Both the position numbers and the translations under genes were made by a program. This document shows positions 1-64,000 of a DNA stretch of 64,000 bases, in pieces. The stretch comes from Gemmatimonadota bacterium (lineage in GTDB: Bacteria > Gemmatimonadota > Gemmatimonadetes > Gemmatimonadales > GWC2-71-9). The notes below the pieces were generated by a model. It saw nothing but the letters and a program-made list of their open reading frames with translations, searched no databases and had not been told where the DNA came from. Location of the stretch: the NCBI GenBank assembly GCA_016720805.1, contig JADKJZ010000002.1, positions 213,617-277,616 of the forward strand, read 5' to 3'. Positions within the stretch are counted from its first letter, which is position 1. Each line of letters begins with the position of its first letter.

Positions 1-1047
1 CAGGATCCGGAGCGAATCGCCGTAGGCATCGGCGACCATCGCCCCGTCGGTGCCGACCCACATCTGACCACCCACCTCGCCGATCGGCCACTGATCCTTG
101 TCGCCAAGCTCGGCGGGGCGGGCCGGCCAGATCGAGCCATCGCGCCAGACCACCTTGACTGCCGGGCGCTTCGCGGTGGCCGGGAAGTCGTACTGCACTC
201 GTGACTGCTTCGGCGCCGTCTCTTCGAACATCTGGCTCGACTCGGGCGTGATGCGCGCCGGATTGCGGAGGTCGAACGCCCAGAAGGCGGCATCCATGGC
301 GTGGCAGGCAATGTCGCCGAGCGCGCCGGTGCCGTAGTCCCACCAGCCACGCCACTTGAACGGCGCGTACACGGGCGAGTAGGGACGTTCGGCCGCCGGA
401 CCCTGCCAGAGATTCCAGTCGAAGGTCGGATGTGGATTGTGCGCCTCGGTCGGACGGTCGAGCCCCTGCGGCCACACCGGACGATTGGTCCAGTAGTGAA
501 TCTCGCGGATCTCGCCGATCAGGCCGGCCTCGTACGCCTCGCGGATGATCCGCGTGCCGGCACCGGCATGGAACTGGTTGCCCATCTGCGTCGCGACCTT
601 CCGCACCTTCGCCTCGGCGACCAGCGCGCGAACCTCGTGCATCGTTCGCGTCATCGGCTTCTGCGTGAACACCGGCTTGTTGAGCTTGAGTGCCGCCATC
701 GTCGCCACGGCGTGCGTGTGGTCCGGCGTCGACACCGAGACGGCGTCGATCTCGTTTCCCATCGTCGCCAGCATCTCGCGGTAATCCTTGAACTGCTTGG
801 CGTCGGGGTAGCGCGCAAACGACTTCGCTCCCGACCGCCAGTCGACATCACAGAGCGCTGCGACCGACGCGCCAGCCTTCACCATCTCGGTGATGTCGGA
901 CTCGCCCTTGCCGCCGATGCCGATCGACGCGAGTCGCACCATATCGCTCGGTGCCGTGAAGCCGCGGCCGAGCACATGCCGCGGCACGATGTGGAAGGCG
1001 GCGCCAACAGCGGCGGCGGATTTCAGAACTGAGCGACGAGTTGGCAT
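1..1047 (-). CDS. Gfo/Idh/MocA-family oxidoreductase with Tat-like signal; 3' end runs off the window start
   Basis: Not in the ORF track because there is no stop inside the window. Reverse-strand translation from ATG 1047-1045 stays open for all 349 codons to base 1: MPTRRSVLKSAAAVGAAFHIVPRHVLGRGFTAPSD..GIGGKG..TPDHTHA..QKP..GNQFH..WRGWWDYGTGALGD. Colinear paralog of the 7504-9006 product. Confidence 0.85.
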   Translation of the reverse strand, partial: MPTRRSVLKSAAAVGAAFHIVPRHVLGRGFTAPSDMVRLASIGIGGKGESDITEMVKAGASVAALCDVDWRSGAKSFARYPDAKQFKDYREMLATMGNEIDAVSVSTPDHTHAVATMAALKLNKPVFTQKPMTRTMHEVRALVAEAKVRKVATQMGNQFHAGAGTRIIREAYEAGLIGEIREIHYWTNRPVWPQGLDRPTEAHNPHPTFDWNLWQGPAAERPYSPVYAPFKWRGWWDYGTGALGDIACHAMDAAFWAFDLRNPARITPESSQMFEETAPKQSRVQYDFPATAKRPAVKVVWRDGSIWPARPAELGDKDQWPIGEVGGQMWVGTDGAMVADAYGDSLRIL

Positions 1048-1064
1048 GTCGGGCCTCGGTAGGA

Positions 1065-1170
1065 GGATGATGGATGATGGATGATGGATGATGGATGATG
1101 GATGATGGATGCCAGCACCCCATCACTCCTCGTCCCGCATCCACCATCGATCATCCATCATCCATCATCC
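1065..1170. repeat. Heptamer-array hairpin element, unit GGATGAT / ATCATCC
   Basis: Left arm is six perfect tandem GGATGAT units (1065-1106). Right arm is three ATCATCC units plus degenerate copies (about 1138-1170). GC-rich spacer between them. Sits between the permease stop (1173) and the oxidoreductase start (1047). Confidence 0.85.
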
Positions 1171-1172
1171 AA

Positions 1173-2366
1173 TCAATGCGCTTCCACGACCGTCTTCGGC
1201 TTGAACGCCACCGCAAAAATCACAAAGATCACCACTGCCCCCAACGCCGGAATCTTCCAGATGGCGGTCCAGTCGTGGGTGCCGTCGGCGAGCTTGTGCG
1301 CGTCGACGATCCGTCCCGAGAGCCAGGAGCCGGCGAAGTTGCCGAAGCCGAGCGTGACCAGCGCGATGAAGCCCTGCGCGGCGGCGCGCACCTTCGGGCC
1401 GGCCTGCTGGTCGACGTAGATCTGACCCGAGACGAAGAAGAAGTCGTAGCAGACGCCGTGCAGCAGCAGGCCGGCATAGAGCAGCCACACCTTGGCGTCG
1501 GCGTTGCCGTAGGCAAAGGCGTAGTAACGCGCGGCCCAGGCGGCCATTGCCACCAGCAGGATCGTCTTGATGCCGTGCTTCCGGAGCAGTACCCCGATGA
1601 AGAGCATGAAGAAGACTTCGCTCATCTGCCCCATCGTCATCTTGCCCGCAGCGCTCGCCACCCCGATCTCGTTGAGGAAGGGATTGGCGAAAGCGTAGTA
1701 GAACTGGAGCGGGATGCAGAGCAGGAACGAGCCGAACAGGAAGACGGTGAACGACCGGTCCTTCATCAGCGCCAGGGCATCGATCCCGGCGGCGTCACGC
1801 CACGAGAAGGGCTTTCCCTTGCTCGGCGGCGGCGTGTGCGGAAGCAGGAAGGAGAAGAGGCCGAGGGCCACCGAGGCCATCGCCGCAATGCGGATCGGCG
1901 TGGCCGTGGCGTCGACACCGAGCTTGCCGAGCAGCAGCCCGACGGCGATCCAGCCGATCGTGCCGAGGACGCGGATCGATCCGAACTCGGCGGCAGGGTC
2001 CTTCAGGTGGCTCATCGACAGCGAATTGGTCAGCGCGAGCGTCGGCATGTAACAGAGGGCGTAGAGCAACATCCCGATGTACATCGAGTCGAAGGTGCTC
2101 AACGTCGAGACATAATAAAGCAACGCCGCCCCGATCAGGTGGAGGGCGGCGAGCATCTTCTCGGTGGGAAGGAAGCGGTCGGCGATCGTGCCGAGGCCGA
2201 AGGGCGTCACGATCGCGGCGATCGCGGTGGTGCCGTACATCAGGCCGATCTGTGCACCCTCGAACTTCAGCGTCTGGCCGAGGTAGGTGCCGAGGGTGAC
2301 GGCCCAGCTCCCCCAGATGAAATACTGGAGGAACATCATGATTTGGAGCCGGAGGCGAGTGCTCAC
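1173..2366 (-). CDS. MFS transporter, nucleoside:H+ symporter (NupG/XapB-like) family
   Basis: ORF 1173-2594. The N-terminal 76 codons look non-coding. GTG at 2366 gives VSTRLRLQIMMFLQYFIWGSWAVTLGTYL, which matches the conserved N-terminus of NupG-type permeases. About 12 hydrophobic segments. GTGA overlap with the upstream stop. Confidence 0.85.
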   Translation of the reverse strand: MSTRLRLQIMMFLQYFIWGSWAVTLGTYLGQTLKFEGAQIGLMYGTTAIAAIVTPFGLGTIADRFLPTEKMLAALHLIGAALLYYVSTLSTFDSMYIGMLLYALCYMPTLALTNSLSMSHLKDPAAEFGSIRVLGTIGWIAVGLLLGKLGVDATATPIRIAAMASVALGLFSFLLPHTPPPSKGKPFSWRDAAGIDALALMKDRSFTVFLFGSFLLCIPLQFYYAFANPFLNEIGVASAAGKMTMGQMSEVFFMLFIGVLLRKHGIKTILLVAMAAWAARYYAFAYGNADAKVWLLYAGLLLHGVCYDFFFVSGQIYVDQQAGPKVRAAAQGFIALVTLGFGNFAGSWLSGRIVDAHKLADGTHDWTAIWKIPALGAVVIFVIFAVAFKPKTVVEAH

Positions 2367-3100
2367 TTGATCTCCCGGATCTTGATGTTGCGGTACCAGA
2401 TGGTGTTGCCGTGTTCCTGCAGGCCGATGCTCCCCTTCCGCGCCAGGCCATACGTGGGCCACTGCGCAAACTTGGTCTTGCTCACCGCCGCCTTGAAGGC
2501 GCGCGAATCGAAGTCGACCTGGTCGGCGATCTTGGTCCCATTGAACCACGTCTCGACGATCGAGCCATGCGTCATGATCCGCATGGTATTCCATTCGCCG
2601 AGCGGCTTCACGAGGTCGGGGGCCGCAGGCGCCAGGCCATACAAGGCACCGGCCGACGTGAGCGGCGAGAGGCCGTCGCGGTGGCCGATGTTGTCGAGCA
2701 CCTGGATTTCCGGGGCGTTCTCGTAGACCACTTCGGTCCCTTCAGTGGCCCAGAAGAAGATGCCGCTGTTGCCCTTCGATTCGATCTTCCACTCGAGCAC
2801 CAGCTCGAACGAATCGAACTGCTTGTCGGTCATGATGTCGCCGGTGGTGGCGGTCTTCACCATCATCCCGTCCTTCGCTTCCCACCCGGTCATCTGCCCC
2901 GGCTTCTGGTAGAGGTGCCAGCCCTTCATGCTCTTCCCGTCGAAGAGCAGCGTCCAACCGGCCTGCTTCTCGGCGGCGGTCAGGGTGTTCGGGGTGGCAT
3001 GCATGGCGCTCATGTCATGTTGGGCGTGGGCGGTTGCCGCACCGGCAACCATCGCCACGGCGCAGGAAACGAGCACGCGAGCAGGCGCGCGTCGGAACAT
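2363..3100 (-). CDS. Secreted DUF1080 (3-keto-disaccharide hydrolase-like) domain protein
   Basis: ORF 2363-3169. The internal ATG at 3100 gives a signal peptide, MFRRAPARVLVSCAVAMVAGAATAHA. C-terminal GLQEHGNTIWYRNIKIREI is typical of DUF1080. Confidence 0.8.
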   Translation of the reverse strand: MFRRAPARVLVSCAVAMVAGAATAHAQHDMSAMHATPNTLTAAEKQAGWTLLFDGKSMKGWHLYQKPGQMTGWEAKDGMMVKTATTGDIMTDKQFDSFELVLEWKIESKGNSGIFFWATEGTEVVYENAPEIQVLDNIGHRDGLSPLTSAGALYGLAPAAPDLVKPLGEWNTMRIMTHGSIVETWFNGTKIADQVDFDSRAFKAAVSKTKFAQWPTYGLARKGSIGLQEHGNTIWYRNIKIREIK

Positions 3101-3143
3101 CGGCTGGCCTCGGAGCAAAGGGGAGTGGAGGGAACCCCGAAGC

Positions 3144-5063
3144 TTACGGGACCGAGGAGACTGGCGCAACGAGACGCCGCACCGCCTCCGCTCCCACCGG
3201 CCGCAACAGCCCGAAGGTCTTCCCCTCGATCGTCTTGAGCGTCGAGTCGGTGCTGGCGAGCCACGTGGCCGTCGGCTGCACCTTCCGCATCCGGTAGTCG
3301 AGGGCCTCCAGGCCGATCCGGCCCAGCGTGTTCAGCGCGCGCGCGACCGGGAGGCCATCCGTTGCCATCGGAGTCCGCCCCTTCATCGCGTCGAGCGGTG
3401 CGGTGAAGCCCTGCATCGTCTGGAAATGCTCCGCCAGCATTCTGCCTGCGCTGGCATCGCCCTGCACGGCCTGCTCGGCGAGCGCCTGCAGCCGCCATCC
3501 GTTCCACGGGTCGGGCCGTGCCGCATCGATCAGCCGGGTGAGCGGCGAGAACTGGTTGGTGCCGCGCCCCGCGAAGCCGCGCGGCCGGGCGTAATCCAAC
3601 AGCCCGATCAGGGTCGCCGCATCGTCGCCCTCGGCAAAGCGGCGCACCATCCGCGCGGTGTGCGACTCATGGGTTGGCCCGACCTCCTCGAGACGGCGCG
3701 AGAACACTTCCAGCCGGCGATACATGTCGGGGACATCGCGCACCGACGCCGGCGACCAGAAGCGCTCGGCGACCCCCGCCAGCCGCGGCCAGAGGCGCGA
3801 GTCGATCGTCTCCTGCGTGATGTACTCGCCCCACATGCACGCCTCGCCGCCCAGCACCAGCGCCTGCTGCGCCGGCGTGAGGTCGTGTCCCGCGGGGAGC
3901 GGATCGCTCAGGTACATCTCGGTGGTGGTCTTGATGTGGTCCAGGTAGTAGGGCGCCGAGAGGATCGCCTGACGGCCCTGCTTGGCCGCGGTGATCAGGT
4001 AATTGGTGCCGCGCCACGACTGGATCACCGCGCCGGCAGGGAGATTGGGGGCGAGGATCTCGTCCCAGCCCACCGGCTGGCGGCCATGCTTCTTGAGGAT
4101 CGCGAAGAGCCGGGTGTTGAAGTGGGTCTGCAGCGCATGCGCATCGGCGATCCGGTTCGCCTTCATCCATGCCTGAATCGTCGGGTTCGCCTTCCACTCC
4201 GTCGGCTCGACCTCGTCGCCACCGATGTGCCACGACTTGTCGGGGAAGAGGGTGACCATCTCGGCGATGAAGGTGTCGAGGAAGCGGTAGGTGCTCTCGA
4301 CCGTCGGGTTGATCGCCGGATGCGACACGCCCCACTTCCGGTCGATCTGGTACGGCCCCTTGCCGCTCGCCAGCCCGGGGTAGGCCGCAAACCACGCCGT
4401 CATGTGGCCCGGCATGTCGAACTCGGGCACCACGCGGATGCCGCGATCCGCGGCATAGGCCACCACGGCCCGCACCTGCGCCTGCGTGTAGTAGTCGCCG
4501 TCCGAGCCCAGTTCGTGGAGCTTGGGGAACGCTTTCACCTCGACCCGGAAGCCCTGGTCCTCGCTCAGGTGCCAGTGCAGCACGTTCAGCTTCGCCATCG
4601 CCATCCCGTCGATGGTGCGCGTGATCACCTCGACCGGGATGAAGTGGCGGCCGGCGTCGACCAGGACACCGCGCCAGCGGAAGCGCGGCGCATCGCTGAT
4701 CGTCGCCATCTGCAGCGAGGCCCCGCTGGCGTCCTGTTGGTAGAGCTGAAGGAAGGTCTCGAGGCCACGGATTGCCCCGACCACCGTCGGGGCCGTGAGC
4801 GTTGCAGTCTGCTTGGTCACGTCGAGGCGGTACGACTCATCGTCGTCGAGCGACGGCACCGCCGGAGACGCGCGTCCCACCTGCACGATCAGTCCCTTGA
4901 TCGGCGCCGTGCCGCCGATGCTGCGCGGCAACGCCACCACCATCCGCGCCTCGAGTCGCCGCATCGCCCGCTGCACCGCCCGTTCCAGCCGCGGGTCCCG
5001 GTAGCCGGTGATCGCCGCGGTGAACGTCGAGTCCAGCAGCAGGGAGCCCGCCCCCATCGTCAC
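3144..5063 (-). CDS. Glycoside hydrolase family 20 beta-N-acetylhexosaminidase
   Basis: 639-aa ORF with LNVLHWHLSEDQGFRVE and WHIGGDEV motifs. GTG start with no signal peptide in frame (see finding at 5063-5152). Confidence 0.85.
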   Translation of the reverse strand: MTMGAGSLLLDSTFTAAITGYRDPRLERAVQRAMRRLEARMVVALPRSIGGTAPIKGLIVQVGRASPAVPSLDDDESYRLDVTKQTATLTAPTVVGAIRGLETFLQLYQQDASGASLQMATISDAPRFRWRGVLVDAGRHFIPVEVITRTIDGMAMAKLNVLHWHLSEDQGFRVEVKAFPKLHELGSDGDYYTQAQVRAVVAYAADRGIRVVPEFDMPGHMTAWFAAYPGLASGKGPYQIDRKWGVSHPAINPTVESTYRFLDTFIAEMVTLFPDKSWHIGGDEVEPTEWKANPTIQAWMKANRIADAHALQTHFNTRLFAILKKHGRQPVGWDEILAPNLPAGAVIQSWRGTNYLITAAKQGRQAILSAPYYLDHIKTTTEMYLSDPLPAGHDLTPAQQALVLGGEACMWGEYITQETIDSRLWPRLAGVAERFWSPASVRDVPDMYRRLEVFSRRLEEVGPTHESHTARMVRRFAEGDDAATLIGLLDYARPRGFAGRGTNQFSPLTRLIDAARPDPWNGWRLQALAEQAVQGDASAGRMLAEHFQTMQGFTAPLDAMKGRTPMATDGLPVARALNTLGRIGLEALDYRMRKVQPTATWLASTDSTLKTIEGKTFGLLRPVGAEAVRRLVAPVSSVP

Positions 5064-5183
5064 CGAGGCCGGGACCGGGAGGAGGTTGTGCTGCTGGCCG
5101 GAACAGGCTGGCCGAAAAGGCCCGCCATCAAGGCAAGGGGTGCGAGGCGCATGGTCGGTCGGGGTTGGAGTAGTCTCAAATGT

Positions 5184-5261
5184 AGTCGTTAGTCGTTAGT
5201 CATTGGTCGTTAGTCATCCGTTCAGGCCCTCCTAACGACTAACGACCAACGACCAACGACT
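5184..5261. repeat. Heptamer-array hairpin element, unit AGTCGTT / AACGACT
   Basis: Left arm 5184-5217 (agtcgtt agtcgtt agtcatt ggtcgtt agtcat). Right arm 5234-5261 (aacgact aacgacc aacgacc aacgact). 16-nt loop. Lies in the divergent region between GH20 and MOSC. Confidence 0.85.
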
Positions 5262-5275
5262 ATACTACTTCCCGA

Positions 5276-6067
5276 ATGCACCTCACCTCGCTCCACCGCT
5301 ATCCCATCAAGGGCTGCCGCGGCCATGCGCTCGCCTCCGCCGAGGTCGATGCACTCGGCCTCGTCGGCGATCGCCGCTTTCTGGTGGTCGACAGCAACGA
5401 CCGCTTCGTTTCGCAGCGGGAGGCCGCGGTGCTGGCGACGGTCACCCCGACCTTCGATGGCAGCATCCTCACCGTCGAGGCGCCAGGGGTCGAGGCGCTG
5501 GTGCTTGAGCTCGATCCGCAGGGCGCCTCGCGCGACGTGACGATCTGGGATGACCAGGTCACCGCCACCGACCAGGGCGACCATGCGGCCGAGTGGTTTG
5601 CCGAGGTGGTCGGCCATCCCTGCCGGTTGGTGCACTTCGGCGGCGAGGCGACCAGGCGGCTCGATCCGCGCTACTCGCCCAGGCCCGACGCGGAGACCGC
5701 CTTCGCCGACGGCTATCCGGTGCTGGCGGTGTTGCAGGAATCGCTCGACGACCTCAACCGTCGCCTCGCGGTACCAGTCCCGATGGAGCGCTTCCGTCCC
5801 AACGTCGTCCTCACCGGCGCGCCGGCCTGGAGCGAGGACACGTGGACCACGCTCACGCTGGGCGACGTCACCTTCGACGCGGTGAAGCCGTGCGCGCGCT
5901 GCACCGTGCTCACCGTCGATCAGCAGACCGGCGCCCGCGATCCGCAGCAGGAGCCGCTCCGGACCCTCGCGACCTTCCGGAACATTCCCGGACGCGGCAC
6001 GATGTTCGGGGTGAATCTGGTGCCGAGAGGAAGTGGAGTTGTGAGCGTTGAGCAGGATGATCGATGA
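5276..6067 (+). CDS. MOSC domain protein (YcbX-like, N-terminal beta-barrel plus MOSC)
   Basis: MHLTSLHRYPIKGCRG.. N-terminus and conserved C-terminal Cys in VKPCARCTVLTVDQ. The last codons (..EQDDR) are encoded by the left arm of the next repeat element. Confidence 0.85.
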   Translation: MHLTSLHRYPIKGCRGHALASAEVDALGLVGDRRFLVVDSNDRFVSQREAAVLATVTPTFDGSILTVEAPGVEALVLELDPQGASRDVTIWDDQVTATDQGDHAAEWFAEVVGHPCRLVHFGGEATRRLDPRYSPRPDAETAFADGYPVLAVLQESLDDLNRRLAVPVPMERFRPNVVLTGAPAWSEDTWTTLTLGDVTFDAVKPCARCTVLTVDQQTGARDPQQEPLRTLATFRNIPGRGTMFGVNLVPRGSGVVSVEQDDR

Positions 6068-6196
6068 TCGATCGGTGTGGGGGCCCTGTCATCCCGAGCG
6101 AAGCGAGGGACCTGCGTAGTCGCGGGCACGCAGATCCCTCACGTTGTTCGGGATGACACGCTCCATCGATCATCGATGATCGATCATCGATCATCC
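6055..6196. repeat. Heptamer-array hairpin element, unit GATGATC / GATCATC, with nested inner hairpins
   Basis: Outer arms 6055-6075 and 6163-6196. Inner inverted repeat tgtcatcccga (6087-6097) / tcgggatgaca (6148-6158) encloses a further ctgcgt..acgcag stem. Confidence 0.8.
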
Positions 6197-6223
6197 CTGT
6201 CACCTCTTATCGACCTACGGCCC

Positions 6224-7363
6224 ATGACCCTCCGCCTCTACTACAGCAACGCCACCCTGCGCGACTTTCCGGCCACCATCATCGGTCACGACGGCGACCT
6301 CACGCGCGTCGTCCTCGATCAAACCGCCTTCTACCCCACCTCGGGCGGCCAGCCGCACGACACCGGGATGCTCGGCGGCGTGCCGGTGGTCGACGTGATC
6401 GACGACGAGGAGCGGATCATCCATGTCCTGGCAGCGCCGCTGCCGCTGGGCGCGGTGCGCGGCGTGGTCGATGCCGTGCGGCGCACAGATCATATGGAGC
6501 AGCACACCGCGCAGCACCTCCTCTCGGCGATCGCGGCCGACACGTTCGGGTGGGAGACGGCGTCGGTGCATTTCGGGGCCGAACACTCGACCATCGAGTT
6601 CGCGGTGGCGTACGGCAGCGGGGCACAGCTCGCCGAGCTGGCGTCGCGCGCCCAGGCGGCCGTGCGCGCGGCGTTGCCGGTCACCGTGACCTTCGAGGCA
6701 TCGGCCGACGCGGTCGCCGCCGGACTCCGCAAGGCGCCGCCGCGCGAGGGTGAGTTGCGCGTCATCACCATCGCCGGGCTTGATCGGAGCGCGTGCGGCG
6801 GGACGCATGTGGCGAGCACCACGGAGATCGGACCGATCGTGCTCACCGGCGTCGAGAAGGTGCGCGGCCATCTGCGCGTCGGCTTCCTCGCGGGCGGGAG
6901 GGTGCTGGCGCATCTGGCCGAGCGTGACGCGCTGGTCGCGGCGTTGGCGCGGGCGCTCTCGTGCGCCGAGGATGAGCTGGCGGTGCTGGTGCCGAAGCGG
7001 CAGGAGGAACTCCAGGCGTTGCGTGTCCAGCTCGCGGCACTCGAGACGGAGCTCGCGGGGCATCGGGTGCGGGCATTGCTCGCCGCCGCGACGCCCGATG
7101 CCGATGGCGTTCGCCGCCTGGTGCATCACGCCACCACCGAATCGGCCACACTGCTCAAGGCGATGGCTCAGGCGGTGGCGGCCGAGCCGAAGGCCGTCCT
7201 GATCCTGGTCTCGACCCCGTCGGTGGTGCTCGGCAGCAGTGCCGACAGCGGGGTCGACGTCGGGGCCCTGCTGAAGGCCGCGATCGCGGCGCACGGCGGC
7301 AAGGGTGGTGGCTCGCCGCGGCTGGCGCAGGGGGTCGTGCCGTCCGGATGGCCGATGCCGTAG
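6224..7363 (+). CDS. alaX: AlaX-L type alanyl-tRNA editing protein (AlaRS second-additional-domain homolog)
   Basis: ORF 6077-7363. The first 49 codons are repeat-encoded. ATG 6224 gives MTLRLYYS... Zinc motifs HTAQHLLS and SACGGTHV are present. Confidence 0.8.
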   Translation: MTLRLYYSNATLRDFPATIIGHDGDLTRVVLDQTAFYPTSGGQPHDTGMLGGVPVVDVIDDEERIIHVLAAPLPLGAVRGVVDAVRRTDHMEQHTAQHLLSAIAADTFGWETASVHFGAEHSTIEFAVAYGSGAQLAELASRAQAAVRAALPVTVTFEASADAVAAGLRKAPPREGELRVITIAGLDRSACGGTHVASTTEIGPIVLTGVEKVRGHLRVGFLAGGRVLAHLAERDALVAALARALSCAEDELAVLVPKRQEELQALRVQLAALETELAGHRVRALLAAATPDADGVRRLVHHATTESATLLKAMAQAVAAEPKAVLILVSTPSVVLGSSADSGVDVGALLKAAIAAHGGKGGGSPRLAQGVVPSGWPMP

Positions 7364-7425
7364 GGGCGACGCCTGCGTCGCCCTCTCGGTCGCGATCCTC
7401 GTACGGGCGACGCATGCGTCGCCCC
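7363..7425 (+). terminator. Two tandem GC-rich palindromic hairpins downstream of alaX
   Basis: ggggcgacgcctgcgtcgccc (7363-7383) and the perfect palindrome gggcgacgcatgcgtcgccc (7405-7424). No clear U-tract, so terminator function is inferred from position only. Confidence 0.45.
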
Positions 7426-7503
7426 TACACCCACTCGGAATGCCGATGTAGATTGGGCTCAATCCCCGCCACAACATCGTTACCCTCAACGCCAGGGCCG
7501 CTC

Positions 7504-9006
7504 ATGTCGCGTCGCAAGGTCAATCGTCGTGATTTCATCGCCACCTCCGGAGCCGCTGCTGCCAGCGCCATGATCGTGCCGCGGCATGTGCTCGGCGGTC
7601 AGGGCTTCACGGCGCCGAGCGACATCGCCAACATCGCGGTGGTGGGCGCTGGTGGCATGGGCGCCAGCAACACGACGCAGATCCTCTCCGAGAACCTGAT
7701 CGCCGTTGCTGACGTCGACTTCGATTACGTCGATCGGCGCGTCGGGCCCGCGGTCAACCGCGACGGGACGCCGAACAAGCTCCATCTGGCGCATGCCAAG
7801 GCGCGCCGCTATGCCGACTTCCGCGAGATGCTCGACAAGGAGAAGGGGATCGACGGCGTCATCATCGCGACGCCCGACCACACGCATGCCGTCGTGGCCA
7901 AGGCCGCGATGGAGTTGAAGAAGGCGGTCTACGTCCAGAAGCCGCTCTGCGCGACGGTCGCCGAGGCGCGGATGCTCGCCAAGCTGGCGGCGTCGAGCGG
8001 CGTGGTGACGCAGATGGGCAACCAGGGGCATTCGCGCGAGGACACGCGCCTGATCCGCGAGTGGATCCAGGCCGGGCTGATCGGCGCGGTGAAGGAAGTG
8101 CACATCTACACCGACCGCCCGCTCGGCTACTGGCCGCAGGCCGTCCCGCGGCCGATCGCGGAGGGCGGGAAGATGCCGCCGATGCCGGCGCCGGGCTCGC
8201 AGTGGAGCCAGGGCACCATCAACAACATCCTCGCCAACGGGATGTCGGCCAACGTGGTGAAGCCCGATTCGCTCAACTGGGATCTCTACCTCGGCCCCGT
8301 CCCCGAGATCCCCTATCACCCGATCTACCACCCGTTCACCTGGCGCGGCTGGCTCGACTTCGGCGGCGGCGCGCTCGGCGACATGGGTGCCCACCTCGTC
8401 GACGGCCCCTTCTACGCGCTCGGCCTCGACTACCCGACCACCGTCGAGGGGTCGTCCACCCCGTTCGGCGGGCCGCGCACGAATCCGGCGTCATTCCCGA
8501 TGGCGACCAACGTGCAGTGGGAGTTCGCCGCGACGCCGACGCGCCCCGCCTTCAAGATGTTCTGGTACGACGGCGGCCTCATGGCACCGCGGCCGGCCGC
8601 GCTTCCCGACGATTTCAAGTACGTCACCGAGGGTGGTGTCTTCATCGTCGGCGAGAAGGGAGTGCTGGTGCATCAGACGTATGGTGCCAAGCCGCAGCTC
8701 TTCCCGGCCGCCCTCATGGAAGAGGCCAAGAAGGTTCCCAAGACCGAGCGACGCGTCACCACGACCCACGAGATGAACTGGGTCAATGCGATCAAGGGCA
8801 CCGACGTGACGTCGTCGCCGATCGAGTACGCCGCGAAGCTCGTCGAGACGATGCACCTCGGCGTCGCCGCGGTGCGTCACGCGGCCGCACTCAACTCCGG
8901 CCCGCAGAAGCTCCAGTACGACGGGGCGAAGATGGCATTCACCAATCAGGTCGGCGCCAACCAGTACCTCACGCGGCCCTATCGTGCAGGATGGAACGTG
9001 GTCTGA
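7504..9006 (+). CDS. Gfo/Idh/MocA-family oxidoreductase with twin-arginine signal
   Basis: ATG 7504 gives MSRRKVNRRDFIATSGAAAASAMIVPRHVLGG, followed by VGAGGMG, TPDHTHA, QKP, GNQGH and WRGWLDFGGGALGD. Confidence 0.85.
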   Translation: MSRRKVNRRDFIATSGAAAASAMIVPRHVLGGQGFTAPSDIANIAVVGAGGMGASNTTQILSENLIAVADVDFDYVDRRVGPAVNRDGTPNKLHLAHAKARRYADFREMLDKEKGIDGVIIATPDHTHAVVAKAAMELKKAVYVQKPLCATVAEARMLAKLAASSGVVTQMGNQGHSREDTRLIREWIQAGLIGAVKEVHIYTDRPLGYWPQAVPRPIAEGGKMPPMPAPGSQWSQGTINNILANGMSANVVKPDSLNWDLYLGPVPEIPYHPIYHPFTWRGWLDFGGGALGDMGAHLVDGPFYALGLDYPTTVEGSSTPFGGPRTNPASFPMATNVQWEFAATPTRPAFKMFWYDGGLMAPRPAALPDDFKYVTEGGVFIVGEKGVLVHQTYGAKPQLFPAALMEEAKKVPKTERRVTTTHEMNWVNAIKGTDVTSSPIEYAAKLVETMHLGVAAVRHAAALNSGPQKLQYDGAKMAFTNQVGANQYLTRPYRAGWNVV

Positions 9007-9022
9007 GGCGCATCCACCCCCG

Positions 9023-9469
9023 ATGCTCACTCGCCTCCTCGACCACCTGATCTGGGCCGACCTCCGCACCGCGGATGCGCTCGCCACATTGCCGATGCCC
9101 GACGCCGAGCTGCTGCGGCTCTACGCCCACCTGCTCGGCGCCGAGGCGGTGTGGCTGGCCCGGATTGCCGGGCGCAGCGGTGATGTGCTGGTGTGGCCAA
9201 CGCTCTCCCTCGAGGAATGTCGCCAGCTCGCGGCCACCAATCACGCCGAGTTCGTGACGATGCAGGGCGCCCTCGACGATGGTGACGGCGAGCGGGTGGT
9301 CAGCTACGCCAACACGCGCGGTGAGCGCTTCGACAACACCGTGAACGAGATCCTCCATCATGTCTGCCTGCACGGGATGTATCATCGCGGCCAGGTGATG
9401 CTCGGCATCCGGCAGGAAGAGGGGACGCCAATCTCGACCGATTTCATCGTCTTCGCCCGCGGCGCATAA
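9023..9469 (+). CDS. DinB-family protein
   Basis: MLTRLLDHLIWADLRTADAL.. and C-terminal HHVCLHGMYHRGQV are typical of the DinB four-helix-bundle metalloproteins. Confidence 0.8.
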   Translation: MLTRLLDHLIWADLRTADALATLPMPDAELLRLYAHLLGAEAVWLARIAGRSGDVLVWPTLSLEECRQLAATNHAEFVTMQGALDDGDGERVVSYANTRGERFDNTVNEILHHVCLHGMYHRGQVMLGIRQEEGTPISTDFIVFARGA

Positions 9470-9485
9470 CCACCCCGCAGGACCG

Positions 9486-9528
9486 CCGGCCGAGGCAGGG
9501 AACTCCCTGCCTCGGCCGTTTTATTATT
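9486..9528 (+). terminator. Rho-independent terminator
   Basis: Stem ccggccgaggcaggg / ccctgcctcggcc, loop aact, followed by gttttattatt. Lies directly after the DinB stop (9469). Confidence 0.8.
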
Positions 9529-9533
9529 GGCGC

Positions 9534-10235
9534 ATGATCACCTTCCTTCTGGCGATGAGCGCCCTCGCGCCCGCCGACACGGCCAAGACCGTGAAGTTCA
9601 CCGTGGACGCCGGCTTCGTGAACACCACCGGCAACACCGAGATCACCTCCGTCAACCTCGGCAACAAGATCGAGGCCACCCAGCGCGGCTGGAAGTTCAC
9701 CCAGACCGGCGGCGTGGTCTACGGCAAGAACGACGGCGAGGTCAACACTTCACTCTGGCTGGCCTCGCTGCGGGGCGCACGCGATCTCTCCGCGAAGGTC
9801 TCGCTCTTCGTCGTGACGGAGTTCGACCGCAATACCTTCGCCGGCATCTCCTCGCGCTATGCGCCGCAGCTCGGCGTCGCCGCGAAGCTCGTTGATGCGG
9901 AGAAGGACAAGCTCCGCGCCGAGGTCGGCGGCGGCTACACCTGGCAGAACGCCGTGGCGGTCGGAAAGAGCGCGGAGTTCGCGGCCGGTCGCGGGGCGCT
10001 GCTCTATGCGCGCCAGCTCGGCCCCAAGGCGAGCTTCGGGCAGACGCTGGAGTTCCTCCCCAACTTCAAGACCAGCGACGACCTGCGCATCAACAGCGAA
10101 ACCGCCCTCACCGCGCCGCTGGCGAGTGGCGTCGCGATGAAGGCGAGCTACGTGATCCGCTACGACGGGCTCCCCGAAACGGGCTTCCGCAAAACGGATC
10201 GGATTCTCACCACGGGGCTGCAGCTGGCATTCTGA
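9534..10235 (+). CDS. DUF481 (YdiY-like) outer-membrane beta-barrel protein
   Basis: Signal peptide, alternating beta-strand pattern, and C-terminal SYVIRYDGLPETGFRKTDRILTTGLQLAF, characteristic of DUF481. Confidence 0.75.
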   Translation: MITFLLAMSALAPADTAKTVKFTVDAGFVNTTGNTEITSVNLGNKIEATQRGWKFTQTGGVVYGKNDGEVNTSLWLASLRGARDLSAKVSLFVVTEFDRNTFAGISSRYAPQLGVAAKLVDAEKDKLRAEVGGGYTWQNAVAVGKSAEFAAGRGALLYARQLGPKASFGQTLEFLPNFKTSDDLRINSETALTAPLASGVAMKASYVIRYDGLPETGFRKTDRILTTGLQLAF

Positions 10236-10340
10236 TTGGGCCGGGGGCGTCCGGGCCGCGGAAGGGTTACCTTCTGGGGATCCGGGCGCCTGGCTGGTGG
10301 CGGGCGTCGTCCTGTCGCGTCGTGCCCGCCGGAGCCACCT

Positions 10341-11132
10341 ATGCTGCATGTCGCCCGCTGCGCCCTCCTGCTCGCCCTGCTTCCCGCAGGGCTGGTGGCG
10401 CAGGCGGGCACCACACCGCCGCCGACGGGCGCGGTGCCCCCCGCAGTGGCGCCGGCGCCTGCGCCGAAGCCCCCCAGCGTGATCAAGTTCACCGGCGATC
10501 TCGGCTACGTCAGCACCGCGGGCAATTCGTCGGTCCAGACCTTGAACCTCGGCGACCGGGTCAGCGCCAAGTTCGGCGTGGTCACCATCTCGCAGCAGTT
10601 CTCGCTGGTCCACGGTCGCAGCAAGGGGAAGACGGTCACTTCGCTCTATCGGGCGCAGGTGCGCTCGGACTATTCCCTGCAGGCCACCTTCGGGCTCTAT
10701 GCCCAGGTGAACTACGAACGAAACGTCTTCGCGGGCCTGGCCTCGCGGGTCGCGACCAACACCGGGCTCACGGCACTGCTGCACGCCGACCCACGCCACC
10801 GCTGGTTGCTTGAGGGCGGCGTATCGGTCACCGCGCAGCGCTCGGTCGATCCGGTCACCCGGCCGAACCAGGACTTCCTCGGTGGGCGTGCGGCGACGTC
10901 GTACACCCACAGGCTCGGCGCCAAGGCGTCATTCGCACAATCGGTCGAGCTGCTGCCGAACTTTCGTGACCGGGAAGACCTGCGCATCAACACCGAGAGC
11001 ACCGTGGTGGCGCCGATCACCAAGGAGGTCGGCGTCAAGCTGAGCTACGTGATCCGCTACGACGGCCTGCCGCAGCCGGGCTTCCTCTCGACGGACCGCC
11101 TCTTCACCTCCGGCATTCAGATCACGCTCTGA
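10341..11132 (+). CDS. DUF481 outer-membrane protein, tandem paralog with Pro/Ala-rich linker
   Basis: ATG 10341 gives MLHVARCALLLALLPAGLVAQA. Ends SYVIRYDGLPQPGFLSTDRLFTSGIQITL, colinear with the preceding gene. Confidence 0.75.
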   Translation: MLHVARCALLLALLPAGLVAQAGTTPPPTGAVPPAVAPAPAPKPPSVIKFTGDLGYVSTAGNSSVQTLNLGDRVSAKFGVVTISQQFSLVHGRSKGKTVTSLYRAQVRSDYSLQATFGLYAQVNYERNVFAGLASRVATNTGLTALLHADPRHRWLLEGGVSVTAQRSVDPVTRPNQDFLGGRAATSYTHRLGAKASFAQSVELLPNFRDREDLRINTESTVVAPITKEVGVKLSYVIRYDGLPQPGFLSTDRLFTSGIQITL

Positions 11133-11154
11133 TGGGGATGCGCTCGATGTCTGG

Positions 11155-11775
11155 TTGCGAGCCACGCGCATGACGTCGCCCCGCCCGCCGCTGGCCGAGC
11201 CGCCCGACCTGCGAGCGGCGCTCCGAGCAGAACCGGCGCTGCGCAAGGTGTTCAGCGCGCTCGCCTATACCCATCAACGGGAACACATCGAGGCGCTGCT
11301 CACCGCCAAGAAGCCGGAGACGCGGGCGCGGCGGCTGGCGAAGACCCTCGACATGCTCCGCAGCGACCAGCCAGCGCGCGTTGCCACCAATTCCACCCGG
11401 CCGACCGTCGCCAAGATGGGGCTCCGCGCCGGGCAGCGGCTGCTGGTGCTCGATGCCGACACAGCGGCGCGCGCGACCTTCGCCACGTTGCCCGCCGGTG
11501 TCGAACGCCTCAGTCGCGCGGCAACGGCAAATGCCGACGTGGTGGTCCTCTACGCCCTCACGGCCGAGGCACTCGTCCGCCGACTCCCGACGGCGCTCAA
11601 GGCGCTCGTGGCTGGTGGCACGCTCTGGGTGGCGTATCCGAAGCAGTCCTCCGGCCGCGCCACGACGCTCACCCGCGACCACGGCTGGGCGGCAATGCAC
11701 GCCGCCGGCTGGCGCGGCATCACCCTGATTGCCTTCGACGACCACTGGTCTGGAGAGAAATGTCGCCATGAGTGA
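11155..11775 (+). CDS. YdeI/OmpD-associated domain fused to a DUF3052-like domain
   Basis: N-terminal FSALAYTHQREHIEALLTAKKPETRARRLAKTLDML, then LLVLDAD..DVVVLYA..LWVAYPKQSS. The start could also be the ATG at 11170. Confidence 0.55.
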   Translation: MRATRMTSPRPPLAEPPDLRAALRAEPALRKVFSALAYTHQREHIEALLTAKKPETRARRLAKTLDMLRSDQPARVATNSTRPTVAKMGLRAGQRLLVLDADTAARATFATLPAGVERLSRAATANADVVVLYALTAEALVRRLPTALKALVAGGTLWVAYPKQSSGRATTLTRDHGWAAMHAAGWRGITLIAFDDHWSGEKCRHE

Positions 11776-12295
11776 CCCACGTTATCCCATCGGACCCTTC
11801 GTCGCGCCCACCGGGTGGGACGACCATCTCGTGGCGATGTGGCGCGGCGCGATCGCCGAACTGCCGCGCGCGCTCCGCGCCACCGTCTCGACTCTCGACG
11901 ATGCCGCGCTCGACACCCCGTATCGCGACGGGGGCTGGACGGTGCGCCAGATCGTCCACCATCTGGCCGACTCGCACCTCAATGCCTACCTGCGCTTCAA
12001 GTTGGCGCTGACCGAGGAGAATCCGGTCATTCGCCCCTATTCGCAGGAGGCGTTCGCCAAGCTCCCCGACTCGACGCACCTCACGGTGGCGCCGTCGCTG
12101 GAGATGCTCGAAGGACTCCACGTTCGCTGGGGGATGCTGCTGTCCACCCTTGACGACGCGGCGTTGCACCGCACCTTTGTGCACCCCGAGTACAACAAGA
12201 CCTTCACCCTGGGCCACACCCTGGCGCTCTATGCCTGGCATGGCCAGCACCATACTGCGCAGATCATCGCCCTGTGCAACAGCCGGGGTTGGTAG
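11768..12295 (+). CDS. DinB_2/YfiT-like putative metal-dependent hydrolase or thiol transferase
   Basis: MSDPRYPIGPF.., GGWTVRQIVHHLADSHLNAYLRFKLAL, and LYAWHGQHHTAQI (His triad pattern of YfiT-type proteins). Overlaps the preceding stop by 8 nt. Confidence 0.75.
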   Translation: MSDPRYPIGPFVAPTGWDDHLVAMWRGAIAELPRALRATVSTLDDAALDTPYRDGGWTVRQIVHHLADSHLNAYLRFKLALTEENPVIRPYSQEAFAKLPDSTHLTVAPSLEMLEGLHVRWGMLLSTLDDAALHRTFVHPEYNKTFTLGHTLALYAWHGQHHTAQIIALCNSRGW

Positions 12296-12341
12296 CGGCA
12301 CCGCAGCTCACGCTCGTTTCTTCCTTTCTTGGAGATCGCAG

Positions 12342-12707
12342 ATGGAGCGACAGAAGGTCGTCGGAATCGGGGGCATCGTCCTCTTTGCCGACAATGCGGA
12401 TTCCCTCGCGCACTGGTACGAGCGCCACCTCGGCCTCTTCTTCACCCGCGAACCCGGCAGCCACGAGTGGTGGTGTGACTTCGGCGGCCTCTCCTTCTCG
12501 ATTCATCAGGCAAAGCACCCGCTCGCACACGACCGGCGCCAGGTCGAGATCACCTGGTACGTGAACGACCTCGACGCCCTCACCGAACAGCTCGGCGAAC
12601 TCGGCGTCACCCTCGCCGAACGGCAGGAAACCATCGACGGCGACTTCGCCTGGCTCGATGACCCGGAAGGGAATCGGGTGGAGTTGTGGCAGGCGCCGGG
12701 CAACTGA
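12342..12707 (+). CDS. VOC (glyoxalase/bleomycin-resistance) family protein
   Basis: ggag Shine-Dalgarno at 12331, ATG 12342. MERQKVVGIGGIVLFADNADSLAHWYERHLGL.. and DPEGNRVELWQ are typical of VOC folds. Confidence 0.75.
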   Translation: MERQKVVGIGGIVLFADNADSLAHWYERHLGLFFTREPGSHEWWCDFGGLSFSIHQAKHPLAHDRRQVEITWYVNDLDALTEQLGELGVTLAERQETIDGDFAWLDDPEGNRVELWQAPGN

Positions 12708-12727
12708 GCTGATTTGTAGCGACTGGT

Positions 12728-12763
12728 TATCGATCATCGATGATCGATCATCGATGATCGATG
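12728..12763. repeat. Heptamer-array palindrome, unit GATCATC / GATGATC
   Basis: tatcgatcatcgatgatcgatcatcgatgatcgatgg is self-complementary. Lies between convergent stops at 12707 and 12771. Confidence 0.8.
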
Positions 12764-12770
12764 GCCAGAT

Positions 12771-13334
12771 TCATGACCCCGGACCCATCCTGCTCCGATC
12801 CGGAAACTCACTCCTCAGCTGTGCCGTCCCCTCGATCATCACCCGCATCGCCGCTTCGGGCAGGGCACTCACGCCGACCACGGTGAGGGCCGGTGGCGCG
12901 TCCTTCCCGAGCACGTCGAGGATGGCGGTGCGCACGGTCTCGACGGCCTCGGTCGAGGGATCACGGAGGTAGACGGTCAGGCGGACCACGTCGCCGGGGA
13001 CGCCGCGCGCGGCGCGCACGACGGTGACGAAGTTCCCAAGTGCCTGGCGGACCTGACCATTCAGGTCGGTGCCGACGAGGCGGCCGGCCGAATCGACCGG
13101 CACCATCCCCGAGACCTGCACCGTGAAGCCGACGCGGACCGCCGCCGGCATGCCGTCGAGCGTCGGGACGGAGGGTGCCACGATCCGCTCTGGTGTGGCG
13201 GAGGGCGTCGGCATCATCCCCGGCGGGGTGCGCGGCGCGGCGGGCGCGCAGGCGGTGAGGGTCAGTCCGATGGTGAGCAGGGCAGCGGCAGTCGGTCGCA
13301 TCGTCGTCCGGGGGATGAGGGGAAGGAGTCTCAT
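12771..13334 (-). CDS. RidA/YjgF-family protein with lipoprotein signal
   Basis: LTIGLTLTAC lipobox, then GFTVQVSGMVPVD.., VRLTVYLRD, and a RidA-like C-terminus. ATGA overlap with the upstream 5'-nucleotidase stop. Confidence 0.7.
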   Translation of the reverse strand: MRLLPLIPRTTMRPTAAALLTIGLTLTACAPAAPRTPPGMMPTPSATPERIVAPSVPTLDGMPAAVRVGFTVQVSGMVPVDSAGRLVGTDLNGQVRQALGNFVTVVRAARGVPGDVVRLTVYLRDPSTEAVETVRTAILDVLGKDAPPALTVVGVSALPEAAMRVMIEGTAQLRSEFPDRSRMGPGS

Positions 13335-14812
13335 GGAGCGCCGTACACCGCACGCAGCCGATCGATCACGGCTTGGCGGATGTCGCGGTACGTGGTGATC
13401 GGTCCGAGCCCGGCGTTGCCCGGGGCGAGGTAGCCGAGGCCTTTCTCCTTGCCGGTGAGCAGGAAATCGGTGGTGGCCACGGTGTAGCGCCTCGTCGGGT
13501 CGAGTGGTGCGCCGCCGACCAGCCAGCGGTCACCGTCGCGCGTGACACCCACGGGATGGAGATAGCCACCGGTGCCGCGATTGGCCTCGCCCTGCTCCAG
13601 CACCTGCGCGAGCAGCGCACCGGTCATCGTCGTGCCGCTGACACGGCCCCCGAAGGGGAGGATGCGGATCACGTCGTACTGGGTCACCGGACCCGGAGCC
13701 AGGACATCGTCGATGCGGATCGAGCCGCCGTTCATCAGGCCGACCTCCGCCCCGGGCACTTCGGCGCGCAACGCCTCGGCGATCACCGTCGTGAGCCGAC
13801 CCGGCCGTACCCGCACCGTGGCCTCGCGGCCATCCAGTGCCTCCGTCAGCGTCGTGACCGTGGCCCGCGGCTCCATCCCGGCCGCGCGGTAGGCCGAGTC
13901 GCCACGGGCGACCCAGGTGCCCACCTCCCGCGCGACGGCCGGATCTTCGCGCAGGGACGAATCGATCGGCACGAAGCGCACATCGACCACCGGCCGGGCA
14001 CCGCGGCCCGCCACCGTCAGCCGGACCAACGCAACGCTACGGACATTGGCATCCGCCTTCACGATCGGCGTGAAGTGCGCGCCGCGGCGGATCAGGTAGT
14101 TCTCGTGCTCATGGCCGCCAATGATCAGCGCGATCTCGGGCAACCGTTCCGCCAGTTGCTGGTCGGCCGCGAGCGTCTGGTGCGTCAGCGCAATGATGAC
14201 GTCGACGTTGCTGTCGGCGAGGGCGGCAACCTCCCGGGTGGCGGCGGTCAGCGGCTCCTCGAAGCGCGTCCAGGCCGGAGCGTTGTCACGCAGCATGACC
14301 GCGAAGAGTCCCACCCGAAGGCTCCCACCCGGGGTGCGCACCCGCAGCACCGTGCTGGCCACCGTGTTGGGAAAGCGCTTCCCGCTGCTGTCGACGACGT
14401 TGGCGATCACCACGGGGAAGCGGGCTTCCGCCATCCGGGCCCGGAACTCCGCCTCCCGCAGGTCGAATTCGTGATTGCCCAAGGTGGCCCAGCTCACGCC
14501 GACGGCGTTCAGGACCGATACCATCTGGCGGCCGGCCAGTCGCTCCCCCCCGATCTCTGCCAGGCCGAGGGCCGACGGAGAGAGGAAGTCACCACCGAGG
14601 GTGGTCACCACCCCGGGCAGGGTCCGGCGCAGCTGCTTGGCGAGGGTCGCCACTCGGGCCAGACCGCCGATCTGCCCGCCATCGATGGCACCGATCTCGT
14701 AGACGTCGTTGAAATGCAGGAAGGTCGCCGTTCTGGGCGCCCGCCCCTGAGCCGGGGTGGCTCCCGGGAGGGTGACGAGGAGGGCGAGCAGCAGGCTCAG
14801 GGCACGGCGCAT
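13331..14812 (-). CDS. Secreted bifunctional metallophosphatase / 5'-nucleotidase (UshA-like)
   Basis: ATG 14812 gives MRRALSLLLALLVTLPGATPAQG. Motifs NDVYE, GGDFLSPS, GNHEFD, GGHEHE. Confidence 0.85.
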   Translation of the reverse strand: MRRALSLLLALLVTLPGATPAQGRAPRTATFLHFNDVYEIGAIDGGQIGGLARVATLAKQLRRTLPGVVTTLGGDFLSPSALGLAEIGGERLAGRQMVSVLNAVGVSWATLGNHEFDLREAEFRARMAEARFPVVIANVVDSSGKRFPNTVASTVLRVRTPGGSLRVGLFAVMLRDNAPAWTRFEEPLTAATREVAALADSNVDVIIALTHQTLAADQQLAERLPEIALIIGGHEHENYLIRRGAHFTPIVKADANVRSVALVRLTVAGRGARPVVDVRFVPIDSSLREDPAVAREVGTWVARGDSAYRAAGMEPRATVTTLTEALDGREATVRVRPGRLTTVIAEALRAEVPGAEVGLMNGGSIRIDDVLAPGPVTQYDVIRILPFGGRVSGTTMTGALLAQVLEQGEANRGTGGYLHPVGVTRDGDRWLVGGAPLDPTRRYTVATTDFLLTGKEKGLGYLAPGNAGLGPITTYRDIRQAVIDRLRAVYGAP

Positions 14813-14939
14813 GGCGGGTCCGGGAAAGAGGCAACTCCGCAATCTGCCCCCCCGGGGGGCTGGCCCGCCAGCGCTCGTCTGTGCATCGTTCCGCCCGCGG
14901 GGCGTCCCCCCCGTCGTTCACCTTACAGAGGATGTTGCC

Positions 14940-15833
14940 ATGCGGAAGATCGGTCTGGCCCTTGCGGCCGTCGTTGCCCTGAGCGGCTGTGTCAGCAAGA
15001 AGTCCTACGACCAGCTCGTGCTCGAACAGCAACGGGTCACCGAACAGAAGGACTCGCTCGTCGCGGATGTGCTCGCGGCCACGCAGATGGTCACCGAGAT
15101 CAACACCGATCTCGCCCGCGTCAAGGCGCTGGGCGTCTCGCCGGTCGCCGGCGGGGATCGGCCGCTCGCCGGCCGCGCCGAAGAGCGCGCGGTCCTCCTC
15201 GGCAAGGTGCGCGAGGTGATCGCCCGCCTCGACGCCGCCGAGCAGCAGATCGCGGCCCAGAAGAAGCGGATCGGCGGGCTGTCGGCCGAGCGGACCAAGC
15301 TCGTTGCCCAGCTCGATACCTTCCAGAAGTCGATCAATGACCTCCGCGTCGCCGCGCAGGAGCAGGAGGCGATGATCTCGGAACAGAAGGTCCAGATCGC
15401 GACGCTGACGTCGCAGGTCGACACGCTGAACCAGAAGACGGTGCAGCTGACCACCGAGAAGACCGCGGTGCAGGACACCCTCGTCCGCGTGATCGACGAG
15501 AGCAACGTCGTGTACTATGCCGTCGGTACCAAGGAGGAGCTGCTCAAGCGCGGCATTCTCGTGACCGAGGGGAGCAAGTTCCTGGTCTTCGGGAGCAAGA
15601 CGCTGCAGCCGGCCCGCGACCTCAAGCCGGAGCTCTTCCAGCGGCTCGATCGCCGTCGCGACACCATCCTCACGGTGCCGGAGCCGAACAAGGAATACCG
15701 CATCGTGACGCGGCAGAGCGCCTCCTTCCTCGCCTCGACCGTGATGTCGAACGGCAAGGTGAAGGGTGACCTGCACATCTCGTCGCCGGAGTTCTGGGAC
15801 GGCGGGAAGTTCCTGATTCTGGTCAGGGATTGA
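14940..15833 (+). CDS. Coiled-coil lipoprotein, function unknown
   Basis: ATG 14940 gives MRKIGLALAAVVALSGC (lipobox). About 170 aa of heptad-like Q/L/E-rich sequence, then a globular C-terminus. Confidence 0.6.
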   Translation: MRKIGLALAAVVALSGCVSKKSYDQLVLEQQRVTEQKDSLVADVLAATQMVTEINTDLARVKALGVSPVAGGDRPLAGRAEERAVLLGKVREVIARLDAAEQQIAAQKKRIGGLSAERTKLVAQLDTFQKSINDLRVAAQEQEAMISEQKVQIATLTSQVDTLNQKTVQLTTEKTAVQDTLVRVIDESNVVYYAVGTKEELLKRGILVTEGSKFLVFGSKTLQPARDLKPELFQRLDRRRDTILTVPEPNKEYRIVTRQSASFLASTVMSNGKVKGDLHISSPEFWDGGKFLILVRD

Positions 15834-15840
15834 TCTTTAG

Positions 15841-15951
15841 GCGTTAGTCATTAGTCGTTAGTCGTTAGTTGCGTGATCGGAGGTCGCTACCCGTGGTTCA
15901 TGATTCGGGTGTGACTAACGACCAACGACCAACGACTAACGACTAACGACT
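15841..15951. repeat. Heptamer-array hairpin element, unit AGTCGTT / AACGACT (same family as 5184-5261)
   Basis: Left arm 15841-15870, right arm 15913-15951 (five aacgacc/aacgact units). About 40-nt spacer. Confidence 0.85.
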
Positions 15952-15974
15952 TTCGTCTCCAACCGAGCACTCCC

Positions 15975-16433
15975 ATGCGCCTCCGCTCCCTCCTCCCCAC
16001 CCTCCTTCTCCTCGCCGGCGCCGCATCCGTCGCGGCGGCCACTCGCGCTCCGGCTCCGGCACCGCTGGCAATCCGCGTGGTGAAGTCGCCGTCCTGCGGC
16101 TGCTGCACGGCGTGGGTGGACTACCTGAAGACCAAGGGCTTCACCGTCACCGTCGAGGCGCGTGAGGAATTCACGGCGCTGAAGCGGGCGAACGGCGTGA
16201 CGCCGGCGCTGGAGTCGTGCCACACCGCCTTCATCAACGGCTATGTCGTGGAGGGACACGTCCCGGCCGAGCTGATCAAGCAGTTGATCGCGACCAAGCC
16301 GGCGGGTGTGAAGGGCATCGCGGTCCCCGGGATGCCGATCGGGTCGCCTGGGATGGAGCAGGGGCCGCCACAGCGTTACACCGTCTACACCTTCGATGCG
16401 AAGGGGAAGGCGACGGTCTTCGCACAGCGATGA
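15975..16433 (+). CDS. DUF411 (CopG-like) periplasmic metal-binding protein
   Basis: Signal peptide. SPSCGCC and GYVVEGHVP motifs are characteristic of DUF411. Confidence 0.8.
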   Translation: MRLRSLLPTLLLLAGAASVAAATRAPAPAPLAIRVVKSPSCGCCTAWVDYLKTKGFTVTVEAREEFTALKRANGVTPALESCHTAFINGYVVEGHVPAELIKQLIATKPAGVKGIAVPGMPIGSPGMEQGPPQRYTVYTFDAKGKATVFAQR

Positions 16434-16645
16434 GTGAGGATCGGGTGGCGCAGATCCGCGCCGCTGTGCTTCGGATGGTGATCGGCGTCATCGCGGTGGA
16501 TGCGGTGGCGCTGATCGTCTTGTATGTGGGGCACATCGACCAGCGGCCGAGTTGGCGCTGGCCGATGCTTGGCGTCTGGCTGCTCGCGACCCTCGCCGTG
16601 GTGCTCCCCGGGTTGCGCGCGGTGCGGATCGCCCGACGCGGCTAG
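16430..16645 (+). CDS. Small two-TM membrane protein
   Basis: ATGA overlap with the DUF411 stop. The 71-aa product has two hydrophobic helices (VIGVIAVDAVALIVLYV, LGVWLLATLAVVLPGL). Confidence 0.45.
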   Translation: MSEDRVAQIRAAVLRMVIGVIAVDAVALIVLYVGHIDQRPSWRWPMLGVWLLATLAVVLPGLRAVRIARRG

Positions 16646-16646
16646 C

Positions 16647-17417
16647 CTACTGCGGCTGCGGCTCCCGTGCCAGTTCGTCCCGGAGCCGGTTCCGCGCCGT
16701 CAGGATCCGCTCCCGCACCCGCTCCCGCAGCGCCGGCACATCCGCCATTGTCAGCCCTGCGGTCGGCTCGGCCGCCAACACCTCGACAATCGCGTGGGTC
16801 GTCCCGATGCGCCAATCGTGCTTGGCGATCGCGTGGCGCGTGCCGTAGAGCGCCAACGGGAGGATCGGGACGCCGGCCTCGACCGCCAGCCGGAACGCGC
16901 CGTCCTTGAACGGCAGCATCGCCTCCTCCGGTGAGCGCGTCCCCTCGGGGAAGATCATCACCGAGACATGGTCCTTCAGCCGGCGCTTGCACTCGTTCAT
17001 CGCGTCCTTCGCGCTGGTGCCGCGCCCCCGCTTCACCCCGATGTCCATCGCCGCCCAGAGCAGCCAGCCGAGGAACGGGATCCGGAAGATCTCGACCTTG
17101 CTGAGCCACTTCATCTCCCACGGCAGGTGGGTGAGCAGCAGCATGTCGGCGAACGACTCGTGGTTCGACACCACCACATACGGGTGCCGCGGATCGGCCG
17201 GCATCACGCCCCGGGTCTCGAAGCGCCAGCGCGGCGTGATGAACGCCACGAACGGCCCGATGTTCCGGAACCAGCGGCCACCCCGGTAGTTCCAGCGATC
17301 CCACGGCCACGCCACCGCCCGGTAGAGCAGCACGCACGGCAGGGTCACCACCAGCGCCATGGCCAGGAGGGTCCAGGTCCAGATGGAGGCGAGGGTGGTT
17401 CGGAAGCGGGTGGGCAT
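16647..17417 (-). CDS. plsC: 1-acyl-sn-glycerol-3-phosphate acyltransferase
   Basis: NHESFAD (HX4D) and FPEGTRS motifs. ATG at 17417; the track starts at TTG 17426. Confidence 0.85.
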   Translation of the reverse strand: MPTRFRTTLASIWTWTLLAMALVVTLPCVLLYRAVAWPWDRWNYRGGRWFRNIGPFVAFITPRWRFETRGVMPADPRHPYVVVSNHESFADMLLLTHLPWEMKWLSKVEIFRIPFLGWLLWAAMDIGVKRGRGTSAKDAMNECKRRLKDHVSVMIFPEGTRSPEEAMLPFKDGAFRLAVEAGVPILPLALYGTRHAIAKHDWRIGTTHAIVEVLAAEPTAGLTMADVPALRERVRERILTARNRLRDELAREPQPQ

Positions 17418-17424
17418 GGGGAGC

Positions 17425-17538
17425 AAACGTAAACGGTGAACGGTGAACGGTGAACGGGGGTGGGGGCCATGGGGTAAGGCCCCGTTTCACGTTTCACCCC
17501 TCGCCCCGGCCGTCACCGTTCACCGTTCACCGTTCACC
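17425..17538. repeat. Heptamer-array hairpin element, unit GAACGGT / ACCGTTC
   Basis: Left arm 17425-17458 (aaacgt aaacggt gaacggt gaacggt gaacggg). Right arm 17511-17538. Inner ggggcc..ggcccc hairpin and a cgtttcacgtttcac sub-repeat. Confidence 0.85.
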
Positions 17539-17553
17539 ATCTATTATCCCCGC

Positions 17554-18630
17554 ATGAACCAATCTTCCATCGACCTCCTCTCCCGCCTCCTCGACGCCCC
17601 CGGCCCCTCCGGCTTCGAGCGGGCCCCGGCCCGCCTCTGGCGCGAGGCCGCCGCCTTCGCCGATGACGTTCACGCCGATGTCGGCGGCAACTCGTTCGCC
17701 ACGGTGCACCCGGCGAGCGGGCCCTCCGGGGCGCTTCGGGTGATGTTTGCCGGGCACATCGACGAGATCGGCGTGATGCTCGTCCACGTGGACGAGCACG
17801 GCTTCTGTTACTTCGAGCCGATCGGGGGCTGGGATCCGCAGGTCTTCGTCGGGCAGCGCGTCGTCCTGCTGGGCCGCAACGGCGCCGTTCCCGGGGTGAT
17901 CGGCAAGCAGGCGATCCACCTCATGGATCAGGTCGACCGCGACAAGCTGTCGAAGCCGCACGACCTCTGGATCGACATCGGCGCCACGTCGCGGGCCGAG
18001 GCGCTGGCGCTCGTCGCGATCGGCGATGCCGGGGTGCTCGGCTCGACCGTCACGCATCTGCCGAACGGTCGGATCGTCTCCCGCTCGCTCGACAATCGCA
18101 TCGGAGCGTTCGTCGTCCTCGAGGCGCTGCGCCGACTCGCCGCCGATCGTCCCGCCCTGTCCGTGACCGCCGTAGCGACCACCCAGGAGGAGATCGCCTA
18201 CAGCGGCGGTGGGGCGCGCACCTCGGCCACCTCGTTGGCGGCCCATGCCGCCATCGTGGTCGATGTCACGCACGCGACCGACTCGCCAGGGATCGAAAAG
18301 AAGCGCCATGGCGAAGTGAAGCTCGGCGGTGGCCCGGTCCTCTCGCGTGGCGCCGCGGTGAATCCGGTGCTCTTCGACCTCTTGGTGGAGACGGCGACGG
18401 CAGAAGGAATTCCATTCACGGTGCAGGGCGCGGCGAGGTACACCGGCACCGATGCCGATGCCATCTTCACCGCGCGCGGCGGCGTGGCGACGGCCCTGGT
18501 GTCGGTGCCGCTGCGGTACATGCACTCACCCAACGAATTGGCGGCGTTGAGCGACATCGAACATGCCGCAGCGCTGTTGGCCGCCACGGCGCGTCGACTC
18601 GAGCACGCCACCGACCTCATCCCGCGCTAG
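17554..18630 (+). CDS. M42-family metallopeptidase (FrvX/YsdC-like aminopeptidase)
   Basis: ATG 17554 gives MNQSSIDLLSRLLDAPGPSGFE. GHIDEIG motif. Typical length of 358 aa. Confidence 0.85.
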   Translation: MNQSSIDLLSRLLDAPGPSGFERAPARLWREAAAFADDVHADVGGNSFATVHPASGPSGALRVMFAGHIDEIGVMLVHVDEHGFCYFEPIGGWDPQVFVGQRVVLLGRNGAVPGVIGKQAIHLMDQVDRDKLSKPHDLWIDIGATSRAEALALVAIGDAGVLGSTVTHLPNGRIVSRSLDNRIGAFVVLEALRRLAADRPALSVTAVATTQEEIAYSGGGARTSATSLAAHAAIVVDVTHATDSPGIEKKRHGEVKLGGGPVLSRGAAVNPVLFDLLVETATAEGIPFTVQGAARYTGTDADAIFTARGGVATALVSVPLRYMHSPNELAALSDIEHAAALLAATARRLEHATDLIPR

Positions 18631-18642
18631 CCGGAGCGCGCG

Positions 18643-19686
18643 TCAGGCCAAGGCGCGCCGGGCATCCGGGGTGTCGATGTGTTCGAGGGCCCGCCAGGCG
18701 GCGGTGCGCACCATTTCCTCGTGGTGTCTCAGCAATCGCGCGAGCGTCGGCACCGCCGTGACCATCATCCGACGGCCTGCTGCTTCGGCCACGTCCGACA
18801 CCACCTGCGGGTCGCTGCCCGTCAGTGCCGCCAGGATGGTTCCCTCGGCGTCCGGCATCTCCGCCAGTGCGGCGATGTAGGTACGTCGGGCGGCGCGGTG
18901 ATGGGCGTCGCGCATCACTTCGACAATGGCGTCCGCGGCTTCGGCCCCGAAGGTCGTCAGCGCCTTGGCAATCACGCCAGGGGACGTCGGCTCGGTGAGT
19001 CGACGCGCCATCGCCTCGAGCACGCGGGGCGGGGCCAGTCGACGCCGCTCCGCACGCACGCTCACGGCATCGACGGCCGAGACGTCAAGGTTCGACAATT
19101 CGAGCAATACCTCGGCCAGCGTTGCCTCGTCGTTGTCATCCGCTGCCGCCCGACCACGTTCGAGGATCGGGTCGAGGCGTGTCGACATCCCCGCGCGCTC
19201 GACATCGGTGGTCCCGAGGGTGAGCATCTCGCCACCACCCCACTCATCGGTCGGTATCAGGCGCGGGGCGACGCCCGCGACACCGCCCGGCGCGCGGGCG
19301 GCAGACATCGGTTGCACACTGGCGCCCGGGACAATGGCGAGCAGTGCGGCGACGAACGAGGCCGGGTCGGGGTATTGGACGGGCGCCCCGACGAGCAGTT
19401 CGACGAGATCCCGCCACCGCGATGACTCCACCTGGGGTGGAATGCTCAGGCCACCCAGGCGGAGTTTGGCCAGCGCCTCGACGACCTGGGGGACGCCCGG
19501 CGCATTCGAGGGAACCGGGATGCCATTGACCAGGAGACCATCGTCATTGACCGCGATGGCGACCGCCGAGCCCCCGACGGCGCGCGCCAGCAACGACACC
19601 GCGCGCGCGTAGCTGGCCGGATCCTTTCCGGAGGCACTCGCCTCATGCAACGACGAGGCGAGCAGGGCGATGAGTGGCACGGGCAT
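18643..19686 (-). CDS. HEAT-repeat protein, function unknown
   Basis: C-terminal HEAT-like repeats (ALTGSDPQVVSDVAEAAG, VPTLARLLRHHEEMVRTAAWRALEHI). Starts 9 nt after the ECF ATPase stop. Confidence 0.6.
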   Translation of the reverse strand: MPVPLIALLASSLHEASASGKDPASYARAVSLLARAVGGSAVAIAVNDDGLLVNGIPVPSNAPGVPQVVEALAKLRLGGLSIPPQVESSRWRDLVELLVGAPVQYPDPASFVAALLAIVPGASVQPMSAARAPGGVAGVAPRLIPTDEWGGGEMLTLGTTDVERAGMSTRLDPILERGRAAADDNDEATLAEVLLELSNLDVSAVDAVSVRAERRRLAPPRVLEAMARRLTEPTSPGVIAKALTTFGAEAADAIVEVMRDAHHRAARRTYIAALAEMPDAEGTILAALTGSDPQVVSDVAEAAGRRMMVTAVPTLARLLRHHEEMVRTAAWRALEHIDTPDARRALA

Positions 19687-19695
19687 TGGTGGAAT

Positions 19696-21357
19696 CTAGC
19701 GCGTTTGGCGGCGCGAAAGCGCGGCCGCGACCGCCAGCTGACGATCCGCCCCGGGCGGAAGGTCGAGGGCGAGGGCGGCGACCAGTGTGGCGGGAAGGTC
19801 ATGCCCACCGGCGGTGAGGATACTCCGGGTCGCCCCGTCGCGAACGATCTGCCCATCGCGCAACCAGAGGGCCCGGTCGAGTGCCTCGTGGGCGAAGGAG
19901 GCGTCGTGCGTGATTGCCACCACCGCCCGCCCGCGCGCCACTCGCGCTCGGACGACGCCCGCGACTCGGCTGCGGGACGCCCCGTCCAGCGCGGCGGTCG
20001 GCTCGTCGAGCAGCAGGAGTTCCGGGTCGGTCGCCAACACCGCGGCCAGTGCCACCAGGCGACGCCGTGGCACGGGCAGGTCATAGGGGTGTTCGTCGAT
20101 CACGTCGTCGAGCCCGAGCTCGGCGAGCACCGCAGCGACGGCCTCGTGAACGCGTGCGCTGCTCCACCCCGCGAGCCGGGGTCCGACCGCGCACTCGGCC
20201 CGCACCGACGCCGAGAAGAGTTGTCGTTCCGGTTGCTGAAAGAGGAATCCCACAGCGGGGGCCAGCTCTTCCGGGTGGCGGCCGCGCGTCTCGAGGCCGC
20301 GCACCGTCACGGTGCCGGAGGTCGGGTGGTCGAGTGCCATCGCCAGCCGCAACAGCGTCGACTTGCCGGCGCCGTTCGCGCCGAACACCCCGACCGCCTC
20401 GCCGGCGTGCACCGAGACCGAGACGCCGCGAAGCACCGCGGGGCCATCGCGATAGGCGAACTGCACATCGCGGCATTCGAGCAATGGTGTGCCGGCCGCG
20501 AGCGGCGCCGCGATCATCTCGACGACCCCGGTCCGTGCCGCGAGGCCAACGGCACCCAGCAACGGCGCAGCGAGGATCGGGCGCGGGGCCGGCATCTGCG
20601 CCGCGGCCGCCAGGGCGGCTGCCTCGGTCGTCGCCGCACCGGTGGCGAGGATCGCATCGCCCGCGAGTAACGGCGCCGGCGCACCGTCGAGTGCCACGGT
20701 GCCGTGTTGCAGCACCACCAAGCGATCGGCGATCTCGACGATCGTGTCGGCTTCGTCGCAGGCGATCACCACGGTGGCACCGCCCCGCGTCAGCCCGCGC
20801 AGCCACCGCTGCACGTGGGCACGGCTGGTCGCGTCGAGGGCGGAGAATGGCTCGTCGAGCAGCCAGAGCGTGGGTGACGTTGCAGCGAGCGCCGCGAGCA
20901 GCACGCGCTGCTGTTCGCCACCGGAGAGCGCACGAGGCGCCCGATCGGCGAGATGCCCGATGCCAAGCCGCTGCATCGCGTCGTCTGCGGCGGCGCGAAT
21001 CTGCTCCACCGGCCAGCCGAGATTCATCGGCCCCACGGCGATCTCGTCGCGCACCGTTGCGGCGATCCCGCTCAACTGCAAGGCGGGAGTCGGACCGAGA
21101 TACGCGATGCCGTGCGGGAGCGGGGCGAGCGTTGCGACGTCCCGACCGTCGAGCAACACCTCGCCGCGGCGTTCGCCACCGGTGAGACGCGGCGCGAGCC
21201 CGGCCATCGCCAGCAGGAGCGTGCTGGTGCCACTGCCGAGCGCGCCGGTGAGCCAGGTCACCGCGCCGGGCGCGACGTCGAGCGTCACGCCGTCGAGCGC
21301 CCAGTGTGATTGCGCCGGATAGCGAATGCGCAGTGCCCGCGTCGAGAGCGTGCTCAT
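19696..21357 (-). CDS. ecfA: ECF-type ABC transporter, duplicated ATPase (EcfA1-EcfA2 fusion)
   Basis: Two Walker A loops (GALGSGTST, GANGAGKST) and an LSGGEQQR signature. ATG 21357 forms an ATGA overlap with the ecfT stop. Confidence 0.85.
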   Translation of the reverse strand: MSTLSTRALRIRYPAQSHWALDGVTLDVAPGAVTWLTGALGSGTSTLLLAMAGLAPRLTGGERRGEVLLDGRDVATLAPLPHGIAYLGPTPALQLSGIAATVRDEIAVGPMNLGWPVEQIRAAADDAMQRLGIGHLADRAPRALSGGEQQRVLLAALAATSPTLWLLDEPFSALDATSRAHVQRWLRGLTRGGATVVIACDEADTIVEIADRLVVLQHGTVALDGAPAPLLAGDAILATGAATTEAAALAAAAQMPAPRPILAAPLLGAVGLAARTGVVEMIAAPLAAGTPLLECRDVQFAYRDGPAVLRGVSVSVHAGEAVGVFGANGAGKSTLLRLAMALDHPTSGTVTVRGLETRGRHPEELAPAVGFLFQQPERQLFSASVRAECAVGPRLAGWSSARVHEAVAAVLAELGLDDVIDEHPYDLPVPRRRLVALAAVLATDPELLLLDEPTAALDGASRSRVAGVVRARVARGRAVVAITHDASFAHEALDRALWLRDGQIVRDGATRSILTAGGHDLPATLVAALALDLPPGADRQLAVAAALSRRQTR

Positions 21358-22091
21358 CGCATCACGCGCCACCAGAGCGTCACCAGCACCACCGCGAGTG
21401 CGCTCCAGCGGACCAGCCGATCGAGGGCCCCGTCAGCGGGTGGATCCAGCGCCGTGCGGCGTCCCGGCGCGGTGAGTCCGCGGGTCTCGAGCGCGAGCGC
21501 CTGCTCGTCGGCCTCGGTCAGCGACGCCAGCAACAACGGGAACACCAGGGCGGGGATGGCGCGCGCGCGCGTCGCGATCGATCCGCGCACCTTGAGGCCG
21601 CGCGTCCGTTGCGCTTCACGCAGCCGGGTCGCCTGTTCGCCGAAGCGACTCATGGCGTCGAGCGTGGCGACGACCAGGAACGCCACGCTGAAGGGCCAGC
21701 GCCGTGCAATCGCCGCCTGCAGAAAGCGGTGCGGGTCGAAGGCGCGGGCAAAGGCGAGCGACGCGGTGACGATCGCGGCGAGTCGGCTCCCCTGCTCGAC
21801 GGCCCATGCCATGCCGGTCGCGGAGAGGGTCCCGCCCCACGGGGCGGCAATCCGCGGCCCCTCGCCCAGCACGCCATGCATCAGGAAGAGGAGGACCCAA
21901 AGCGGCGCGGCAAGCAGCATTCCGTGCCGCACGGCGCGCCCGACGCCGGTCAGGAGCGCGACGAGGCAGACGGCGGCGTAGAGCAGCGGCGGGCCATTTG
22001 GTGCCGGAACCAGCACCGCCAGCAGCACCATCGCCAGCGACACACTCCCGGCGGTGAAGGGGTGCGCCCGCGCGGCGAGGCCTCCGCTCAT
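21354..22091 (-). CDS. ecfT: ECF transporter transmembrane (T, CbiQ-like) component
   Basis: ATG 22091 (ATGA overlap with the S-component stop). 245 aa, multi-TM, with the EAQRTRG coupling-helix motif. Confidence 0.8.
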   Translation of the reverse strand: MSGGLAARAHPFTAGSVSLAMVLLAVLVPAPNGPPLLYAAVCLVALLTGVGRAVRHGMLLAAPLWVLLFLMHGVLGEGPRIAAPWGGTLSATGMAWAVEQGSRLAAIVTASLAFARAFDPHRFLQAAIARRWPFSVAFLVVATLDAMSRFGEQATRLREAQRTRGLKVRGSIATRARAIPALVFPLLLASLTEADEQALALETRGLTAPGRRTALDPPADGALDRLVRWSALAVVLVTLWWRVMR

Positions 22092-22657
22092 CGGCCGACC
22101 GCCTTGGCGCCGAGCGGGAAGCGGCCGAGAATCCGCCGCGGCAGGGCGCGCAACAGGGCGCCGACGACGAGGAAGGCGGCCGTCTTGTCGAGGACATCCG
22201 TCGAAAGGGAGGCGGCGGTGACCGCCACCGAGAGCGGCGCCCCCAGCGAGCGGAGCAGGGTGCTGACCGCCGTCACCCCGCCGGCCGTGACACCTCGAAA
22301 CAGCAGGTAGGAGATCACCGAGGAGGCCGCGCCGCAGGCCAGTCCGGTCCCGACACCCCAGAGGCCCGTCCGCCACGACCCTCGGAAACCGCCGCTCCGC
22401 GCCGCCGCCACGGCCAGCACGGCGACCAGCCACTGGAGCGGGGTGAACGCCATCCACTGGTACCCGGAGAGCATCCCCGAGAGCAGTTGGGAAATCGTTC
22501 CCACCAGTAGTCCGCCGGGGAGGCCAGCCAGGACCGCGACCAGCATCGTCCCGAGGGTATCGAGGTAGACCGGGAGCGAGAGCTCGTTCACGATCCGCCC
22601 GATGACCAGGTTGATGGCGACGGCGGCGGGGATCAGGGCGAAGAGGCGTGGTGACAC
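22088..22657 (-). CDS. ECF transporter substrate-capture (S) component, substrate unknown
   Basis: 189 aa, six hydrophobic segments. First gene of the S-T-A operon. Confidence 0.7.
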   Translation of the reverse strand: MSPRLFALIPAAVAINLVIGRIVNELSLPVYLDTLGTMLVAVLAGLPGGLLVGTISQLLSGMLSGYQWMAFTPLQWLVAVLAVAAARSGGFRGSWRTGLWGVGTGLACGAASSVISYLLFRGVTAGGVTAVSTLLRSLGAPLSVAVTAASLSTDVLDKTAAFLVVGALLRALPRRILGRFPLGAKAVGR

Positions 22658-22725
22658 GGCACCCGGCGTGGTCTGGGGGGAGTGGAGCCACTAGAATCTA
22701 GGGGTACCCTAACCTGGAACGCCCA

Positions 22726-23112
22726 ATGCGCATCCTGACCGCGCTTCTTGTCCTTGTGCTTGCTGCCTCCCCGCTGGTCGCCCAGCAGACGGTCGACCCG
22801 AAGAAGCCCGCCCCGGCGCCCGCCATGCCGACCACCGGCTACGGCGCCTGGTTCGGCTCGATCCCCGACATGGACAACTCCACGACCGGGATCTTCCTGA
22901 ACGGCGTCACCGCCGGATCGCCCGCCGAAAAGGCCGGGCTCAAGGCCGGGGACACGCTGCTCAAGATGGCCGGCAAGCCGACCATCGACCTGCAGTCGAT
23001 GACCGAGGTCCTCCGCGCCCACAAGCCGGGCGACACCATCACCGTCGTCTTCCAGCGCGAAGGCGCCGAGAAGTCGGTGGCGGTGATTCTCGGCGTGCGG
23101 CCCGGTTCGTGA
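22726..23112 (+). CDS. Secreted PDZ-domain protein
   Basis: Signal peptide. GIFLNGVTAGSPAEKAGLKAGDTLLKMAGKP is a classic PDZ core. Confidence 0.75.
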   Translation: MRILTALLVLVLAASPLVAQQTVDPKKPAPAPAMPTTGYGAWFGSIPDMDNSTTGIFLNGVTAGSPAEKAGLKAGDTLLKMAGKPTIDLQSMTEVLRAHKPGDTITVVFQREGAEKSVAVILGVRPGS

Positions 23113-23570
23113 GTCAGCCGGTGCTCGATGCCGATCGCGTCGTCACGCGACTGCGCTCGGCGTTCAACCACGCGGCCCCGCGGCAGGAGATGCTGACCCT
23201 CGCCGCGGAGCTGATCCAGGGGGCGGGCGCGCCGTACACCTCGGTGTACCTCTACATGCTGCACGGCAACGAGCTGGTGCTCGAGGCCTACAGTGGGCGC
23301 GACACCGAGCACGACCGCATCCCGGTCGGCAAGGGCGTCTGCGGCACCGCCGTTGCCACGGGGCAGGACCAGAATGTCGGCGACGTGCAGGGCCGCGAGA
23401 ACTACATCGCCTGCAATCTCTTCACGCGCTCGGAACTGGTCGTGTTGATCCGCCGCGGTACCCAGATCCTCGGCCAGATCGACGTCGACTCCGATGTCCT
23501 CGATCCATTCACCCCCGAGGAGGAGCGCGCCGTGCGGCAGGTGGCGGAGGCGCTCGCCGTCCTGCTGTGA
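23109..23570 (+). CDS. GAF-domain protein (free methionine-R-sulfoxide reductase-like)
   Basis: GKGVCGTAVATG..NYIACN..SELVVLI matches the fRMsr-type GAF signature. GTGA overlap with the preceding stop. Confidence 0.8.
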   Translation: MSQPVLDADRVVTRLRSAFNHAAPRQEMLTLAAELIQGAGAPYTSVYLYMLHGNELVLEAYSGRDTEHDRIPVGKGVCGTAVATGQDQNVGDVQGRENYIACNLFTRSELVVLIRRGTQILGQIDVDSDVLDPFTPEEERAVRQVAEALAVLL

Positions 23571-24406
23571 CGGAACGCACCATCACGCGCCACGTGCGCG
23601 GCGTCTCGCTCTTCGAGCGGCGCATCGGCGAAGGACCCGAGGTCGTCGTGCTGCACGGCGGCCCCGGTGCGCATCACGACTATCTCCTCCCCGGCATGGA
23701 TGCCCTCGCAACCCACCGCACGCTGGTCTACTACGACCAGCGCGGCGGTGGCCGCTCGCCGGTGGCGCGCGATGTTGCCGTCGGGTGGCGCGAGCAGGTC
23801 GCCGATCTCGAGGCACTGCGCGATGTCTGGGGGCTCGAGCAGCTGGATCTCCTCGGCTACTCGTGGGGCGCGCTGTTGGCCATGCTCTACGCGGTGACGC
23901 ATCCAACGCGCGTCGCCTCGCTCGCGCTGGTGTCACCGGCGCCGGCCGCCAAGCAGGAGCGCGCTGTCTACGAGGCGGCACTCGCCGCCCGCAATGCCAC
24001 GCCCGCGCTCCTCGCCGAGCGCAAGGCGCTGCAGGAGAGCGGGCTCCGCGCGCACGACATTCCGGCCTACAATCAACGCCTCTTTGAACTCGCCGTCGCC
24101 GGCTATTTCCACGATCCGTCGCGCGTCGGCGAGTTGACGCCGTTCCGCCTCACGGGTCGGACGCAGCAGGAAGTCTGGAACTCCCTCGGCGAAGACTTCG
24201 ACCTCCGCCCCGCGCTCCGCGAGCTCGACGTGAAGGCGATCGTCGTGCACGGTGACGACGATCCCATCCCGCTCGCGACCGCCGAGGCGACCGCGGCCGC
24301 CCTGCGCGCGCCCTGCATCGTGCTGCACGACTGCGGGCACGTGCCGTATGTCGAGGCACCCGCGGAGTTCCTCGCCGCGCTCGACCCGTTCCTGCCGCGC
24401 GCATGA
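23567..24406 (+). CDS. Alpha/beta hydrolase (proline iminopeptidase-like)
   Basis: HGGPG oxyanion region, nucleophile elbow GYSWGA, and C-terminal His in DCGHVPY. Confidence 0.8.
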   Translation: MTERTITRHVRGVSLFERRIGEGPEVVVLHGGPGAHHDYLLPGMDALATHRTLVYYDQRGGGRSPVARDVAVGWREQVADLEALRDVWGLEQLDLLGYSWGALLAMLYAVTHPTRVASLALVSPAPAAKQERAVYEAALAARNATPALLAERKALQESGLRAHDIPAYNQRLFELAVAGYFHDPSRVGELTPFRLTGRTQQEVWNSLGEDFDLRPALRELDVKAIVVHGDDDPIPLATAEATAAALRAPCIVLHDCGHVPYVEAPAEFLAALDPFLPRA

Positions 24407-25038
24407 GCGACCGTCCGCATCCGTTCACCCTCGTCTTCGGCGGGCTCGCGGCGGAGCACTTTCCCGCGGTGCGCGACGCCGTGGGCGATGCGCCGGATCT
24501 TGACCACTTCCTGCTGGCCGAGGCGGTGGTGGACCTGTTGCACGGGATGCGGCCGGACGAGGGCGTCGGCGAGGCGATGGATGACTTCGTCGCCTTCACG
24601 CACGCGGCCTACTGCTACTGGGCGGCCGGATGCGTGACGCGGCACGTCGACCAGGCCACGACGGAGCGCCTCTGCGCGCCGACGATGGCGATCGGCACGC
24701 CGCCGCAGACCACGCAGTACATTCAGATCGCCCCGCGGCTGGTCTGGGCCCAGTTGTCCGATGGCGAGCCGCACGAGCCGCTCGACGGCTGGTTTGTGCT
24801 CCCCGATGGCGACGGGCTCCGGATGGTGGCGTGCTTCGGCGTGCATCCCGAACGTCCCGGGCTGGCGGTGGTCGTGGTGCAAGGTGATGCCCCTGGGCCG
24901 ATGGCCCGCGAGGATGGCGTCGCGCTGTTTGCGCCGACGATGCCCGGCGGCGATACCGCAGGATTGCATTCGGTCGCGGCCCCTGAGGAGTTGATGCTGC
25001 TCGGGTGGCGCGCGGCCCGGATCGGAGAGGAGCGCTGA
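24403..25038 (+). CDS. Hypothetical protein
   Basis: 211-aa ORF. ATGA-coupled to the hydrolase and ends 1 nt before polX. No motif recognised. Confidence 0.5.
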   Translation: MSDRPHPFTLVFGGLAAEHFPAVRDAVGDAPDLDHFLLAEAVVDLLHGMRPDEGVGEAMDDFVAFTHAAYCYWAAGCVTRHVDQATTERLCAPTMAIGTPPQTTQYIQIAPRLVWAQLSDGEPHEPLDGWFVLPDGDGLRMVACFGVHPERPGLAVVVVQGDAPGPMAREDGVALFAPTMPGGDTAGLHSVAAPEELMLLGWRAARIGEER

Positions 25039-25039
25039 G

Positions 25040-26758
25040 ATGGCGGTGATGGATCGGACGGCAGTCGCGCGCGCGCTCGACCAGATCGCGGACTACCTCG
25101 AACTGAAGGGCGAGAACACCTTCCGCGTGCGCGCCTTCACCGCCGCCGCCAAGACGGTGGAGGGCTTCGCCGCACCACTCGAAGACGCCATCGCCGACGG
25201 CTCGCTTGCCGACGCGAAGGGCATCGGCCCTGCCATCCTGCAGACCATTACCGAACTGGTGCAGACCGGGCGTGCCGAGCTGCTCGAGGAGTTGCGGCGC
25301 GAGGTTCCGCCCGGGCTGGTCGAGATGCTGCAGCTCTCTGGCCTCGGCGTTTCCAAGGTGCGCGCCATCCACCAGACGCTGGGCATCAACACGCTGGCCG
25401 AGTTGGAAATTGCCGCGGGCGATGGTCGCCTCGCGGCGCTGCCACGGTTCGGCGAACGGACCGCGCAGAATGTCGCCAAGGGGATCGCCTTCCTGCGGCA
25501 GGCAAGTCAGTCGCGGCTGATCCACCATGCACACGACGAGGCCGAAGGGCTCGCCGAGGCGCTGAGCCGCGTGCCGCACGTCGTGGCGGTGCACATCGCC
25601 GGCGAAGTCCGCCGCCGGATGGAAACGGTGCGCGAGCTCGTCGTGGTGCTGGTCGCCGACGTCCCGCCGGAGGAGATCTTCCGTGCGTTGAGCGCCCTGC
25701 CGGGTGCCCGCGAAATCGCCGGGCAGGACGAGCGTCGTGCCACGCTGCGGCTCGCGGCCGGCACCGCGGTGCAGGTCATCGTGACCCCGCCGCAGAATCT
25801 CGGCGCCGTCCTCGTGCAGGCCACCGGCAGCGCGGAACACCTCGCCGCCCTCGCGGCCCATGCAACGTCGCGCGGCTTCACGCTCGCCGGCACCGCGCTC
25901 TGGCAGGGCAGTCGCTTCGTCCCGACGCCGAGCGAGGAGTCGCTCTATCACGCGCTCGGCCTGCCCTGGATTCCGCCCGAACTCCGCGAGGCCGGCACCG
26001 AGCTGACGGCACCGGTGCCCCGGCTGCTTGAGCGCAGCGACCTCCGCGGCTTCCTGCACTGCCACACCGTCTACTCCGATGGCAGCAACACGGTGGCGGA
26101 GATCGCGGCGGCCTGCCTGGCTGAGGGCTACGCCTACTGCGGCATCACCGACCACTCGCGCGCCGCGGCGTACGCCGGCGGGATGCAGCCGGATGACCTG
26201 CGTCGGCAGTGGGACGAGATCGATGCGGTCAACGCGGCGATGCCGGGGATCCGTGTCCTCAAGGGGATCGAGAGCGACATCCTCGCCGATGGGGCGCTCG
26301 ACTATCCCGACGACATCCTCGCCGGCTTCGACTTCATCATCGGCTCGGTGCACTCCCGCTTCACGCTCACGCGCGAGGAGATGACCGAGCGGATCTGTCG
26401 CGCCCTGACCTCGCCGTATCTCGCGATCCTCGGCCACCCCACGGGGCGGCTGCTGCTCGCGCGCGAGGCGTACCCGATCGACCTTGATCGCATCTTCGAG
26501 GTGGCCGCGGCCAATCAGGTGGCGATCGAGATCAACGCCGATCCGCACCGGCTCGATCTCGACTGGCGCGTGCTGCGCGCGGCGCGTGCCGCCGGCGTGA
26601 TGATCACCATCGGGAGCGATGCGCACACGGTGGCGGGACTCGCCAACGTGCGCTGGGGCGTCGGTGTGGCACGGAAGGGCGGCCTCGGCCGGGACGACAT
26701 CCTCAACTGTCGCGACGCCGACGGCTTCCTCCGCTTCGCGCGCGCTCGTCGCCCCTGA
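25040..26758 (+). CDS. polX: Family X DNA polymerase with C-terminal PHP domain
   Basis: N-terminal HhH motifs (GIGPAI, GLGVSKV). PHP motif [10 protein letters not shown] and later GSDAH. 572 aa. Confidence 0.85.
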
Positions 26759-27414
26759 TGGCGCGGGAGACCAGGGCCGCCAAGGCGAGCCGCGTACTGG
26801 AACTGCTCGCGCGGCTCAAGGCCGAGTATCCCGACGCGCACTGCGAACTCGACTACCGCAACGCCTTCGAGCTGCTCGCCGCCACGATCCTCTCGGCGCA
26901 GTGCACCGACGTGCGGGTCAACCTGGTCACGCCGGCGCTCTTTGCCCGCTACCCCGATGCGCACGCGCTCGCCGCCGCGAAGCAGGAAGACGTCGAGGAG
27001 CTGATCCGCTCCACCGGCTTCTTCCGCAACAAGGCGAAGTCGCTCATCGGGATGGCCCAGGGATTGGTGGCCGAGTTCGACGGCGAGGTGCCCCGGACCA
27101 TGGCCGAGCTGCGGCCGCTCCCCGGTGTCGGCCGGAAGACGGCGAACGTCGTCCTCGGCAACGCCTTCGGCCTCAGCGAGGGGATCACGGTGGACACCCA
27201 TGTCCTCCGTCTCTGCCGCCTGCTGGGCCTCTCCCGGGCCACCGATGCGGTCAAGTTGGAACAGGAGCTGATGCCGCTCATCCCTCGGGACGACTGGGCG
27301 CTGGTCTCGCACCTGCTGATCTGGCACGGGCGGCGGGTGTGCATTGCGAATCGACCCAAGTGTGGGGAGTGCGTGCTGAATGACCTGTGTCCGAGCCGGC
27401 AGGATGATGGATGA
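26758..27414 (+). CDS. nth: Endonuclease III
   Basis: HhH-GPD ([13 protein letters not shown]) and an Fe-S cluster loop [22 protein letters not shown] overlap with polX. Confidence 0.9.
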
Positions 27415-27478
27415 TGGATGATGGATCATGGATGATTGATCGGCATATTCATCATCTATCATCCATCATCCATCATCC
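27402..27478. repeat. Heptamer-array hairpin element, unit GGATGAT / ATCATCC (same family as 1065-1170)
   Basis: Left arm 27402-27443, including the nth stop codon. Right arm 27448-27478 with three perfect atcatcc units. Confidence 0.85.
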
Positions 27479-27513
27479 TATATTTGACGCTTCACCTTTT
27501 GAGGATCTCCACG

Positions 27514-27963
27514 ATGTCCAAGACTGCCACTCTCGTCACCGCCCGCGGCACCATCACGGCCGAGCTCTATCCAGAGGCCGCGCCGGGGACGGTCGAGAAT
27601 TTCGAGAAGCTTGCCAACAGCGAGTTCTATGATGGCGTGCGGTTCCACCGCGTCATCAACAACTTCGTGATTCAGGGTGGCGATCCGCTCTCGAAGGATC
27701 CGAACAACCCGCGCGTCGGCACCGGTGGCCCGGGCTGGACCATCAAGTGCGAGACCAAGGGCAACCCGCACAAGCACGCGGCCGGCTCGCTCTCGATGGC
27801 GCATGCCGGCAAGGATACGGGTGGCTCGCAGTTCTTCATCGCGCACTCGCCGCAGCCGCACCTCGATGGCATCCACACCGTCTTCGGGCAGGTGACCGAG
27901 GGGATGGACGTGGTCAATGCGATCAAGCAGGGCGATGTCATCACCTCGATCCGGGTGAGCTGA
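27514..27963 (+). CDS. Cyclophilin-type peptidyl-prolyl cis-trans isomerase
   Basis: gagga Shine-Dalgarno at 27501, ATG 27514. [15 protein letters not shown] and GGSQFFI motifs. Confidence 0.9.
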
Positions 27964-28379
27964 CCCTGCACGTCGAACTCGCAGCCCTCGCCGACTATGC
28001 CCTGGTCGATCAGTACGGCAAGCTCTCCATCCTGGGGATCTGGCGGCACCTGATGGTCGGGCAGTTTCCTGGCGTCCACCCGCGCGCGCACCTGGTGGTG
28101 CATGTGCGCGGGCGGCGCACGGAGGTCGGCCAGCATCAAGTCACCGTGCGATTGGTCGATCCCAATGGCGACTCCCTGTTCGAGCAGAACGGGATGATGG
28201 AAGTGAACGAGCCGCCGGCCGGCGTCATGGATCTGGACGCGCCGCTGGTGCTGGTCTTCGACGTGCCGCTGTCGGTGCCGGGTGAATACGCCTTTGTCGT
28301 CTTCCTCGACGGCGACGAGGCGGCGCGCGTGCCGTTTCTCGCCTCCGCCGCCGCGCCCCAGGGCGGGATGGTGCACTGA
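27960..28379 (+). CDS. Hypothetical protein; no canonical start codon upstream of a conserved-looking N-terminus
   Basis: The reading frame gives (L)[27 protein letters not shown].. from CTG 27960. The first ATG is only at 28053. The stop overlaps the HD gene start (TGATG). Confidence 0.45.
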
Positions 28380-28969
28380 TGACCGCCACGGCGTGGCCCC
28401 GCGAGCGCGCCTGGCAGCTCATGACCGAATGGACGGCGTCGCCCGCACTTCGGGCGCACATGCATGCCGTGGAGCTCTGCATGCAGCATCTGGCGCCCCG
28501 CTACGACGGTGATCCGGCGTGGTGGGGCGTCGTCGGCCTGCTGCACGACTTCGACTACGAACGCTTTCCCAACGCCGATCAGGCCGCCGACGCGGAGCAC
28601 CCATCGGAGGGCGTCCGTCACCTCCGCGCGCTTGGCTTCCCCGATGAGGGGTGCGAGGCGATCCTCGGCCACGCGGCCTTCACCGGCGTGCCCCGCGTGA
28701 CCTCGCTGGCCAAGGTGCTCTTCGCCGTCGACGAACTCGCCGGCTTCCTGGTGGCCTGTGCGCTGGTGCGGCCGTCGAAGTCGCTGGCCGATCTCGAGGC
28801 GCCCTCGGTGCTCAAGAAGCTCAAGGACAAGGGCTTCGCACGCGGCGTCTCGCGCGACGATGTCCGGGTCGGCGCCGAGGAGCTGGGCGTGCCGCTCGAC
28901 GCACTGATCCGCGACCTGCTCGTCGCCCTTCGCCCGCACGAACAGGCCCTCGGTCTGGGCATCGCATGA
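28379..28969 (+). CDS. HD-domain phosphohydrolase
   Basis: H..HD pattern (HMHAVE .. GLLHDFDY). Confidence 0.75.
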   Translation: MTATAWPRERAWQLMTEWTASPALRAHMHAVELCMQHLAPRYDGDPAWWGVVGLLHDFDYERFPNADQAADAEHPSEGVRHLRALGFPDEGCEAILGHAAFTGVPRVTSLAKVLFAVDELAGFLVACALVRPSKSLADLEAPSVLKKLKDKGFARGVSRDDVRVGAEELGVPLDALIRDLLVALRPHEQALGLGIA

Positions 28970-30378
28970 CCCCCTCGCCCGTGCGCCTCCGCGCGGGAAG
29001 CGGTGGGCTCGTGCGCGCGCTGGATCGCGCGGCCGGCATTCAGGTCATCCCCGGCAACGCGGTCACCATCCTGGTCGATGGTCCCGACACCTACGCCGCC
29101 ATGCACGCGCAGATCGCCGCGGCCACCCGACGGATTCATCTCGAGAACTACATCATCCACGATGACGAGGTGGGTCAGGGCTTTGCTGATGCCCTGATGG
29201 CGAAGGCGCGGGCCGGCGTGACGGTGCGGGTACTCTATGACTGGGCTGGGTCGTTCGGCACGTCGCGGCGCTTCTGGCGTGCCCTCCGCGAGGCCGGCGT
29301 CGACGTGCGGGCGTTCGGACCGCCGCGTCTCCGCGATCCGCTGCTCTTCTTTGCCCGAGACCACCGGAAGCTGTTGGTCGTGGATGGCGCGGCGGCGGTC
29401 ACGGGCGGCCTCTGCATCGGAGATGAGTGGGTCGGCGATGTGGCCAAGTCGCGGCGCCCCTGGCGGGACACGGCGGTGGCGATCGTCGGCCCGGCCGTCC
29501 GTGCCCTCGAGGGGGCCTTCATTCGGGCGTGGACCTTCGCCGGGGGAGCCCCCCCGGATGACACCAACGAGCTCCCGCCCGACGTCGAGGAGGCTGGTGA
29601 CACCGCCGTTCGGGTCGTGGCGACGGAGCCGGGTCGGGAACGGGCCTACCGGACGATCGACCTGATGTTGGGGGTCTCCGGGGAGCGGATCTGGGTCACC
29701 GAGGCCTATCTTGCGGCGCCCCAGCGGATGTATCAGGCGTTCCAGGACGCCGCGCGGGACGGGGCCGACGTCCGGTTGCTCCTCCCCGGATCGAGCGACC
29801 TGCCGACGATCAGAAACCTCGCGCGGGTGGGCTATCGTCCGTTATTGCGGGCTGGGGTCAGGATCTGGGAGTGGACCGGCCCGATGCTTCATGCCAAGAC
29901 GATCGTCGCCGATCGGCACTGGACCCGGGTGGGCTCCAGCAACTTGAATGCGTCTTCGCTGTTGGCGAATTGGGAACTCGATATCTTTATCGACGATGAG
30001 GCTATTGGCGAAGCGATGGAACAGCAGTTTCGGTTGGACCTGACCATGGCTCGCGAGGTCCTCCTCCGGCCGCGCCGCCTCCCAGCCCTCTTCGGTCGGG
30101 TGGTCCCTGGCAAGCTTGACCTCGCGGCCCCCGCCGGGGAGGTGCCTGCCCACGCCCGGAGCGGTTGGGAGCGGGTCCGGGTGGCTGCGGTGATCGCCGG
30201 GGGGCTGGCCCAGGGGGCGCGGGCGGCCGTCTTCGGCCCCCTCGCCCTGGTCCTGTTGCTGCTGGCCGTCGCTTTCGTGCTCTTCCCGGCGACGATGGCG
30301 GTGGCGGCCGCGATCCTCTCGGGATTGGCAGGGGCCGCGCTCGCAACCCGGGCCCTCAGCCATCGGGAGCGGGGATGA
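28966..30378 (+). CDS. Phospholipase D / cardiolipin synthase family protein with C-terminal TM segments
   Basis: ATG 28966 (ATGA overlap). Two HKD motifs: HRKLLVVDG and HAKTIVADRHWTRVGSSNLN. Hydrophobic tail. Confidence 0.85.
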   Translation: MTPSPVRLRAGSGGLVRALDRAAGIQVIPGNAVTILVDGPDTYAAMHAQIAAATRRIHLENYIIHDDEVGQGFADALMAKARAGVTVRVLYDWAGSFGTSRRFWRALREAGVDVRAFGPPRLRDPLLFFARDHRKLLVVDGAAAVTGGLCIGDEWVGDVAKSRRPWRDTAVAIVGPAVRALEGAFIRAWTFAGGAPPDDTNELPPDVEEAGDTAVRVVATEPGRERAYRTIDLMLGVSGERIWVTEAYLAAPQRMYQAFQDAARDGADVRLLLPGSSDLPTIRNLARVGYRPLLRAGVRIWEWTGPMLHAKTIVADRHWTRVGSSNLNASSLLANWELDIFIDDEAIGEAMEQQFRLDLTMAREVLLRPRRLPALFGRVVPGKLDLAAPAGEVPAHARSGWERVRVAAVIAGGLAQGARAAVFGPLALVLLLLAVAFVLFPATMAVAAAILSGLAGAALATRALSHRERG

Positions 30379-30403
30379 TCAACCTCCCCCAGCGGGGAAG
30401 CGT

Positions 30404-30958
30404 ATGACGGGCGTGGATGAAGCCGCGCTCGCCGCGCGTGCCGCCAAGGGAGATGCCGAGGCCTTCGGGGCCCTCGTGGACCGGCACGCACCGATGGCTC
30501 GACGGGTGGCCTACACCATCCTCGAGGACCGGGAAGACGCCGACGACGCGGCTCAGGAAGGGTTTCTCTCCGCCTGGCAGGCGATCGCGCGGTACGACCC
30601 CCGTCGGGCCTTCCGGCCCTGGCTGATGCAGATCGTGGTGAACGCCGCCCGGGACCTCCGGCGGCGGCGCCGGGTTCGAACGACCGAGATGCTCGACCAT
30701 GTGTCGGCCGCCTCTCGGGACGACCCGGCGAGGGAAGTGGGAGCGATGGATCTGGGCGAACGGCTGAACGCCGCGCTGGCCACCCTCCCCGAGCGGCAAC
30801 GATTGGCAGTAGTCTTGTTCGATGCAGAAGGGTATCCGCAGGCCGAAATCGCGGCGATGTTGGGGATTCCCGAAGGGACAGTGAAGTCGGATGTGTTCCA
30901 TGGACGTCGGGCGCTCAGAAAGGTGCTCGGCTCGGTGAAGGAGGAGTGGGATGAGTGA
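30404..30958 (+). CDS. ECF-family RNA polymerase sigma factor
   Basis: Region 2 (DADDAAQEGFLSAW) and region 4 HTH (EIAAMLGIPEGTVKS). Confidence 0.9.
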   Translation: MTGVDEAALAARAAKGDAEAFGALVDRHAPMARRVAYTILEDREDADDAAQEGFLSAWQAIARYDPRRAFRPWLMQIVVNAARDLRRRRRVRTTEMLDHVSAASRDDPAREVGAMDLGERLNAALATLPERQRLAVVLFDAEGYPQAEIAAMLGIPEGTVKSDVFHGRRALRKVLGSVKEEWDE

Positions 30959-31280
30959 CATCAGTCCGTTTTCGGCGACGCGGGACGACGAGCTTGGCTC
31001 GGCGGTCCGTGCTGCGTTGGAGCCGATGCATCACGAGGCGTTCGTCGCCCGGGTGCGCGCACGGATCGGCCAACAGGGGCGCGCCTGGGAAGACGAGCTG
31101 GCCGGCTGGTTCTGGCAGGGTCTCGTGGCCGCCTCGCTGGCCACGGTCCTGGCGGGCTGGGGCTGGAGCCGCCCTGCAACCAATACCACGGTCGAAGCAT
31201 CGGTTGCCAGTGAGCTCCTGGACGGCAAGCGGCCTGGCGCCGACATCCTGCTGGTCGCGATGACGTCGGGGGATCGTTGA
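30951..31280 (+). CDS. Putative anti-sigma factor (single TM)
   Basis: Overlaps the sigma gene by 8 nt. 109 aa with one TM helix (WFWQGLVAASLATVLAGWGW). Confidence 0.55.
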   Translation: MSDISPFSATRDDELGSAVRAALEPMHHEAFVARVRARIGQQGRAWEDELAGWFWQGLVAASLATVLAGWGWSRPATNTTVEASVASELLDGKRPGADILLVAMTSGDR

Positions 31281-31849
31281 CCACCTCGCGCACCCGCGCG
31301 GTCACCCTGCTGGTCACGGCCCTCGTGGTCGGGATCATCGTGGGCGGCACCGCGTTGACCGTGGCGGTGCGCGAAGGCAAGGCCGACTTCGTCTTCCGGG
31401 GGATGCGTGGTCCCGGCGGACGCGGCAATGGTGGTCGCGACGGTGGCGGGAAGCACACGGAGTGGCTGGCCCGGGAGCTCAACATCACGGTTGACGCGGT
31501 GGTGGCGGACAGCATCAACGCGATCTATTGCCGACGGGTCGTCGGCATCGATTCGGTGCTCGCCTCCTATCAGGAACGGAATCGCCCGATGATGGACTCC
31601 CTCTATGAGGGGATCCGTCCGGAGATCGAAGCCCGTCGCGATCAATCACGCTCCGGCATCCGGGCACTCCTGACGCCCGACCAACGTGCGAGGTACGACT
31701 CGATGATCGCTGTGGACGATTCCAGCCGCCGTGCAATGCGCAGCTCTGGCCCGCGACCGTTCCGCCCTGCAGGACCCTGTTATCCGGGCACCACTGACGG
31801 ACCGAATGCACCGACTGGACGAGGAGGATCACCCCGTGGCACGCGCTGA
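31277..31849 (+). CDS. Periplasmic Spy/CpxP-like (LTxxQ) protein
   Basis: TTG start in a TTGA overlap. N-terminal TM anchor. LLTPDQRARYD resembles the LTxxQ motif. Low-complexity C-terminus. Confidence 0.5.
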   Translation: MTTSRTRAVTLLVTALVVGIIVGGTALTVAVREGKADFVFRGMRGPGGRGNGGRDGGGKHTEWLARELNITVDAVVADSINAIYCRRVVGIDSVLASYQERNRPMMDSLYEGIRPEIEARRDQSRSGIRALLTPDQRARYDSMIAVDDSSRRAMRSSGPRPFRPAGPCYPGTTDGPNAPTGRGGSPRGTR

Positions 31850-33164
31850 ACATCTCTTCCGCGCCGCGACTGCGGCGCTTTTGTTGACGGCTTCGGCCAC
31901 CGCCCCGCTCTCGGCCCAGCAGGCCCCCGCGGCGATCACGCTGGCCGAGGCGCTCCGCCGCACCGAAGAGGTGACGCCGGGCGTCGTCTCGGGTCGCGGC
32001 TCGGTGCGCAGCGCCGAACTGGCGGTGCGTCAGGCCAAGTGGGCGTTCGTGCCGCAGATCACGCTGCAGCCGCAGGCCAACCTGCAGATGAACTCGGGGC
32101 AGTCGCGCGTCGACCCGATCACCGGCGCGGTCGTCAGCGGCAACACGACCAACCCGAGCTACGGCATGAACGTCTCGGCGTCGCTGCCTTTGTTCGACGG
32201 CTTCGCGCGGAACCACTCGCTCCGCGCCGCCCGCGCCCGCGAGGACGCCGCCGACGCCAACTACACCACGTCGCGCTTCTCGGCGGCACTGGCGGTGACC
32301 AACGCCTTCTTCGACGCCCTGGCCAACAAGGAGCTGCTGCAGGTGAGCGCGGCGGCTGTGGCGCGCGCCGAGGAACAGCTCAAGGTGGCAACTGCTCGGC
32401 TTCGGTCCGGATCGGGCCAGCGTACCGACTCGTTGACCGCCCTGGTGACGCTCGGCCAGGCCCGACAGAACCGCCTGACGGCCCAGGCCAACTTGGCGAA
32501 TGCCGAGGCGAACCTCGGCCGTCTGGTGGGCAGTGAGTCGCGCGTCGCCGCCATCTCGGATTCGGCATTCTATCGGACACCGGCGGCGCTCGACACCACG
32601 TCCCTCCGCGTTGAGGCGATGCAACAGGCACCGGCGCTCCGCAGCTCGGATGCCAGTCTCCGTGCGGCGAAGGCGCAGCTTGGGCAGCAGAAGGCGGCGT
32701 ATTTCCCGACCCTCAACGTCTCGGCGTCGAACAACTACAACGCCAGCAAGACCAACGATTACACGCTTGAGGCCCGCCGGCAGCTGTTGGTCGGTTTCAG
32801 CATCACGCCGTGGACCAACTATCAGCGCGAGACGCAGATCGAGAATCAGTCGATCGCGGTCGACAACGCCGAAGCGACATTGGCCGACCAGCGCCGGCAG
32901 ATCTCCGCGCAGTTGACGCAGAATTTCGCGTCCTTGGCCAATGCGCAGGAAGCGATCGAGGTCGCCAAGGCCTCCGTGCAGGCCTCGGAAGAGAACGTGC
33001 GGGTGGCGGAGCAGCGCTACCGGCTCGGCGTGATGACGATCGTCGAGATGATGCAGATCCAGGAACAGCTCACGCAGGCGCAGGTCAACGAAGTGCAGGC
33101 CCGCTTCACCTATCTGCGCACCAAGGCGCAGATCGAGTCGATCGTGGGCCGGAGGTTGCCGTAA
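31836..33164 (+). CDS. TolC-family outer-membrane efflux protein
   Basis: gaggagga at 31821, then GTG 31836 (alternative ATG at 31806). Signal peptide ending SAQQ. Two-fold repeat of long helical segments typical of TolC. Confidence 0.8.
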
Positions 33165-33919
33165 TGGCGAAGGACATCAGCACGACCGCCGAGCGCATGG
33201 CGATGTTGCCGGCGGACGTGCCGCGGGATGCGATCATCGTGACCCGCAATCTCAAGCGCGAGTATGTCATGGGCACCGAGGTGGTCCGCGCGCTGCAGGG
33301 CGTGGACATGACGATCCGGAAGAACGAGTTCGTCGCGATCATGGGCCCGTCGGGCTCCGGCAAGTCCACGATGATGAACATGATCGGCTGTCTCGACACG
33401 CCGAGCGAAGGCGAGTACTGGCTGAACGGCTACCGGGTGAGCGACCTCGACGACGACGCGCTGGCCCGGATCCGGAACAAGGAGATCGGCTTCGTCTTCC
33501 AGACGTTCAACCTGCTGCCGCGTGCCTCGGCGCTGGCGAACGTCGAACTGCCGATGGTCTACGCCGGCGCCTCCTCGAAGGAGCGCCGGAGCCGGGCGGA
33601 AGAGGCCCTGAATCAGGTCGGCCTCGGCAACCGCATGCACCACCGCCCGAACGAGCTGTCGGGCGGGCAGCGCCAGCGCGTGGCGATCGCCCGCGCGCTG
33701 GTGAACCGTCCGTCGATCATCCTGGCGGACGAACCGACCGGCAACCTGGACTCGGCCACCTCGGTCGAGATCATGGCGCTGTTCGAGACCCTGCACCAGC
33801 AGGGGCAGACGATCATTCTCGTGACCCACGAACCTGATATTGCCGCGCACGCCAAGCGCCAGATCGTCCTCCGGGACGGCAAGGTGGCCAGCGACGCGAG
33901 CAGCATGGAGAAGCACTAA
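33164..33919 (+). CDS. ABC transporter ATP-binding protein (MacB/LolD-type)
   Basis: TAATG overlap. [35 protein letters not shown]. Confidence 0.9.
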
Positions 33920-33920
33920 A

Positions 33921-35414
33921 GTGAAGCAGCCCATCCGCCTCCTCGCCGTCCTTGCCCTCGTGACGGCCACCGCCTGCAAGAAGGAAGAGCCGGCGCCGGT
34001 CTACGAGGCCGTGGCCATCGGCAAGCGCGACATCATCGTGACGGCGCAGGCCGCCGGCGCGATCAATCCCGACACGATCGTGGACGTGAAGTCGCGCGCC
34101 TCCGGCGAGATCACCGACCTCGCGGTCGAGACGGGGCAGCTGGTCCGGCGTGGCGCCCTGCTGGCGCGCGTCGATCGGCGCGTCCCGCAGAACCGGGTGT
34201 CGCAGGCGGAAGCGGCGGCGGAAGTGGCGACGGCGCGGCTCCGGAACGCCGAGGCGCAGCTGCGCCGGGCCAAGGAGCTCTTCGCGTCGCGGGCGATCAC
34301 CGAGCAGGAACTCGAGACCACGACACTCGACGTCGCCAACTCGAAGGCCGCGGTCATCTCGTCGACCATCGACCTCGAGAACGCCAAGATCGCGCTCGAG
34401 GACACCGAGGTGCGCGCCCCGATCAACGGGACGATCATCGCCAAGAACGTCGAGCGCGGCACCGTCATCTCGTCGCCGGTGAGCGACGTTGGCGGCGGCA
34501 CCGTGCTCCTCAAGATGGCCGACCTCACCCTGGTGCAGGTCAAGACCTTCGTCGACGAGACCGACATCGGCAAGCTGCGCGTCGGGCTCGAGGCGAACGT
34601 CACGGTCGACGCCTATCCGAACCGGCCGTTCAAGGGCGAGCTGCTCAAGATCGAGCCGCAGGCCGACACCATCCAGAACGTGACGATGTTCCCGGTGCTG
34701 GTGCGGATCGACAACAAGGACGGCTTGCTCAAGCCAGGGATGAGCGCCAACGTCCGGATCGGCGTCGGCGAGCGGCGTGACGTGCTCGCGGTGCCGAACG
34801 CAGCGCTGCGGACCGAGCGTGACGTGGCCAGCGCGGCCACGGTGCTTGGCCTGGCCGAGGCCGATTTCAAGACGATGCTCGAAGCGGCCAAGGCCGCGGC
34901 GGCGCCGCCGGCCGGCACGCCGAGCCCCGATGGCGCGCTCGAATTGCAGGGCAAGGGTGGCGCACCGGTCGACGCCAAGCCGGCGACGGATCCGAAGGCC
35001 GCGGCGGGGGCCACCGGCCAGCGTGGCGCGGCGGGTGGGCAGACCGGCCGCGGCGGCGCCGGCGGGCAGACGGGTGGCCGGGGTGGACGCGGCGGCGGCA
35101 ACGGCGACGCCTTCAGCGGCGGCACCTACATCGTCTTCGTGCAGCGCGACGGGAAGCCGACGCCGGTGTACATCAAGACCGGGTTGACCGACCTCGACTA
35201 CTCGGAAGTGAAGAGCGGGCTCAAGGAAGGCGACATGGTGCTCATGCTGCCGAGCGCCTCGCTGATCCAGGGCCAGCAGAACCTGCAGAACCGGATGAAG
35301 TCCATGAGCGGCGGCCTCCCGGGCCAGTCGAACACCGCGGCGCCGGCCGCTGGTGGGGCGGGCAAGGGTGGGGCGACGCCGGCGGCTGGTGGCGCGAAGC
35401 CCGGAGGGCGTTGA
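33921..35414 (+). CDS. Periplasmic adaptor (HlyD/MacA-like) lipoprotein with Gly/Ala-rich insertion
   Basis: GTG 33921 gives VKQPIRLLAVLALVTATAC (lipobox). Coiled-coil hairpin, and RAPINGTII lipoyl-like segment. Confidence 0.85.
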   Translation: MKQPIRLLAVLALVTATACKKEEPAPVYEAVAIGKRDIIVTAQAAGAINPDTIVDVKSRASGEITDLAVETGQLVRRGALLARVDRRVPQNRVSQAEAAAEVATARLRNAEAQLRRAKELFASRAITEQELETTTLDVANSKAAVISSTIDLENAKIALEDTEVRAPINGTIIAKNVERGTVISSPVSDVGGGTVLLKMADLTLVQVKTFVDETDIGKLRVGLEANVTVDAYPNRPFKGELLKIEPQADTIQNVTMFPVLVRIDNKDGLLKPGMSANVRIGVGERRDVLAVPNAALRTERDVASAATVLGLAEADFKTMLEAAKAAAAPPAGTPSPDGALELQGKGGAPVDAKPATDPKAAAGATGQRGAAGGQTGRGGAGGQTGGRGGRGGGNGDAFSGGTYIVFVQRDGKPTPVYIKTGLTDLDYSEVKSGLKEGDMVLMLPSASLIQGQQNLQNRMKSMSGGLPGQSNTAAPAAGGAGKGGATPAAGGAKPGGR

Positions 35415-35415
35415 T

Positions 35416-36627
35416 ATGCTGATCGGCGAGACGATTCGAGTCGCGTTGGCCTCGATCCGGGCCAACAAGCTGCGGGCCCTGCTGACCATGCTCGGCGTGA
35501 TCATCGGCGTCGCGGCAGTCATCACCGTCGTGGCGATGGGGACCGGGGCGCAGAAGGCCGTCGAGGACAAGATCAACTCGCTCGGCGCCTCGCTGGTGCA
35601 GATCAACGCCGGCCAGGGGATGAACCGCGGCGTGGCGACGCAGGATCGCGCGGCATTGCTCGTGGCCGACTACGAGGCGCTGCGGCGTGACGCGACGACG
35701 CTGAGCGAGGTCGTCCCGGAGCTGCAGAAGAACCAGCAGGTCCAGCTGGTGTCGACGAACATCAACACCTCGATCGTCGGCACCACGGCCAACTATCCCA
35801 AGGCGCGGAACTACACCATCACCACCGGCCGGATGTTCACCGATGGCGATGATGCGGCGCGGCAGCTCTATGCCGTCGTCGGCTCCGACGTGCCGAAGAT
35901 GCTGAACGTCAACGCGGGCGCCATCATCGGCCAGCAGATCCTGATCCGGAAGCTGCGCTTCGAGGTCATCGGCGTGCTGTCGTCGAAGGGCTCGCAGGGG
36001 TGGCAGAATCCGGACGAGCAGATCCTGATCCCGCTGAACACCGCGCGCTACCGCGTCTTCGGCACCGACCGGCTCCGCTCGATCGCCGTCGTCGTCCGCG
36101 ACAAGGTGCCGATGGAGCAGGGGATGGTCGAGGCCGAGCGGATCATGCGCCGCGAGCACAAGATCCGCCCGGGCGCCGACAACAACTTCCAGATCGTCTC
36201 GCCGAAGGAGTTCCTCGCGACGCAGCAGCAGACGTCCGAGACCTTCTCGCTCCTGCTCCTCGCGATCGCCGGCGTCTCGCTGCTGGTCGGCGGCATCGGC
36301 ATCATGAACATCATGCTGGTCTCGGTCACCGAGCGCACCAAGGAGATCGGCATCCGGAAGGCGCTCGGTGCCACCAAGTTCACGATCATGGGCCAGTTCC
36401 TGATCGAGGCGCTGGTGCTCTGCCTCGCCGGCGGTCTCGTCGGCATCCTGCTCGGCTGGGGCGCCTCGTCGATCGTCTCGCAGAAGCTCGGCTGGAGCAC
36501 GGTGATCTCGCCGGTCGCCGTCGGCGTCGCCTTCGCCTTCTCGGCGCTGGTCGGCCTCTTCTTCGGCCTCTGGCCGGCGCGGCGCGCCGCGAGCCTCGAT
36601 CCGATCCAGGCGTTGCGGTACGAGTAA
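35416..36627 (+). CDS. ABC transporter permease (MacB/FtsX-type)
   Basis: MLIGETIRVALASIRANKLRALLTMLGVIIGVAAVI, a large periplasmic loop, and a C-terminal FtsX-like 3-TM bundle. Confidence 0.85.
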   Translation: MLIGETIRVALASIRANKLRALLTMLGVIIGVAAVITVVAMGTGAQKAVEDKINSLGASLVQINAGQGMNRGVATQDRAALLVADYEALRRDATTLSEVVPELQKNQQVQLVSTNINTSIVGTTANYPKARNYTITTGRMFTDGDDAARQLYAVVGSDVPKMLNVNAGAIIGQQILIRKLRFEVIGVLSSKGSQGWQNPDEQILIPLNTARYRVFGTDRLRSIAVVVRDKVPMEQGMVEAERIMRREHKIRPGADNNFQIVSPKEFLATQQQTSETFSLLLLAIAGVSLLVGGIGIMNIMLVSVTERTKEIGIRKALGATKFTIMGQFLIEALVLCLAGGLVGILLGWGASSIVSQKLGWSTVISPVAVGVAFAFSALVGLFFGLWPARRAASLDPIQALRYE

Positions 36628-36636
36628 TCGGCGATC

Positions 36637-36721
36637 AGCGAACAGCGAACAGCGAACGGCGGTGTCGAGGGAAGATCTCCTCCCGACACCGCCGTTCGCC
36701 GTTCGCCGTCCGCCGTTCGCT
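36637..36721. repeat. Heptamer-array hairpin element, unit AGCGAAC / GTTCGCC
   Basis: Three agcgaac units (36637-36657). Core hairpin ggcggtgtcgagg..cccgacaccgcc. Four gttcgcc-like units (36694-36721). Confidence 0.85.
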
Positions 36722-36737
36722 CCACTATCTTCGCCCC

Positions 36738-39047
36738 ATGAAATTCCTCCTCCCCGCCGCCCTGCTGCTCCCCGCGCTGCTCCCGGCGCAGTCCCCGACC
36801 CATGCCGTGACGCCACCACGGGTCGAGGCCGAGGTGGTGATCGACGGCCGTCTGGATGAGGCGGTCTGGCGGCAGGCGACCCGGCTCGATGGTTTTCATC
36901 AGTTCCAGCCGGTGGACTCGCGCCCGGCCGAAGACTCGACGGTGGTGCTGGTCTGGTACTCGCCCACGGCGATCCACTTCGGCGTCCTGGCCTACGACCG
37001 GGTCCCTGAAGGGGTGCGGGCCACCGTCTCCGACCGCGACAACATCGGCAGCGACGATCAGGTCACCGTCTTCCTCGACACCTTCAACGACCGTCGCCGT
37101 GCCTACTTCTTCGGCGTGAACCCCTACGGCATCCAGGACGATGGGGTCAGGAGCGAGGGCGGCTTTTCCACCAGCAGTGGCATGTCGGGGAGCACCGACC
37201 GCAATCCCGATTTCCTCTGGCAGAGCAAGGGGATGAAGACGGACTTCGGCTGGGTGGCCGAGATTCGCGTCCCCTTCAAGTCGTTGCGCTGGGGTGGCGG
37301 GGAGATGCTGACGTGGGGACTCAACGTGCAGCGCACGACGCGCCGCACGGGGTACGACGACACCTGGACCGATGTTCGCCGCGCCAGCGCCTCGTTTCTC
37401 GGGCAGGCTGGTACGATCACCGGGATCCATGACATCAAGCGCGGGGTCGTCACCGAACTCCAGCCGACGCTGACGGCGGAACTGCCGGGGACCAGGTCGT
37501 CGAACGGCAGCTTTGACCGCGGCGACGTGCGCACCGAAATCGGCGGCAACTTCCGGCTGGGCTTCACGCAGGTGACACTCGACGGCACCATCAATCCGGA
37601 CTTCTCGCAGGTCGAGTCCGACGCCGGGCTGGTGACGATCAACGAACGCTTCGCCCTCTTCTTCCCGGAGCGGCGCCCCTTCTTCCTCGAGGGGATCGAA
37701 CTCTTCGCCTCGCCGAACAACCTGGTCTACACCCGCACCGTGGCGAATCCGCTCGCAGGCGGCAAGGTGACCGGCAAGTACGGCGCGTGGACGGTCGCCC
37801 ATTTGACGGCGCTCGACGAGTTCGGCGCGGCGCGTGACGGCAGCGCGACCGCCGACACGCGCAGTCTCGCGAATCTGACCCGACTGCGCCGCGATGTCGG
37901 CGACAACTCCGTGGCCGGGATCACCCTCACCAACCGGGACGAGGATGGCCATCACAATCGGGTCATCTCCGCCGACACGCGGATCGTCTTCAACAAGCTC
38001 TACTACTTCCAGGGGCAGCTGGGCGCGTCGTTCACCAAGGACGACCGCTCCGACAAGTTCCGTTCCGATCCGCTCTGGGATCTCGAGGTCGACCGCACCG
38101 GCCGCGCCTTCGGCTTCAACTACAAGATCACCGCGATTGGCAATGACTTCGAGACGTGGAGCGGCTTCGTCAATCGGACCGGCATCGCGACGGCGCGCGC
38201 CTTCAATCGCTACTCGGTCTACGGCTCGCGCGGCGCGCTGGTCGAGCAGGCGACCGTGTTCGGCGGCATCTCGCGGATCTACCGCTACAGCGAACTCGGC
38301 GGCAAGGCACTCGAGGGCGGCCAGGAGCTGAACGCCTCGATGCGGCTCCGCGGCGGATGGAATCTGAGCAGCCGGGGCGAACTGGCCTTTGTGCGCTTCG
38401 ATCCTGCCGCGTATGCCAACTACACGGTCGATCGAACCACTGTCGGCCTTGGCGCCGTCCCGCAGCCGTTCCCGCTTTCCTCCGGCATCTACGATGCGCT
38501 TGGCGCCTCCCTGTCGATCTCCACGCCGACCTGGCGGCTCTGGCAGGGCTCGCTGCGTGTCGAGCGCGGTACCAAGGCGATCTTCCCCGAAGCCGCCGAG
38601 GCGCGCGGAACGTCGGCCACGGCGTCGATCACCATGCGCCCGTCGCCGGCAGTGCGCGTCTTCGGGACGCTCGCGGTGCAGAAGCTCGAACGGAAGCGTG
38701 ACGGCAGCGAGTTTGCGCGCACGGTCCTGCCGCGCCTCAAGGTCGAGGTGCAGCCGAACCGGTCGCTCTTCTTCCGCATGGTGGGGGAGTACCGCAGCGA
38801 ACGGCAGTCGATGCTGATCGATCCCGTCTCCGGGGATCCCATCCTGATCAACGGCAGCGCCTCGCCTGCTCGGCAGACCGACCGCCTCCGCGTCGACTGG
38901 CTCGCGTCCTACGAGCCGACGCCCGGCACCGTCGCCTTCCTCGGCTACGGCTCGACGCTGCGCGGCGACCGGCCGCTGACCTTCCGCGCGCTGGAGCGGA
39001 CGGAGGATGGATTGTTTGTGAAGGTGGCGTATTTGTTCAGAAGGTGA
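36738..39047 (+). CDS. Secreted CBM9-like / DUF5916 family protein (putative outer-membrane barrel)
   Basis: ATG 36738 gives MKFLLPAALLLPALLPAQS. VIDGRLDEAVWRQA..F.QFQP is typical of CBM9-like N-domains. Long beta-rich C-terminus ending ..VKVAYLFRR. Confidence 0.7.
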   Translation: MKFLLPAALLLPALLPAQSPTHAVTPPRVEAEVVIDGRLDEAVWRQATRLDGFHQFQPVDSRPAEDSTVVLVWYSPTAIHFGVLAYDRVPEGVRATVSDRDNIGSDDQVTVFLDTFNDRRRAYFFGVNPYGIQDDGVRSEGGFSTSSGMSGSTDRNPDFLWQSKGMKTDFGWVAEIRVPFKSLRWGGGEMLTWGLNVQRTTRRTGYDDTWTDVRRASASFLGQAGTITGIHDIKRGVVTELQPTLTAELPGTRSSNGSFDRGDVRTEIGGNFRLGFTQVTLDGTINPDFSQVESDAGLVTINERFALFFPERRPFFLEGIELFASPNNLVYTRTVANPLAGGKVTGKYGAWTVAHLTALDEFGAARDGSATADTRSLANLTRLRRDVGDNSVAGITLTNRDEDGHHNRVISADTRIVFNKLYYFQGQLGASFTKDDRSDKFRSDPLWDLEVDRTGRAFGFNYKITAIGNDFETWSGFVNRTGIATARAFNRYSVYGSRGALVEQATVFGGISRIYRYSELGGKALEGGQELNASMRLRGGWNLSSRGELAFVRFDPAAYANYTVDRTTVGLGAVPQPFPLSSGIYDALGASLSISTPTWRLWQGSLRVERGTKAIFPEAAEARGTSATASITMRPSPAVRVFGTLAVQKLERKRDGSEFARTVLPRLKVEVQPNRSLFFRMVGEYRSERQSMLIDPVSGDPILINGSASPARQTDRLRVDWLASYEPTPGTVAFLGYGSTLRGDRPLTFRALERTEDGLFVKVAYLFRR

Positions 39048-39145
39048 ACGGTAAGCGGCAAGACGTGAGACGTAAGAGGTGAAACGGGTGCCCCACTGAC
39101 TCCGTTTCACCTTTTACGTTTCACGGCCGTTGTTCACCGTTCACC
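39043..39145. repeat. Heptamer-array hairpin element, GGTGAAC-related degenerate units
   Basis: Left arm 39043-39087 (ggtgaac ggtaagc ggcaaga cgtgaga cgtaaga ggtgaaa). Right arm 39102-39145. Spans both convergent stop codons (39047 and 39141). Confidence 0.75.
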
Positions 39146-39599
39146 CCTTCGCTCTCGTCCCCGTAATCGGCTGGGCCCCACCCATGTCGAGGTTCAGCCC
39201 CTCGATGTTCCGTTCGAGCGTTCCCTTCAGCGTGTCGCCGTCGACCTCGAAGCGATAGGTGCTGATCGAGGTCCGCACCATCTCCTCGCCATTCATGTTC
39301 ATCTTCGCCTCGCCGATGGAGACGAAGGTCACCGCGCCAGCGGTGAGCTTGGCGGCGACCCGCTTGGCCGGGCGCTCCGGCTGGCCTTCGATCGGGTCGT
39401 TCTTCAGCATCCCGATGATCGAATCGCCGACCACCGAGAAGGCGAAGCTCCCCTTGGCCATGATGGCGGTGGGGCCCTCGGGGCCGATCCGCATCCCGGC
39501 GGGGACGGTCACGTTCCACGTCCCGACGAGGGGATGGGACTGGGCGGCGAGGGCGCCCGGGAGGAGGAGGAGGGCGGCAAGCAGCAGGGGACGACGCAT
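39141..39599 (-). CDS. Secreted hypothetical protein
   Basis: ATG 39599 gives MRRPLLLAALLLLPGALAAQS. 152 aa, beta-rich. Confidence 0.55.
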   Translation of the reverse strand: MRRPLLLAALLLLPGALAAQSHPLVGTWNVTVPAGMRIGPEGPTAIMAKGSFAFSVVGDSIIGMLKNDPIEGQPERPAKRVAAKLTAGAVTFVSIGEAKMNMNGEEMVRTSISTYRFEVDGDTLKGTLERNIEGLNLDMGGAQPITGTRAKG

Positions 39600-39625
39600 G
39601 GCGAGGCAGCTCCGGTAAGAAGAGG

Positions 39626-41200
39626 ATGGGCGACTCCCCGAAGGATGCACGGCCGGGGCACACAGTCGCGTTATCGGCCGGTCAGACGTCTCCATCAGAC
39701 GATGGAGCGTCGGACATGTGCCGCGCCCCCCACTCGGGACGCCGGACTATCTTGCGAAGCCTGCGCCAGAGGCGACGGGGGAGACATGTCGGCGCACCGC
39801 TGACCGCCATTTCCCGCTACCCGCCACCCGAGGTCGCTGTCATCAATATCACCTTCCCGCCGCGCTTTCTGGCGCGGCTTTTCCGGTCGCCGGATGGGCA
39901 GGACGAGATGCTCGCCGGGCCGATCCGCGGCGAGCTGCTGGGGAGCGAGCACCTCGCGGCCCGGGTTCGTGATGCGGCCCGTGCCCAGCGACTGACCAAG
40001 GCCCGCCGTCCGCGCACGACACCCCGCCTCCTCGCGCGCCTCGACGACACGCGCCACATTCTCGACGACGCGCATGCTCGGCTGATGACCGTCGCCGACG
40101 ACGTCGACATCTCTCCCGCCGGCGAATGGCTGCTCGACAATTATCACGTCGTGCAGGAGCAGATGCGCGAGGTGCGCACCACGCTGCCACGCGGGTACTA
40201 CCGTGAGCTGCCCGAACTCGCGAGTGGCCCGCTGGCGGGCTATCCGCGCGTTTACGAGCTGGCGATCCTCCTGATTTCGCACAGCGAGGGGCGGCTCGAC
40301 GCCGAGAACATCGCGCTCGTGCTGGGTGCCTTCCAGGAGGCAACCCCGCTGGCGATCGGCGAGCTCTGGGCCATCCCCGCGATGCTCCGCCTCGGCCTGC
40401 TGGAGAGCGTGCGCCGCATGGCGCTCCGGACGGTGCAGCGTCTCGACGAGATCGGCGGCGCCGATGCGTGGGTGGCGCGGATCCTTGCCGCTGACGAGGA
40501 ACGCCCCGAGGCCCTCCGCGAAGTACTGGGCGAATTCGTCGCCGAACCCCCGGTGCTCTCGGCCGTCTTCATCTCGCGCCTCCTGCGCCAGCTTCGCGCG
40601 AGCCGCGGCGCGTTTCCGCCGCTGGCCCGCCTGGAGGCGTGGATCGGCGATCACGGCCTCCCCGCCGAGGAGGCCGACGCTCAGGCGACGCAGCGGCTGG
40701 CGCTCACGCAGTTGATGATGGCCAACAGCATCACCTCGATGCGGGCGATTGCGCAGATCAACTGGCGCGACCTGGTCGAGCAGCAGAGCGTGATGGATGC
40801 CGTGCTGCGCGGCGATCCGTCGGGCGACTATCCGCGGATGACCTTCGCCACGCGCGACTGGTATCGCCACGAAGTGGAGCGGATCGCGAAGCGAACGAGG
40901 CTGCGCGAGGAGGTGGTGGCGGCGCACGCCATCGCCCTGGCCGAGCAGGCGGAGTCCGGCGCGGCCGATGACTGCCGCCGGCACGTGGGCTACTACCTCG
41001 TCGATCACGGCTGGCGTCACCTGGTCGAGCGCACCGGGTACCGGGCCGGCCCCCGGGAGGCGTTGCATCGCTGGGTCTGCCGCCATCCGACGGCGGTGTT
41101 CGCCAGCGGCCTCGTGGCCGCCGCGTGTGCCGCCGTGGCCGCGGTCCTCTGGCTGGCGGAGCCCGCCGCGCACCCGACTGGCCCGTGCTCGTCCTGCTGA
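39626..41200 (+). CDS. cgs fragment 1 (N-terminal cytoplasmic region); true start uncertain
   Basis: The homology-like sequence begins about ..FLARLFRSPDGQDEMLAGPIRGELL. In-frame ATGs at 39716 and 39908. An ATG at 39786 lies one base out of frame. Confidence 0.6.
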   Translation: MGDSPKDARPGHTVALSAGQTSPSDDGASDMCRAPHSGRRTILRSLRQRRRGRHVGAPLTAISRYPPPEVAVINITFPPRFLARLFRSPDGQDEMLAGPIRGELLGSEHLAARVRDAARAQRLTKARRPRTTPRLLARLDDTRHILDDAHARLMTVADDVDISPAGEWLLDNYHVVQEQMREVRTTLPRGYYRELPELASGPLAGYPRVYELAILLISHSEGRLDAENIALVLGAFQEATPLAIGELWAIPAMLRLGLLESVRRMALRTVQRLDEIGGADAWVARILAADEERPEALREVLGEFVAEPPVLSAVFISRLLRQLRASRGAFPPLARLEAWIGDHGLPAEEADAQATQRLALTQLMMANSITSMRAIAQINWRDLVEQQSVMDAVLRGDPSGDYPRMTFATRDWYRHEVERIAKRTRLREEVVAAHAIALAEQAESGAADDCRRHVGYYLVDHGWRHLVERTGYRAGPREALHRWVCRHPTAVFASGLVAAACAAVAAVLWLAEPAAHPTGPCSSC

Positions 41201-44200
41201 CCCTGCTGCCGGCGATCGATGTCGCCGTGAACGCGCTCAATCAGCTCGTCACGGCGGTCCTGCCGCCGCGGGTCCTCGCGAAGCTCGACTTCCGCGAACA
41301 CGGCATTCCCGACGGCTGCCGCACCGCGGTGGTGATTCCCACCCTCTTCGACAGCGTCGCCGCGGTCGAGGACGCGCTGGAGAATCTCGAGGTGCAGTTC
41401 CTGGCCAATCGCGAATCGAACCTCCACTTCGCGCTGCTGAGCGACTTCACCGATGCGGCCACGGAAGTGGTCGACGGCGACACCGCGATCGTGGACGCGG
41501 CGACCGCGGGGATCCGCCGTCTCAACGCGCGCTACGCGCCCGACACCGAGGACGCCTGCTACCTCCTCCATCGCCCCCGCCAGTGGAACGCGGCCCAGGG
41601 CGTCTGGATGGGATGGGAACGAAAGCGCGGCAAGCTTGGCGATTTCAATCGCTTCGTCCGTGGCGACGACCATGGCGCCTTCAGCGAGACGATCGGCAAC
41701 ATGATGGCGCTGCGGCAGGTGCAATACGTCATCACGCTCGATGCCGACACGATGCTGCCGCCGGACGCCGCCCCGCTCCTCATCGGGACACTGGCGCATC
41801 CACTCAACCGCGCGGTGTACGACGCCGACCGCGGCCGGGTCGTGCGCGGCTACGGCATCCTGCAGCCGCGCGTCGCCGTGTCCCTGCCGAGCGCGCACGC
41901 GTCGCACTTCGCCGCGATCCACTCGGGACATCCCGGCGTCGACCCGTACACGACCGCCGTGTCGGACGTGTACCAGGATCTCTATGGCGAGGGTTCCTTC
42001 ACCGGGAAGGGGATCTACGACCTCGACATCTTCGAGCGGGCGACCGGCAGCCGCTTCCCCGAGAACACGTTGCTCTCGCACGACCTGATCGAGGGGAACC
42101 ACGCCCGCGCGGGGCTGGTCACCGACATCACGGTCTACGACGACTACCCGACACGATACCTGACCTGGACGCGTCGCAAGCACCGGTGGATCCGCGGCGA
42201 CTGGCAGCTGCTCTCCTGGTTGCGCCGTTGGGTACCGAGCCCCGGAGGCCGCGAACGAAACCGCCTCCCCTGGCTGTCGCGCTGGAAGATCGTCGACAAC
42301 CTTCGCCGCAGCATCGTCGAGATTGCCTTGCTCGTGATGCTCATCGTGGGATGGGCGGTGGTGCCGGTCACGCCGCTCCGCTGGACGCTGCTCGCCCTCG
42401 GCGCGATCGCGGCCCCCTGGCTCATGGCACTGCTGCTGGCCGCCCTGCGCCCACCGCTCGATGCCTCGTGGCGGGCCTACTATGGCGCGGTTGGTCGCGA
42501 CGCACTGACCTCGCTGCAACAGCTGGCGATCGCGGTGGCCGTCCTGCCGCACCAGGCCTGGACCTCAGTCGATGCGATCGGGCGCACGCTCTACCGGCTC
42601 GGCATCTCGCACCGCTTCCTCCTTCAGTGGCAGACCGCGTCCCAGGCGGAGCAGGGCACGGCCGACAGCCTCGATGCCACTTGGCGCGCCATGGCGCCCG
42701 CCCTGACCGCCACCGCCGCCCTCGTCGCGCTCGCCGCGTGGGTGGCGATCCGACACGGCGTGGACGGCACGGCCCTGGTGGTCGGCATTGTTCCGCTGCT
42801 GCTCCTCTGGGCCGCGGCGCCGGTGGCCACTTGGCGGTTGAGCGCGACGCAACACGTCGAACCGCAGCTTCGGCCAAGCGACCGTCCCGATCTGGAGCGC
42901 TATGCCGCGCTGCACTGGGCGTACTTCGAGCGCTTCGTCACGGCCGAGACCCACTGGCTGGTGCCCGACAATTTCCAGGACGATCCGGAACCGGCGATCG
43001 CCATGCGGACGTCGCCAACCAACATCGGCCTGCAACTGCTCGCGACGGTGAGCGCGCACGAGCTCGGCCTCATCTCCCTCGAGGTGATGACGGGCCGGCT
43101 CGAGGCGACGTTCGCCTCGCTCCGGGAGATGGCGCGCTATCGTGGCCACTTCTACAACTGGTACGATCTCCACACGCTCACGGTCCTGCCGCCGGCGTAC
43201 ATCTCGACGGTCGACAGCGGAAACTTCGCGGGGCACCTGGTGGCGCTCCGGCAGGGCTGCCTCGCCCTCGCCGGCACAGGTGACTGTCAGGCGCGGCTCG
43301 AGGCGATCGCCGAGCAGGCCTACGGCTTCGCGATGGCGATGGAGTTCGGCTTCCTGTACGACAAGGAGCGGCAGCTTCTGTCGATCGGCTATCAGGAAGG
43401 GAGTCATGCACTCGATCCGTCGTCGTACGACTTGCTCGCCTCCGAGGCACGCCTCGCCTCTTTCTTCGCCATCGCCAAGAATGACGTCCCGGTGGAGCAC
43501 TGGTTCCGCCTCGGACGGACGCTCACCCGCGCGTCGGGAGCGACCGCGCTGGTCTCGTGGAGCGGGAGCATGTTCGAGTACCTGATGCCGTCGCTGGTGA
43601 TGCGCGCGTTCCCGTCGACGCTGCTGGACCAGAGCTGTCGTGGCGCCGTGGCCAGGCAGGTCGCCCACGGGGCGTCGCACGGCGTCCCCTGGGGAATCAG
43701 CGAGAGCGCCTACAACCTCCGCGACCGGCACTTCATCTACCAGTACCGTGCCTTCGGCGTTCCCGACCTGGCCCTCAAGCGCGGGCTTGGTCGCGACCTG
43801 GTCGTCGCGCCCTACGCGTCGGCGCTCGCGATGCAGGTGGACGCGCCGCGCGCGCTGGCCAATCTTCGTCTCCTCGAGCGCGAGGGGGCGATCGGCCGAT
43901 ACGGCTTCCGGGATGCCATCGATTACACCCGTCCCGTTCCCGGCGAGCGACTCGCGGTGGTGCAGTCATTCATGGCGCACCACGTGGGGATGGGCCTGGT
44001 CGCCTTCACCAACGTGCTGCGCGGCGACGTCTGGCAACGGCGCTTCCACGCCGACCCGCTCGTGCAGGGGGCCGAGCTCCTGCTGCACGAACGGATTCCG
44101 CGGCGCGTCGCGCTGCAGCCCACGCAGTCGGCGCAAACCGCCGAGGCCAGGCCAGCGGCCGACGCCGACCGGCCGTCGATCCGGACCATCACCGACCCCG

Positions 44201-45084
44201 ACCTCGGCCCGCCGCGCGTGGCGCTGCTCGGGCGGCTTCCGTACACCATCATGGTCAGCAGCGGGGGGGGTGGCTACAGCCGCTACGAGGCGCTGGCCGT
44301 GACGCGCTGGCGCGCGGATGCCACGCGCGACGCGACCGGGCAGTTCTGCTACCTGCGGGATCTCACGACCGATCGGCGCTGGTCGGCGACGCACCAGCCG
44401 ATGTGCATCCCCGCGGACTGGAGCCACGCGACCCTTGCCAGCGACCGCGTCACCTTCCATCGTGGCGATGGCGACATCGAGAGTCGTACTGAGATCGCGG
44501 TCGTGCCGGACGACTCGGCCGAAGTGCGCCGGGTGACGCTGACCAACCACGGCGACGTGCCGCATGAGATCGAGCTGACGAGCTACGGGGAGATCGTCCT
44601 GGCACCGGGCGCCTCCGATCGGGCACACCCGGCGTTCTCCTCGCTCTTCGTCCAGACGGAATGGCATCCCTGGTGCAGCGCCATCACCGCGACGCGCCGC
44701 CCGCGCGCGGCAACCGATGCGGTGCACTGGTGCGTCCACGTGGTGGCGACCAGTGCCGAGCAGGTCGGCACCGTCAGTTGCGAGAGTGATCGGGCGCGCT
44801 TCCTCGGGCGTGGCCGCACGCTGCGCGACCCGGCGGCACTCGCAGGTCGATGGTCCGCTCTCAGGGGACCACCGGCCCGGTGCTCGACCCGGTCTTCGCC
44901 ATTCGGATCCGGATCCGGCTGGCGCCCGGGCAGTCCGGCTCGGTGGCCTTCACCACCCTGGTCGCGACCACCCGCGCACGCGCCTTCGAGCTGGCGGGTC
45001 GCTATCACGATCCACACGCCGCGCAACGCGCCCTCGACCTGGCGTGGACCTCGACACAGGCCGAATTGCGCGAGTTGCAGGTGA
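41125..45084 (+). CDS. cgs fragment 2 (TM, GT84 glycosyltransferase and central domain)
   Basis: The meaningful sequence runs from about DWPVLVLLTLLPAIDV (41175) to ..FLGRGRTLRDPAAL (about 44850). The tail to 45084 is out-of-frame read-through. Confidence 0.7.
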   Translation: MCRRGRGPLAGGARRAPDWPVLVLLTLLPAIDVAVNALNQLVTAVLPPRVLAKLDFREHGIPDGCRTAVVIPTLFDSVAAVEDALENLEVQFLANRESNLHFALLSDFTDAATEVVDGDTAIVDAATAGIRRLNARYAPDTEDACYLLHRPRQWNAAQGVWMGWERKRGKLGDFNRFVRGDDHGAFSETIGNMMALRQVQYVITLDADTMLPPDAAPLLIGTLAHPLNRAVYDADRGRVVRGYGILQPRVAVSLPSAHASHFAAIHSGHPGVDPYTTAVSDVYQDLYGEGSFTGKGIYDLDIFERATGSRFPENTLLSHDLIEGNHARAGLVTDITVYDDYPTRYLTWTRRKHRWIRGDWQLLSWLRRWVPSPGGRERNRLPWLSRWKIVDNLRRSIVEIALLVMLIVGWAVVPVTPLRWTLLALGAIAAPWLMALLLAALRPPLDASWRAYYGAVGRDALTSLQQLAIAVAVLPHQAWTSVDAIGRTLYRLGISHRFLLQWQTASQAEQGTADSLDATWRAMAPALTATAALVALAAWVAIRHGVDGTALVVGIVPLLLLWAAAPVATWRLSATQHVEPQLRPSDRPDLERYAALHWAYFERFVTAETHWLVPDNFQDDPEPAIAMRTSPTNIGLQLLATVSAHELGLISLEVMTGRLEATFASLREMARYRGHFYNWYDLHTLTVLPPAYISTVDSGNFAGHLVALRQGCLALAGTGDCQARLEAIAEQAYGFAMAMEFGFLYDKERQLLSIGYQEGSHALDPSSYDLLASEARLASFFAIAKNDVPVEHWFRLGRTLTRASGATALVSWSGSMFEYLMPSLVMRAFPSTLLDQSCRGAVARQVAHGASHGVPWGISESAYNLRDRHFIYQYRAFGVPDLALKRGLGRDLVVAPYASALAMQVDAPRALANLRLLEREGAIGRYGFRDAIDYTRPVPGERLAVVQSFMAHHVGMGLVAFTNVLRGDVWQRRFHADPLVQGAELLLHERIPRRVALQPTQSAQTAEARPAADADRPSIRTITDPDLGPPRVALLGRLPYTIMVSSGGGGYSRYEALAVTRWRADATRDATGQFCYLRDLTTDRRWSATHQPMCIPADWSHATLASDRVTFHRGDGDIESRTEIAVVPDDSAEVRRVTLTNHGDVPHEIELTSYGEIVLAPGASDRAHPAFSSLFVQTEWHPWCSAITATRRPRAATDAVHWCVHVVATSAEQVGTVSCESDRARFLGRGRTLRDPAALAGRWSALRGPPARCSTRSSPFGSGSGWRPGSPARWPSPPWSRPPAHAPSSWRVAITIHTPRNAPSTWRGPRHRPNCASCR

Positions 45085-48000
45085 CCCCGCTCGCAGCATC
45101 CCTCTTCCAGGACCTGGCTGGGCACCTGCTCTACTCGACGGGCCAATTTCGGGCGCCGCAGGAGGAGCTCTTCCGCAGTCGCGGGTCGCAGCCACTCCTC
45201 TGGGCTCATGGCATCTCGGGGGATTGGCCCATTCTCCTCGCGATCATCGATGGCGACGAGGGGATGTCCACCCTGCGCGAACTCCTCGCGGCACACCACT
45301 ACTGGCGCCGACGCGGCATGATGGTCGACCTCGTGGTGCTGAACGCGCAAGCGTCCACCTACCTGCAGGCGGTCAACGACAGCATCACGGCGATGATGTT
45401 CTCGCTCGGTGAGGCCACCGTGCTCGATCGTCCGGGCGGCGTCTTCCTGCGGCGCGCCGACCAACTTGGCGCCGACGACCTCCTGATGCTGCGCACCACC
45501 GCGCGCGTGCTGATCACATGCGATGGTCGGTCGCTCGAGACGATCCTTCGTGACGGCACCACCGAGGCGCAGGCCACGCCGACCGCCGAACCGGAACGGC
45601 GGGCTCCGGCGCCTCGTTCCTCCACCCAGCGTGCCTCGCGCGGGAGCCGGATGCGGCAATGGCTCGGCGTGCCGATGTCGGGGGCCGTGGCGCCAGTGCC
45701 GGCGGTCCGGCCCGCCGAGCGGGCGGGCGCCCTGCCATCGCGCGGTGCTGCTGGTCCGCCGCTGCAGCTGGACAACGGCTTCGGCGGCCTCACCGCGCAG
45801 CACGACTACCAGATTCGCGTCCAGGGCGACGACCTGCCGCCGGCGCCCTGGGTCAACGTGGTCGCCAATCCGCTGGGTGGCTTCGTCGTCAGCGAGCGAG
45901 GCGCCGGCTTCACCTGGGCCGGCAACAGCTACTTCTATCGCCTCACGCCTTGGCACAATGACCCGGTCAGCGACCCGATCAGTGATGTGCTCTACCTCCG
46001 CGACGAGGAGAGCGGCGACCTCTGGAGTGCGACGCCGGCGCCGGTCGGCGACGACATCGCCTACGTGGTGCGGCATGCGCCGGGGCGGTCGGTCTTCCAG
46101 CACGAGCACCGGGACATCAGTACCGAACTGACCCTTGGCATGGTCGAGGGAACCTCGGTCCGGGTGTCGCGTCTCCGCCTGACCAACACCGGGACGGTGT
46201 CCCGCCGTCTCTCGGTCACGGCGTATGTCGAGTGGACTCTCGGCGTGCGGCGTGAGCAGACGCAGCACCACGTGCGCACGGAATTCGTTCCGGCGCTCAA
46301 CGCGATCCTGGCGCGCAACCCCTTCGATCCGCAGTTCGCCGATCAGGTCGCGTTCTGTGCACTGGGTGATACGGCGGTCTCGCACACCGGCGATCGGCGG
46401 GCCTTCCTCGGGCCCAATGGCACTGTGGCCCATCCCGCTGCCCTCGCCGGGCGCCCGGGCACTGGCCCCGCCCTGGATGGCCGGACTGGCGCCGGCATGG
46501 ACCCGTGCGCCGCGCTGCAGTGCGTGATCACGCTGGCACCCGGCGAAACGCGGGAGATCGTGAAGTTGCTCGGCGCGACTGGCAGCGAGGCGGAGGCGCG
46601 CGCCGCTGTCGGGACCTGGGCCACGACCACCGCAGCCAACGATGCCCTTGGCCTCGCCGACGCCACCTGGGCGGCGCGACTCTCCGTGGTGACGGTTGCC
46701 ACGCCGGAGCCCTCGTTCGACGCGTTGCTCAACCGCTGGCTGCTCTATCAGACGCTGGCCTGTCGACTCTGGGCGCGGTCGGCGCTGTACCAGAGTGGTG
46801 GCGCGTACGGATTCCGCGACCAGCTGCAGGATGTGATGGCACTGGTCTACGCCGAGCCAGCCATCGCGCGGGAGCACATCCTGCGGGCGGCGGCGCGGCA
46901 ATTCGTGGAGGGCGACGTCCAGCACTGGTGGCACGCGGAGAGTGGCCGGGGGACCAGGACGCGCTTCTCGGACGACCTCGCCTGGCTTCCGTACGTCGTC
47001 GATCACTATGTCCGCGTGACTGGCGACCGCGCGGTGCTCGACGAGATGGTGCCGTTCCTCACCATGCGCGCGCTGGAACCGCACGAGGACGAGCTGTACG
47101 ATCAGCCGAGAATCAGCCGGGAGGTCGCCAGCGTCTACGAGCACTGCCTGCGGGCCATCCGCAAGGCCGCCACCCAGGGGCCGCACGGCCTGCCGCTCAT
47201 CGGCTCGGGCGACTGGAATGACGGGATGAGCCGAGTCGGTGTCGGGGGAACCGGGGAGAGCATCTGGCTTGGCTGGTTCCTGGTCACGGTCGCCCGGGGC
47301 TTCGCCGCGCACGCCGACGCGCGCCAGGACCACGTGGCAGCCGCGATGCTCCGCACGCAGGCCACCGCATACGTCGAGGCGGTTGAACTGCATGGCTGGG
47401 ATGGCGACTGGTATCGGCGTGCCTACTTCGATGACGGCACCCCGCTCGGCTCGGCCAGCAACGAGGAATGTCGCATCGATGCCATTGCGCAGAGCTGGAG
47501 CGTGCTCTCGGGTGCGGCGCGGCCGGAGCGTCAGGCCAGGGCGATGCGGGCCCTCGAAGAACAGCTGGTGCGCGAGGACGGCCGCTTGATCATGCTGCTC
47601 ACCCCGCCGTTCGATCGCGGCACCAGCGACCCCGGATACATCAAGGGGTACCTGCCGGGGGTGCGCGAGAACGGGGCGCAATACACCCATGCGGCGCTCT
47701 GGGCGGTACTTGCCGTGGCGGAACAGGGCCGCGGCGCGCGCGCCTTCGAACTCTTCCAGATGCTCAACCCGCTGATGCATGCACGGACGCCGGAGGAGGT
47801 CGCGACCTACAAGGTCGAGCCGTACGTCGTGGCGGCTGATGTCTATACGGTGGCCGGACAGCTCGGTCGCGGAGGATGGACCTGGTACACCGGCGCGGCG
47901 AGCTGGATGTACCGCGTCGGCCTCGAAGGGATCCTCGGTTTCCGGAAGCGTGGCAACGCCTTCACGATCATGCCGACGGCGCCACCCGCCTGGCCCGTGT

Positions 48001-48200
48001 ACTCCATCGACTACCGCTTCGGCGCGAGCCACTACCACATCGAGGTGCGGAATCCCGAGGCGCTGGTGTCGGGCCACATGCGCATCACCGTGGATGGCGC
48101 GCCGGTCGAGGGCGGCGAGGTGCCGTTGATCGATGACGGGCGGACGCGGCAGGTAGTCGCGATCCGAGAGCCGGGGCGGACGGCTACCGTCTTCGGCTGA
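44850..48200 (+). CDS. cgs fragment 3 (GH94 phosphorylase-like C-terminal domain)
   Basis: ..TTGPVLDPVFAIRIR.., and GGAYGFRDQLQD and GSGDWNDG motifs typical of GH94. Confidence 0.7.
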   Translation: MVRSQGTTGPVLDPVFAIRIRIRLAPGQSGSVAFTTLVATTRARAFELAGRYHDPHAAQRALDLAWTSTQAELRELQVTPLAASLFQDLAGHLLYSTGQFRAPQEELFRSRGSQPLLWAHGISGDWPILLAIIDGDEGMSTLRELLAAHHYWRRRGMMVDLVVLNAQASTYLQAVNDSITAMMFSLGEATVLDRPGGVFLRRADQLGADDLLMLRTTARVLITCDGRSLETILRDGTTEAQATPTAEPERRAPAPRSSTQRASRGSRMRQWLGVPMSGAVAPVPAVRPAERAGALPSRGAAGPPLQLDNGFGGLTAQHDYQIRVQGDDLPPAPWVNVVANPLGGFVVSERGAGFTWAGNSYFYRLTPWHNDPVSDPISDVLYLRDEESGDLWSATPAPVGDDIAYVVRHAPGRSVFQHEHRDISTELTLGMVEGTSVRVSRLRLTNTGTVSRRLSVTAYVEWTLGVRREQTQHHVRTEFVPALNAILARNPFDPQFADQVAFCALGDTAVSHTGDRRAFLGPNGTVAHPAALAGRPGTGPALDGRTGAGMDPCAALQCVITLAPGETREIVKLLGATGSEAEARAAVGTWATTTAANDALGLADATWAARLSVVTVATPEPSFDALLNRWLLYQTLACRLWARSALYQSGGAYGFRDQLQDVMALVYAEPAIAREHILRAAARQFVEGDVQHWWHAESGRGTRTRFSDDLAWLPYVVDHYVRVTGDRAVLDEMVPFLTMRALEPHEDELYDQPRISREVASVYEHCLRAIRKAATQGPHGLPLIGSGDWNDGMSRVGVGGTGESIWLGWFLVTVARGFAAHADARQDHVAAAMLRTQATAYVEAVELHGWDGDWYRRAYFDDGTPLGSASNEECRIDAIAQSWSVLSGAARPERQARAMRALEEQLVREDGRLIMLLTPPFDRGTSDPGYIKGYLPGVRENGAQYTHAALWAVLAVAEQGRGARAFELFQMLNPLMHARTPEEVATYKVEPYVVAADVYTVAGQLGRGGWTWYTGAASWMYRVGLEGILGFRKRGNAFTIMPTAPPAWPVYSIDYRFGASHYHIEVRNPEALVSGHMRITVDGAPVEGGEVPLIDDGRTRQVVAIREPGRTATVFG

Positions 48201-49692
48201 CGATCGCCCGCCGCACCGCCTGCATCTCGGCATCGATTCCCGCCGCGATGTCGCGCGGCGTCGGCGTCACCTGGATGTCGGGCACCACGCCGGCGTCGGG
48301 CTGCGGGGTGGTCGGGAAGCCGGCGATGAGCGGGAGGTCGACCTCGAGCCCCGTCGTCGGCAACCGAAGGAAGAAGAAGGCGCCGCCATTGATGCCGCGA
48401 CGATTGCCGCCAGTTGGCTGCCCCACCAGGGTCGCGACACCGCTCTCCTTGACCGCCAGCGCGAACTGAAAGGTCGCCGAGGAATTGACGGCGCCGACGA
48501 GAACCCAGACGCGGCCACGATACCGTGTGGCAGCCGGGGCAATCACGTCGGCGCCGTCCTTGGTGTCGTCGAAGCGCACCAACCGATAGAACAGGGAGTC
48601 GACCGGACCGACAGCTGCCGCCCCCCAGTCGCGGAAGGAGGGATCCCAGGTGTCGAGGTACGGCGCGAGGTCGTCGGGCACACGGCGATAGCGCACGTGC
48701 CGCTGATAGATGGGCAACTGGAGCGGGATGTCGATCAACCGCGCGAGGATCTGATTGCCGGCATCGACGCCACCTTCATTGGCCCGCAGGTCAACCACGA
48801 GATCGGGAAGCTTGCGGGCCGTCGCGGCATCGAGCACCGAATCGAGCCAGCGCGTCCCATTCCACTTCGAATTGAAGGTGGCCCAGGTCGGCATCGTGAG
48901 CACCCCGATGCCATTCGCCTCTGCGTAGCGCCAGAGTGGGGCATCTTCGGCCGGTTCGGCGCTGCCACCACCCTGCGCGCGCCGCTCGACGGCGGTCAAC
49001 GCCGCCACAACCACGCGCCGCGTCGCCGTCGTGCCCGGTCGGCGCACCACCAGAGCGAAGCGCGGCTCCCGCACGGGAAAGACGAGTGGGTACAGCACAT
49101 CGAATGGTTGGAAGCGCTCCGGCCCCTGCACCTCGAGGTAGGCCACGCGCTTGGCGTCGTTGCCGCCATCCGCGCGCGCGAGCGGCATTAGTGAGTCGAG
49201 GATGGTGCGCGCGGGGACGCCGTTGATGGAGAGGATCTCGGTGCCGCGCGGCAGGTCGGCGTCGGGGGCGTGGTCCGCGGTGACGATCATCCGGCCTCCA
49301 AGCCACCGGAAGGCCACCGGCACCTTGTCCTGCCCCTCAAACAGAGCTTCCCGGATGGCCTTCGACTGGTTGTAGAAGTTCGGGTAACTGTGCCCGCACT
49401 GGATCGCGGCCGTCAATCGCGTCAGCGCGAGGAATGCCTCGGCCACCGTGCGGTCGGTGGCGAAGTACTGGTCGACCGCCTCGAACCGCCTGTCGACATC
49501 ATCGCGGGTGCGGTAGCGATAGAGGCCCGGGTGGAGCGTCTCGTACGCGCGTCGAAGCACGCCGAGGTCGGCACGGAGCGAGGCCGCGGCGAGCGGGGTG
49601 TCACGCCGGAGGGTGTCCCGTTGTGCCGGAAGCGGGCTGGCCGCCGCGATGCTGGCGGCCAGGATCAACGTCTGGGTGAGGCGAGACAGCAT
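48184..49692 (-). CDS. S41-family peptidase (tail-specific-protease-like), secreted
   Basis: ATG 49692 gives MLSRLTQTLILAASIAAASPLPAQ. LVGAVNSSATFQFA..VGQPTGGN resembles the S41 catalytic region. The longer track ORF (to 50178) overlaps other genes. Convergent 17-nt overlap with the cgs stop. Confidence 0.65.
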   Translation of the reverse strand: MLSRLTQTLILAASIAAASPLPAQRDTLRRDTPLAAASLRADLGVLRRAYETLHPGLYRYRTRDDVDRRFEAVDQYFATDRTVAEAFLALTRLTAAIQCGHSYPNFYNQSKAIREALFEGQDKVPVAFRWLGGRMIVTADHAPDADLPRGTEILSINGVPARTILDSLMPLARADGGNDAKRVAYLEVQGPERFQPFDVLYPLVFPVREPRFALVVRRPGTTATRRVVVAALTAVERRAQGGGSAEPAEDAPLWRYAEANGIGVLTMPTWATFNSKWNGTRWLDSVLDAATARKLPDLVVDLRANEGGVDAGNQILARLIDIPLQLPIYQRHVRYRRVPDDLAPYLDTWDPSFRDWGAAAVGPVDSLFYRLVRFDDTKDGADVIAPAATRYRGRVWVLVGAVNSSATFQFALAVKESGVATLVGQPTGGNRRGINGGAFFFLRLPTTGLEVDLPLIAGFPTTPQPDAGVVPDIQVTPTPRDIAAGIDAEMQAVRRAIVSRRR

Positions 49693-49778
49693 CAGGGGGG
49701 CTCCAGGGGGAGGGGTGCTCCCTGACGGTTCGCCATGGAGGTCGCGATGGATGCAGGATGGCCGGTGGGCCAACCCAA

Positions 49779-50120
49779 TCAGATGTCGCGGTCCTCCCAG
49801 TCGACCTTCTTCATCAGGTGGTGGACCCCGGGGGCGAGCAGCAGGCCGGTCACGGCGATCACCACCAGACCGCAATAAAGGGCGTAGATCCCCGCGAAGA
49901 GCTTGCCGGATTCCGAGAGCTGCACGGCCACCGGCCCCATCCCGCCGAGCAGCATCGCGCTGTTGAGGAAGGCGTCGAGCCAGCTCATCCCCTCGAAGTG
50001 TCGGTAGCCTACCATGCCGATCACCAGCGAGAAGGCGAGCGGCGAACGACACGACGAGTGCAGCAGTTGTCGCCGGAAGAAGCGACGACGATTGGGCTGG
50101 GCGACGCCCGGCGCCGTCAT
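49779..50120 (-). CDS. Small membrane protein
   Basis: 113 aa, three hydrophobic segments (..GMSWLDAFLNSAMLLGGMGPV..). Confidence 0.5.
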   Translation of the reverse strand: MTAPGVAQPNRRRFFRRQLLHSSCRSPLAFSLVIGMVGYRHFEGMSWLDAFLNSAMLLGGMGPVAVQLSESGKLFAGIYALYCGLVVIAVTGLLLAPGVHHLMKKVDWEDRDI

Positions 50121-50139
50121 GTCCGCCGCCTCGCGACGA

Positions 50140-50752
50140 GGAGAAGCCGACCCCGCGCATCGTCTGCAGGAGCGGCACGCCGGCCGCTTCGTTCAGCTTG
50201 CGTGGAAGTGAATGTCCCAGACCTTCTCGAGCAGGGTGGTTCTTCGGATCACCTCTTCGGCGTGCAGCAGGAAGAACTCCAGCAGCTGGAACTCCTTCGG
50301 CGTGAGGTCGAGCGGGGTCCCATGGGCGGTCGCTCGATGCTGCAATCGATCCATTCCCACGCAGTCATACTGGAGCGCGTCGAGTCGCTGTGCGCCGCCT
50401 CGACGGGTCAGCGCCCGCAGCCGTGCGAGCAACTCGTCGAAGCGGAACGGCTTGGAGAGATAGTCATCCGCCCCGGCGTCGAGCCCGCGGACCACGTCCT
50501 CCGGGGCATCGCGGGAGGTGAGCATGAGGATCGGCGTGGTTCGGCCCTCCCGCCGCAGCTCGATCGCCACCTGGAAACCGTTCTTCTTCGGCAGCATCAC
50601 GTCGAGCAGGATCGCGTCTAGTCGCCCACATGGGCCAGCAGCGTGGCCTCCTCCCCATCGACCGCGACGTCCACCGTGTATCCCTCTTCCTCGAGGCCGT
50701 GCTTGATGAAGGAGGCAACCTTCCGCTCGTCTTCCACGACCAGCAGCTTCAT
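50140..50752 (-). pseudogene. OmpR-family response regulator, disrupted
   Basis: MKLLVVEDERK.. (ATG 50752, ggag SD). TAG at 50620-50618 where YDAILLDVMLP continues one base out of frame. GADDYLSKPF, wHTH ..LLEKVWD, then a missing block, and RKLNEAAGVPLLQTMRGVGFS in a third frame. Confidence 0.75.
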
Positions 50753-50768
50753 GAGTGGGTGCTCCAGG

Positions 50769-51975
50769 TCATGAGGACTTCCGGGCAATCGGAAGGTCGA
50801 GGTGGAAGAGCCCGGCGCCAGCGCGGGGCATCGTGTCGAGGTCCCCGCCCAGGAGGCGGGCCAATCGTCGCGAGAGCGGCAGCCCGAGCCCGACCCCTGT
50901 TTCTCCCCTTCGGCGGTGGTCACGACACGTCGAAGATCCGCTCGCCTCCTCCTCGCGGATGCCGGGGCCCTCATCCTCCACGAGATAGCGACCATCGCGC
51001 CCTCGGGGCGGACCGAGAGCCGCACCGGGTCCCGCGGGGCTGTACCTGATGGCGTTGGTCAACAGGTTCATCAGGATCTGTTCCACGCGGCTGGCGTCGG
51101 TCTCGATCGTGGGCAGGTCCTCCGCGAGCTCCATCGCCAGCCGGATCGACTTTGGCCTGGCGGCGGGTGTCGCCCGTCCGGCCGCACGGTGGGCCAGCGC
51201 GACGGCGTCGACCCGCCGAACGACCGGCTTGAGCCGATCCTCGTCGAGTCGGCTCAGGTCGAGGAGGTCGCTGATCAGGTCGATGGCCTGCTGGGCGGCG
51301 TCATACACCTCGAAGGCCTCGCGCGGAGCCGTCGCGCGATCCTGCTTGCGAACCAGCAGCTCGGACCAGCCATACACGGCGGCGAGGGCATTGCGCAATT
51401 CGTGGTTGACCATCGCGAAGAACCGCTCGCGGGTCCGTTGCAGGAGATGGACTTCGGCCAGCAGCTGCGCGCTCTCTTCGTGCAGGCGCGCGTTCTCGAC
51501 CGCCGCCGCCGACATGGCGGCGAGCAGGATGGCGACGTGCTCGTCATCGGCGGTGAACTGGCCGTTCCCCTGCTTCTCGGTGAGGTACAGATTGCCGATG
51601 ATGCCACGGCGGCCGGTGATCGGGACGCCGAGAAAGGAGTGCATGGGAGGGTGATGCGGGGGAAAGCCGTGGGAAGCGGGGTGGCGCACCAGATCGGGCA
51701 GGCGAATGGGGCGCCCCTCTCGCAGCAGGAGCCCGAGCACGCCATGCCCCACGGGAGGCGGGCCCATCGCCTCGCGTTCCTGGTCGCTGATGCCATGGGT
51801 GACGAACCGCTCGAGGACTCGACCATCCGGCGCCAGGACGCCGATGGCCGTGTAGCGCACCGATCACCTCGGCAGCGATCGCCACGACGCGGTGCAGCAC
51901 GCCGTCGAGTGACGCCTCCGAGGTCAGGGCGAGCCCGGCCAGGACCAGTCGCTCCAGTTGATCGTTTTCCGGCAT
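50769..51975 (-). pseudogene. GAF-domain sensor histidine kinase, disrupted
   Basis: MPENDQLERLVLAG..LDGVLHRVVAIAAEVIG (frame of ORF 51544-52089) continues as RYTAIGVLAPDG.. (ORF 50769-51860). H-box MVNHELRNAL, N-box NLLTNAIRYSP, G1 VEDEGPGI, G2 GLGLPLS. Segments between the boxes read better in other frames. Confidence 0.75.
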
Positions 51976-52964
51976 GGCAGGGGTGTTCGTGGGCGTCGCC
52001 TCCGTGAGTGTCTGGTGCCGACTGCCTTGTGCTGGCGATGAAGAAAGCTTCATCCCCGGCCCATCCTCCCTTCCCGTGCCACCGTGCACTTTTCCTGCGT
52101 GAACGTCTCCGTCTTACCCTTGCCGTGCGGGAGTCCCGAGATGTCGCTTCGCGATGGCGACGCAGCGACGGCAGGTTCAGGGCATCCACGCTCCGTCGAT
52201 GCCGGGCCGCGCTGGGGCTGGCGGAGCTTTGACCACCATCCGCGGCAATGGCACGAGGCCCTTCGCCACGCCCTCCCGACCGGGTGGGGTCAGATGCGAT
52301 CCGAAACCTATCTACTGTCGCGACGGTCCACGAGTCTGGTGAAGCTCCAGCAGGGCCGAGTGGACGTCAAACGGAGGATGGCGACGGAGCCAAACGGACT
52401 GGAAGCCTGGCAAACAGTGCGGCGGGTGGGGTTTCCGATCCCACCCGAGGACATCGCGGCACTCTGCCGCTGCTGGCAGGTCGACCCCCCAGGCCCGTCC
52501 CGGGTGATTGCGACGCTCGACGAGTTTCATGCCCTTCTGGCACAGCAGCTTCCCGAGGTGCACGTCCTTCCGGCCAGAAGCTGGTGGCGCGAGTATGGCC
52601 TGCTTGGGTGTCTGGTGCAGCGGCGCACAGTATTGGTGCGCGGGACCGTGCTCGAGATGCTGGCTGTCGAGCACCCGGAACTGGCCACCCTTCGCACCGC
52701 GCTGCAGGCGATGCAACTTACGGAGGGTGCCCACACCTCGTCCCGGACGGCGCTGCGGCAGTTGCTCGGTGGCCAACGCATGACGGTCACTGAGCGACGG
52801 CCCCGATCGCGCGAACCGGGAATGATTCGACGACTGATTCGGTCCCCATTCCGTGGCCGTGTTGGCGGTTGCCGATCACGCGTCCTTGGTAGTGATTGCA
52901 CACCGGCGCGTGAGTATCGCTTCCGTGGTGATGCTCGAATCACGCTGACCTCTGGGAGCCGCTC

Positions 52965-53589
52965 ATGCGCAGGTTCGCCTTTCTCCTCGCCATCTCGTCG
53001 TCGTCGGCGATCTCGCTCGCCGCGCAGCAACTCGCCACGTCGACGACGCCCCTTCGTGAGTGCGGCGCGTGCGCGGCCTCGCTTGCCGTCGGCATTCATC
53101 AGGCGCCTGCGGACACCGGTCGCCTCAGGGCGATCGAATACAGCGATGCGTACGCCGTCCGGTTGAAGATCCATCGCATCGCCAGTTACGCGGAATTGCC
53201 GCTCTTCGCGGCAGAGTACTTCCTTGGCGAGAAGCTGCTGCGTGACCAGCGCAACGGAGTGAACTGAGGTGGCGAGGACGGCGGGAACTGATCCAGTGCG
53301 CGTGGCGCGCACTCGGCGGTGGCAGCCGGACTCGGGGTGCTCTTCACCGTCAACACTGTCACGGGCGGCTGGAATCTCTACGAGTCGCGGAAGGATCCCT
53401 CGGGACGGACTCGCAAGTGGATCCACACCATCGCCATGCTCGCGGCCGATGCCGGATTCCTGTGGACCGCTGCGGCGGCCGAAGGGGCGCGCGAATCGGA
53501 TGCCGGCGCGGACGCACCGCACGCGGGCCATCGCCTCGATCAGTCTCGCGACGGCCTCCACCGTGATGATGTGGCTCTGGATGGATTGA
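52965..53589 (+). pseudogene. Signal-peptide membrane protein, function unknown; two in-frame TGA codons plus one frame change
   Basis: MRRFAFLLAISSSSAISLAAQQ.. runs to TGA 53265. The same frame resumes (..SSARGAHSAVAAGLGVLFTVNTVTGGWNLYESRKDP..) after a second TGA at 53289. The C-terminal TM (RTHRTRAIASISLATASTVMMWLWMD) is in the frame of ORF 53269-53589. Confidence 0.6.
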
Positions 53590-54088
53590 TGCTCGCCACG
53601 CTGATCGACACGCTCACCCGCTGGTGTGCGCCATGGCAGGCGTTCTATGCCGATTCCCGACTGACCGAGATCGCGGTCACTTCGGTGCACGTCGTGGCGA
53701 TGCTGGTGGCGGCGGCTTCGCCGTCGCGGCGGACCGACTCACGCTGCGCACGACGCGGCGCGAGACGGCCGACCGGATGGCGATGCTTGAGGAATTGCAG
53801 TCGGTGCACCGGCCGGTGAAGATCGGATTGGCGGCGCTGTTCGCGAGCGGCGTGGCGCTTGCGGCTTCCGATGTCGAGACCTTCTCGGCCTCGCCCGCGT
53901 TTCTGGTGAAACTGGCGTTGGTCGCGCTCCTCTCGGTCAACGGGCTGGTCATGTTGCGTGCCGAGCGGTTGCTCCGGCGCGATCCGACCGACGCGCGATG
54001 GGGAACGTTGCGCCGGGTCAGTTGGTTCTCGCTGATGCTCTGGATCAGCACCGCCGTCGTCGGGGTCGTGCTGGTCAATGCGGCGTGA
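53589..54088 (+). pseudogene. Four-TM membrane protein (possibly CopD-like), one frame change
   Basis: ATG 53589 overlaps the preceding TGA (TGATG). MLATLIDTLTRW..VTSVHVVAMLVA continues as GGFAVAADRLTLR.. in ORF 53624-54088. The switch is near 53700-53715. Confidence 0.6.
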
Positions 54089-54139
54089 GTGCGCTGCACC
54101 GACGTCGGTCCTCCACCATTGTCCTGCCCTGAGGTTGCC

Positions 54140-54668
54140 GTGAACGATAGCAGCGAACACAACGATGACGCCGCCTGCGAAGGCTGCGAATTGACCCGGC
54201 CCCGCCGGGAATTCCTGAAGGAGATCGGCGCGGCCGCGATGGGCGCGCTGCTGCCTGGCTGGCATTCCGGCCGAGGTGGCCGCGGCGATGGAGCCGCGTC
54301 GCGTCACGGCCAGCGGCCGCGTCGGGGCAGATCCGACCTATCCGGTACCGGCCGCCGACGGCGTGCAGATCGACAAGGTGAACGAGGTGATCCTGGTCCG
54401 CTGGCAGAACAGTGTCTGGGCCTTCAACCTCTCCTGCCCGCACCAGCGGACGGCGTTGCGGTGGACCGAGGCCAAGCACGAGTTCCAGTGTCCGAAGCAC
54501 AAGTCGCGCTACCAGCCCGACGGCACCTTCATCGCCGGCCGCGCCACCCGCCACATGGATCGCTTCTCGATCACGCGGACCGGGACCGACGTCATCGTGC
54601 ACGTCGGGGCGATGCACAAAAGCGACGCGGACCAGGCAAGCTGGTCCGCGTCGGTGGTGAAACTCTGA
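54140..54668 (+). pseudogene. Tat-exported Rieske [2Fe-2S] protein, frame change inside the signal peptide
   Basis: gagg SD, GTG 54140. The Tat motif TRPRREFLKEIGAAAMGALL is in the ORF 54089 frame. The mature part (..LAGIPAEVAAA.., CPHQRT .. CPKHKSRY) is in the ORF 54276-54668 frame. The switch is at about 54254. Confidence 0.7.
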
Positions 54669-54686
54669 TCGGTATCGCGCGGCGCC

Positions 54687-57290
54687 CTAGCGCGCCCGGC
54701 CCAGCCGGCGATCTTCCGGGTCCGTGGTAAACCGGCCGCGCACGATCAGGGCGACGCTCTTCCGGAAGATCGAGGCGCTCGGGAAGGGCAATGCGGACTG
54801 CGTGGCGGAGCACCCAGGCGGCGGTGAGCAGTTCTTGCCCGGCGCGCAGGGGCCGCCGTTGAAGTTGATGCGCCGACCATACCCGCCATTCGGCAGCTGG
54901 AAGCGGAGCACCAGCTCGGGCTGACGGTTTCGCGTCACCAGCTGCGCGTTCGGCAGCGGGCCGATGTCAAACTGGAAGGTGACCAGCCGATCGACACCGC
55001 CGTTGCCTTCACTCTCGCCCCCCAGGAACGCGATCGCCGAGGCGCTGAACGACTGCGTCTGGGGCGCACCCGTCGTAGCGTTCTTCACCACCCGCTCGGC
55101 CACCAATGTCATTGGGTACGCGATCGGACCGCTCTGCCCAGCGTTGCCTCGGCCGAGAGGTACAGGCCGATGGAACGCACCAATCCGCCGGCACCCACCG
55201 GACCGGGAATGGTGAAGTAGTACGCGGCGATGTCGTCCCGAAACGCGGCGGGGGTGCAGGCGTTGATGGTCGTGTAGGCGGAGGAATGCGTCGCGGTGTA
55301 GAAGAGCTCCGCGCCCCCCGGCGTCGACTGCAGCGAGGCGCGCAGTTGATTCTCCCCTTCGCCAGGGCACCCGGTGACCGACGCACTCCCGTCGGCCCCG
55401 GTGGGGGTCGTGGCCGTCAGCGGCGCGCCGTTCACGGTGGCACCCATGGCGCCGCCTGGTGTCCAGAAGACCGGGACACCAACCTGCGGGTTGTTGAATT
55501 GGTCGGTGACCCGGACGGTCGGCGTCGGGCTGACCGCACCGCCGTTCACCTTGCCATACGCCGTGGGGCCGACCGCCACAAACCGCAACGCGGCACCGGG
55601 CGCGACATCGAAGAGGTTGCTCCCCGTGGTGCTGGACACGAGCCCCGCGTCGCCGAGCGTCGCAGCGGCAGCGAATCGATAGCCCGTGGCCGCCTGCAGG
55701 ATCGTGGTGCTGAAGGTGGCCACCCCGTTGACCGCATTGGTGACCTTTGTCGTGGCACCGCCGTCAAAGCTGTTCTTGTTCAGCGATAGCGTCACCGGGT
55801 TCGACGCGGTCGGCACGATCGTGCCCAAGTCGGAGCGCACCTCGACGCGGGCGGGGATCAACGCACCGGCGCTGTAATTGCCCGCGGCCGGTTGGGTGAA
55901 GACGAGGCTGCTTGCCCCATACGCGGCGATCAGCCAGCTCGGCGCCTCCGGGACAAACTCGATCACAGTCGGGTCGAGGTTGGCCGGTGGCGTGAGCGTC
56001 GCAGTCAGCTTGGTGTAGGCGGTGCGGAGGTCGGACGTCGTGCCGAAATTGATGCAGCCGACGGCCGCAGTCCCGGCGGCGTTGGTGGCGGCGTCGGCGC
56101 CGCAGACCGAGGCGTTACCCGGCTTCGCGCTGTAGGGCGCCACGGTGGACGGTGCCGTCGTCCAGGCGGCGGTGACGCCCGGAATCGGCGTCCCCTGGCG
56201 GGTCTTGACCGTGATCGTCGGGAGGCCCGCGCCGGTGCGGGTCGTGCCGACGGTGCCATCGATCGTGGTCACGAGGAGGGCGTCGCGGACGAACTCGCTG
56301 GTCGACCCGCCGACGCCGCCCGAGGCGAAGAGCTGCGGGTCAACCGGCTCGAACGGCGAGAACTCGCTGGTCGCGCCGCCGATGCCGCCGCTGCCCGCGA
56401 AGCGACCGGCAGCGGCGAGCGGTGCGGGGCGCACCACGCTCGCCAGCGCGTCGAGGAGTCGACCACCCCAGCTCGACGGGATCGCGGCCGAGGTGATCGC
56501 CCCGCACGCGAGCGTCATCTCCGGCGGAATGTTGACGCGCGGAGCACCTCGAAGGTGGCCGGGTTTTTCTGGTGGGCGAGCACCAGCCGCGCCAGCAGCG
56601 AGTCGATTTCATTCGCCGGCACGTTGATGAGTTCTACGGGATCCGGGCAGACGCCGACGATCGCCTTCGTGCCCGGCTTCAGCGTCTGGGCAGGCGACAC
56701 CGTCCACTCATAGATGAACGCGTACTTGTCGAGCGGCGTCGTGAGGGCGTTCGGGTCAGTGAGCCGGCGCGCCGTCACGATGGTGTTCTCGACGACCGCA
56801 TCCGGCGGGAACTGGGCTCCGGACTGGCGGTCCAGCGTCTGCAGCGTGGTCATCGGGTCGCCGACGTGCACGACCCACGTCTCCTTGGGGTTCGCGATCC
56901 CGGCGTCGATGCCGACGTAACAGAAGATCTGGTTCAGCACCGAGGCGAGGGTCGCCGGCGACAACGCCACCTGCTGGTTCGCGTCGTTGGCGAGGAGGAA
57001 GTCGACCAACTCGAACGCCTTCGCCTTGGCCAGCGTCGCATTGTTCGCGTTCGTCGCCTGCACGACGGCGTTCCAGGTGCTCGTGGCGGTGAAGCTGTTG
57101 GCGAGCGACGAGAAGCCGCTCGACAGTGCGCCCGGATCTGCACGGGGTCCGCCGTGCACGCGGCAGCGTCCGCCGCGCGGCCGCGCGTCGGGACGGCGCC
57201 AGTGGCCTGATCGGCCAGCGAGGCGGAGTCTCCGCATGCCGTGGCAAGCAACAGCACCGCGAGCAGCGGCAACCGGGTGGAACGAAGCAC
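54687..57290 (-). pseudogene. Large surface lipoprotein with Ig-like repeat region, spread over four frames
   Basis: MLRSTRLPLLAVLLLATAC (57290), then LSSGFSSLANSF..AHQKNPATFEVL (ORF 56515-58011 tail), then NIPPEMTLACG..Ig-like T/G/V-rich repeats (ORF 55109-56518), then GNAGQSGPIAYPMTLVAERVV.. (ORF 54687-55370). Confidence 0.65.
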
Positions 57291-57533
57291 GACGCCTCCA
57301 GGGGGAATCAGGAGGGAGTGCGGTGGGATGGACGCCGAGCGTACCGCCTCGGCGATTCATCCTGCCACCCCCAATGGCGATTGATATACGCCACAGTCGA
57401 AAAGTCCGCAATGGTGTTGCGCGCGCGTTACACCCATGTGGGCCAGTTGCGACGGGCATTTCCCGGGTCCCGGATGCCAAACGCCCCACCCGGTGGGGGG
57501 TGGGGCGCCGTGGGATCCGCTGGCCGGTGCCGG

Positions 57534-60154
57534 CTAGTTGGCGAGCAGCTTCTTGAAACCGGGAGTCTCGGCGATCGGGCGATACCACCACCCCGGGTAG
57601 GCCACGAGCGCCTTCCGCCGATCGTCGCTCTTGGACAGATAGGTCTTCAGGTCGGCCAGGGCAGCCGTCGTGTCGCCGCGGAGCGCGCCGACGAAGGCCG
57701 CGAACTGTGGCAGTTCGAGATTGGGGTCGATGTCCGGGTTGCCGCGCGACCGGTCGACCACCCGCTTGGCACTGTCGCCGAGGCCGGCGCGCGCGAGCAC
57801 CGCCGCCACCAGCAGGTCGCTCTTGAAGCGCTCGAACTGCTGCTGCGGCTTCGGCGCCATCGCCGTGATCGAGTCGGCCAGCTTCCACGCGAGCGGGACG
57901 TCCCACTCCTTCTTCTTCGACGTCTCGAGGTAGAGCTTGCAGCGCGGCGCCTGGGACGAGGCGGGGTAGCGGCGCTGCATCTCGTCGCACCAACGCGTGG
58001 CAGTTGTCCACTCCTCCGTGTCATACGACGCGAGGATGAGCCGGTTCAAGACCACCTGCGCGTTGCTGAGGAAGGCGTCGGCCTCCCACGCCTTCTCGGC
58101 AGCCCGGTAGATGTCCCTTGGTGAGACTTCCGGAATCGCGTAGTAGAGGTGTGAGAGCGACGCCCACGCCCCGGCCTGATTGGGGTTGAGCTCCGTCGCC
58201 TTCTCGAGGTCGGCGCGCGCCGCCGTGAGCAACGCCGACTGCTTCTCCTTCTCGGCGTCAACCTTCACCAGATAGCGCCAGTACTGCAGGTTGCCGCGCA
58301 ACTCCAGTGCGTTCGGGTCCTGCGGCTGCAGCGCCAGCGCCCGGTTGATGTGCGCGAGGCCCGCGTCGATCGGCGCCTTTGCCTCGAGTGGATCGGCGTT
58401 GCGGCGCGACGTCTCGTACGCCAGCCGGGCCCGTCCGATGATCGGGTCGGGCCACTTCGGGTCGAGGGTCTCTGCCTGGGCCAGCAGCGTGTCGGCCTGG
58501 GCGCGGATCAGCAACGCGCTGTCACCCTTCGTGGCCGCCGCGCTCTTCCGGAGTCGTTCGGCCGCTGCACGAGCAACCACGCATCGTTGTTCGACGTGGC
58601 TCGGCGTTGCTCCTTCAGCAGCACCTCGCCGCCGATGCGCTCACGGATCAGGGTAGCCACTTCGGTCACGGTCGAATCGCGCACCGCCGCGAAGTTGCGG
58701 CCATCCACCATGAAGCTCTTGGGGTCGCCGAAATCGACGCCGGAGTTGCCGTCGAGCAGGCGGATCGACACCCTGATCTTGTCGCCCTGCTGGTCGAGCG
58801 TCCCCTTGACCAGCGTCCCCGCATTCAGCGCCTTGCCGATGTCCTCGGGCGGGATCGAGTCATTGCCGCGATACTGGCCGACACCACCCGCGGAGATCAC
58901 GGCGAGGCCCGGGATGGTGTTCAGGTTCTCGATCAGCGCTTCGGTCAAACCATCGGCGAGCGTGGCGAGTGAATCGCCAGTCTGGAAGTAGAGCACCGCG
59001 ATCCGCTTCTTGGACAGCCCGCCGCTGTCGGCCAGCGGCACCGGCTTGCCACCCGCCGTCAGCTTGTACGCACCGAATCCGCCCCCGGCCAGCACCAGCA
59101 ACGCGACCCCGAGCACCATTGGCCGCTTCCAGAGCGGCACCGGCATCGGAGCGGCGACCCCGAAAGCGCTCGTCATCCCGCTGGTGGTGCGGCGCGCCGT
59201 GGTGTGCCGCATCGTCATCATGCGGGTCGACGTCGCGCCCGCCGGCATCGGCGCCGCGACCAGCAGGGCGGCAAACGCCGCCGCGCTCTGGGGCCGATCG
59301 GCCGGCGACTTCCCCAGCGAGCAGAAGATCGCGTACTCGACTTCCTCGGGTACCGATTGCCGGATGATCCGGAGCGACGGCACCTGCTCCATCACGTGCT
59401 TCGCGAGGATCGCCGAGGCGTTCTTCCCGCTGAACGGCGGCTCGCCGGCGAGCATCTCGAACAGCATGCAGCCGAGCGAGTAGATGTCCGCGGTGACGCC
59501 GACCTTCTCGCCCATCCCCTGTTCGGGGGCCATGTAGGTCGGCGTGCCCAGCGCCATCCCGGTCTGCGTCAGTTGCTGCGCCATCCTCGACCGCGCGGGC
59601 AATGCCGAAGTCGGCTACCAGCGCGTGGCCGCCGCTGAGCAGGACGTTCTCCGGCTTGATGTCGCGGTGGATGACCTGCTGCTTGTGGGCGTACTCGAGG
59701 GCGTCGGCCACTTCGAGCGTGATCTGCAGCGCATCCTCGACGGAGAGCTGGCCTTCACGGTCGAGCCGGTCGCGCAGCGACTCCCCCTCGACGAACGGCA
59801 TGACGTAGTAGAGCAGCCCGTCGGAGACGCCCGAGTCATACATCCCGAGGATGCGGGTGCTGCAGGCGCCCGGCACTGCGGATCTCGCGCTCGAAGCGCT
59901 CGCCGCCGATCGAGGCGGAGAGGTCCGGGTGGAGGACTCACGGCCACCTTGCGGTCGTGCTTGATGTCGCGGGGTCGGGAAGACCGTGGCCCATGCCCCC
60001 ACGGCCAAGCTCCCGCCCGAACGCATAGCGATCGGCGAGGTGGGTTTGCAGTCGTTCGAGGTGGTATCGGCCAAGCTGGAGGCCTCGGGCCGGAGAGGGT
60101 TCGGAGCCAGCGATAAGTCCGGCCCCGAAGAACGCGCCAGCGGTGGAGGGCCAA
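57534..60154 (-). pseudogene. Ser/Thr protein kinase with TM, TolB-N-like and TPR C-terminal regions; at least six frame changes
   Basis: LADRYAFGRELGRGGM / ATVF / RDIKHDRKVAV / VLHPDLSASIGGERFEREIRSAGRLQHPH / ILGMYDSG..HRDIKPENVLL..ADFGIA / MAQQLTQTGMALGTPTYMAPEQ.. / TPR tail are read in successive different frames. The 5' boundary is uncertain. Confidence 0.7.
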
Positions 60155-60246
60155 TCCGCCGCCGGAGGCTCGATTCCGGGTACCCCCGCTTAGATTTCCC
60201 CTGCGGCCACTTTGCCGTCCTTCGTCCCCGGCACGAGTGAGTTCGC

Positions 60247-60534
60247 ATGAGCGCCTACAAGACCCTGCAGCGTCGCCTGACCCTTGGCGGACGCGAGTAC
60301 CATTTCGTCACCTGCGAGGGTCAGCGGGCCAATCCGTCGCGCAATCACCCCGAGGTGCCCCCCACCTGGGCGCTGATGGCCGCCGGCAAGCGCTGGACGG
60401 TCATGCCGGAGCTGGCGGATCAGGACGAGGCCGAGATCGACCGCCAGTTGCTGGCGTGGCTGGGCGAGCACATGGGCAGCGAGCCGGGGATCATCGCCGA
60501 CCGGGGCGATCCGGCCAGCGGCCGGAAGGGATAG
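60247..60534 (+). CDS. Hypothetical protein (95 aa)
   Basis: ATG-initiated ORF divergent from the kinase. No motif recognised. Confidence 0.4.
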   Translation: MSAYKTLQRRLTLGGREYHFVTCEGQRANPSRNHPEVPPTWALMAAGKRWTVMPELADQDEAEIDRQLLAWLGEHMGSEPGIIADRGDPASGRKG

Positions 60535-60576
60535 CAACCCGCCGGTCCTGCCGCCGCTCCCCGCAGCGGCGACCGG

Positions 60577-61206
60577 TCACCCCGGCATCCCGTCGAAAAA
60601 GGTGACCACCCCGGTCTCCAGCGAATATTCCGCCCCCACCACCAGCAGACCATCCTCCCGAATCAACTGCTCCAGGATCTCCGAGCCATGCCGCAAGTGG
60701 TCCGCGGAGGCGCGGATGTTGGCGCGGACCGCTTCGGCCACCAGGGCGTCGTGGGCCTGCGCGAGCGGCGTGTCGAGGAGCGACTCGACCGACGGCCGCA
60801 CCAGGTCGACAATCGCCCGGATGTTGCGCGAGTGGGTTGAGCTCGGCGAGGGGTGCTGCAGTTCCTCGATGGTCGCCACGATCGCTCCGCACTGGGAATG
60901 GCCCAGGACCACCACCAGCCTGGTGTGAAACCGCTCGGCCGCGAACTCGACGCTCCCTACCAGCGAGGGGGCGACGATGTTGCCGGCGACCCGGATCACA
61001 AAGAGATCGCCGAGTCCCTGGTCGAAGACGATCTCGGCCGGGACCCTGGAATCGGCGCAGCCGAGGATGATGGCGAATGGCTCCTGCCCTTCGGTCAGCT
61101 CCGCTCGGCGGGCCTGATGAAGCACCGGCGCGCCGCCGCTGACGCTGGTATTGAAGCGGAGATTGCCGGCCCGGAGTCGGGCGAGGGCTTCGTGGGCAGG
61201 GATCAT
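60577..61206 (-). CDS. Beta-class carbonic anhydrase
   Basis: GCADSRV and GHSQCGA zinc-ligand motifs. 209 aa, intact. Confidence 0.9.
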   Translation of the reverse strand: MIPAHEALARLRAGNLRFNTSVSGGAPVLHQARRAELTEGQEPFAIILGCADSRVPAEIVFDQGLGDLFVIRVAGNIVAPSLVGSVEFAAERFHTRLVVVLGHSQCGAIVATIEELQHPSPSSTHSRNIRAIVDLVRPSVESLLDTPLAQAHDALVAEAVRANIRASADHLRHGSEILEQLIREDGLLVVGAEYSLETGVVTFFDGMPG

Positions 61207-61278
61207 GGAGGAAGGGTACTACCGCGGCGGGGTGGGCGGTGAGGGGATGGTCCGAAGTTCTCCGGAGGGAACGACGAA

Positions 61279-61310
61279 CGGCCTGGTGAGAGTAGGTTCT
61301 CGCCAGGCCG
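61279..61310 (-). terminator. GC-rich hairpin downstream of the zinc-ribbon gene
   Basis: cggcctgg..gaga-gtaggt-tctc..ccaggccg. On the minus strand it is followed by ttcgtcgtt (a weak U-tract). Confidence 0.35.
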
Positions 61311-61377
61311 CCAAAAGTGTCGATTTTTAATACACTTTGCTGGTCACTTATTGATCAGCCGTTCGCGCCATTACCTG

Positions 61378-62173
61378 CTACTTCGTCGGCGTCGTCTTCA
61401 GGAAGTCGTCGAGCAGAGAGCGGTGGGCCAGATACTCGGGGCGCTTCAACGCGACCTCGGTATCGAAGTGTTGTCGGAACGCGAGCCGCGCCGCGCGCCC
61501 GGCGGCGACGTTCCCCTGATAGTCCGCGATGAGTGCGCGGAGATAGTCGACCAGGAGATGATTCTCCGCGCTGGCGACGATCGTGTCGACCTGCGCGACC
61601 GCACCAGGGAAGTGACCGACCTGCGCACGCAGCAAGGCGAGATGAAAGCGCAAATCGTTGTTGCGATCGGCAGTCGGGAGATTGGTGAAGGCCTGCTCCA
61701 TCATCGGGAAGAATCGGACGACCGTGGCGGTGTCGCCGGACTGCACCGACGTCTCGGATTCGATCCGACAATCGCAGGAATTGCTCTTGGGGACTGAGTT
61801 TCGAGAGATCTGGCGGGGTGCCATCCGATACCACGGCTCCACTCGGCGACGTGGTCTCACCGCTGGTGACGGTTGGACTCGGACGCGATGCGGCCCACCC
61901 CAATGCCGCAATCGCCGCGACCCCGAGCATCGCCGGTATGGTCCAGCTGCGCGTCCCGCGCGGGGTGGCCACGCTCGGTGTGTCGGGGGCCGACGGTTGC
62001 GCGTCACCACCGAAACTCGTCCCACAATTCGCGCAGAACATCGCACCCGGCGGCGCCACGATGCCGCATTGCCGACAGGCTGATTCGGCGATCGCCGTGC
62101 CGTAGCTCTCGTAGAATCTGCCGTGGACCGATGCGCCGCACTGGGGACAGGATGTCGAAGATGAATGGTGCAA
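61378..62173 (-). pseudogene. Zinc-ribbon membrane protein with helical C-terminal domain, one frame change
   Basis: MHHSSSTSCPQCG..FYESYG..CRQCG..FCANCG, a TM helix, ..LSPQEQFLRLSDRI (ORF 61355-62173). It then continues as E(S)ETSVQSGDTATVVRFFPMMEQAF..TTPTK in ORF 61378-62448. The switch is near 61752-61770. Confidence 0.6.
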
Positions 62174-62322
62174 TGGGCCTCCGCCGCATCAACTGATTGA
62201 CCTGAATCATTCACGGGGCACGCTCGAATCCGGCCCGCAATCTGCTTCACGTACAAGTGTACAAAGAATGCACACCGATTCCGATACTGCCGGGTTGTAA
62301 GATCCGTATCCGACCGGATAGG

Positions 62323-63396
62323 ATGACCCCCGTTGAACCACTTGCCGATTCGATGCACGACCTGAGGGAAGGCATGACCGATCCTGCGCGTCAACTCCAC
62401 CCCGCCTATGAGATGCCCCGCCACCCTGAACTGGTCCGGGCGCCTCAAGTATCGACGGCGGTCGATGCTCCCCCGAGCACCGCGGGCCGGCCGACGCCAA
62501 CGCCGTCAGCGACCGACGCTGCGCGCCGGGGCCGTTGGAAGATCTGGGGCTGGACCTTTGGCGTGGCGTTGCCGTTGGCTGCCGTGAACCTGATCGGTGC
62601 CCCGTACTACCTGGAACCGATGGCCGAGCGGGTTCGCCATCCGTGGCACGCCATGCTCCGCCCGTCGGGGACCGTCGGCCTGACCGCCGGGATCATTGCG
62701 GTGGCGATCTTCATCTTCCTCTGGCTCTACCCGCTCCGGAAGAAGTACAAGCGCCTCGCCTTCCTCGGCTCGCTCGGCAAATGGATGGATGTTCACGTCG
62801 CCACGGCCCTGGCGATGCCCCTCCTGTTGGCGATTCATGCGACCTGGCGCGCCGATGGCGTGATCGGACTCGGGCTCCTCTCGATGATGGTGGTGGTCGC
62901 CAGCGGTGTGATCGGCCGCTACCTCTACGTCCGGATTCCGCGCGCCCGGAATGGCGTCGAGCTGACACGCGAGGAAGTCGCCGGGCGGCGGCGCGAGTTG
63001 ATCGGTGAGCTGGCCGAGACGACCGGACTCGGCGTCGACGTGGTCGAACGCACGCTCGCGGTCGGGGCGCCGGTGGAGGCAGAACAGAGCCTCGGCAAGA
63101 TCTTCATGCGGCTGCTCGCCGACGATCTCACGCGGTGGCGCCGCACCTCGGAGCTGCAGCGCCGGTGGGCCGGTGTCGCGCCTGCCGGCCGGCCGCTGAG
63201 CAAGGCTGCGCTCGGCGAGGCGGTGCGCCTGGCGTCGCAGGAGATGTCGCTGGAGCAGCAATCGCGCATGCTCGAGGCGACCCATCGGGTCTTCCGGTTC
63301 TGGCACGTGGCTCACCGTCCCTTCGCGGTGACGGCAATGGTTGCGGTCATCATCCACATCGTGGTCGTCCTCGCCGTCGGCGTGGTGCGGTACTAG
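62323..63396 (+). CDS. Multi-TM membrane protein, function unknown
   Basis: ORF 62257-63396. ATG 62323 follows ggatagg. Four or five hydrophobic helices (..TAGIIAVAIFIFLWLYPL.., ..AVTAMVAVIIHIVVVLAVGVV). Confidence 0.6.
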   Translation: MTPVEPLADSMHDLREGMTDPARQLHPAYEMPRHPELVRAPQVSTAVDAPPSTAGRPTPTPSATDAARRGRWKIWGWTFGVALPLAAVNLIGAPYYLEPMAERVRHPWHAMLRPSGTVGLTAGIIAVAIFIFLWLYPLRKKYKRLAFLGSLGKWMDVHVATALAMPLLLAIHATWRADGVIGLGLLSMMVVVASGVIGRYLYVRIPRARNGVELTREEVAGRRRELIGELAETTGLGVDVVERTLAVGAPVEAEQSLGKIFMRLLADDLTRWRRTSELQRRWAGVAPAGRPLSKAALGEAVRLASQEMSLEQQSRMLEATHRVFRFWHVAHRPFAVTAMVAVIIHIVVVLAVGVVRY

Positions 63397-63464
63397 GCCG
63401 CGACTACGGAATCCTCGCTGCGACCCTCCTCGCCTTCGTCCTGATCACCGGGCTCGCCATCCGC

Positions 63465-64000
63465 ATGCACCTGCGCGCAACGGCGAAGGCCGGTGGCGGG
63501 TCGGCCATGATGCCGAATTGTCCGCGCTGCGGCACGGCGCTCCACGTCGGGGCGATGCGGTGCCGTCAGTGCGGTGCACCGCAGCAGGCCTACGAACTGG
63601 TCTCGGCGCCGGTCGTCGAGGGTGAACTTCGCGGCCGGGAGCGGGCGCCGAAGGCGATGGTGCGAGCCGACGTCTGTGTCGGCTGCGGCACGTGCGTCGA
63701 CGCCTGTCCGGAGCCGGGCGCGATCACCATGCACAAGAAGCTTGCGGTGGTGGATGACGCCCTGTGCAAGGGCCACGGCGAATGCGTGGCGGCCTGCCCG
63801 GTCGGTGGCATCCTGGTGACGACGGGCGCGGCGGTGAACCGGGTCTCCGTCCCGCTGGTCAATGCCAACTTCGAGAGCAATCTCCCCGGCCTCTACATCG
63901 TCGGCGAACTCGGCGGACGCGGGCTCATCAAGAACGCCGTGAACGAGGGCCGACTGGCGGTCGAACACATCGCGTCGACGCTGGCACCGGCGACGGCCGA
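63465..64000 (+). CDS. Zinc-ribbon plus 2x[4Fe-4S] ferredoxin domain fused to an FAD/NAD(P)-binding oxidoreductase; 3' end beyond the window
   Basis: Not in the ORF track (no stop in window). The frame is open from 63396: ..YGILAATLLAFVLITGLAIRMHLR..MMPNCPRCG..CRQCG..CVGCGTCVDACP..CKGHGECVAACP..LPGLYIVGELGGRGLIKNAVNEG. The first canonical in-frame start is ATG 63465. Confidence 0.65.
   Translation, partial: MHLRATAKAGGGSAMMPNCPRCGTALHVGAMRCRQCGAPQQAYELVSAPVVEGELRGRERAPKAMVRADVCVGCGTCVDACPEPGAITMHKKLAVVDDALCKGHGECVAACPVGGILVTTGAAVNRVSVPLVNANFESNLPGLYIVGELGGRGLIKNAVNEGRLAVEHIASTLAPATA

Follow-up and report, generated by a model that had tools for sequence, protein, structure and literature searches.

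The stretch of DNA analysed here (the window, 64 kb of a Gemmatimonadales chromosome) carries nine elements, E1 to E9, which are hairpin-forming repeats of the known, over-represented heptanucleotide class, of the same general kind as the cyanobacterial STRR and the convergent GGGAATC arrays of Xanthomonas. Probably they are driven by slippage, remodelled at their sites and tolerated where genes end. In each, a 5' array, which usually has more G than C and usually contains TGA or TAG, is followed by a loop or core and then by a complementary 3' array. While the gene boundary stays the same, units of 7 nt are added to and lost from the arms, and a variant unit can replace all copies in one arm and, over longer times, in both, turnover being fastest in the inner layers, close to the hairpin tip. 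The elements do not represent copies of a single mobile sequence. All nine had been listed in the initial annotation and were found where it had placed them:

E1, 1065-1171: 5' arm (GGATGAT)x6.7 at 1065-1111, spacer 1112-1137, 3' arm (CATCCAT-type)x4.9 at 1138-1171; flanked by a nucleoside:H+ symporter stop (1173, minus strand) and a GFO/IDH/MocA oxidoreductase start (~1047, minus strand).
E2, 5183-5262: 5' arm (TAGTCGT)x4.7 at 5183-5215, spacer, 3' arm (CTAACGA/CCAACGA)x4.4 at 5232-5262; between the divergent starts of a GH20 hexosaminidase (minus strand) and a MOSC gene (ATG 5276).
E3, 6055-6196: 5' arm (GATGATC)x2.5 at 6055-6073, core 6074-6163 containing a separate hairpin (6087-6158), 3' arm (CATCGAT)x4.6 at 6164-6196; MOSC stop codon (6065-6067) inside the 5' arm, AlaX-like gene start at 6224.
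E4, 12729-12763: single self-complementary array (ATCGATC/ATCGATG)x5; flanked by two converging genes, one glyoxalase-like (stop 12707) and one L-PSP (stop 12771).
E5, 15837-15951: 5' arm (TTAGTCG)x4.7 at 15837-15869, spacer, 3' arm (GACTAAC/GACCAAC)x5.6 at 15913-15951; between a gene stop (15833) and a DUF411 gene start (15975).
E6, 17429-17540: 5' arm (AACGGTG)x3.7 at 17432-17457, inner layer including (CGTTTCA)x2 at 17483-17497, 3' arm (TCACCGT)x3.7 at 17513-17538; between the divergent starts of an acyltransferase (minus strand, ~17420) and an M42 peptidase (ATG 17555).
E7, 27402-27478: 5' arm (GGATGAT)x5.6 at 27402-27440, 3' arm (ATCATCC)x4.1 at 27450-27478; stop of an endonuclease III-like gene (27412-27414) inside the 5' arm, cyclophilin gene start at 27514.
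E8, 36631-36721: 5' arm (AGCGAAC)x3-4 at 36631-36661, GC-rich core hairpin 36657-36696, 3' arm (GTTCGCC)x4 at 36690-36721; between a MacB/FtsX permease stop (36627) and a DUF5916 gene start (36738).
E9, 39043-39145: outer unit GGTGAAC, degenerate inner units (CGTRAGA-type) at 39050-39087, loop, 3' arm (TTTCACG ... GTTCACC) at 39102-39145; DUF5916 stop (39045-39047) within the outer GGTGAAC, 3' arm overlapping the stop of a minus-strand gene (39141-39599).

Tandem Repeats Finder detects period-7 arrays in both arms of E1, E2, E3, E5, E6, E7 and E8, one self-complementary period-7 array in E4 and a weak, degenerate one in E9. Our own scan of the window, run at one fixed threshold for all periods, yielded fifteen arrays of period 7, none of periods 4-6 and 8-11, two of period 12 and twelve of period 14, the last because 14 is a harmonic of 7. 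Twenty second-order Markov simulations of the window, which served as the null for the array count, contained 0 or 1 array each (mean ~0.25). Fourteen of the fifteen period-7 arrays form inverted partners and the fifteenth, E4, is self-complementary, which gives the nine hairpins. The same period prevails in 87 kb from relatives, a sample which was fetched through proteins and is therefore unbiased for repeats: it holds 16 arrays of period 7 and 8 of all other non-harmonic periods (4-6, 8-13) combined. The families into which the initial annotation had sorted the repeat units intergrade, since GATGATC and GGATGAT, and likewise AACGGCG and AACGGTG, are one base apart; in addition the E9 units are degenerate (NGTRARN) and the E8 arms differ systematically, the left being AGCGAAC and the right the complement of GGCGAAC. 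The spacer range of 12-75 nt proposed there was too narrow, as spacers run from 0 to 91 nt, with 91 nt in E3 and none in E4.

Folding against dinucleotide-shuffled controls, the check which had been suggested, upholds the proposed architecture of paired reverse-complementary arms. As RNA, all nine elements are more stable than their shuffles on both strands (z -4.5 to -12), and as single-stranded DNA z lies between -5.0 and -9.0, with none of 200 shuffles as stable as the real element. For E8 the non-coding strand folds better by 18 kcal/mol, and the same is seen in three relatives. On a gene map made from codon usage and backed by Pfam hits all nine elements lie between genes, flush with start and stop codons as originally described. 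Together they measure ~860 nt, which is ~40% of all DNA between genes in the first 40 kb, where the non-coding share is only ~5.3%; the array scan found no element from 40 to 64 kb. Seven of the nine directly follow a stop codon, and E2 and E6 sit between divergent gene starts. Of nine stop-side flanks, four have the gene stop inside the array and three more have it at most 3 nt away. At several sites a -10-like TAnnnT belonging to the next gene comes just after the element, which is thereby placed exactly between two transcription units.

One reading of these positions, which we regard as rather unlikely, is that the hairpins are selected as functional RNA or DNA structures (bidirectional terminators, insulators or REP/BIME-like stabilisers of 3' ends), where only structure matters and the sequence is free for concerted drift. 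The placement after stop codons and ahead of -10-like motifs and the very stable stems on both strands would agree with it, and a GC-containing hairpin directly after a stop codon is also a trait of intrinsic (Rho-independent) terminators. However, no element has a T-run and a terminator scan picks up none of them; the stems, at 25-45 bp, are far longer than those of intrinsic terminators, and termination would be senseless at the two elements between divergent starts. Ordinary terminators also exist in this genome: a canonical hairpin with a T-run is used at 9487-9518 of the window. Nor does the strand of better folding match the transcribed strand, as the example of E8 illustrates.

The arms have a clear polarity. 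G exceeds C in the 5' arm of 40 elements and the reverse holds in 4 (p = 2e-8), while of the elements with a stop codon in just one arm 33 have it in the 5' arm and 1 in the 3' arm (p = 4e-9), or 16 vs 1 when counted by unit family. This polarity can be read as one of G-richness or of stop-codon content, and the data fit either reading. As the stop-carrying, G-rich arm is almost always 5' on both strands, an open reading frame entering on either side would end immediately, however many copies there are. In the relative L128 the MOSC gene reads three units and then TGA, and the reading frame of AlaX crosses a 3' arm of 21 nt that contains no stop. Persistence at gene ends would follow from such units: a stop-bearing unit of 7 nt, when repeated, would block all three reading frames, and the stop-free 3' arm would leave the downstream gene unblocked.

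The closest relatives of the host are MAGs which are 95% and 93% identical. The same gene gaps also hold heptamer hairpins in relatives, which even at 93-97% identity diverge in copy number, in entire unit sequences and in inner layers; the comparison of arm copy numbers called for by the initial annotation thus revealed different counts at orthologous gaps. With the gaps occupied and the units different, the architecture persists although its sequence is renewed via concerted changes, and of the roles suggested earlier it is that of a slippage-prone repeat family which the comparative data back. In the 93% identical MAG, E7 is a shorter element with (GATGATC)n in both arms instead of the (GGATGAT)n of the window. 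In the window, L134 and L130 the left arm of E8 consists of 3-4 units, and core and right arm are identical; in L131 (90% amino acid identity) eight perfect left units face four degenerate right ones, in L132 and L135 both arms consist of CGAGAAG, and in L136 the unit is GTGAAAC. The outer GGTGAAC arms of E9 are common to the window and relatives at 93-97% identity, in which the inner layer is of the CGTRAGA, GTGACCN or AGTAACC/GGTCACA type; in the 95% identical L134 only one arm is remodelled, and in L135 the arms have diverged until 5/7 positions pair. The E4 site of L123 carries a nested two-layer hairpin, (GCGAACR)4/(GGTGAGG)3, instead, and the E2 site of L128 (75% amino acid identity) keeps an element, with GAGTCGT arms. 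In L125 (64% amino acid identity) sites E2, E3, E5 and E6 are empty with the genes intact, and the E1 site has a direct-only (CGAGAAG)9 array; direct-only arrays occupy element sites in both L125 and L132.

All orthologous elements still fold (z between -3.5 and -15), and 7 of the 37 pairs in the E8 alignment have changed on both sides. These compensatory changes, and the fact that nearly all relatives at 86% to 97% identity have the E7, E8 and E9 gaps occupied although the units have turned over completely, speak for selection on structure; the diverged E9 arms of L135, the direct-only arrays and the four empty sites of L125 speak against it. That the elements are assembly or sequencing artefacts is practically negligible as an explanation: the L130 contig does end inside E9, so assemblers struggle with these repeats, but the same gaps are occupied, with conserved flanks, in independent NCBI, ENA, JGI and Logan assemblies.

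Some units recur across sites and genomes (CGAGAAG, GAGTCGT, GGTGAAC, GCGAACR). Units are shared within the window by E1 and E7, E2 and E5, and E3 and E4, and the neighbouring E2 and E3 sites of L128 both have GAGTCGT. Such recurrence might be expected of non-autonomous mobile elements (MITE- or REPIN-like) or their footprints, spread by a hairpin-recognising transposase. In this quite improbable scenario the mobile part would be a second hairpin family with a GTCATCC..GGATGAC core, which is seen in the loops of several elements, lies at most 200 nt from heptamer arrays in 8 of its 10 occurrences, and occurs in Gemmatimonadales and one Prevotellaceae MAG. The E3 insertion is moreover flanked by ATGA on both sides where the empty L125 site has a single ATGA; this duplication is not diagnostic, because any viable insertion between overlapping genes would need it. 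Mobility of whole elements, which the initial annotation had considered, is nevertheless unsupported: elements sharing a unit have unrelated loops and no common termini, orthologous changes are graded (unit counts, one-base variants, inner layers) and do not take the form of presence or absence of a fixed sequence, and no transposase gene is among the window ORFs scanned with Pfam. The same few units at different sites and in different genomes could reflect exchange between elements and not purely local evolution, and the loop-borne family may have had a part in their origin which the slippage explanation ignores.

The strict 7-nt period would also suit binding sites of a protein with a 7-nt step, either a ribbon-helix-helix protein on DNA or one of the cold-shock/S1 type on RNA. 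The omega protein of pSM19035 binds heptad arrays, both direct and inverted. For CspB, a stoichiometry of one heptamer per protein is cited in PMC4679880. This we hold to be very improbable, given that 40 kb already hold at least five unrelated units and the relatives more than 20; as they are swapped at a fixed site, no single sequence-specific binder fits, and the spread of arm spacers likewise argues against it.

Under the slippage explanation, replication slippage in a 7-nt register would act within each arm, which fits a published proposal that 7 nt corresponds to the stretch held by DNA polymerase. Against slippage alone, the exclusivity of period 7 is left unexplained, the polymerase footprint being a published conjecture and not a result. 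Copying or repair between the arms of the folded hairpin (intrastrand template switching) may keep them complementary, though selection for pairing would yield the same long-term pattern. As arms can diverge (A versus G in E8; E9 in L135), units within one arm are homogenised faster than one arm is corrected against the other, if it is at all. Judging from the sequences, each transcript crossing such a gap would bear a very stable, register-degenerate hairpin, and it is possible that this serves as a 3'-end barrier, terminator or insulator between adjacent transcription units.

The initial annotation did not recognise the elements as REP/BIME, MITE or CRISPR, which was correct; its implication of an undescribed type was wrong, as heptamer repeats have been published. 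No match to the elements was found in Rfam, and REP, MITE, CRISPR and canonical terminator identities were rejected. Like the REP/BIME/REPIN sequences of Proteobacteria the elements are imperfect palindromes that lie outside genes, next to gene ends, in gaps of convergent or co-directional type, and they give stable transcript hairpins; REPs, however, have a conserved sequence of 20-40 nt per genome and a partner RAYT transposase, whereas here no sequence is conserved, stems are tandem 7-mers and loops are unrelated. The STRR (short tandemly repeated repetitive) sequences of cyanobacteria comprise several heptamer families per genome in intergenic tandem arrays. Vioque (1997) reportedly described STRR arrays forming both sides of P12, a long helix in RNase P RNA, and Jackman and Mulligan (1995) are said to have called intergenic regions 'highly variable but structured' between close strains. 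The present elements share with STRR the several families, the tandem intergenic arrangement and the formation of helices, and differ in unit sequences and in host, STRR being found in low-GC filamentous cyanobacteria.

Among the long simple-sequence repeats of bacteria, no class is more over-represented than heptanucleotide repeats (Mrazek 2007, as summarised in PMC4679880 and PMC4692102). The direct TAACTGA repeats of Beggiatoaceae, cyanobacteria and Bacteroidetes (MacGregor 2015, PMC4679880) are likewise intergenic, flush with gene boundaries and built of a stop-holding heptamer (TAA and TGA), with adjoining arrays of other heptamers in Bacteroidetes. Unlike the elements described here they involve one unit only, are almost always direct (1/170 inverted) and lie just upstream of start codons. 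X. campestris and X. axonopodis have convergent GGGAATC heptamer repeats (Rehm et al. 2015, PMC4692102), which form 70-75 convergent array pairs per genome, are 89-93% intergenic with a mean distance of 28 nt from the upstream ORF, can form stem-loops near ORF ends and vary between close relatives, no function having been found for them. The likeness extends to the tandem 7-nt units, the intergenic convergent pairs (two arrays on opposite strands) able to form stem-loops, the G-rich array coming first, and the use of the same gene gaps (there in two species) by arrays that vary widely in length and sequence. Xanthomonas, in contrast, has one dominant G-tract unit capable of forming G-quadruplexes, whereas the present elements use many units that lack G-tracts, nest layers of unlike units, contain core hairpins and belong to a host in the phylum Gemmatimonadota. 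Gemmatimonadales thus join Xanthomonas and cyanobacteria as hosts of this fast-changing kind of simple-sequence repeat.

The nine elements of the window (E1 to E9, in their order from 1065 to 39145) are members of the known class of heptanucleotide long simple-sequence repeats, in its convergent-pair form, as was found in four of four tests. Each is composed of a 5' arm of tandem 7-nt units, a loop or core, and a 3' arm of complementary units. By direct reading this architecture is present at all nine positions proposed by the initial annotation, with corrections of detail: the spacer of 12-75 nt given for each element does not apply to E3 (91 nt, including a second hairpin) or to E4 (no spacer), the units of E9 are degenerate and not exact tandem copies, and the arms of E8 depart from reverse complementarity by a systematic one-base difference per unit. 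At least five unrelated units occur: GGATGAT, TAGTCGT, GATGATC, GGTGAAC and AGCGAAC.

Our scan for tandem arrays, run with a single fixed threshold across all periods, detected fifteen arrays of period 7, none of periods 4-6 or 8-11 and two of period 12, while 20 second-order Markov simulations gave 0 or 1 array each, about 0.25 per window. Tandem Repeats Finder returned both arms of E1, E2, E3, E5, E6, E7 and E8 as period-7 arrays, E4 as a self-complementary array and E9 as a weak one, and an inverted-repeat search found a partner for every array of the window. RNA folding of E1-E9 gave z values from -4.5 to -12 on both strands; folding as single-stranded DNA gave -5.0 to -9.0, with 0 of 200 shuffles folding as well, so that the proposed comparison with shuffled controls came out in favour of all nine elements. 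E6 has a long minimum-energy stem and an almost empty centroid structure, as expected of a stem pairing in several 7-nt registers. A different intergenic structure, without heptamer periodicity, lies 3' of the AlaX-like gene at 7360-7428, where the palindrome GGGCGACGC(N3)GCGTCGCCC occurs twice, set as 24-nt inverted arms.

The window has a G+C content of 65-73% and carries ordinary chromosomal genes: a GH20 hexosaminidase, a nucleoside symporter, a MOSC protein, an AlaX-like editing protein, two DUF481 proteins, an M42 peptidase, endonuclease III, a cyclophilin, a MacB-type efflux operon, a DUF5916 protein and a GH94 glucan enzyme. On a gene map built from codon usage all nine elements fall in gene gaps, oriented as follows.

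Setting of the elements
E1, E3 (MOSC/AlaX-like), E5, E7 (endonuclease III-like/cyclophilin), E8 (MacB/FtsX permease/DUF5916): gaps between co-directional genes
E4, E9 (3' of DUF5916): gaps between convergent stops
E2 (GH20/MOSC), E6 (acyltransferase/M42 peptidase): gaps between divergent starts

Non-coding sequence accounts for about 5.3% of the first 40 kb, and the elements, with some 860 nt, make up roughly 40% of it. At 7 of 9 stop-side flanks the array contains the gene stop or adjoins it within 3 nt: stop codons lie within the first or last unit at E3, E7 and E9 (on both sides) and at most 3 nt away at E1, E5 and E8. Start codons are 8-39 nt from the elements, the gene starts being predictions of this analysis that were compared, for some genes, with the gene calls of relatives. 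From 40000 to 64000 neither heptamer arrays nor strong intergenic hairpins occur, despite several apparent gaps; the gene map covers 68% of this part, whose genes may be atypical or missed by the map. Long overlapping ORFs in different frames are found there at 41185-45084 and 44850-48200, both with GH94 and glucoamylase-type domains; they may represent two neighbouring genes or else a single large glucan-synthase-like gene that a frameshift has divided.

The source organism is a member of the Gemmatimonadales. The metagenome-assembled genome (MAG) AS_Ams2_Bin22 shares 92.9% identity with the window over 8 kb and GCA_016709975.1 shares 95.2% over 4.9 kb, and all named protein matches are from Gemmatimonadales or Gemmatimonadota. 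Exact protein look-ups with predicted ORF starts had no match. In the GCA_016709975.1 locus (L134) the gene calls at 2174-4308 split DUF5916 into a 285-aa and a 435-aa piece that overlap, probably owing to a frameshift of that assembly.

Gene order is kept in relatives down to 64% protein identity, so equivalent gaps can be compared. A metagenome scan with a DUF481 protein added four short contigs, of which L123 and L124 were useful. The relatives are ranked by identity to the window, not by phylogeny. At E7 the window has (GGATGAT)5.6/(ATCATCC)4, while a 93% relative has a shorter (GATGATC)3/(GATCATC)2, with one base changed per unit in both arms and cleanly aligning flanks; the same gap in an 86% relative holds (CACCGTT)3. 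The gaps of E8 and E9 provide longer series.

E8 and E9 in relatives (identity to the window in brackets)
E8, L134 and L130: core and right arm as in the window, left arm with other unit variants
E8, L131 (90%): left arm of eight perfect CGGCGAA units, right arm of four degenerate units
E8, L132 (86%) and L135 (96%): CGAGAAG units
E8, L136 (93%): GTGAAAC units within a remnant of GTTCGC
E9 inner layer, L130 (97%): (GTGACCN)3/(CTGGTYA)3
E9 inner layer, L135 (96%): (AGTAACC)5/(GGTCACA)5
E9 inner layer, L136 (93%): window-type, expanded
E9, L134: right arm alone remodelled

The outer GGTGAAC arms of E9 are common to all relatives. At E4 one of the DUF481 contigs (L123, 86%) has a two-layer nested hairpin, (GCGAACR)4[(GGTGAGG)3 ... 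(CCTCACY)3](GTTCGCN)4. In L128, a locus of the 75% relative MAG Ww170, E2 is kept with the unit GAGTCGT, and the E3 site carries this same unit of the neighbouring site, not GATGATC. In the most distant relative (L125, 64%) the gaps of E2, E3, E5 and E6 are short and empty, and that of E1 contains the direct-only array (CGAGAAG)9. Orthologous elements keep strong folding (z -3.5 to -15), and an alignment of five E8 orthologs yields 37 consensus pairs, of which 7 have changes in both partners. Site and architecture persist and the sequence does not; homogenisation is fast within an arm, the two arms stay matched in the longer term, though imperfectly, and the most changeable part of an element is the hairpin tip. 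The earlier suggestion of a slippage-prone repeat, with comparison of arm copy numbers as its check, is supported by these series, in which copy number and unit sequence differ between close relatives at the same locus (E7, E8, E9, E4 and E2).

A terminator, insulator or stabiliser role at the RNA level is possible. The elements lie directly 3' of stop codons and immediately upstream of -10-like boxes of the next gene, their stems are very stable and their sites stay occupied among relatives; against this, T-runs are missing, two elements lie between divergent starts, the strand asymmetry is independent of the direction of transcription, and other relatives have direct-only arrays or empty gaps at corresponding sites. 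Also against such a role, the window uses a canonical intrinsic terminator elsewhere, 3' of a DinB-family gene at 9487-9528 (a 14-bp GC-rich stem followed by TTTTATTATT), which indicates that the organism has ordinary terminators as well. As intrinsic terminators in the strict sense the elements were rejected, as E1-E9 are absent from the terminator scan and, apart from -10-like TAnnnT boxes, the sequence 3' of the stems is not rich in T. Pairing that would distinguish the strands (G-U versus A-C) favours the coding strand at E3, E5 and E7 and strongly the other strand at E8, an inconsistency for which we rejected the assignment of a functional RNA strand. The TAnnnT boxes directly follow the 3' arm at E2, E6 (on both sides), E7 and E8.

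The -10-like boxes next to elements
5257-5278: TATACT
17406-17428, minus strand: TACGTT
17541-17557: TATTAT
27479-27516: TATATT
36722-36740: TATCTT

TATCTT is conserved across all E8 orthologs. At E2 (right side), E6 and E8 the box is 5-9 nt from the ATG, a distance that suggests leaderless transcripts. A promoter scan gave TTCACC-17-TATTAT at 17519-17547 (E6), with the -35 box inside the array; supply of the -35 box by the 3' arm was tested and was convincing at E6 alone.

The two arms are not equivalent. As a hairpin reads alike from either strand, the 5' arm is an intrinsic property of an element, and in the window together with all related loci examined it has more G than C in 40 elements and less in 4 (p = 2e-8). 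It is also, almost always, the arm that bears stop trinucleotides, the stop-bearing and the G-rich arm being inseparable as primary variable in these data.

Stop trinucleotide in one arm only
Elements: 5' arm 33, 3' arm 1 (p = 4e-9)
Unit families: 5' arm 16, 3' arm 1 (p = 3e-4)
Unit families without the two searched for: 5' arm 14, 3' arm 1 (p = 1e-3)

A random heptamer contains a stop with a probability of 0.15 at 68% G+C and 0.31 at 50% G+C, and a unit with a stop trinucleotide, once repeated three times, stops all three frames. The way genes use the arrays agrees with this polarity. The MOSC gene of the window ends inside an array (..QDDR*), and that of L128 (2334-2412) reads through three units to a TGA (..EVVSRES*). 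The AlaX-like gene of L128 has its start ahead of the 3' arm and translates the 21 nt of that arm, or three units, as seven extra codons, giving the N-terminus MTHDSRPTTRLYY versus MTLRLYY in the window; heptamer arms have been turned into coding sequence in L128. In L125 the two genes overlap at ATGA. With 33 elements to 1, the polarity rule is a concrete and testable constraint on models of origin or function.

The loops are dissimilar to one another and to 1 Mb of related loci, except for the core of E3 and the orthologous cores of E8. The E3 loop (6087-6158) forms a hairpin that belongs to another repeat family, the second, with the ends GTCATCC(C/T)GAGCGAAGCG ... CGCTTCGCTC(A/G)GGATGAC and a full form of about 125 nt.

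Copies of the second family in other loci
L069: 2210-2325 and 6635-6753
L067: 229-352
L052: about 60-150
L083: 3060-3130
L118: 4975-4997

In 1.08 Mb of loci 8 of 10 matches to this family lie inside heptamer arrays or within 200 nt of them; the units beside the copies differ, and the hosts are Gemmatimonadales MAGs and one Prevotellaceae MAG. The hairpin corresponds to no Rfam family and its sequence was not found in the literature. As to mobility, the features of a MITE were sought and no conserved body was seen, nor was a transposase, such as the RAYT (Y1) partner of REP elements, found among the 38 window ORFs scanned with Pfam. ATGA flanks E3 on both sides and the empty site of L125 has one copy, the other empty sites of relatives being too diverged to show target-site duplications, but a second ATGA is also what the two genes would need in order to stay whole.

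The pattern (GATGATS)3, seeded on one unit type, was scanned for in a single genome of each species and gave at least 120 matches, an indication of taxonomic spread and not a census; among the matches listed were Gemmatimonadota (many contigs per MAG), Bacteroidota, Verrucomicrobiota, Acidobacteriota, Planctomycetota and others. Matched 8-kb blocks often held further arrays of other units, and the density of such bystander arrays was 0.04-0.25 per kb in Gemmatimonadales MAGs, with 0.19 per kb in the window. Multiplied by a genome of a few Mb, this suggests some hundreds of arrays per genome, as a rough extrapolation and not a count. The analysis as a whole covered 64 kb from the source genome and related loci totalling about 1 Mb. 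A complementary partner within 170 nt was found for 47% of arrays in loci of at least 62% G+C and for 5-11% in loci of lower G+C, which are mostly from Bacteroidota and have direct arrays. In the dense Bacteroidota loci as many as 12 arrays share 8 kb, and bystander arrays have a density of 0.69 per kb, with several units side by side and almost never inverted pairs.

Loci with dense direct arrays
L078, L088, L017: Epilithonimonas bovis
L021, L041, L071, L118: other Bacteroidota

Viral contigs contributed just 17 matches to the pattern, and on this ground a link to phages was rejected.

The comparison of relatives bears on how such elements may arise. Periodicity is strictly 7 nt, units are gained and lost within single arms, a new unit may take over a whole arm and, in the longer run, both arms, change is fastest at the tip, and the elements persist at gene boundaries with their polarity. 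Intrastrand template switching is known for quasi-palindromes, and the likeness of the arms may be maintained in this way, by copying or repair of folded DNA; the remodelling of tips could follow from the fragility of hairpin tips. The arrays themselves would change by replication slippage in a 7-nt register, 7 nt being, in the proposal of Mrazek and colleagues as summarised in later papers, the stretch held by the polymerase (PMC4692102, PMC4679880). Polarity would act as a survivorship filter: a 7-nt change of length at the end of an ORF is harmless only if every frame is stopped, and the downstream gene tolerates solely a stop-free arm beside it. Seeding at ATGA or GTGA stop/start overlaps might contribute, with the E3 site and the frequency of RTGA in units as anecdotal hints. 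We consider it unlikely that period 7, polarity, tip nesting and the recurrent core hairpin reflect not by-products of ordinary slippage but a dedicated process common to Gemmatimonadota, Bacteroidota, Xanthomonas and cyanobacteria. Such a process may take the form of an enzyme that, using a 7-nt ruler, writes units rich in G where DNA is broken or at the tip of a hairpin, with fold-back copying thereafter, or of a selected module combining translation stop in all frames with two-way insulation of transcription at gene boundaries.

Among the long simple repeats of bacteria those with a unit of 7 nt show the strongest over-representation. This lineage offers an unusually clean case, with arrays all in hairpins that occupy about 40% of the local intergenic DNA, and its metagenome relatives of 86-97% identity form a stepwise series of slippage within arms, replacement of the unit in both arms and tip turnover. 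In practice the arrays produce spurious ORFs, move annotated gene ends and break assemblies.

Among known systems, a REP/BIME or CRISPR type was not recognised by the initial annotation, and tests of sequence and layout agree with it: there are at least five unrelated units rather than the one conserved palindrome of REP, BIME or REPIN elements, and contiguous 7-nt units in inverted arrays, whereas CRISPR arrays have direct repeats of 23-50 nt with unique spacers of similar length. An assembly artefact and a binding array for a single protein were also rejected. A search of the whole window at Rfam gathering scores gave no match, a permissive one of five related loci gave a tRNA and a sub-threshold chance match, and a tRNA scan gave nothing relevant. 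The cyanobacterial STRRs comprise several heptamer families able to form long helices. The type is not undescribed, as had been implied, since the heptamer class, including convergent pairs in Xanthomonas, is already on record. In most bacterial genomes no other class of long simple repeat is as abundant as the heptanucleotide one, as two reports state (PMC4692102, PMC4679880), and the TAACTGA repeats are a direct-repeat relative (PMC4679880). Xanthomonas genomes have about 185 GGGAATC arrays each; 89-93% of these are intergenic, and 70-75 pairs are convergent and could fold into stem-loops. Arrays at corresponding gene gaps of two species differ in length and sequence, and the study found no function for them (PMC4692102). 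Membership of the G-quadruplex family was rejected, because the GGGAATC units of Xanthomonas and the GGGGAYT units of Nostoc have a tract of 3-4 G, with at least 4 units needed for a G-quadruplex, whereas the window units have no G-tract. We found no description of elements of this kind in Gemmatimonadota in the literature; the host phylum, the complete pairing of arrays, the many unit families grading into each other, the nested layers, the stepwise evolutionary series and the polarity rule are new here. The convergent pairs of Xanthomonas, in which the G-rich plus-strand array comes first, have the same polarity as the present elements (PMC4692102).

Follow-up and report, generated by a model that had tools for sequence, protein, structure and literature searches.

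Consensus indels in Nanopore assemblies depend on coverage, and even R10.4 data required a depth of approximately 40x to yield near-finished genomes (PMC9262707). The IDEEL test, which looks for truncated proteins, serves to measure the indels of long-read assemblies, and frameshift-correction tools exist to remedy them (PMC9262707; bioRxiv 10.1101/2021.08.23.457338). The metagenome-assembled genome GCA_016704275.1 (G010) is a CANU/Nanopore assembly with a depth of about 11–16x, as judged from two unlabelled columns of a supplementary table (PMC8012365). G010, which belongs to the GTDB genus Palsa-1233 and originates from activated sludge, and GCA_037045245.1 (G015) are the relatives compared here with the window, a stretch of 64,000 nucleotides from a Gemmatimonadales bin (assembly GCA_016720805.1, contig JADKJZ010000002.1), in which adjacent genes are broken by frameshifts.

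The lesions of the window are like long-read indel errors in that they are small, are mostly deletions, split reading frames whose orthologues are intact, and become denser where low depth is expected, while substitutions are much less affected. Unlike typical errors of this kind, they form sharply bounded blocks at redundant, strain-forked contig ends and are neither evenly distributed nor confined to homopolymers. Haplotigs and strain-switching contigs, which belong to the strain-separation problem (PMC8302730), have a shared segment followed by divergent branches that are present as separate contigs, one of them attached to the shared segment. The bin studied here has the same organization; however, its branches are only 78–95% alike, which corresponds to a species-level rather than strain-level difference, and all three are held in one bin. 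Pseudogene-rich decaying genomes also contain many adjacent frameshifted genes with catalytic motifs that are still recognizable. By contrast, the lesions in the window are private to one assembly, its substitutions are not relaxed, insertion sequences are absent, and the redundant copies are damaged too. We propose, with a probability of roughly 0.8, that the frameshifts are not mutations but arose as errors in the consensus of a long-read metagenome assembly. From about 50 kb, the contig would continue into an alternative-strain copy, poorly resolved, of a region that is present three times in the bin.

Mosaic organization of the window

The nearest relative changes along the window, as read from informative sites and a 500-nt identity profile. 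In the following list, C13 and C14 are other contigs of the same bin, and C2 is the contig that carries the window.

1–30,400: own-lineage segment of the bin; genes intact; 76–93% identity to G015 and 87–97% to G010
30,404–50,100: G015-like block with the efflux operon, cgs and the S41 peptidase; 97–100% identity to G015; coding lesions only in cgs
49,776–49,780: fork point; homology to C13 starts from C13:626 and homology to C14 from C14:1
50,040–50,206: junction patch with deletions of 2, 1, 2, 2 and 43 nt; G015-like sequence gives way to G010-like sequence inside it, at 50,100–50,200
50,200–64,000: G010-like tail; 95–99.8% identity to G010; redundant with C14:1-44380 and with C13; runs on past the window

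Informative sites are divided 15:0 between G015 and G010 in the bin at 49,700 and 0:15 in the bin at 50,300, and they are mixed at 50,100–50,200. The first-pass annotation had considered a chimeric join near 39–40 kb. The window is about 99% G015-like across that position, where the sole event is an extra 965 nt in G010 that encode a 278-residue-long protein. A join of the proposed kind is indicated instead by the switch of nearest relative at 50.1–50.2 kb and the start of C13 and C14 homology at 49,776–49,780; the idea was right in kind and wrong in place.

An earlier switch of nearest relative, at about 30.4–30.8 kb, starts at an operon boundary and has no garbled patch in the window. The block between the two switches is about 99% identical to G015, compared with a background of 86–90%. 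It is a candidate exchanged block of 19.7 kb (30.4–50.1 kb), in which an ECF-sigma/efflux operon and the cyclic-glucan synthase gene (8.4 kb) are located. It is conceivable, if somewhat doubtful, that sister species of this activated-sludge genus that occur together recently swapped blocks of tens of kilobases, in which case the mosaic would be biological while the frameshifts would not.

No known assembly matches the tail exactly, the identity being at most about 98%. With a divergence of 2–3% from all other assemblies, the tail stems from a distinct, real strain, which may in principle have real mutations.

Genes affected by the lesions

The first-pass annotation reported that several named genes are split over more than one reading frame, and multi-segment tblastn matches of intact orthologues against the window bear this out. 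The features of the affected part of the window are as follows, with the numbers of frame segments determined by tblastn.

39,752–48,200, + strand: cgs, cyclic beta-1,2-glucan synthase-like (GH94 domains); lesions at 41176 (-1) and 44841/44863; three frame segments
48,184–49,692, - strand: S41 peptidase; intact
50,117–50,788, - strand: OmpR-type response regulator; lesions at 50124, 50142, 50202 (43 nt) and 50619; two frame segments, C-terminus missing
50,769–52,053, - strand: GAF-HisKA-HATPase histidine kinase; lesions at 50895, 50925, 50944, 50992, 51026/51034, 51153/51160 and 51859; two frame segments and a garbled stretch with mutually cancelling shifts
52,965–54,668, + strand: three small genes, encoding a 208-residue protein, a 172-residue protein (weakly DUF6644-like) and a Rieske protein; lesions at 53511, 53708 and 54253; two segments each for the gene at 52965 and the Rieske gene, and a match without the first 46 residues for the gene at 53571
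54,687–57,290, - strand: 868-residue lipoprotein with a weak Big_1 match; lesions at 55142, 56541 and 57134; four frame segments
57,534–60,074, - strand: Ser/Thr protein kinase of about 850 residues; lesions at 58563, 59578, 59852, 59938, 59971, 59990 and 60060; three frame segments, first 75 residues without a match
60,247–61,206: 95-residue protein gene (+ strand) and beta-carbonic anhydrase (- strand); both intact

The lesions at 41176 and 44841/44863 distribute cgs over three frames, whereas its orthologues are single open reading frames of 2815 residues in G015 and 2773 residues in G010. Two further lesions, at 60108 and 60148, are positioned just upstream of the start of the Ser/Thr kinase gene. 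Genes interspersed with the damaged ones are intact, as had been noted before: the S41 peptidase, the protein of which is 100% identical to that of G015, the beta-carbonic anhydrase, and the protein encoded at 62563–63396. The zinc-ribbon gene, previously listed as damaged, belongs with them; over its whole length of 95 codons, identity to the orthologue is 100%, and the indel at 60536 falls at the end of the gene or beyond it.

Extent of the lesion region

The window contains 33 frameshifting indels (of lengths not divisible by three) at 50,619–63,643. At every one of these sites it differs from all of the 3–9 independent contigs that cover the position, which include MEGAHIT-style (k127/k141-named) contigs of ENA assemblies and one JGI contig. 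Thirty of the private sites lie at 50,619–62,200. Together with about five further deletions in the patch at 50,040–50,206 and two lesions in cgs, they agree with an earlier count of at least 25. The coexistence of net -1 and net +1 shifts is also borne out, with about 25 deletions and 8 insertions among the 33 sites. About half of the single-base deletions are outside any homopolymer, and the longest run involved is 4 nt. Such a distribution fits the noise of raw reads at low depth rather than the classic homopolymer signature.

The observation of a lesion-rich region is real and has been partly confirmed, but the boundaries assigned to it, 39.6 and 62.2 kb, are wrong. The lesions in cgs (41176; 44841/44863) are the only ones in the window at 39.6–50.0 kb and the only two coding lesions at 9–49.7 kb; the regime changes sharply at about 50.04 kb. 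In the other direction, window-private lesions reach at least 82 kb from the window start, with one 2-kb bin as the single-lesion exception, and the intrinsic frameshift scan remains high up to the contig end, 96.5 kb from the window start.

Redundancy of the bin and the probable assembly fork

C13:626 aligns to C2:263392 (window 49,776) and C14:1 aligns to C2:263396 (window 49,780). The fork is located between the S41 peptidase gene and a 114-codon gene. Since the homology of both contigs starts at window 49,776–49,780, the bin holds the region three times, as colinear copies at C2:263392-307814, C13:626-23225 and C14:1-44380, which are 78–95% alike. From about 50 kb of the window, C2 continues for 46.7 kb to its end; C13 covers about 21.6 kb of this tail region, and C14, a 1.13-Mb contig, covers about 44 kb. 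The first 49.8 kb of the window are single-copy in the bin, whereas the downstream part is present in three copies. The contamination score of the bin is 0.77% despite its holding all three branches. Other overlapping contig ends in the bin are C1/C6, C4/C11, C4/C12 and C7/C16.

A frame-tracking hidden Markov model that is independent of relatives identified 368 frameshift candidates across the genome. Redundant contig ends constitute 5.1% of the bases and contain 107 of the candidates (29%), which corresponds to 5.9 candidates per 10 kb, compared with 0.78 in the rest of the genome (Poisson P ~2e-44). The top-scoring bins are C12:1-10k, C13, C2:280-310k, C6:1-10k and C14:1-10k. These values come from a looser setting of the model and represent relative densities rather than full lesion counts; at the first setting, with a switch penalty of -12, only six candidates were found in the window because dense lesions were decoded as non-coding.

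All three copies are damaged, each at sites of its own. In a five-way alignment of 49.8–60.1 kb, the window has 25 private frameshifting indels, of which 23 are deletions; C13 has 24, C14 has 108, G010 has two and G015 has none. Neither this alignment nor the 3–9 covering contigs contain a lesion that the window has in common with any relative or other sample, and the relatives lack the broken frames of the window, which they would share if these were a real feature. G015 has a frameshift patch of its own at positions equivalent to 30.1–33.8 and 37.4 kb of the window, where the window and G010 are intact.

Substitution pattern

Private substitutions at codon positions 1, 2 and 3 number 22, 15 and 61 in the window and 14, 11 and 75 in its sister G010, whereas those in the head of C14 are flat (80, 87 and 63). 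The private coding substitutions of the window and G010 are thus similar both in number (98 and 100) and in codon-position pattern, and the divergence between the two by codon position is 1.26, 1.05 and 5.27%. The even spread over codon positions expected after inactivation is not seen in the private substitutions of the window. The dominance of third positions in both genomes indicates that selection was at work during the whole of their divergence; the 25 frameshifts of the window did not come with a burst of substitutions. At first and second positions, the window has slightly more private substitutions than G010 (37 vs 25), which could reflect slightly relaxed selection or a few substitution errors. 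The possibility that the tail is G010 sequence with pure noise was rejected, because third positions account for most of its substitutions, which are balanced by the private changes of G010. Judged by these comparisons, the tail comes from a real lineage of its own, onto which indel noise is superimposed.

Origin of the frameshifts

Of the explanations put forward in the first-pass annotation, a locally poor consensus at a place where strains vary in a long-read assembly is the best one, supported by the triple redundancy, the private lesions and their density at redundant ends. The source community would contain several closely related populations of this Gemmatimonadales genus, which diverge in structure and sequence at window 49,776–49,780. 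There the assembly would fork into the rest of C2, C13 and the head of C14, with the reads, presumably from a long-read platform, split among branches of presumably low depth. Because each branch would have a part of the reads, its consensus would retain small indels, mostly 1–2-nt deletions. The path of C2 would connect the G015-like segment to the G010-like branch inside the garbled 170-nt patch at 50,040–50,206. Since the join lies within that patch, the window is very probably chimeric there, and we infer that the assembler, rather than natural recombination, created the join.

It is improbable, although less so than the other alternatives, that the frameshifts are consensus errors in a contig that is not chimeric, with the mosaic formed by natural homologous recombination among sister populations that occur together, and C13 and C14 being co-binned strains. 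The switch at 30.4 kb, at an operon boundary and without a garbled patch, is in line with such an origin, as is the lack of an exact match of the tail to any known assembly (at most about 98%). The locus is also variable in structure among strains, with the regulator-kinase pair missing from L107 and L109, which makes a natural rearrangement at this spot plausible. However, the switch at 50.1–50.2 kb is inside a 170-nt patch with five deletions, about 350 nt past the start of C13 and C14 homology, and single-copy sequence followed by three copies is the pattern of a collapsed segment and a subsequent fork.

It is very improbable that the frameshifts are real and belong to a strain in which relaxed selection allows an accessory block of signalling and envelope genes to be lost. 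Nine adjacent genes are damaged while a few interspersed ones are intact, the strain is distinct by 2–3% from all others, and the slight excess of private first- and second-position substitutions points in the same direction. By contrast, none of the lesions is shared with any of the 3–9 independent assemblies, third positions still dominate the private substitutions in a pattern of purifying selection, and the damage begins at the assembly fork rather than at the boundary of a gene block. The damage in the two other copies of the region is as great or greater and lies at other sites, and every redundant contig end of the bin has damage of the same kind. The natural ratio of indels to substitutions is about 0.03–0.1. 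The 25 private frameshifts against 98 private coding substitutions are far above this ratio, and no insertion sequences accompany them. Nothing speaks for programmed ribosomal frameshifting, or for phase variation at repeats, beyond the presence of the frameshifts, and the sequence contexts, together with orthologues that are intact, in effect refute both: the lesions lack slippery heptamers and long simple repeats (runs are at most 4 nt), several genes have 4–7 lesions each with garbled stretches between paired shifts, and the orthologues are plain single reading frames.

It is almost certain that errors of sequencing and assembly account for the broken genes, which are then no sign of gene decay. 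Claims of pseudogenes, gene loss or unusual architecture from 50–64 kb of the window should be discounted, as should those from C2:263.4-310 kb, C13, C14:1-44 kb and the ends C1/C6, C4/C11, C4/C12 and C7/C16, all of which would be duplicated strain variants with noisy consensus. Self-alignment of a bin to find redundant contig ends, followed by a comparison of lesion density inside and outside of them, is a cheap check that does not require reads.

Heptamer hairpins

Nine intergenic hairpins, formed by inverted arrays of tandem heptamers, span 1065–39,160 of the window:

~1065, 5183, 6056/6164, 12729, 15837, 17432, 27402, 36631 and 39061

Reading of the intergenic gaps together with TRF reproduces the earlier observation of nine hairpins upstream and none downstream within the window; searches for perfect 7-nt stems or single motifs had missed the hairpins, which the gaps and TRF revealed as inverted arrays. 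The suggested connection between the heptamer-free stretch and the lesions does not hold, and the hairpins appear to be unrelated to the lesions: the stretch is also free of heptamers in G010 and G015, where the genes are intact, and the arrays resume farther along the lesion-rich tail.

Extent and signature of the lesions

Gemmatimonadales metagenome-assembled genomes (MAGs) are the relatives of the window, and two close ones from the same genus served as yardsticks: G015 (GCA_037045245.1, contig JBAOHR010000003.1) and G010 (GCA_016704275.1, JADJAK01; GTDB family GWC2-71-9, genus Palsa-1233), which originates from activated sludge. The bin containing the window comprises 3.5 Mb in 16 contigs (C1 to C16, the window lying on C2 at 213617-277616) with 68% G+C. 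The evidence on the lesions is comparative and is complemented by sequence-intrinsic statistics. Gene models were transferred from intact relatives, with names assigned via Pfam.

Gene models (window coordinates, strand)
39752-48200, +, GH94 cyclic beta-1,2-glucan synthase-like gene (cgs)
48184-49692, -, S41 peptidase
49779-50120, -, 114-aa gene
50117-50788, -, OmpR-type response regulator
50769-52053, -, GAF-HisKA-HATPase histidine kinase
52965-54668, +, 208-aa, 172-aa, and Rieske genes
54687-57290, -, 868-aa lipoprotein
57534-60074, -, Ser/Thr kinase
60247-60534, +, 95-aa gene
60531-61206, -, beta-carbonic anhydrase

The frame changes listed in the first-pass annotation for 39.6-62.2 kb are present in tblastn alignments of intact proteins to the window. 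The S41 peptidase and the carbonic anhydrase are undamaged, as that annotation had stated, and so is the 62563-63396 protein. Both limits of the affected region, however, have to be moved. A three-way alignment with G010 and G015 was scored over 9-49.7 kb for indels private to the window whose length is not a multiple of three. Some of these fall in intergenic heptamer arrays; four sites at 32.6-33.6 kb are each paired with a neighboring G010 gap and are best read as additional bases in G015; and cgs contains such indels at two sites, 41176 and 44841/44863. From 50,040 onward there are 1-12 per 2 kb, and they extend beyond the window, reaching at least 82 kb as counted from its start. Therefore, the boundary is at approximately 50.04 kb rather than 39.6 kb, and the affected region does not stop at 62.2 kb. 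Beyond the window, C2:280889-283127 (67.3-69.5 kb from the window start) contains diverged tandem repeats with a period of ~219 nt at the site of the long multihaem-cytochrome-like genes, whose products have 670 and 1078 aa in relatives; the repeats make the indel counts there unreliable.

The lesions are chiefly 1-2-nt deletions. Approximately half of the single-base deletions fall within short dinucleotide repeats or runs of 2-4 identical bases; the others lie outside any run. This signature is closer to what residual raw-read noise would leave at very low depth than to systematic homopolymer error. The number of indels in Nanopore consensus sequences drops with coverage, and near-finished genomes needed about 40x even with R10.4 (PMC9262707). 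G010 was assembled from Nanopore reads with CANU, and Racon, medaka, and Illumina reads were used for polishing; its pipeline retained unpolished sequence (Racon --include-unpolished), and two unlabelled supplementary-table columns give 11.5 and 15.8 for it, which look like depths (PMC8012365).

Lesions compared with other assemblies

In a five-way alignment of 49.8-60.1 kb, private frame-breaking indels number 25 in the window (23 deletions), 24 in C13, 108 in C14, 2 in G010, and 0 in G015. Damage at differing sites in three co-binned branches, with clean outside assemblies, does not look like biology. Nine further independent contigs cover the locus at 95-98% identity: four belong to NCBI MAGs, including G010 itself, four have MEGAHIT-style names (k127/k141) and come from ENA assemblies, and the last is a JGI contig. 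Between 50,619 and 63,643, the window has a frame-breaking indel at 33 sites (25 deletions, 8 insertions) relative to every covering contig, 3 to 9 at each site. The lesions are almost certainly assembly artefacts.

G015 has its own frameshift patch, a cluster of single-base insertions at ~50.7-54.5 kb and 58.0 kb of its contig C3 (window-equivalent 30.1-33.8 and 37.4 kb), which fragments genes of the TolC/MacAB region and a DUF5916-like gene. Because these genes are intact in the window and G010, patchy indel noise is a property of these assemblies, with its location differing in each. A single frameshift of G010's own at 58806 splits the Ser/Thr kinase into 408 and 440 aa.

Frame switches on the same strand and away from stop codons were also flagged by a seven-state, stop-aware, 3-periodic Markov model trained on the long open reading frames of the bin, without the use of relatives. 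Of the 368 candidates genome-wide, 107 lie in redundant contig ends, which account for 5.1% of the bases; this corresponds to 5.9 per 10 kb vs 0.78 elsewhere (Poisson P about 2e-44). The worst 10-kb bins are all redundant contig ends. Along C2 the counts per 10 kb are 0-2 over 260 kb, and then 4, 3, 11, 10, and 7 to the end. The private lesions and the density in redundant ends support the earlier suggestion of a locally poor consensus in a strain-variable region.

Proposed strain fork and probable chimeric junction

When the relatives and the C2 tail were used as BLAST queries against the bin, three colinear copies with 78-95% mutual identity were identified.

Copies in the bin
C2:263392-307814, copy 1
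C13:626-23225, copy 2
C14:1-44380, copy 3

Homology to C13 begins at window position 49,776, and base 1 of C14 aligns to 49,780. Since the upstream 49.8 kb is single-copy and the three downstream copies start together, the arrangement would represent a three-way strain fork downstream of a shared or collapsed segment, with one branch joined to that segment and two remaining as contigs that begin at the fork. The C2 tail resembles G010; C13 is 98.4% G015-like over its first 11 kb, and the head of C14 is 94-96% G015-like. C13:1-625 has no match in the rest of the bin, contig C9 of G010, or contig C3 of G015, and homology is abrupt from C13:626. Two further related loci, L107 (GCA_016709975.1) and L109 (GCA_016717965.1), lack the regulator-kinase pair in the equivalent of 50.1-52.9 kb, and L107 has a sulfatase, not cgs, beside the S41 peptidase, which marks the fork point as a hotspot of structural variation among strains.

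By its identity profile, the window is a mosaic.

Identity of the window to the two relatives
Up to ~30.4 kb: G015 76-93%, G010 87-97%
30.5-50.0 kb: G015 97-100%, G010 77-98%
50.0-64 kb: G015 74-94%, G010 94-99.8% (one 500-nt bin 92.6%)

Sites informative between the relatives are 15 to 0 for G015 in bin 49,700 and 0 to 15 in bin 50,300. They are mixed at 50,100-50,200, within a garbled patch (50,040-50,206) with deletions of 2, 1, 2, and 2 nt and one of 43 nt. A chimeric join, proposed previously for 39-40 kb, is thus probable in kind; however, the nearest relative switches at 50.1-50.2 kb. We assign a probability of about 0.8 to the combined explanation, in which the lesions come from a low-quality alternative-strain branch joined at this probably chimeric site. 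The branch would comprise the final 14 kb of the window and the 32 kb of the contig that remain beyond it. The main residual alternative accepts the lesions as errors and attributes the mosaic to natural recombination.

The 19.7-kb block at 30404-50100 shares 97-100% identity with the sister species G015, compared with a background of 86-90%; it begins at the first gene of an ECF-sigma/efflux operon and stops at the assembly fork. It reflects either a genuine exchange in the recent past or the assembler switching strains a second time. At 39645-39677, G010 has 965 additional nt (a 278-aa gene) between a small secreted protein and cgs.

Redundant contig ends representing strain variants occur throughout the bin.

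Other contig-end overlaps (87-96% identity, very many gaps)
C1:1-13073 and C6:1-11154
C11:86822-91485 and C4:35891-40562
C12:1-8916 and C4:1013-9860
C16:1-4848 and C7:105294-110140
C15:199556-201054 and C7:899-2407

Most of these ends are enriched in intrinsic frameshift candidates; the exceptions are the ends of C1 and C15 and, close to the starts of C7 and C4, the two segments of those contigs.

Selection on the block

Relaxed selection on the block, another of the proposed explanations, is not supported, given lesions private to the window and private substitutions dominated by third codon positions. Over 50-62.2 kb, the window differs from G010 by 1.26, 1.05, and 5.27% at codon positions 1, 2, and 3, and private substitutions number 22/15/61 in the window and 14/11/75 in G010. 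The similar counts and pattern indicate sister branches of about equal length, both under purifying selection. By contrast, in the visibly error-ridden C14 head they are flat over codon positions (80/87/63). Judged from these patterns, the genes cannot have drifted as pseudogenes, yet they would have had to acquire at least 25 independent frameshifts recently.

Heptamer hairpins

The nine upstream hairpins exist as described, each consisting of two inverted arrays of 3-7 tandem heptamers.

Intergenic heptamer hairpins
1065-1170
5183-5262
6056-6195
12729-12763
15837-15951
17432-17538
27402-27478
36631-36720
39061-39145

The heptamers belong to several unrelated families (GGATGAT, TAGTCGT, ATCGATC, GCGAACA, and GTGAAAC), and the bin contains 1139 period-7 arrays (TRF). 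Relatives have arrays in matching gaps, often with different heptamers and variable lengths. The heptamer-free stretch is not tied to the lesions, because the relatives share it and arrays return in the lesion-rich C2 tail. Arrays of at least three units are absent from G010 over window-equivalent 39.1-71.4 kb, save two GC-rich period-7 matches within cgs, and from G015 over 39.1-61.2 kb; the first 22 kb of the allelic C14 head has no heptamer arrays. The gap is a conserved trait of this gene block, whose genes are long and tightly spaced. In the C2 tail, arrays return at 71.4, 78.7-78.9, 88.5, 90.7, and 94.1 kb from the window start.

Follow-up and report, generated by a model that had tools for sequence, protein, structure and literature searches.

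Three consecutive open reading frames (ORFs) in a 64,000-nucleotide stretch of DNA from a metagenome-assembled Gemmatimonadota genome (this entire stretch is referred to below as the window) raise two related questions, namely whether they are parts of a single gene for a synthase of cyclic beta-1,2-glucan (Cgs/NdvB/ChvB), and whether the division of this gene into three frames is a property of the organism or of its deposited sequence. The three ORFs are present on the forward strand, as are the other gene features described here, at positions 39626–41200 (524 aa), 41125–45084 (1319 aa) and 44850–48200 (1116 aa). Their start positions modulo 3 are 2, 1 and 0, respectively, as reported in the first-pass annotation of this DNA, and the peptides that it quoted for both junctions are found there.

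Homology and domain organization of the three ORFs

In comparisons with the solved Agrobacterium tumefaciens Cgs/NdvB (8RF0), residues 156–516 of ORF1 aligned with residues 80–435 of the 8RF0 chain (E 3e-41), residues 22–731 and 716–1239 of ORF2 with 443–1140 and 1242–1767 (E 2e-299), and residues 7–1060 of ORF3 with 1776–2797 (E 3e-239). The order of the chain is kept across the three ORFs, with a gap of only about 8 residues at each ORF junction, and the earlier proposal that the three pieces together encode about 2800 aa colinear with Cgs/NdvB/ChvB is borne out by this end-to-end alignment. The A. tumefaciens protein is of similar length (a chain of 2818 residues) and has the same order of parts, viz. 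the N-terminal domain, transmembrane (TM) segments, GT84 domain, further TM segments, cyclase and GH94 phosphorylase, with colinearity extending over chain residues 80–2797. No NCBIfam family was assigned to ORF1, ORF2 or ORF3, or to the intact protein of the relative G015. Judged from the alignments, the locus encodes a homologue of Cgs/NdvB/ChvB that has the full set of domains.

ORF1 (frame 2) covers the N-terminal domain of Cgs and the first TM segment (41093–41149). ORF2 (frame 1) contains TM2, the GT84 glycosyltransferase domain (about 41190–42330), TM3–6 (42313–42828), a GH189/GH144-like cyclase domain (about 42890–44125; Pfam PF10091 at ORF2 residues 770–972, E 5e-20) and the first GH94 supersandwich (ORF2 residues 1030–1241). 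The remaining part of the GH94 glucan phosphorylase region is found in ORF3 (frame 0; stop codon at 48198–48200), and it consists of a Rossmann-like insert, a second supersandwich (residues 331–575) and the catalytic domain (residues 607–1030), with GH94 Pfam matches to PF17167 (E 6e-118) and PF06165 (E 1e-82). The N-terminal region, TM segments, GT84 and GH94 domains that had been claimed for this locus are thus all supported, and the cyclase domain is present as well. Cgs has six TM helices, and a Kyte-Doolittle scan of the window's ORFs identified six hydrophobic 19-mers, at 41093, 41173, 42313, 42388, 42694 and 42772, which are indicative of membrane anchoring.

In the available portion of the description of A. 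tumefaciens Cgs (PMC10901819), the residues given as functional are D527, D624, D626, Y694, D739, R773-W774, S1101, D1104, E1300, D2393 and D2528, and by alignment all 12 of these are conserved in the window's ORFs. According to the same portion (PMC10901819), D527 and D624 (and D626) bind UDP, D739 is the catalytic base and R773 is part of the RW motif of the GT84 domain; the aligned residues in ORF2 are D107, D206, D208, D320 and R354-W355. The priming tyrosine Y694, which is described there as lying in the IF1-homology loop (PMC10901819), corresponds to ORF2 Y275 in GVDPYTTAVSDVYQD, aligned with GIDPYVFTVSDVYQD. The cyclase residues S1101, D1104 and E1300 correspond to S694, D697 and E774 of ORF2, and D2393 and the catalytic acid D2528 of the GH94 domain to D657 and D791 of ORF3. 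By homology to the A. tumefaciens enzyme, the predicted protein would prime the glucan on the tyrosine of the GT84 domain and elongate it from UDP-glucose, its GH94 phosphorylase domain would trim the chain length, and the GH189-type cyclase domain would close the ring; we infer that it has this enzymatic function and that its product would be cyclic beta-1,2-glucan. In contrast to the A. tumefaciens system, the host in the present case is a Gemmatimonadota bacterium from activated sludge rather than a host-associated alphaproteobacterium, three single-base indels are present in the sequence as deposited and the product is a predicted one.

Similarity to two other known systems was also observed. 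Residues 720–996 of ORF2 aligned with residues 299–577 of the cyclization domain (GH189) of Thermoanaerobacter italicus CGS (8WY1; E 1e-115), of which, in the accessible part of the report, the cyclase domain alone has been solved and the catalytic residues include E1442 (PMC10834661). Because of this enzyme, Cgs outside the Alphaproteobacteria can be regarded, on that part of the report, as already characterized (PMC10834661). The C-terminal 780 residues, comprising a supersandwich and the catalytic domain, resemble the GH94 phosphorylases acting on cellobiose, chitobiose and 1,2-beta-oligoglucan (e.g., 1V7V, 2CQS; E 1e-74 to 1e-69). However, the latter enzymes are free-standing proteins of about 800 aa, whereas the GH94 domain in the window forms the C-terminal module of a giant membrane synthase, with a second, degenerate supersandwich ahead of it. 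A genome search for the ChvA/Cgt exporter equivalog (TIGR01192) recovered only generic ABC exporters (best score 292.3 bits versus a cut-off of 585.4), and none of the 14 control genomes reached this cut-off either; no exporter of the ChvA/Cgt type adjoins cgs.

Position of the frame changes and the intact gene in relatives and metagenomes

The indels were placed by DNA alignment of the window with the intact cgs of G015, which is a single open frame of 2911 codons showing 99% identity to the window. At junction 1 (41176–41177), one G is missing in the window, which reads CCCGAC where G015 and four metagenomes have CCCGGAC. This junction falls in the short loop that joins TM1 to TM2, and six substitutions are present just after it, at 41182–41190. 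At junction 2, the window has one extra C at 44841 (CACTCGCAGG versus CACTGCAGG in G015 and the four metagenomes) and, at 44863, a surplus A followed by four Gs (CTCTCAGGGG versus CTCTCGGGG in G015 and the four metagenomes), and it therefore consists of two +1 events that are 22 nt apart, confirming the earlier suspicion of two closely spaced events. Across this junction, which cuts the first GH94 supersandwich, the G015 protein reads ..DPAALQVDGPLSGTTGPVLDPVF.., and the part of ORF2 downstream of 44841 is out of the gene's own frame. The view that each junction represents a net loss of one base is correct for junction 1, where one G is lost; for junction 2 it holds for the frame arithmetic, but physically two bases were gained. 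None of these changes is in a long homopolymer: the G is lost from a GG, the C is added within CTGCAG and the A is added ahead of GGGG.

In a second relative, G010, cgs is likewise a single open frame (2818 codons), and G015 and G010 are among 13 relatives from the same genus or order with open cgs frames of 2769–3024 codons. One uninterrupted frame is thus seen in these 13 relatives and in the contigs of four metagenomes, but not in the deposited window with its three indels. The differences between the window and G015 are distributed over the three codon positions as 15/12/50, giving a pN/pS of 0.15 (2907 codons), and with G010 as the outgroup, two nonsynonymous and nine synonymous changes are derived in the window. 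In a long-dead gene with three frameshifts many nonsynonymous changes would be expected, but few are seen.

The metagenome contigs were from the runs X1, X5, X7 and X13 (four studies; activated sludge and wastewater) and they were compared with the window over positions 31000–50500. These Logan contigs represent other metagenomes and not the own reads of the metagenome-assembled genome (MAG), and rare variants are dropped by Logan, so that a broken allele of low frequency in these runs would escape notice. The contigs are about 99.5% identical to the window, and the unbroken version is present at all three sites in all four runs, while the window's version was found in none of them. Contigs with an extra G behind 41175 make up the entire depth in X1, X5, X7 and X13, as do those without the extra base at 44841; at 44863, contigs without the extra base occur in all four runs, at full depth in three and at 5.45 of 19.1 in X7. 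Over positions 39573–48576, 48 letters and exactly three gaps distinguish the X1 contigs from the window. The best run contains 0.88 of the words of the stretch and no run has all of them. At 41182–41190 the letters in all four runs are of the G015 type; hence, the exact haplotype of the window is absent from these runs, and they bear on junction 1 only in another haplotype. The first-pass annotation had reasoned that restoration of one ORF by resequencing would mark the split as an artefact, and in substance this has occurred, as the contigs of four metagenomes are unbroken, though they are not the MAG's own reads. An exact scan of JGI metagenome contigs for junction 2 gave no match to either the window version or the intact G015 version, and it is uninformative because the population is absent from that collection in either form.

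It had also been suggested that the best N-terminal ATG, at 39786, is shifted by one base relative to the frame of the gene. This ATG exists and it is out of frame, but it begins an ORF of five codons (39786–39803; MSAHR-stop) and it is not a frameshift site. An N-terminal frameshift was rejected, since the region 39485–41177 contains no indel relative to G015, the X1 contig agrees with this (a single gap relative to the window over 39573–42149), and in-frame starts exist. The in-frame candidates are TTG 39752 and ATG 39908, the latter with AGGA 5 nt upstream; one of these two is probably the true start and the sequence upstream is probably noncoding. The onset of coding was placed by a codon HMM at about 39838.

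The contig end and possible explanations of the split

The identity of the window to G015 is 73–95% to the left of 31000, and 97–100% within a block from 31000 to 50202 that contains the whole of cgs. From 50203 to 64000, the window is instead 95–99% identical to G010 and 76–93% to G015, with the alignment to the latter ending at 61246, and this stretch is accordingly a mosaic. The contigs from X5, X7 and X13 diverge from the window at 50202–50206, remaining G015-like. Within 50202–64000, 54 gap events relative to G010 were found at 97% identity, and seven 1-nt deletions relative to G010 lie inside 50619–51034. Several genes of this block are broken relative to both G015 and G010; in the window, five ORFs are split in this way, viz. 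cgs plus ORFs of 283, 219, 192 and about 890 aa. A census of frameshift-like junctions with our own codon HMM, which picked up the two cgs junctions at 41176 and 44845, gave 166 of 1642 for the window's genome, G000 (4.7 per 100 kb), and 18 of 127 for 400 kb of the relative G033, which served as the control (4.5 per 100 kb). As the background in G033 equals the G000 rate, a genome-wide excess is not demonstrable and the assembly is not of poor quality throughout. Only the clustering on the contig of the window is usable: 18 of the 22 frameshift-like junctions on this contig are within its last 65 kb, cgs included, and the bin at 270–300 kb, with 10, is the maximum of the genome. The window and gapless metagenome contigs also agree with each other against extra bases in G015 (at 31417, 31765, 32646–32933, 33789 and 37414); as G015 also has private extra bases, private indels are a property of these low-contig MAGs.

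The three-frame split is, with considerable confidence, an artefact of assembly or consensus and most likely has no biological basis. On this reading, the base lost at 41177 and those gained at 44841 and 44863 are consensus errors left behind where a metagenome-assembled contig ends in poorly resolved and probably chimeric sequence, and we infer that these indels are errors rather than mutations. It is unlikely that cgs is instead a real and very recent pseudogene, which would have arisen by three independent single-base mutations, perhaps after recombinational gain of the 31–50 kb block from a G015-like species, in a cell that would no longer make cyclic glucan. Although the three indels are present in the sequence as deposited and lie outside long homopolymers, the gene has a substitution pattern of strong purifying selection, as seen from its pN/pS and the two nonsynonymous changes derived in the window, and every catalytic residue examined is intact. 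Similarly, although the missing 41182–41190 haplotype means that the four runs represent other strains, the unbroken version was present in each of these metagenomes. Frameshift-like junctions are no more frequent in G000 than in the control, and the middle ORF was unmatched in 10 of 24 genomes of the genus in a stricter first look that included many incomplete genomes, so that the gene may be dispensable. However, indels of 1–2 nt relative to two relatives are found throughout unrelated neighbour genes, and as these genes are also broken, a pseudogene would need the simultaneous decay of 30–65 kb in a genome that is 96.6% complete. Quite unlikely, too, is that the frameshifts are real in the sense that a wastewater Gemmatimonadota acquired a block of about 19 kb with cgs from a sister species, that the gene is in early pseudogenization and that the contig end is a true inter-species recombination mosaic.

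The relative closest to the window changes sharply at about 31 kb and again at 50202, and the contigs of three runs depart from the window across 50202–50206; this would also accord with a chimeric join of reads from co-occurring G015-like and G010-like populations without base errors, in which the indels are true minor alleles fixed in the consensus by chance. Such a join is highly improbable, as minor alleles at three cgs sites and dozens next door are less likely than plain consensus error, and the three alleles were seen in no metagenome contig compared. Programmed frameshifting, or a natural split into three working polypeptides, has the least probability of all, even though the frames succeed one another without loss of sequence. 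Both programmed frameshifting and a three-subunit enzyme were rejected, because orthologues of 99% and 88% identity each consist of one frame, no slippery run was seen at the sites, the two junctions separate TM1 from TM2 and interrupt the first GH94 supersandwich, and, in the available portion of PMC10901819, the truncations Cgs1-1540/1587 and Cgs1-1846 of A. tumefaciens Cgs are inactive.

Distribution and significance

The occurrence of this gene had initially been considered of interest for its genomic background. This does not hold, as with the GH94 third as query, relatives were encoded in 599 of 600 candidate stretches, from many phyla, of a species-genome collection, and open frames are present in the 13 relatives of the same genus or order. 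Cgs homologues, as recognized by similarity of sequence, are common not only in Gemmatimonadota but also in many other phyla. A literature search, the matches of which were inspected in part, found no publication on Cgs in Gemmatimonadota.

The consensus-error explanation of the split carries a caution, namely that in MAGs with few contigs, single-base indels and chimeric joins can occur in local patches, and that such patches give the appearance of pseudogenes and of giant genes that are "split". The genome of the window and that of its relative, G015, both show private indels of this type. The biological gain from this locus is small, consisting of confirmation that full-length Cgs with intact catalytic residues is common in Gemmatimonadota as well as in many other free-living phyla. 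Because of this wide occurrence, cyclic beta-1,2-glucans probably serve in general as an envelope or osmotic adaptation, rather than solely as a factor in interaction with hosts, a point that is not new, being implied already by the characterized Thermoanaerobacter enzyme.

Reading frames of the Cgs homologue

Three consecutive plus-strand ORFs at 39.6-48.2 kb, ORF1 (39626-41200, frame 2), ORF2 (41125-45084, frame 1) and ORF3 (44850-48200, frame 0), are present as the first-pass annotation had claimed, and they comprise the N-terminal, middle and C-terminal pieces of a homologue (cgs) of Cgs, the synthase of cyclic beta-1,2-glucan. In Pfam searches, both PF10091 (glucoamylase-like) and a GH94 supersandwich were identified in ORF2; ORF3 gave another supersandwich together with the catalytic domain of GH94, and ORF1 had no match. 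Upon alignment with the solved Agrobacterium tumefaciens Cgs (8RF0), residues 156-516 of ORF1 correspond to chain residues 80-435, residues 22-731 and 716-1239 of ORF2 to 443-1140 and 1242-1767, and residues 7-1060 of ORF3 to 1776-2797. Since successive pieces are separated by about eight chain residues, the coding sequence is complete at the junctions.

For A. tumefaciens Cgs, the available text of PMC10901819 names D527, D624/D626, D739 and the RW-motif R773 in GT84, Y694 as the tyrosine used for priming, S1101, D1104 and E1300 in the cyclase, and D2393 and D2528 in GH94; the chain of 8RF0 follows the same numbering, since D624/D626 fall on TLDADT. A script check of the alignment to 8RF0 found that the equivalents D107, D206, D208, Y275, D320, R354-W355, S694, D697 and E774 are kept in ORF2, and D657 and D791 in ORF3. 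The GT domain is flanked by six hydrophobic segments, and the ORF1/ORF2 break (junction 1) lies in the loop between segments one and two. Judged from its sequence, the locus has all of the testable defining features of a Cgs with the exception of an uninterrupted frame.

Genes neighbouring cgs are ordinary: an efflux set of the MacAB/TolC type lies upstream, together with a DUF5916 protein gene and a small unknown minus-strand gene, and the minus strand downstream encodes an S41 peptidase and a GAF histidine kinase. The efflux operon (31731-36627) consists of an OEP outer-membrane factor, an ABC ATPase, a HlyD-type adaptor and a MacB/FtsX permease. In a search of this Gemmatimonadota MAG (G000) with TIGR01192, no ChvA/Cgt exporter equivalog reached the cut-off, nor did any in the 14 control genomes.

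Frame-changing indels and the gene start

The window is 99.09% identical over 38001-50000 to a relative, G015, from which it differs inside cgs by three frame-changing indels: one G is missing at 41177 (junction 1), and an additional C at 44841 and an additional A at 44863 are present at the ORF2/ORF3 break (junction 2). A further deletion/insertion pair (45516/45518) cancels out as a codon substitution. Junction 2 accordingly consists of two +1 events 22 nt apart, which bears out the earlier suggestion of two closely spaced events, and the G015 protein sequence at this point, ..DPAALQVDGPLSGTTGPVLDPVF.., accounts for the GPLSG stretch reported from the third frame. An additional N-terminal frameshift proposed at ATG 39786 was not upheld: the DNA alignment with G015 contains no indel in 39485-41177, this ATG yields only MSAHR-stop, and the Cgs of a second relative, G010, begins (MPPRLLARLF) downstream of the matching position. 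The in-frame candidates for the true start are TTG 39752 and ATG 39908; an AGGA stands 5 nt upstream of ATG 39908. In the leader region (39776-39803), a G-rich Shine-Dalgarno-like run, GGGGGAGA, adjoins ATG 39786 and is the same in G015; the five-codon ORF may be a leader peptide or may be due to chance.

Origin of the split

This stretch is present, at 0.60-0.88 of sampled words, in 20 runs of 8 studies, all of them metagenomes of activated sludge, wastewater or freshwater. From four runs, each of a different study (X1, X5, X7 and X13), Logan contigs were compared with window 31000-50500. The unbroken version was found at all three cgs sites in every one of the four, with a G added behind 41175 and one base fewer at both 44841 and 44863, and this version accounts for all of the depth, apart from 44863 in X7 (5.45 of 19.1). 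The window's version of any of these sites was seen in no contig of the four runs, an absence to be read in the light of the loss of rare variants from contigs. Across 39573-48576, the X1 contigs show 48 letter differences against the window, and the gaps number exactly three. Beside junction 1, six substitutions occur within 9 nt (41182-41190), where the window encodes PVL, G015 and the four metagenomes alike FIV, and G010 RLL. Either the start of TM2 is variable at this spot or the consensus has a local problem. As the four runs carry the G015-type letters here, they sample haplotypes other than the window's, and the unbroken junction 1 was seen on the G015-type haplotype only, not on the window's own.

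Between the window and G015, differences in 2907 cgs codons are distributed 15/12/50 by codon position (pN/pS 0.15), and 9 of the 23 nonsynonymous ones lie upstream of any plausible start. On the window's own branch, polarised with G010, there are two nonsynonymous and nine synonymous changes. This pattern of substitution is that of a working gene.

Relative to both G015 and G010, three-way tblastn identified five split ORFs in the window: cgs itself and ORFs of 283 aa (about 50621-50630), 219 aa (53506-53510), 192 aa (54253-54255) and about 890 aa (56542-56569), the last with two additional breaks versus G010 and three splits overall; additional ORFs are split versus just one of these relatives. 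The identity to G015 is 73-95% in the first 31 kb (to G010 86-98%, from about 8.4 kb, where its contig begins to cover the window) and 97-100% from 31 to 50.2 kb, whereas from 50.2 to 64 kb the window is 95-99% identical to G010, the pattern switching near 31000 and 50202. Contigs from X5, X7 and X13 diverge from the window at 50202-50206 and remain G015-like. This mosaic reflects either chimeric metagenome assembly or recent between-species recombination. Over 50202-64000, the window is 97.1% identical to G010, but the alignment has 54 gap events, of which 32 are deletions and 22 are insertions on the window's side; seven of the deletions are of 1 nt and fall inside 50619-51034. Gaps in 50203-62000 are mainly window deletions of 1-2 nt, and the GAF histidine kinase is among the ORFs broken. 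Our codon-usage HMM for frameshift-like junctions, which located both cgs junctions, placed 18 of the 22 on this 310-kb contig (C2) within the final 65 kb (245-310 kb, from window 31.4 kb onward), with the genome maximum of 10 in the 270-300 kb bin; further local maxima occur at the starts of contigs C12, C6 and C14.

Because of the independent sequence, the selection pattern, the broken neighbourhood and the mosaic contig end, the three-frame split is very probably an assembly artefact. Against this, the three indels lie outside long homopolymers, the four metagenome runs carry haplotypes other than the window's, contig assemblies lose rare variants, and rpoB of G000 is intact. Genome-wide, 166 of 1642 junctions in G000 are frameshift-like by the HMM (4.7 per 100 kb), a rate not above that in 400 kb of a control relative, G033 (18 of 127; 4.5 per 100 kb), and poor assembly throughout the genome is not indicated. 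That cgs is a real, recent pseudogene is nevertheless unlikely, and all remaining readings taken together are more improbable still. G015, too, carries private indels (31417, 31765, 32646-32933, 33789 and 37414), at which gap-free metagenome contigs side with the window; extra single bases break its TolC-like OEP and DUF5916 genes (loci L015/L016/L012 on its contig C3), both intact in the window and G010. With those of the window, these indicate that private single-base indels are common to these low-contig MAGs.

Relatives and distribution of Cgs

The G000 assembly, whose contig C2 contains the window at 213617-277616, comprises 3.51 Mb in 16 contigs (96.6% complete), and the nearest named relatives of its rpoB are Gemmatimonadota, Gemmatimonadales and Gemmatimonas MAGs (63-82% identity; one Gemmatimonadota MAG 58%), with at most 62% identity to other phyla. 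Of 41 genomes searched in the genus and order, at least 25 matched ORF2, G000 itself and the unpublished genome G024 included, and in the genus alone at least 15 of 24 did so, these counts being lower bounds due to a strict first-pass filter. Open cgs frames of 2769-3024 codons were found in 13 genomes, among them G015 (2911 codons, 99% identity to the window) and G010 (2818 codons, 88%). Beside the group with 58-99% identity to ORF2, the genus has a second, more distant Cgs group (46-50%; G017, G002, G009, G011, G020, G024 and G003) with full-length frames up to 2994-3024 codons.

With the GH94 third as query, 599 of the 600 candidate stretches listed, and so at least 599, encode relatives. 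The best named matches among those listed are Gemmatimonadales MAGs (59-64% identity), and the others include Acidobacteriota, Chloroflexota, Proteobacteria, Verrucomicrobiota, Planctomycetota and Bacillota as well as a Methanotrichaceae MAG. The first-pass annotation had considered a copy in this genomic background notable; in view of relatives in many phyla and of the Thermoanaerobacter Cgs previously characterised, according to the available text of PMC10834661, the genomic background of this Cgs is not unusual.
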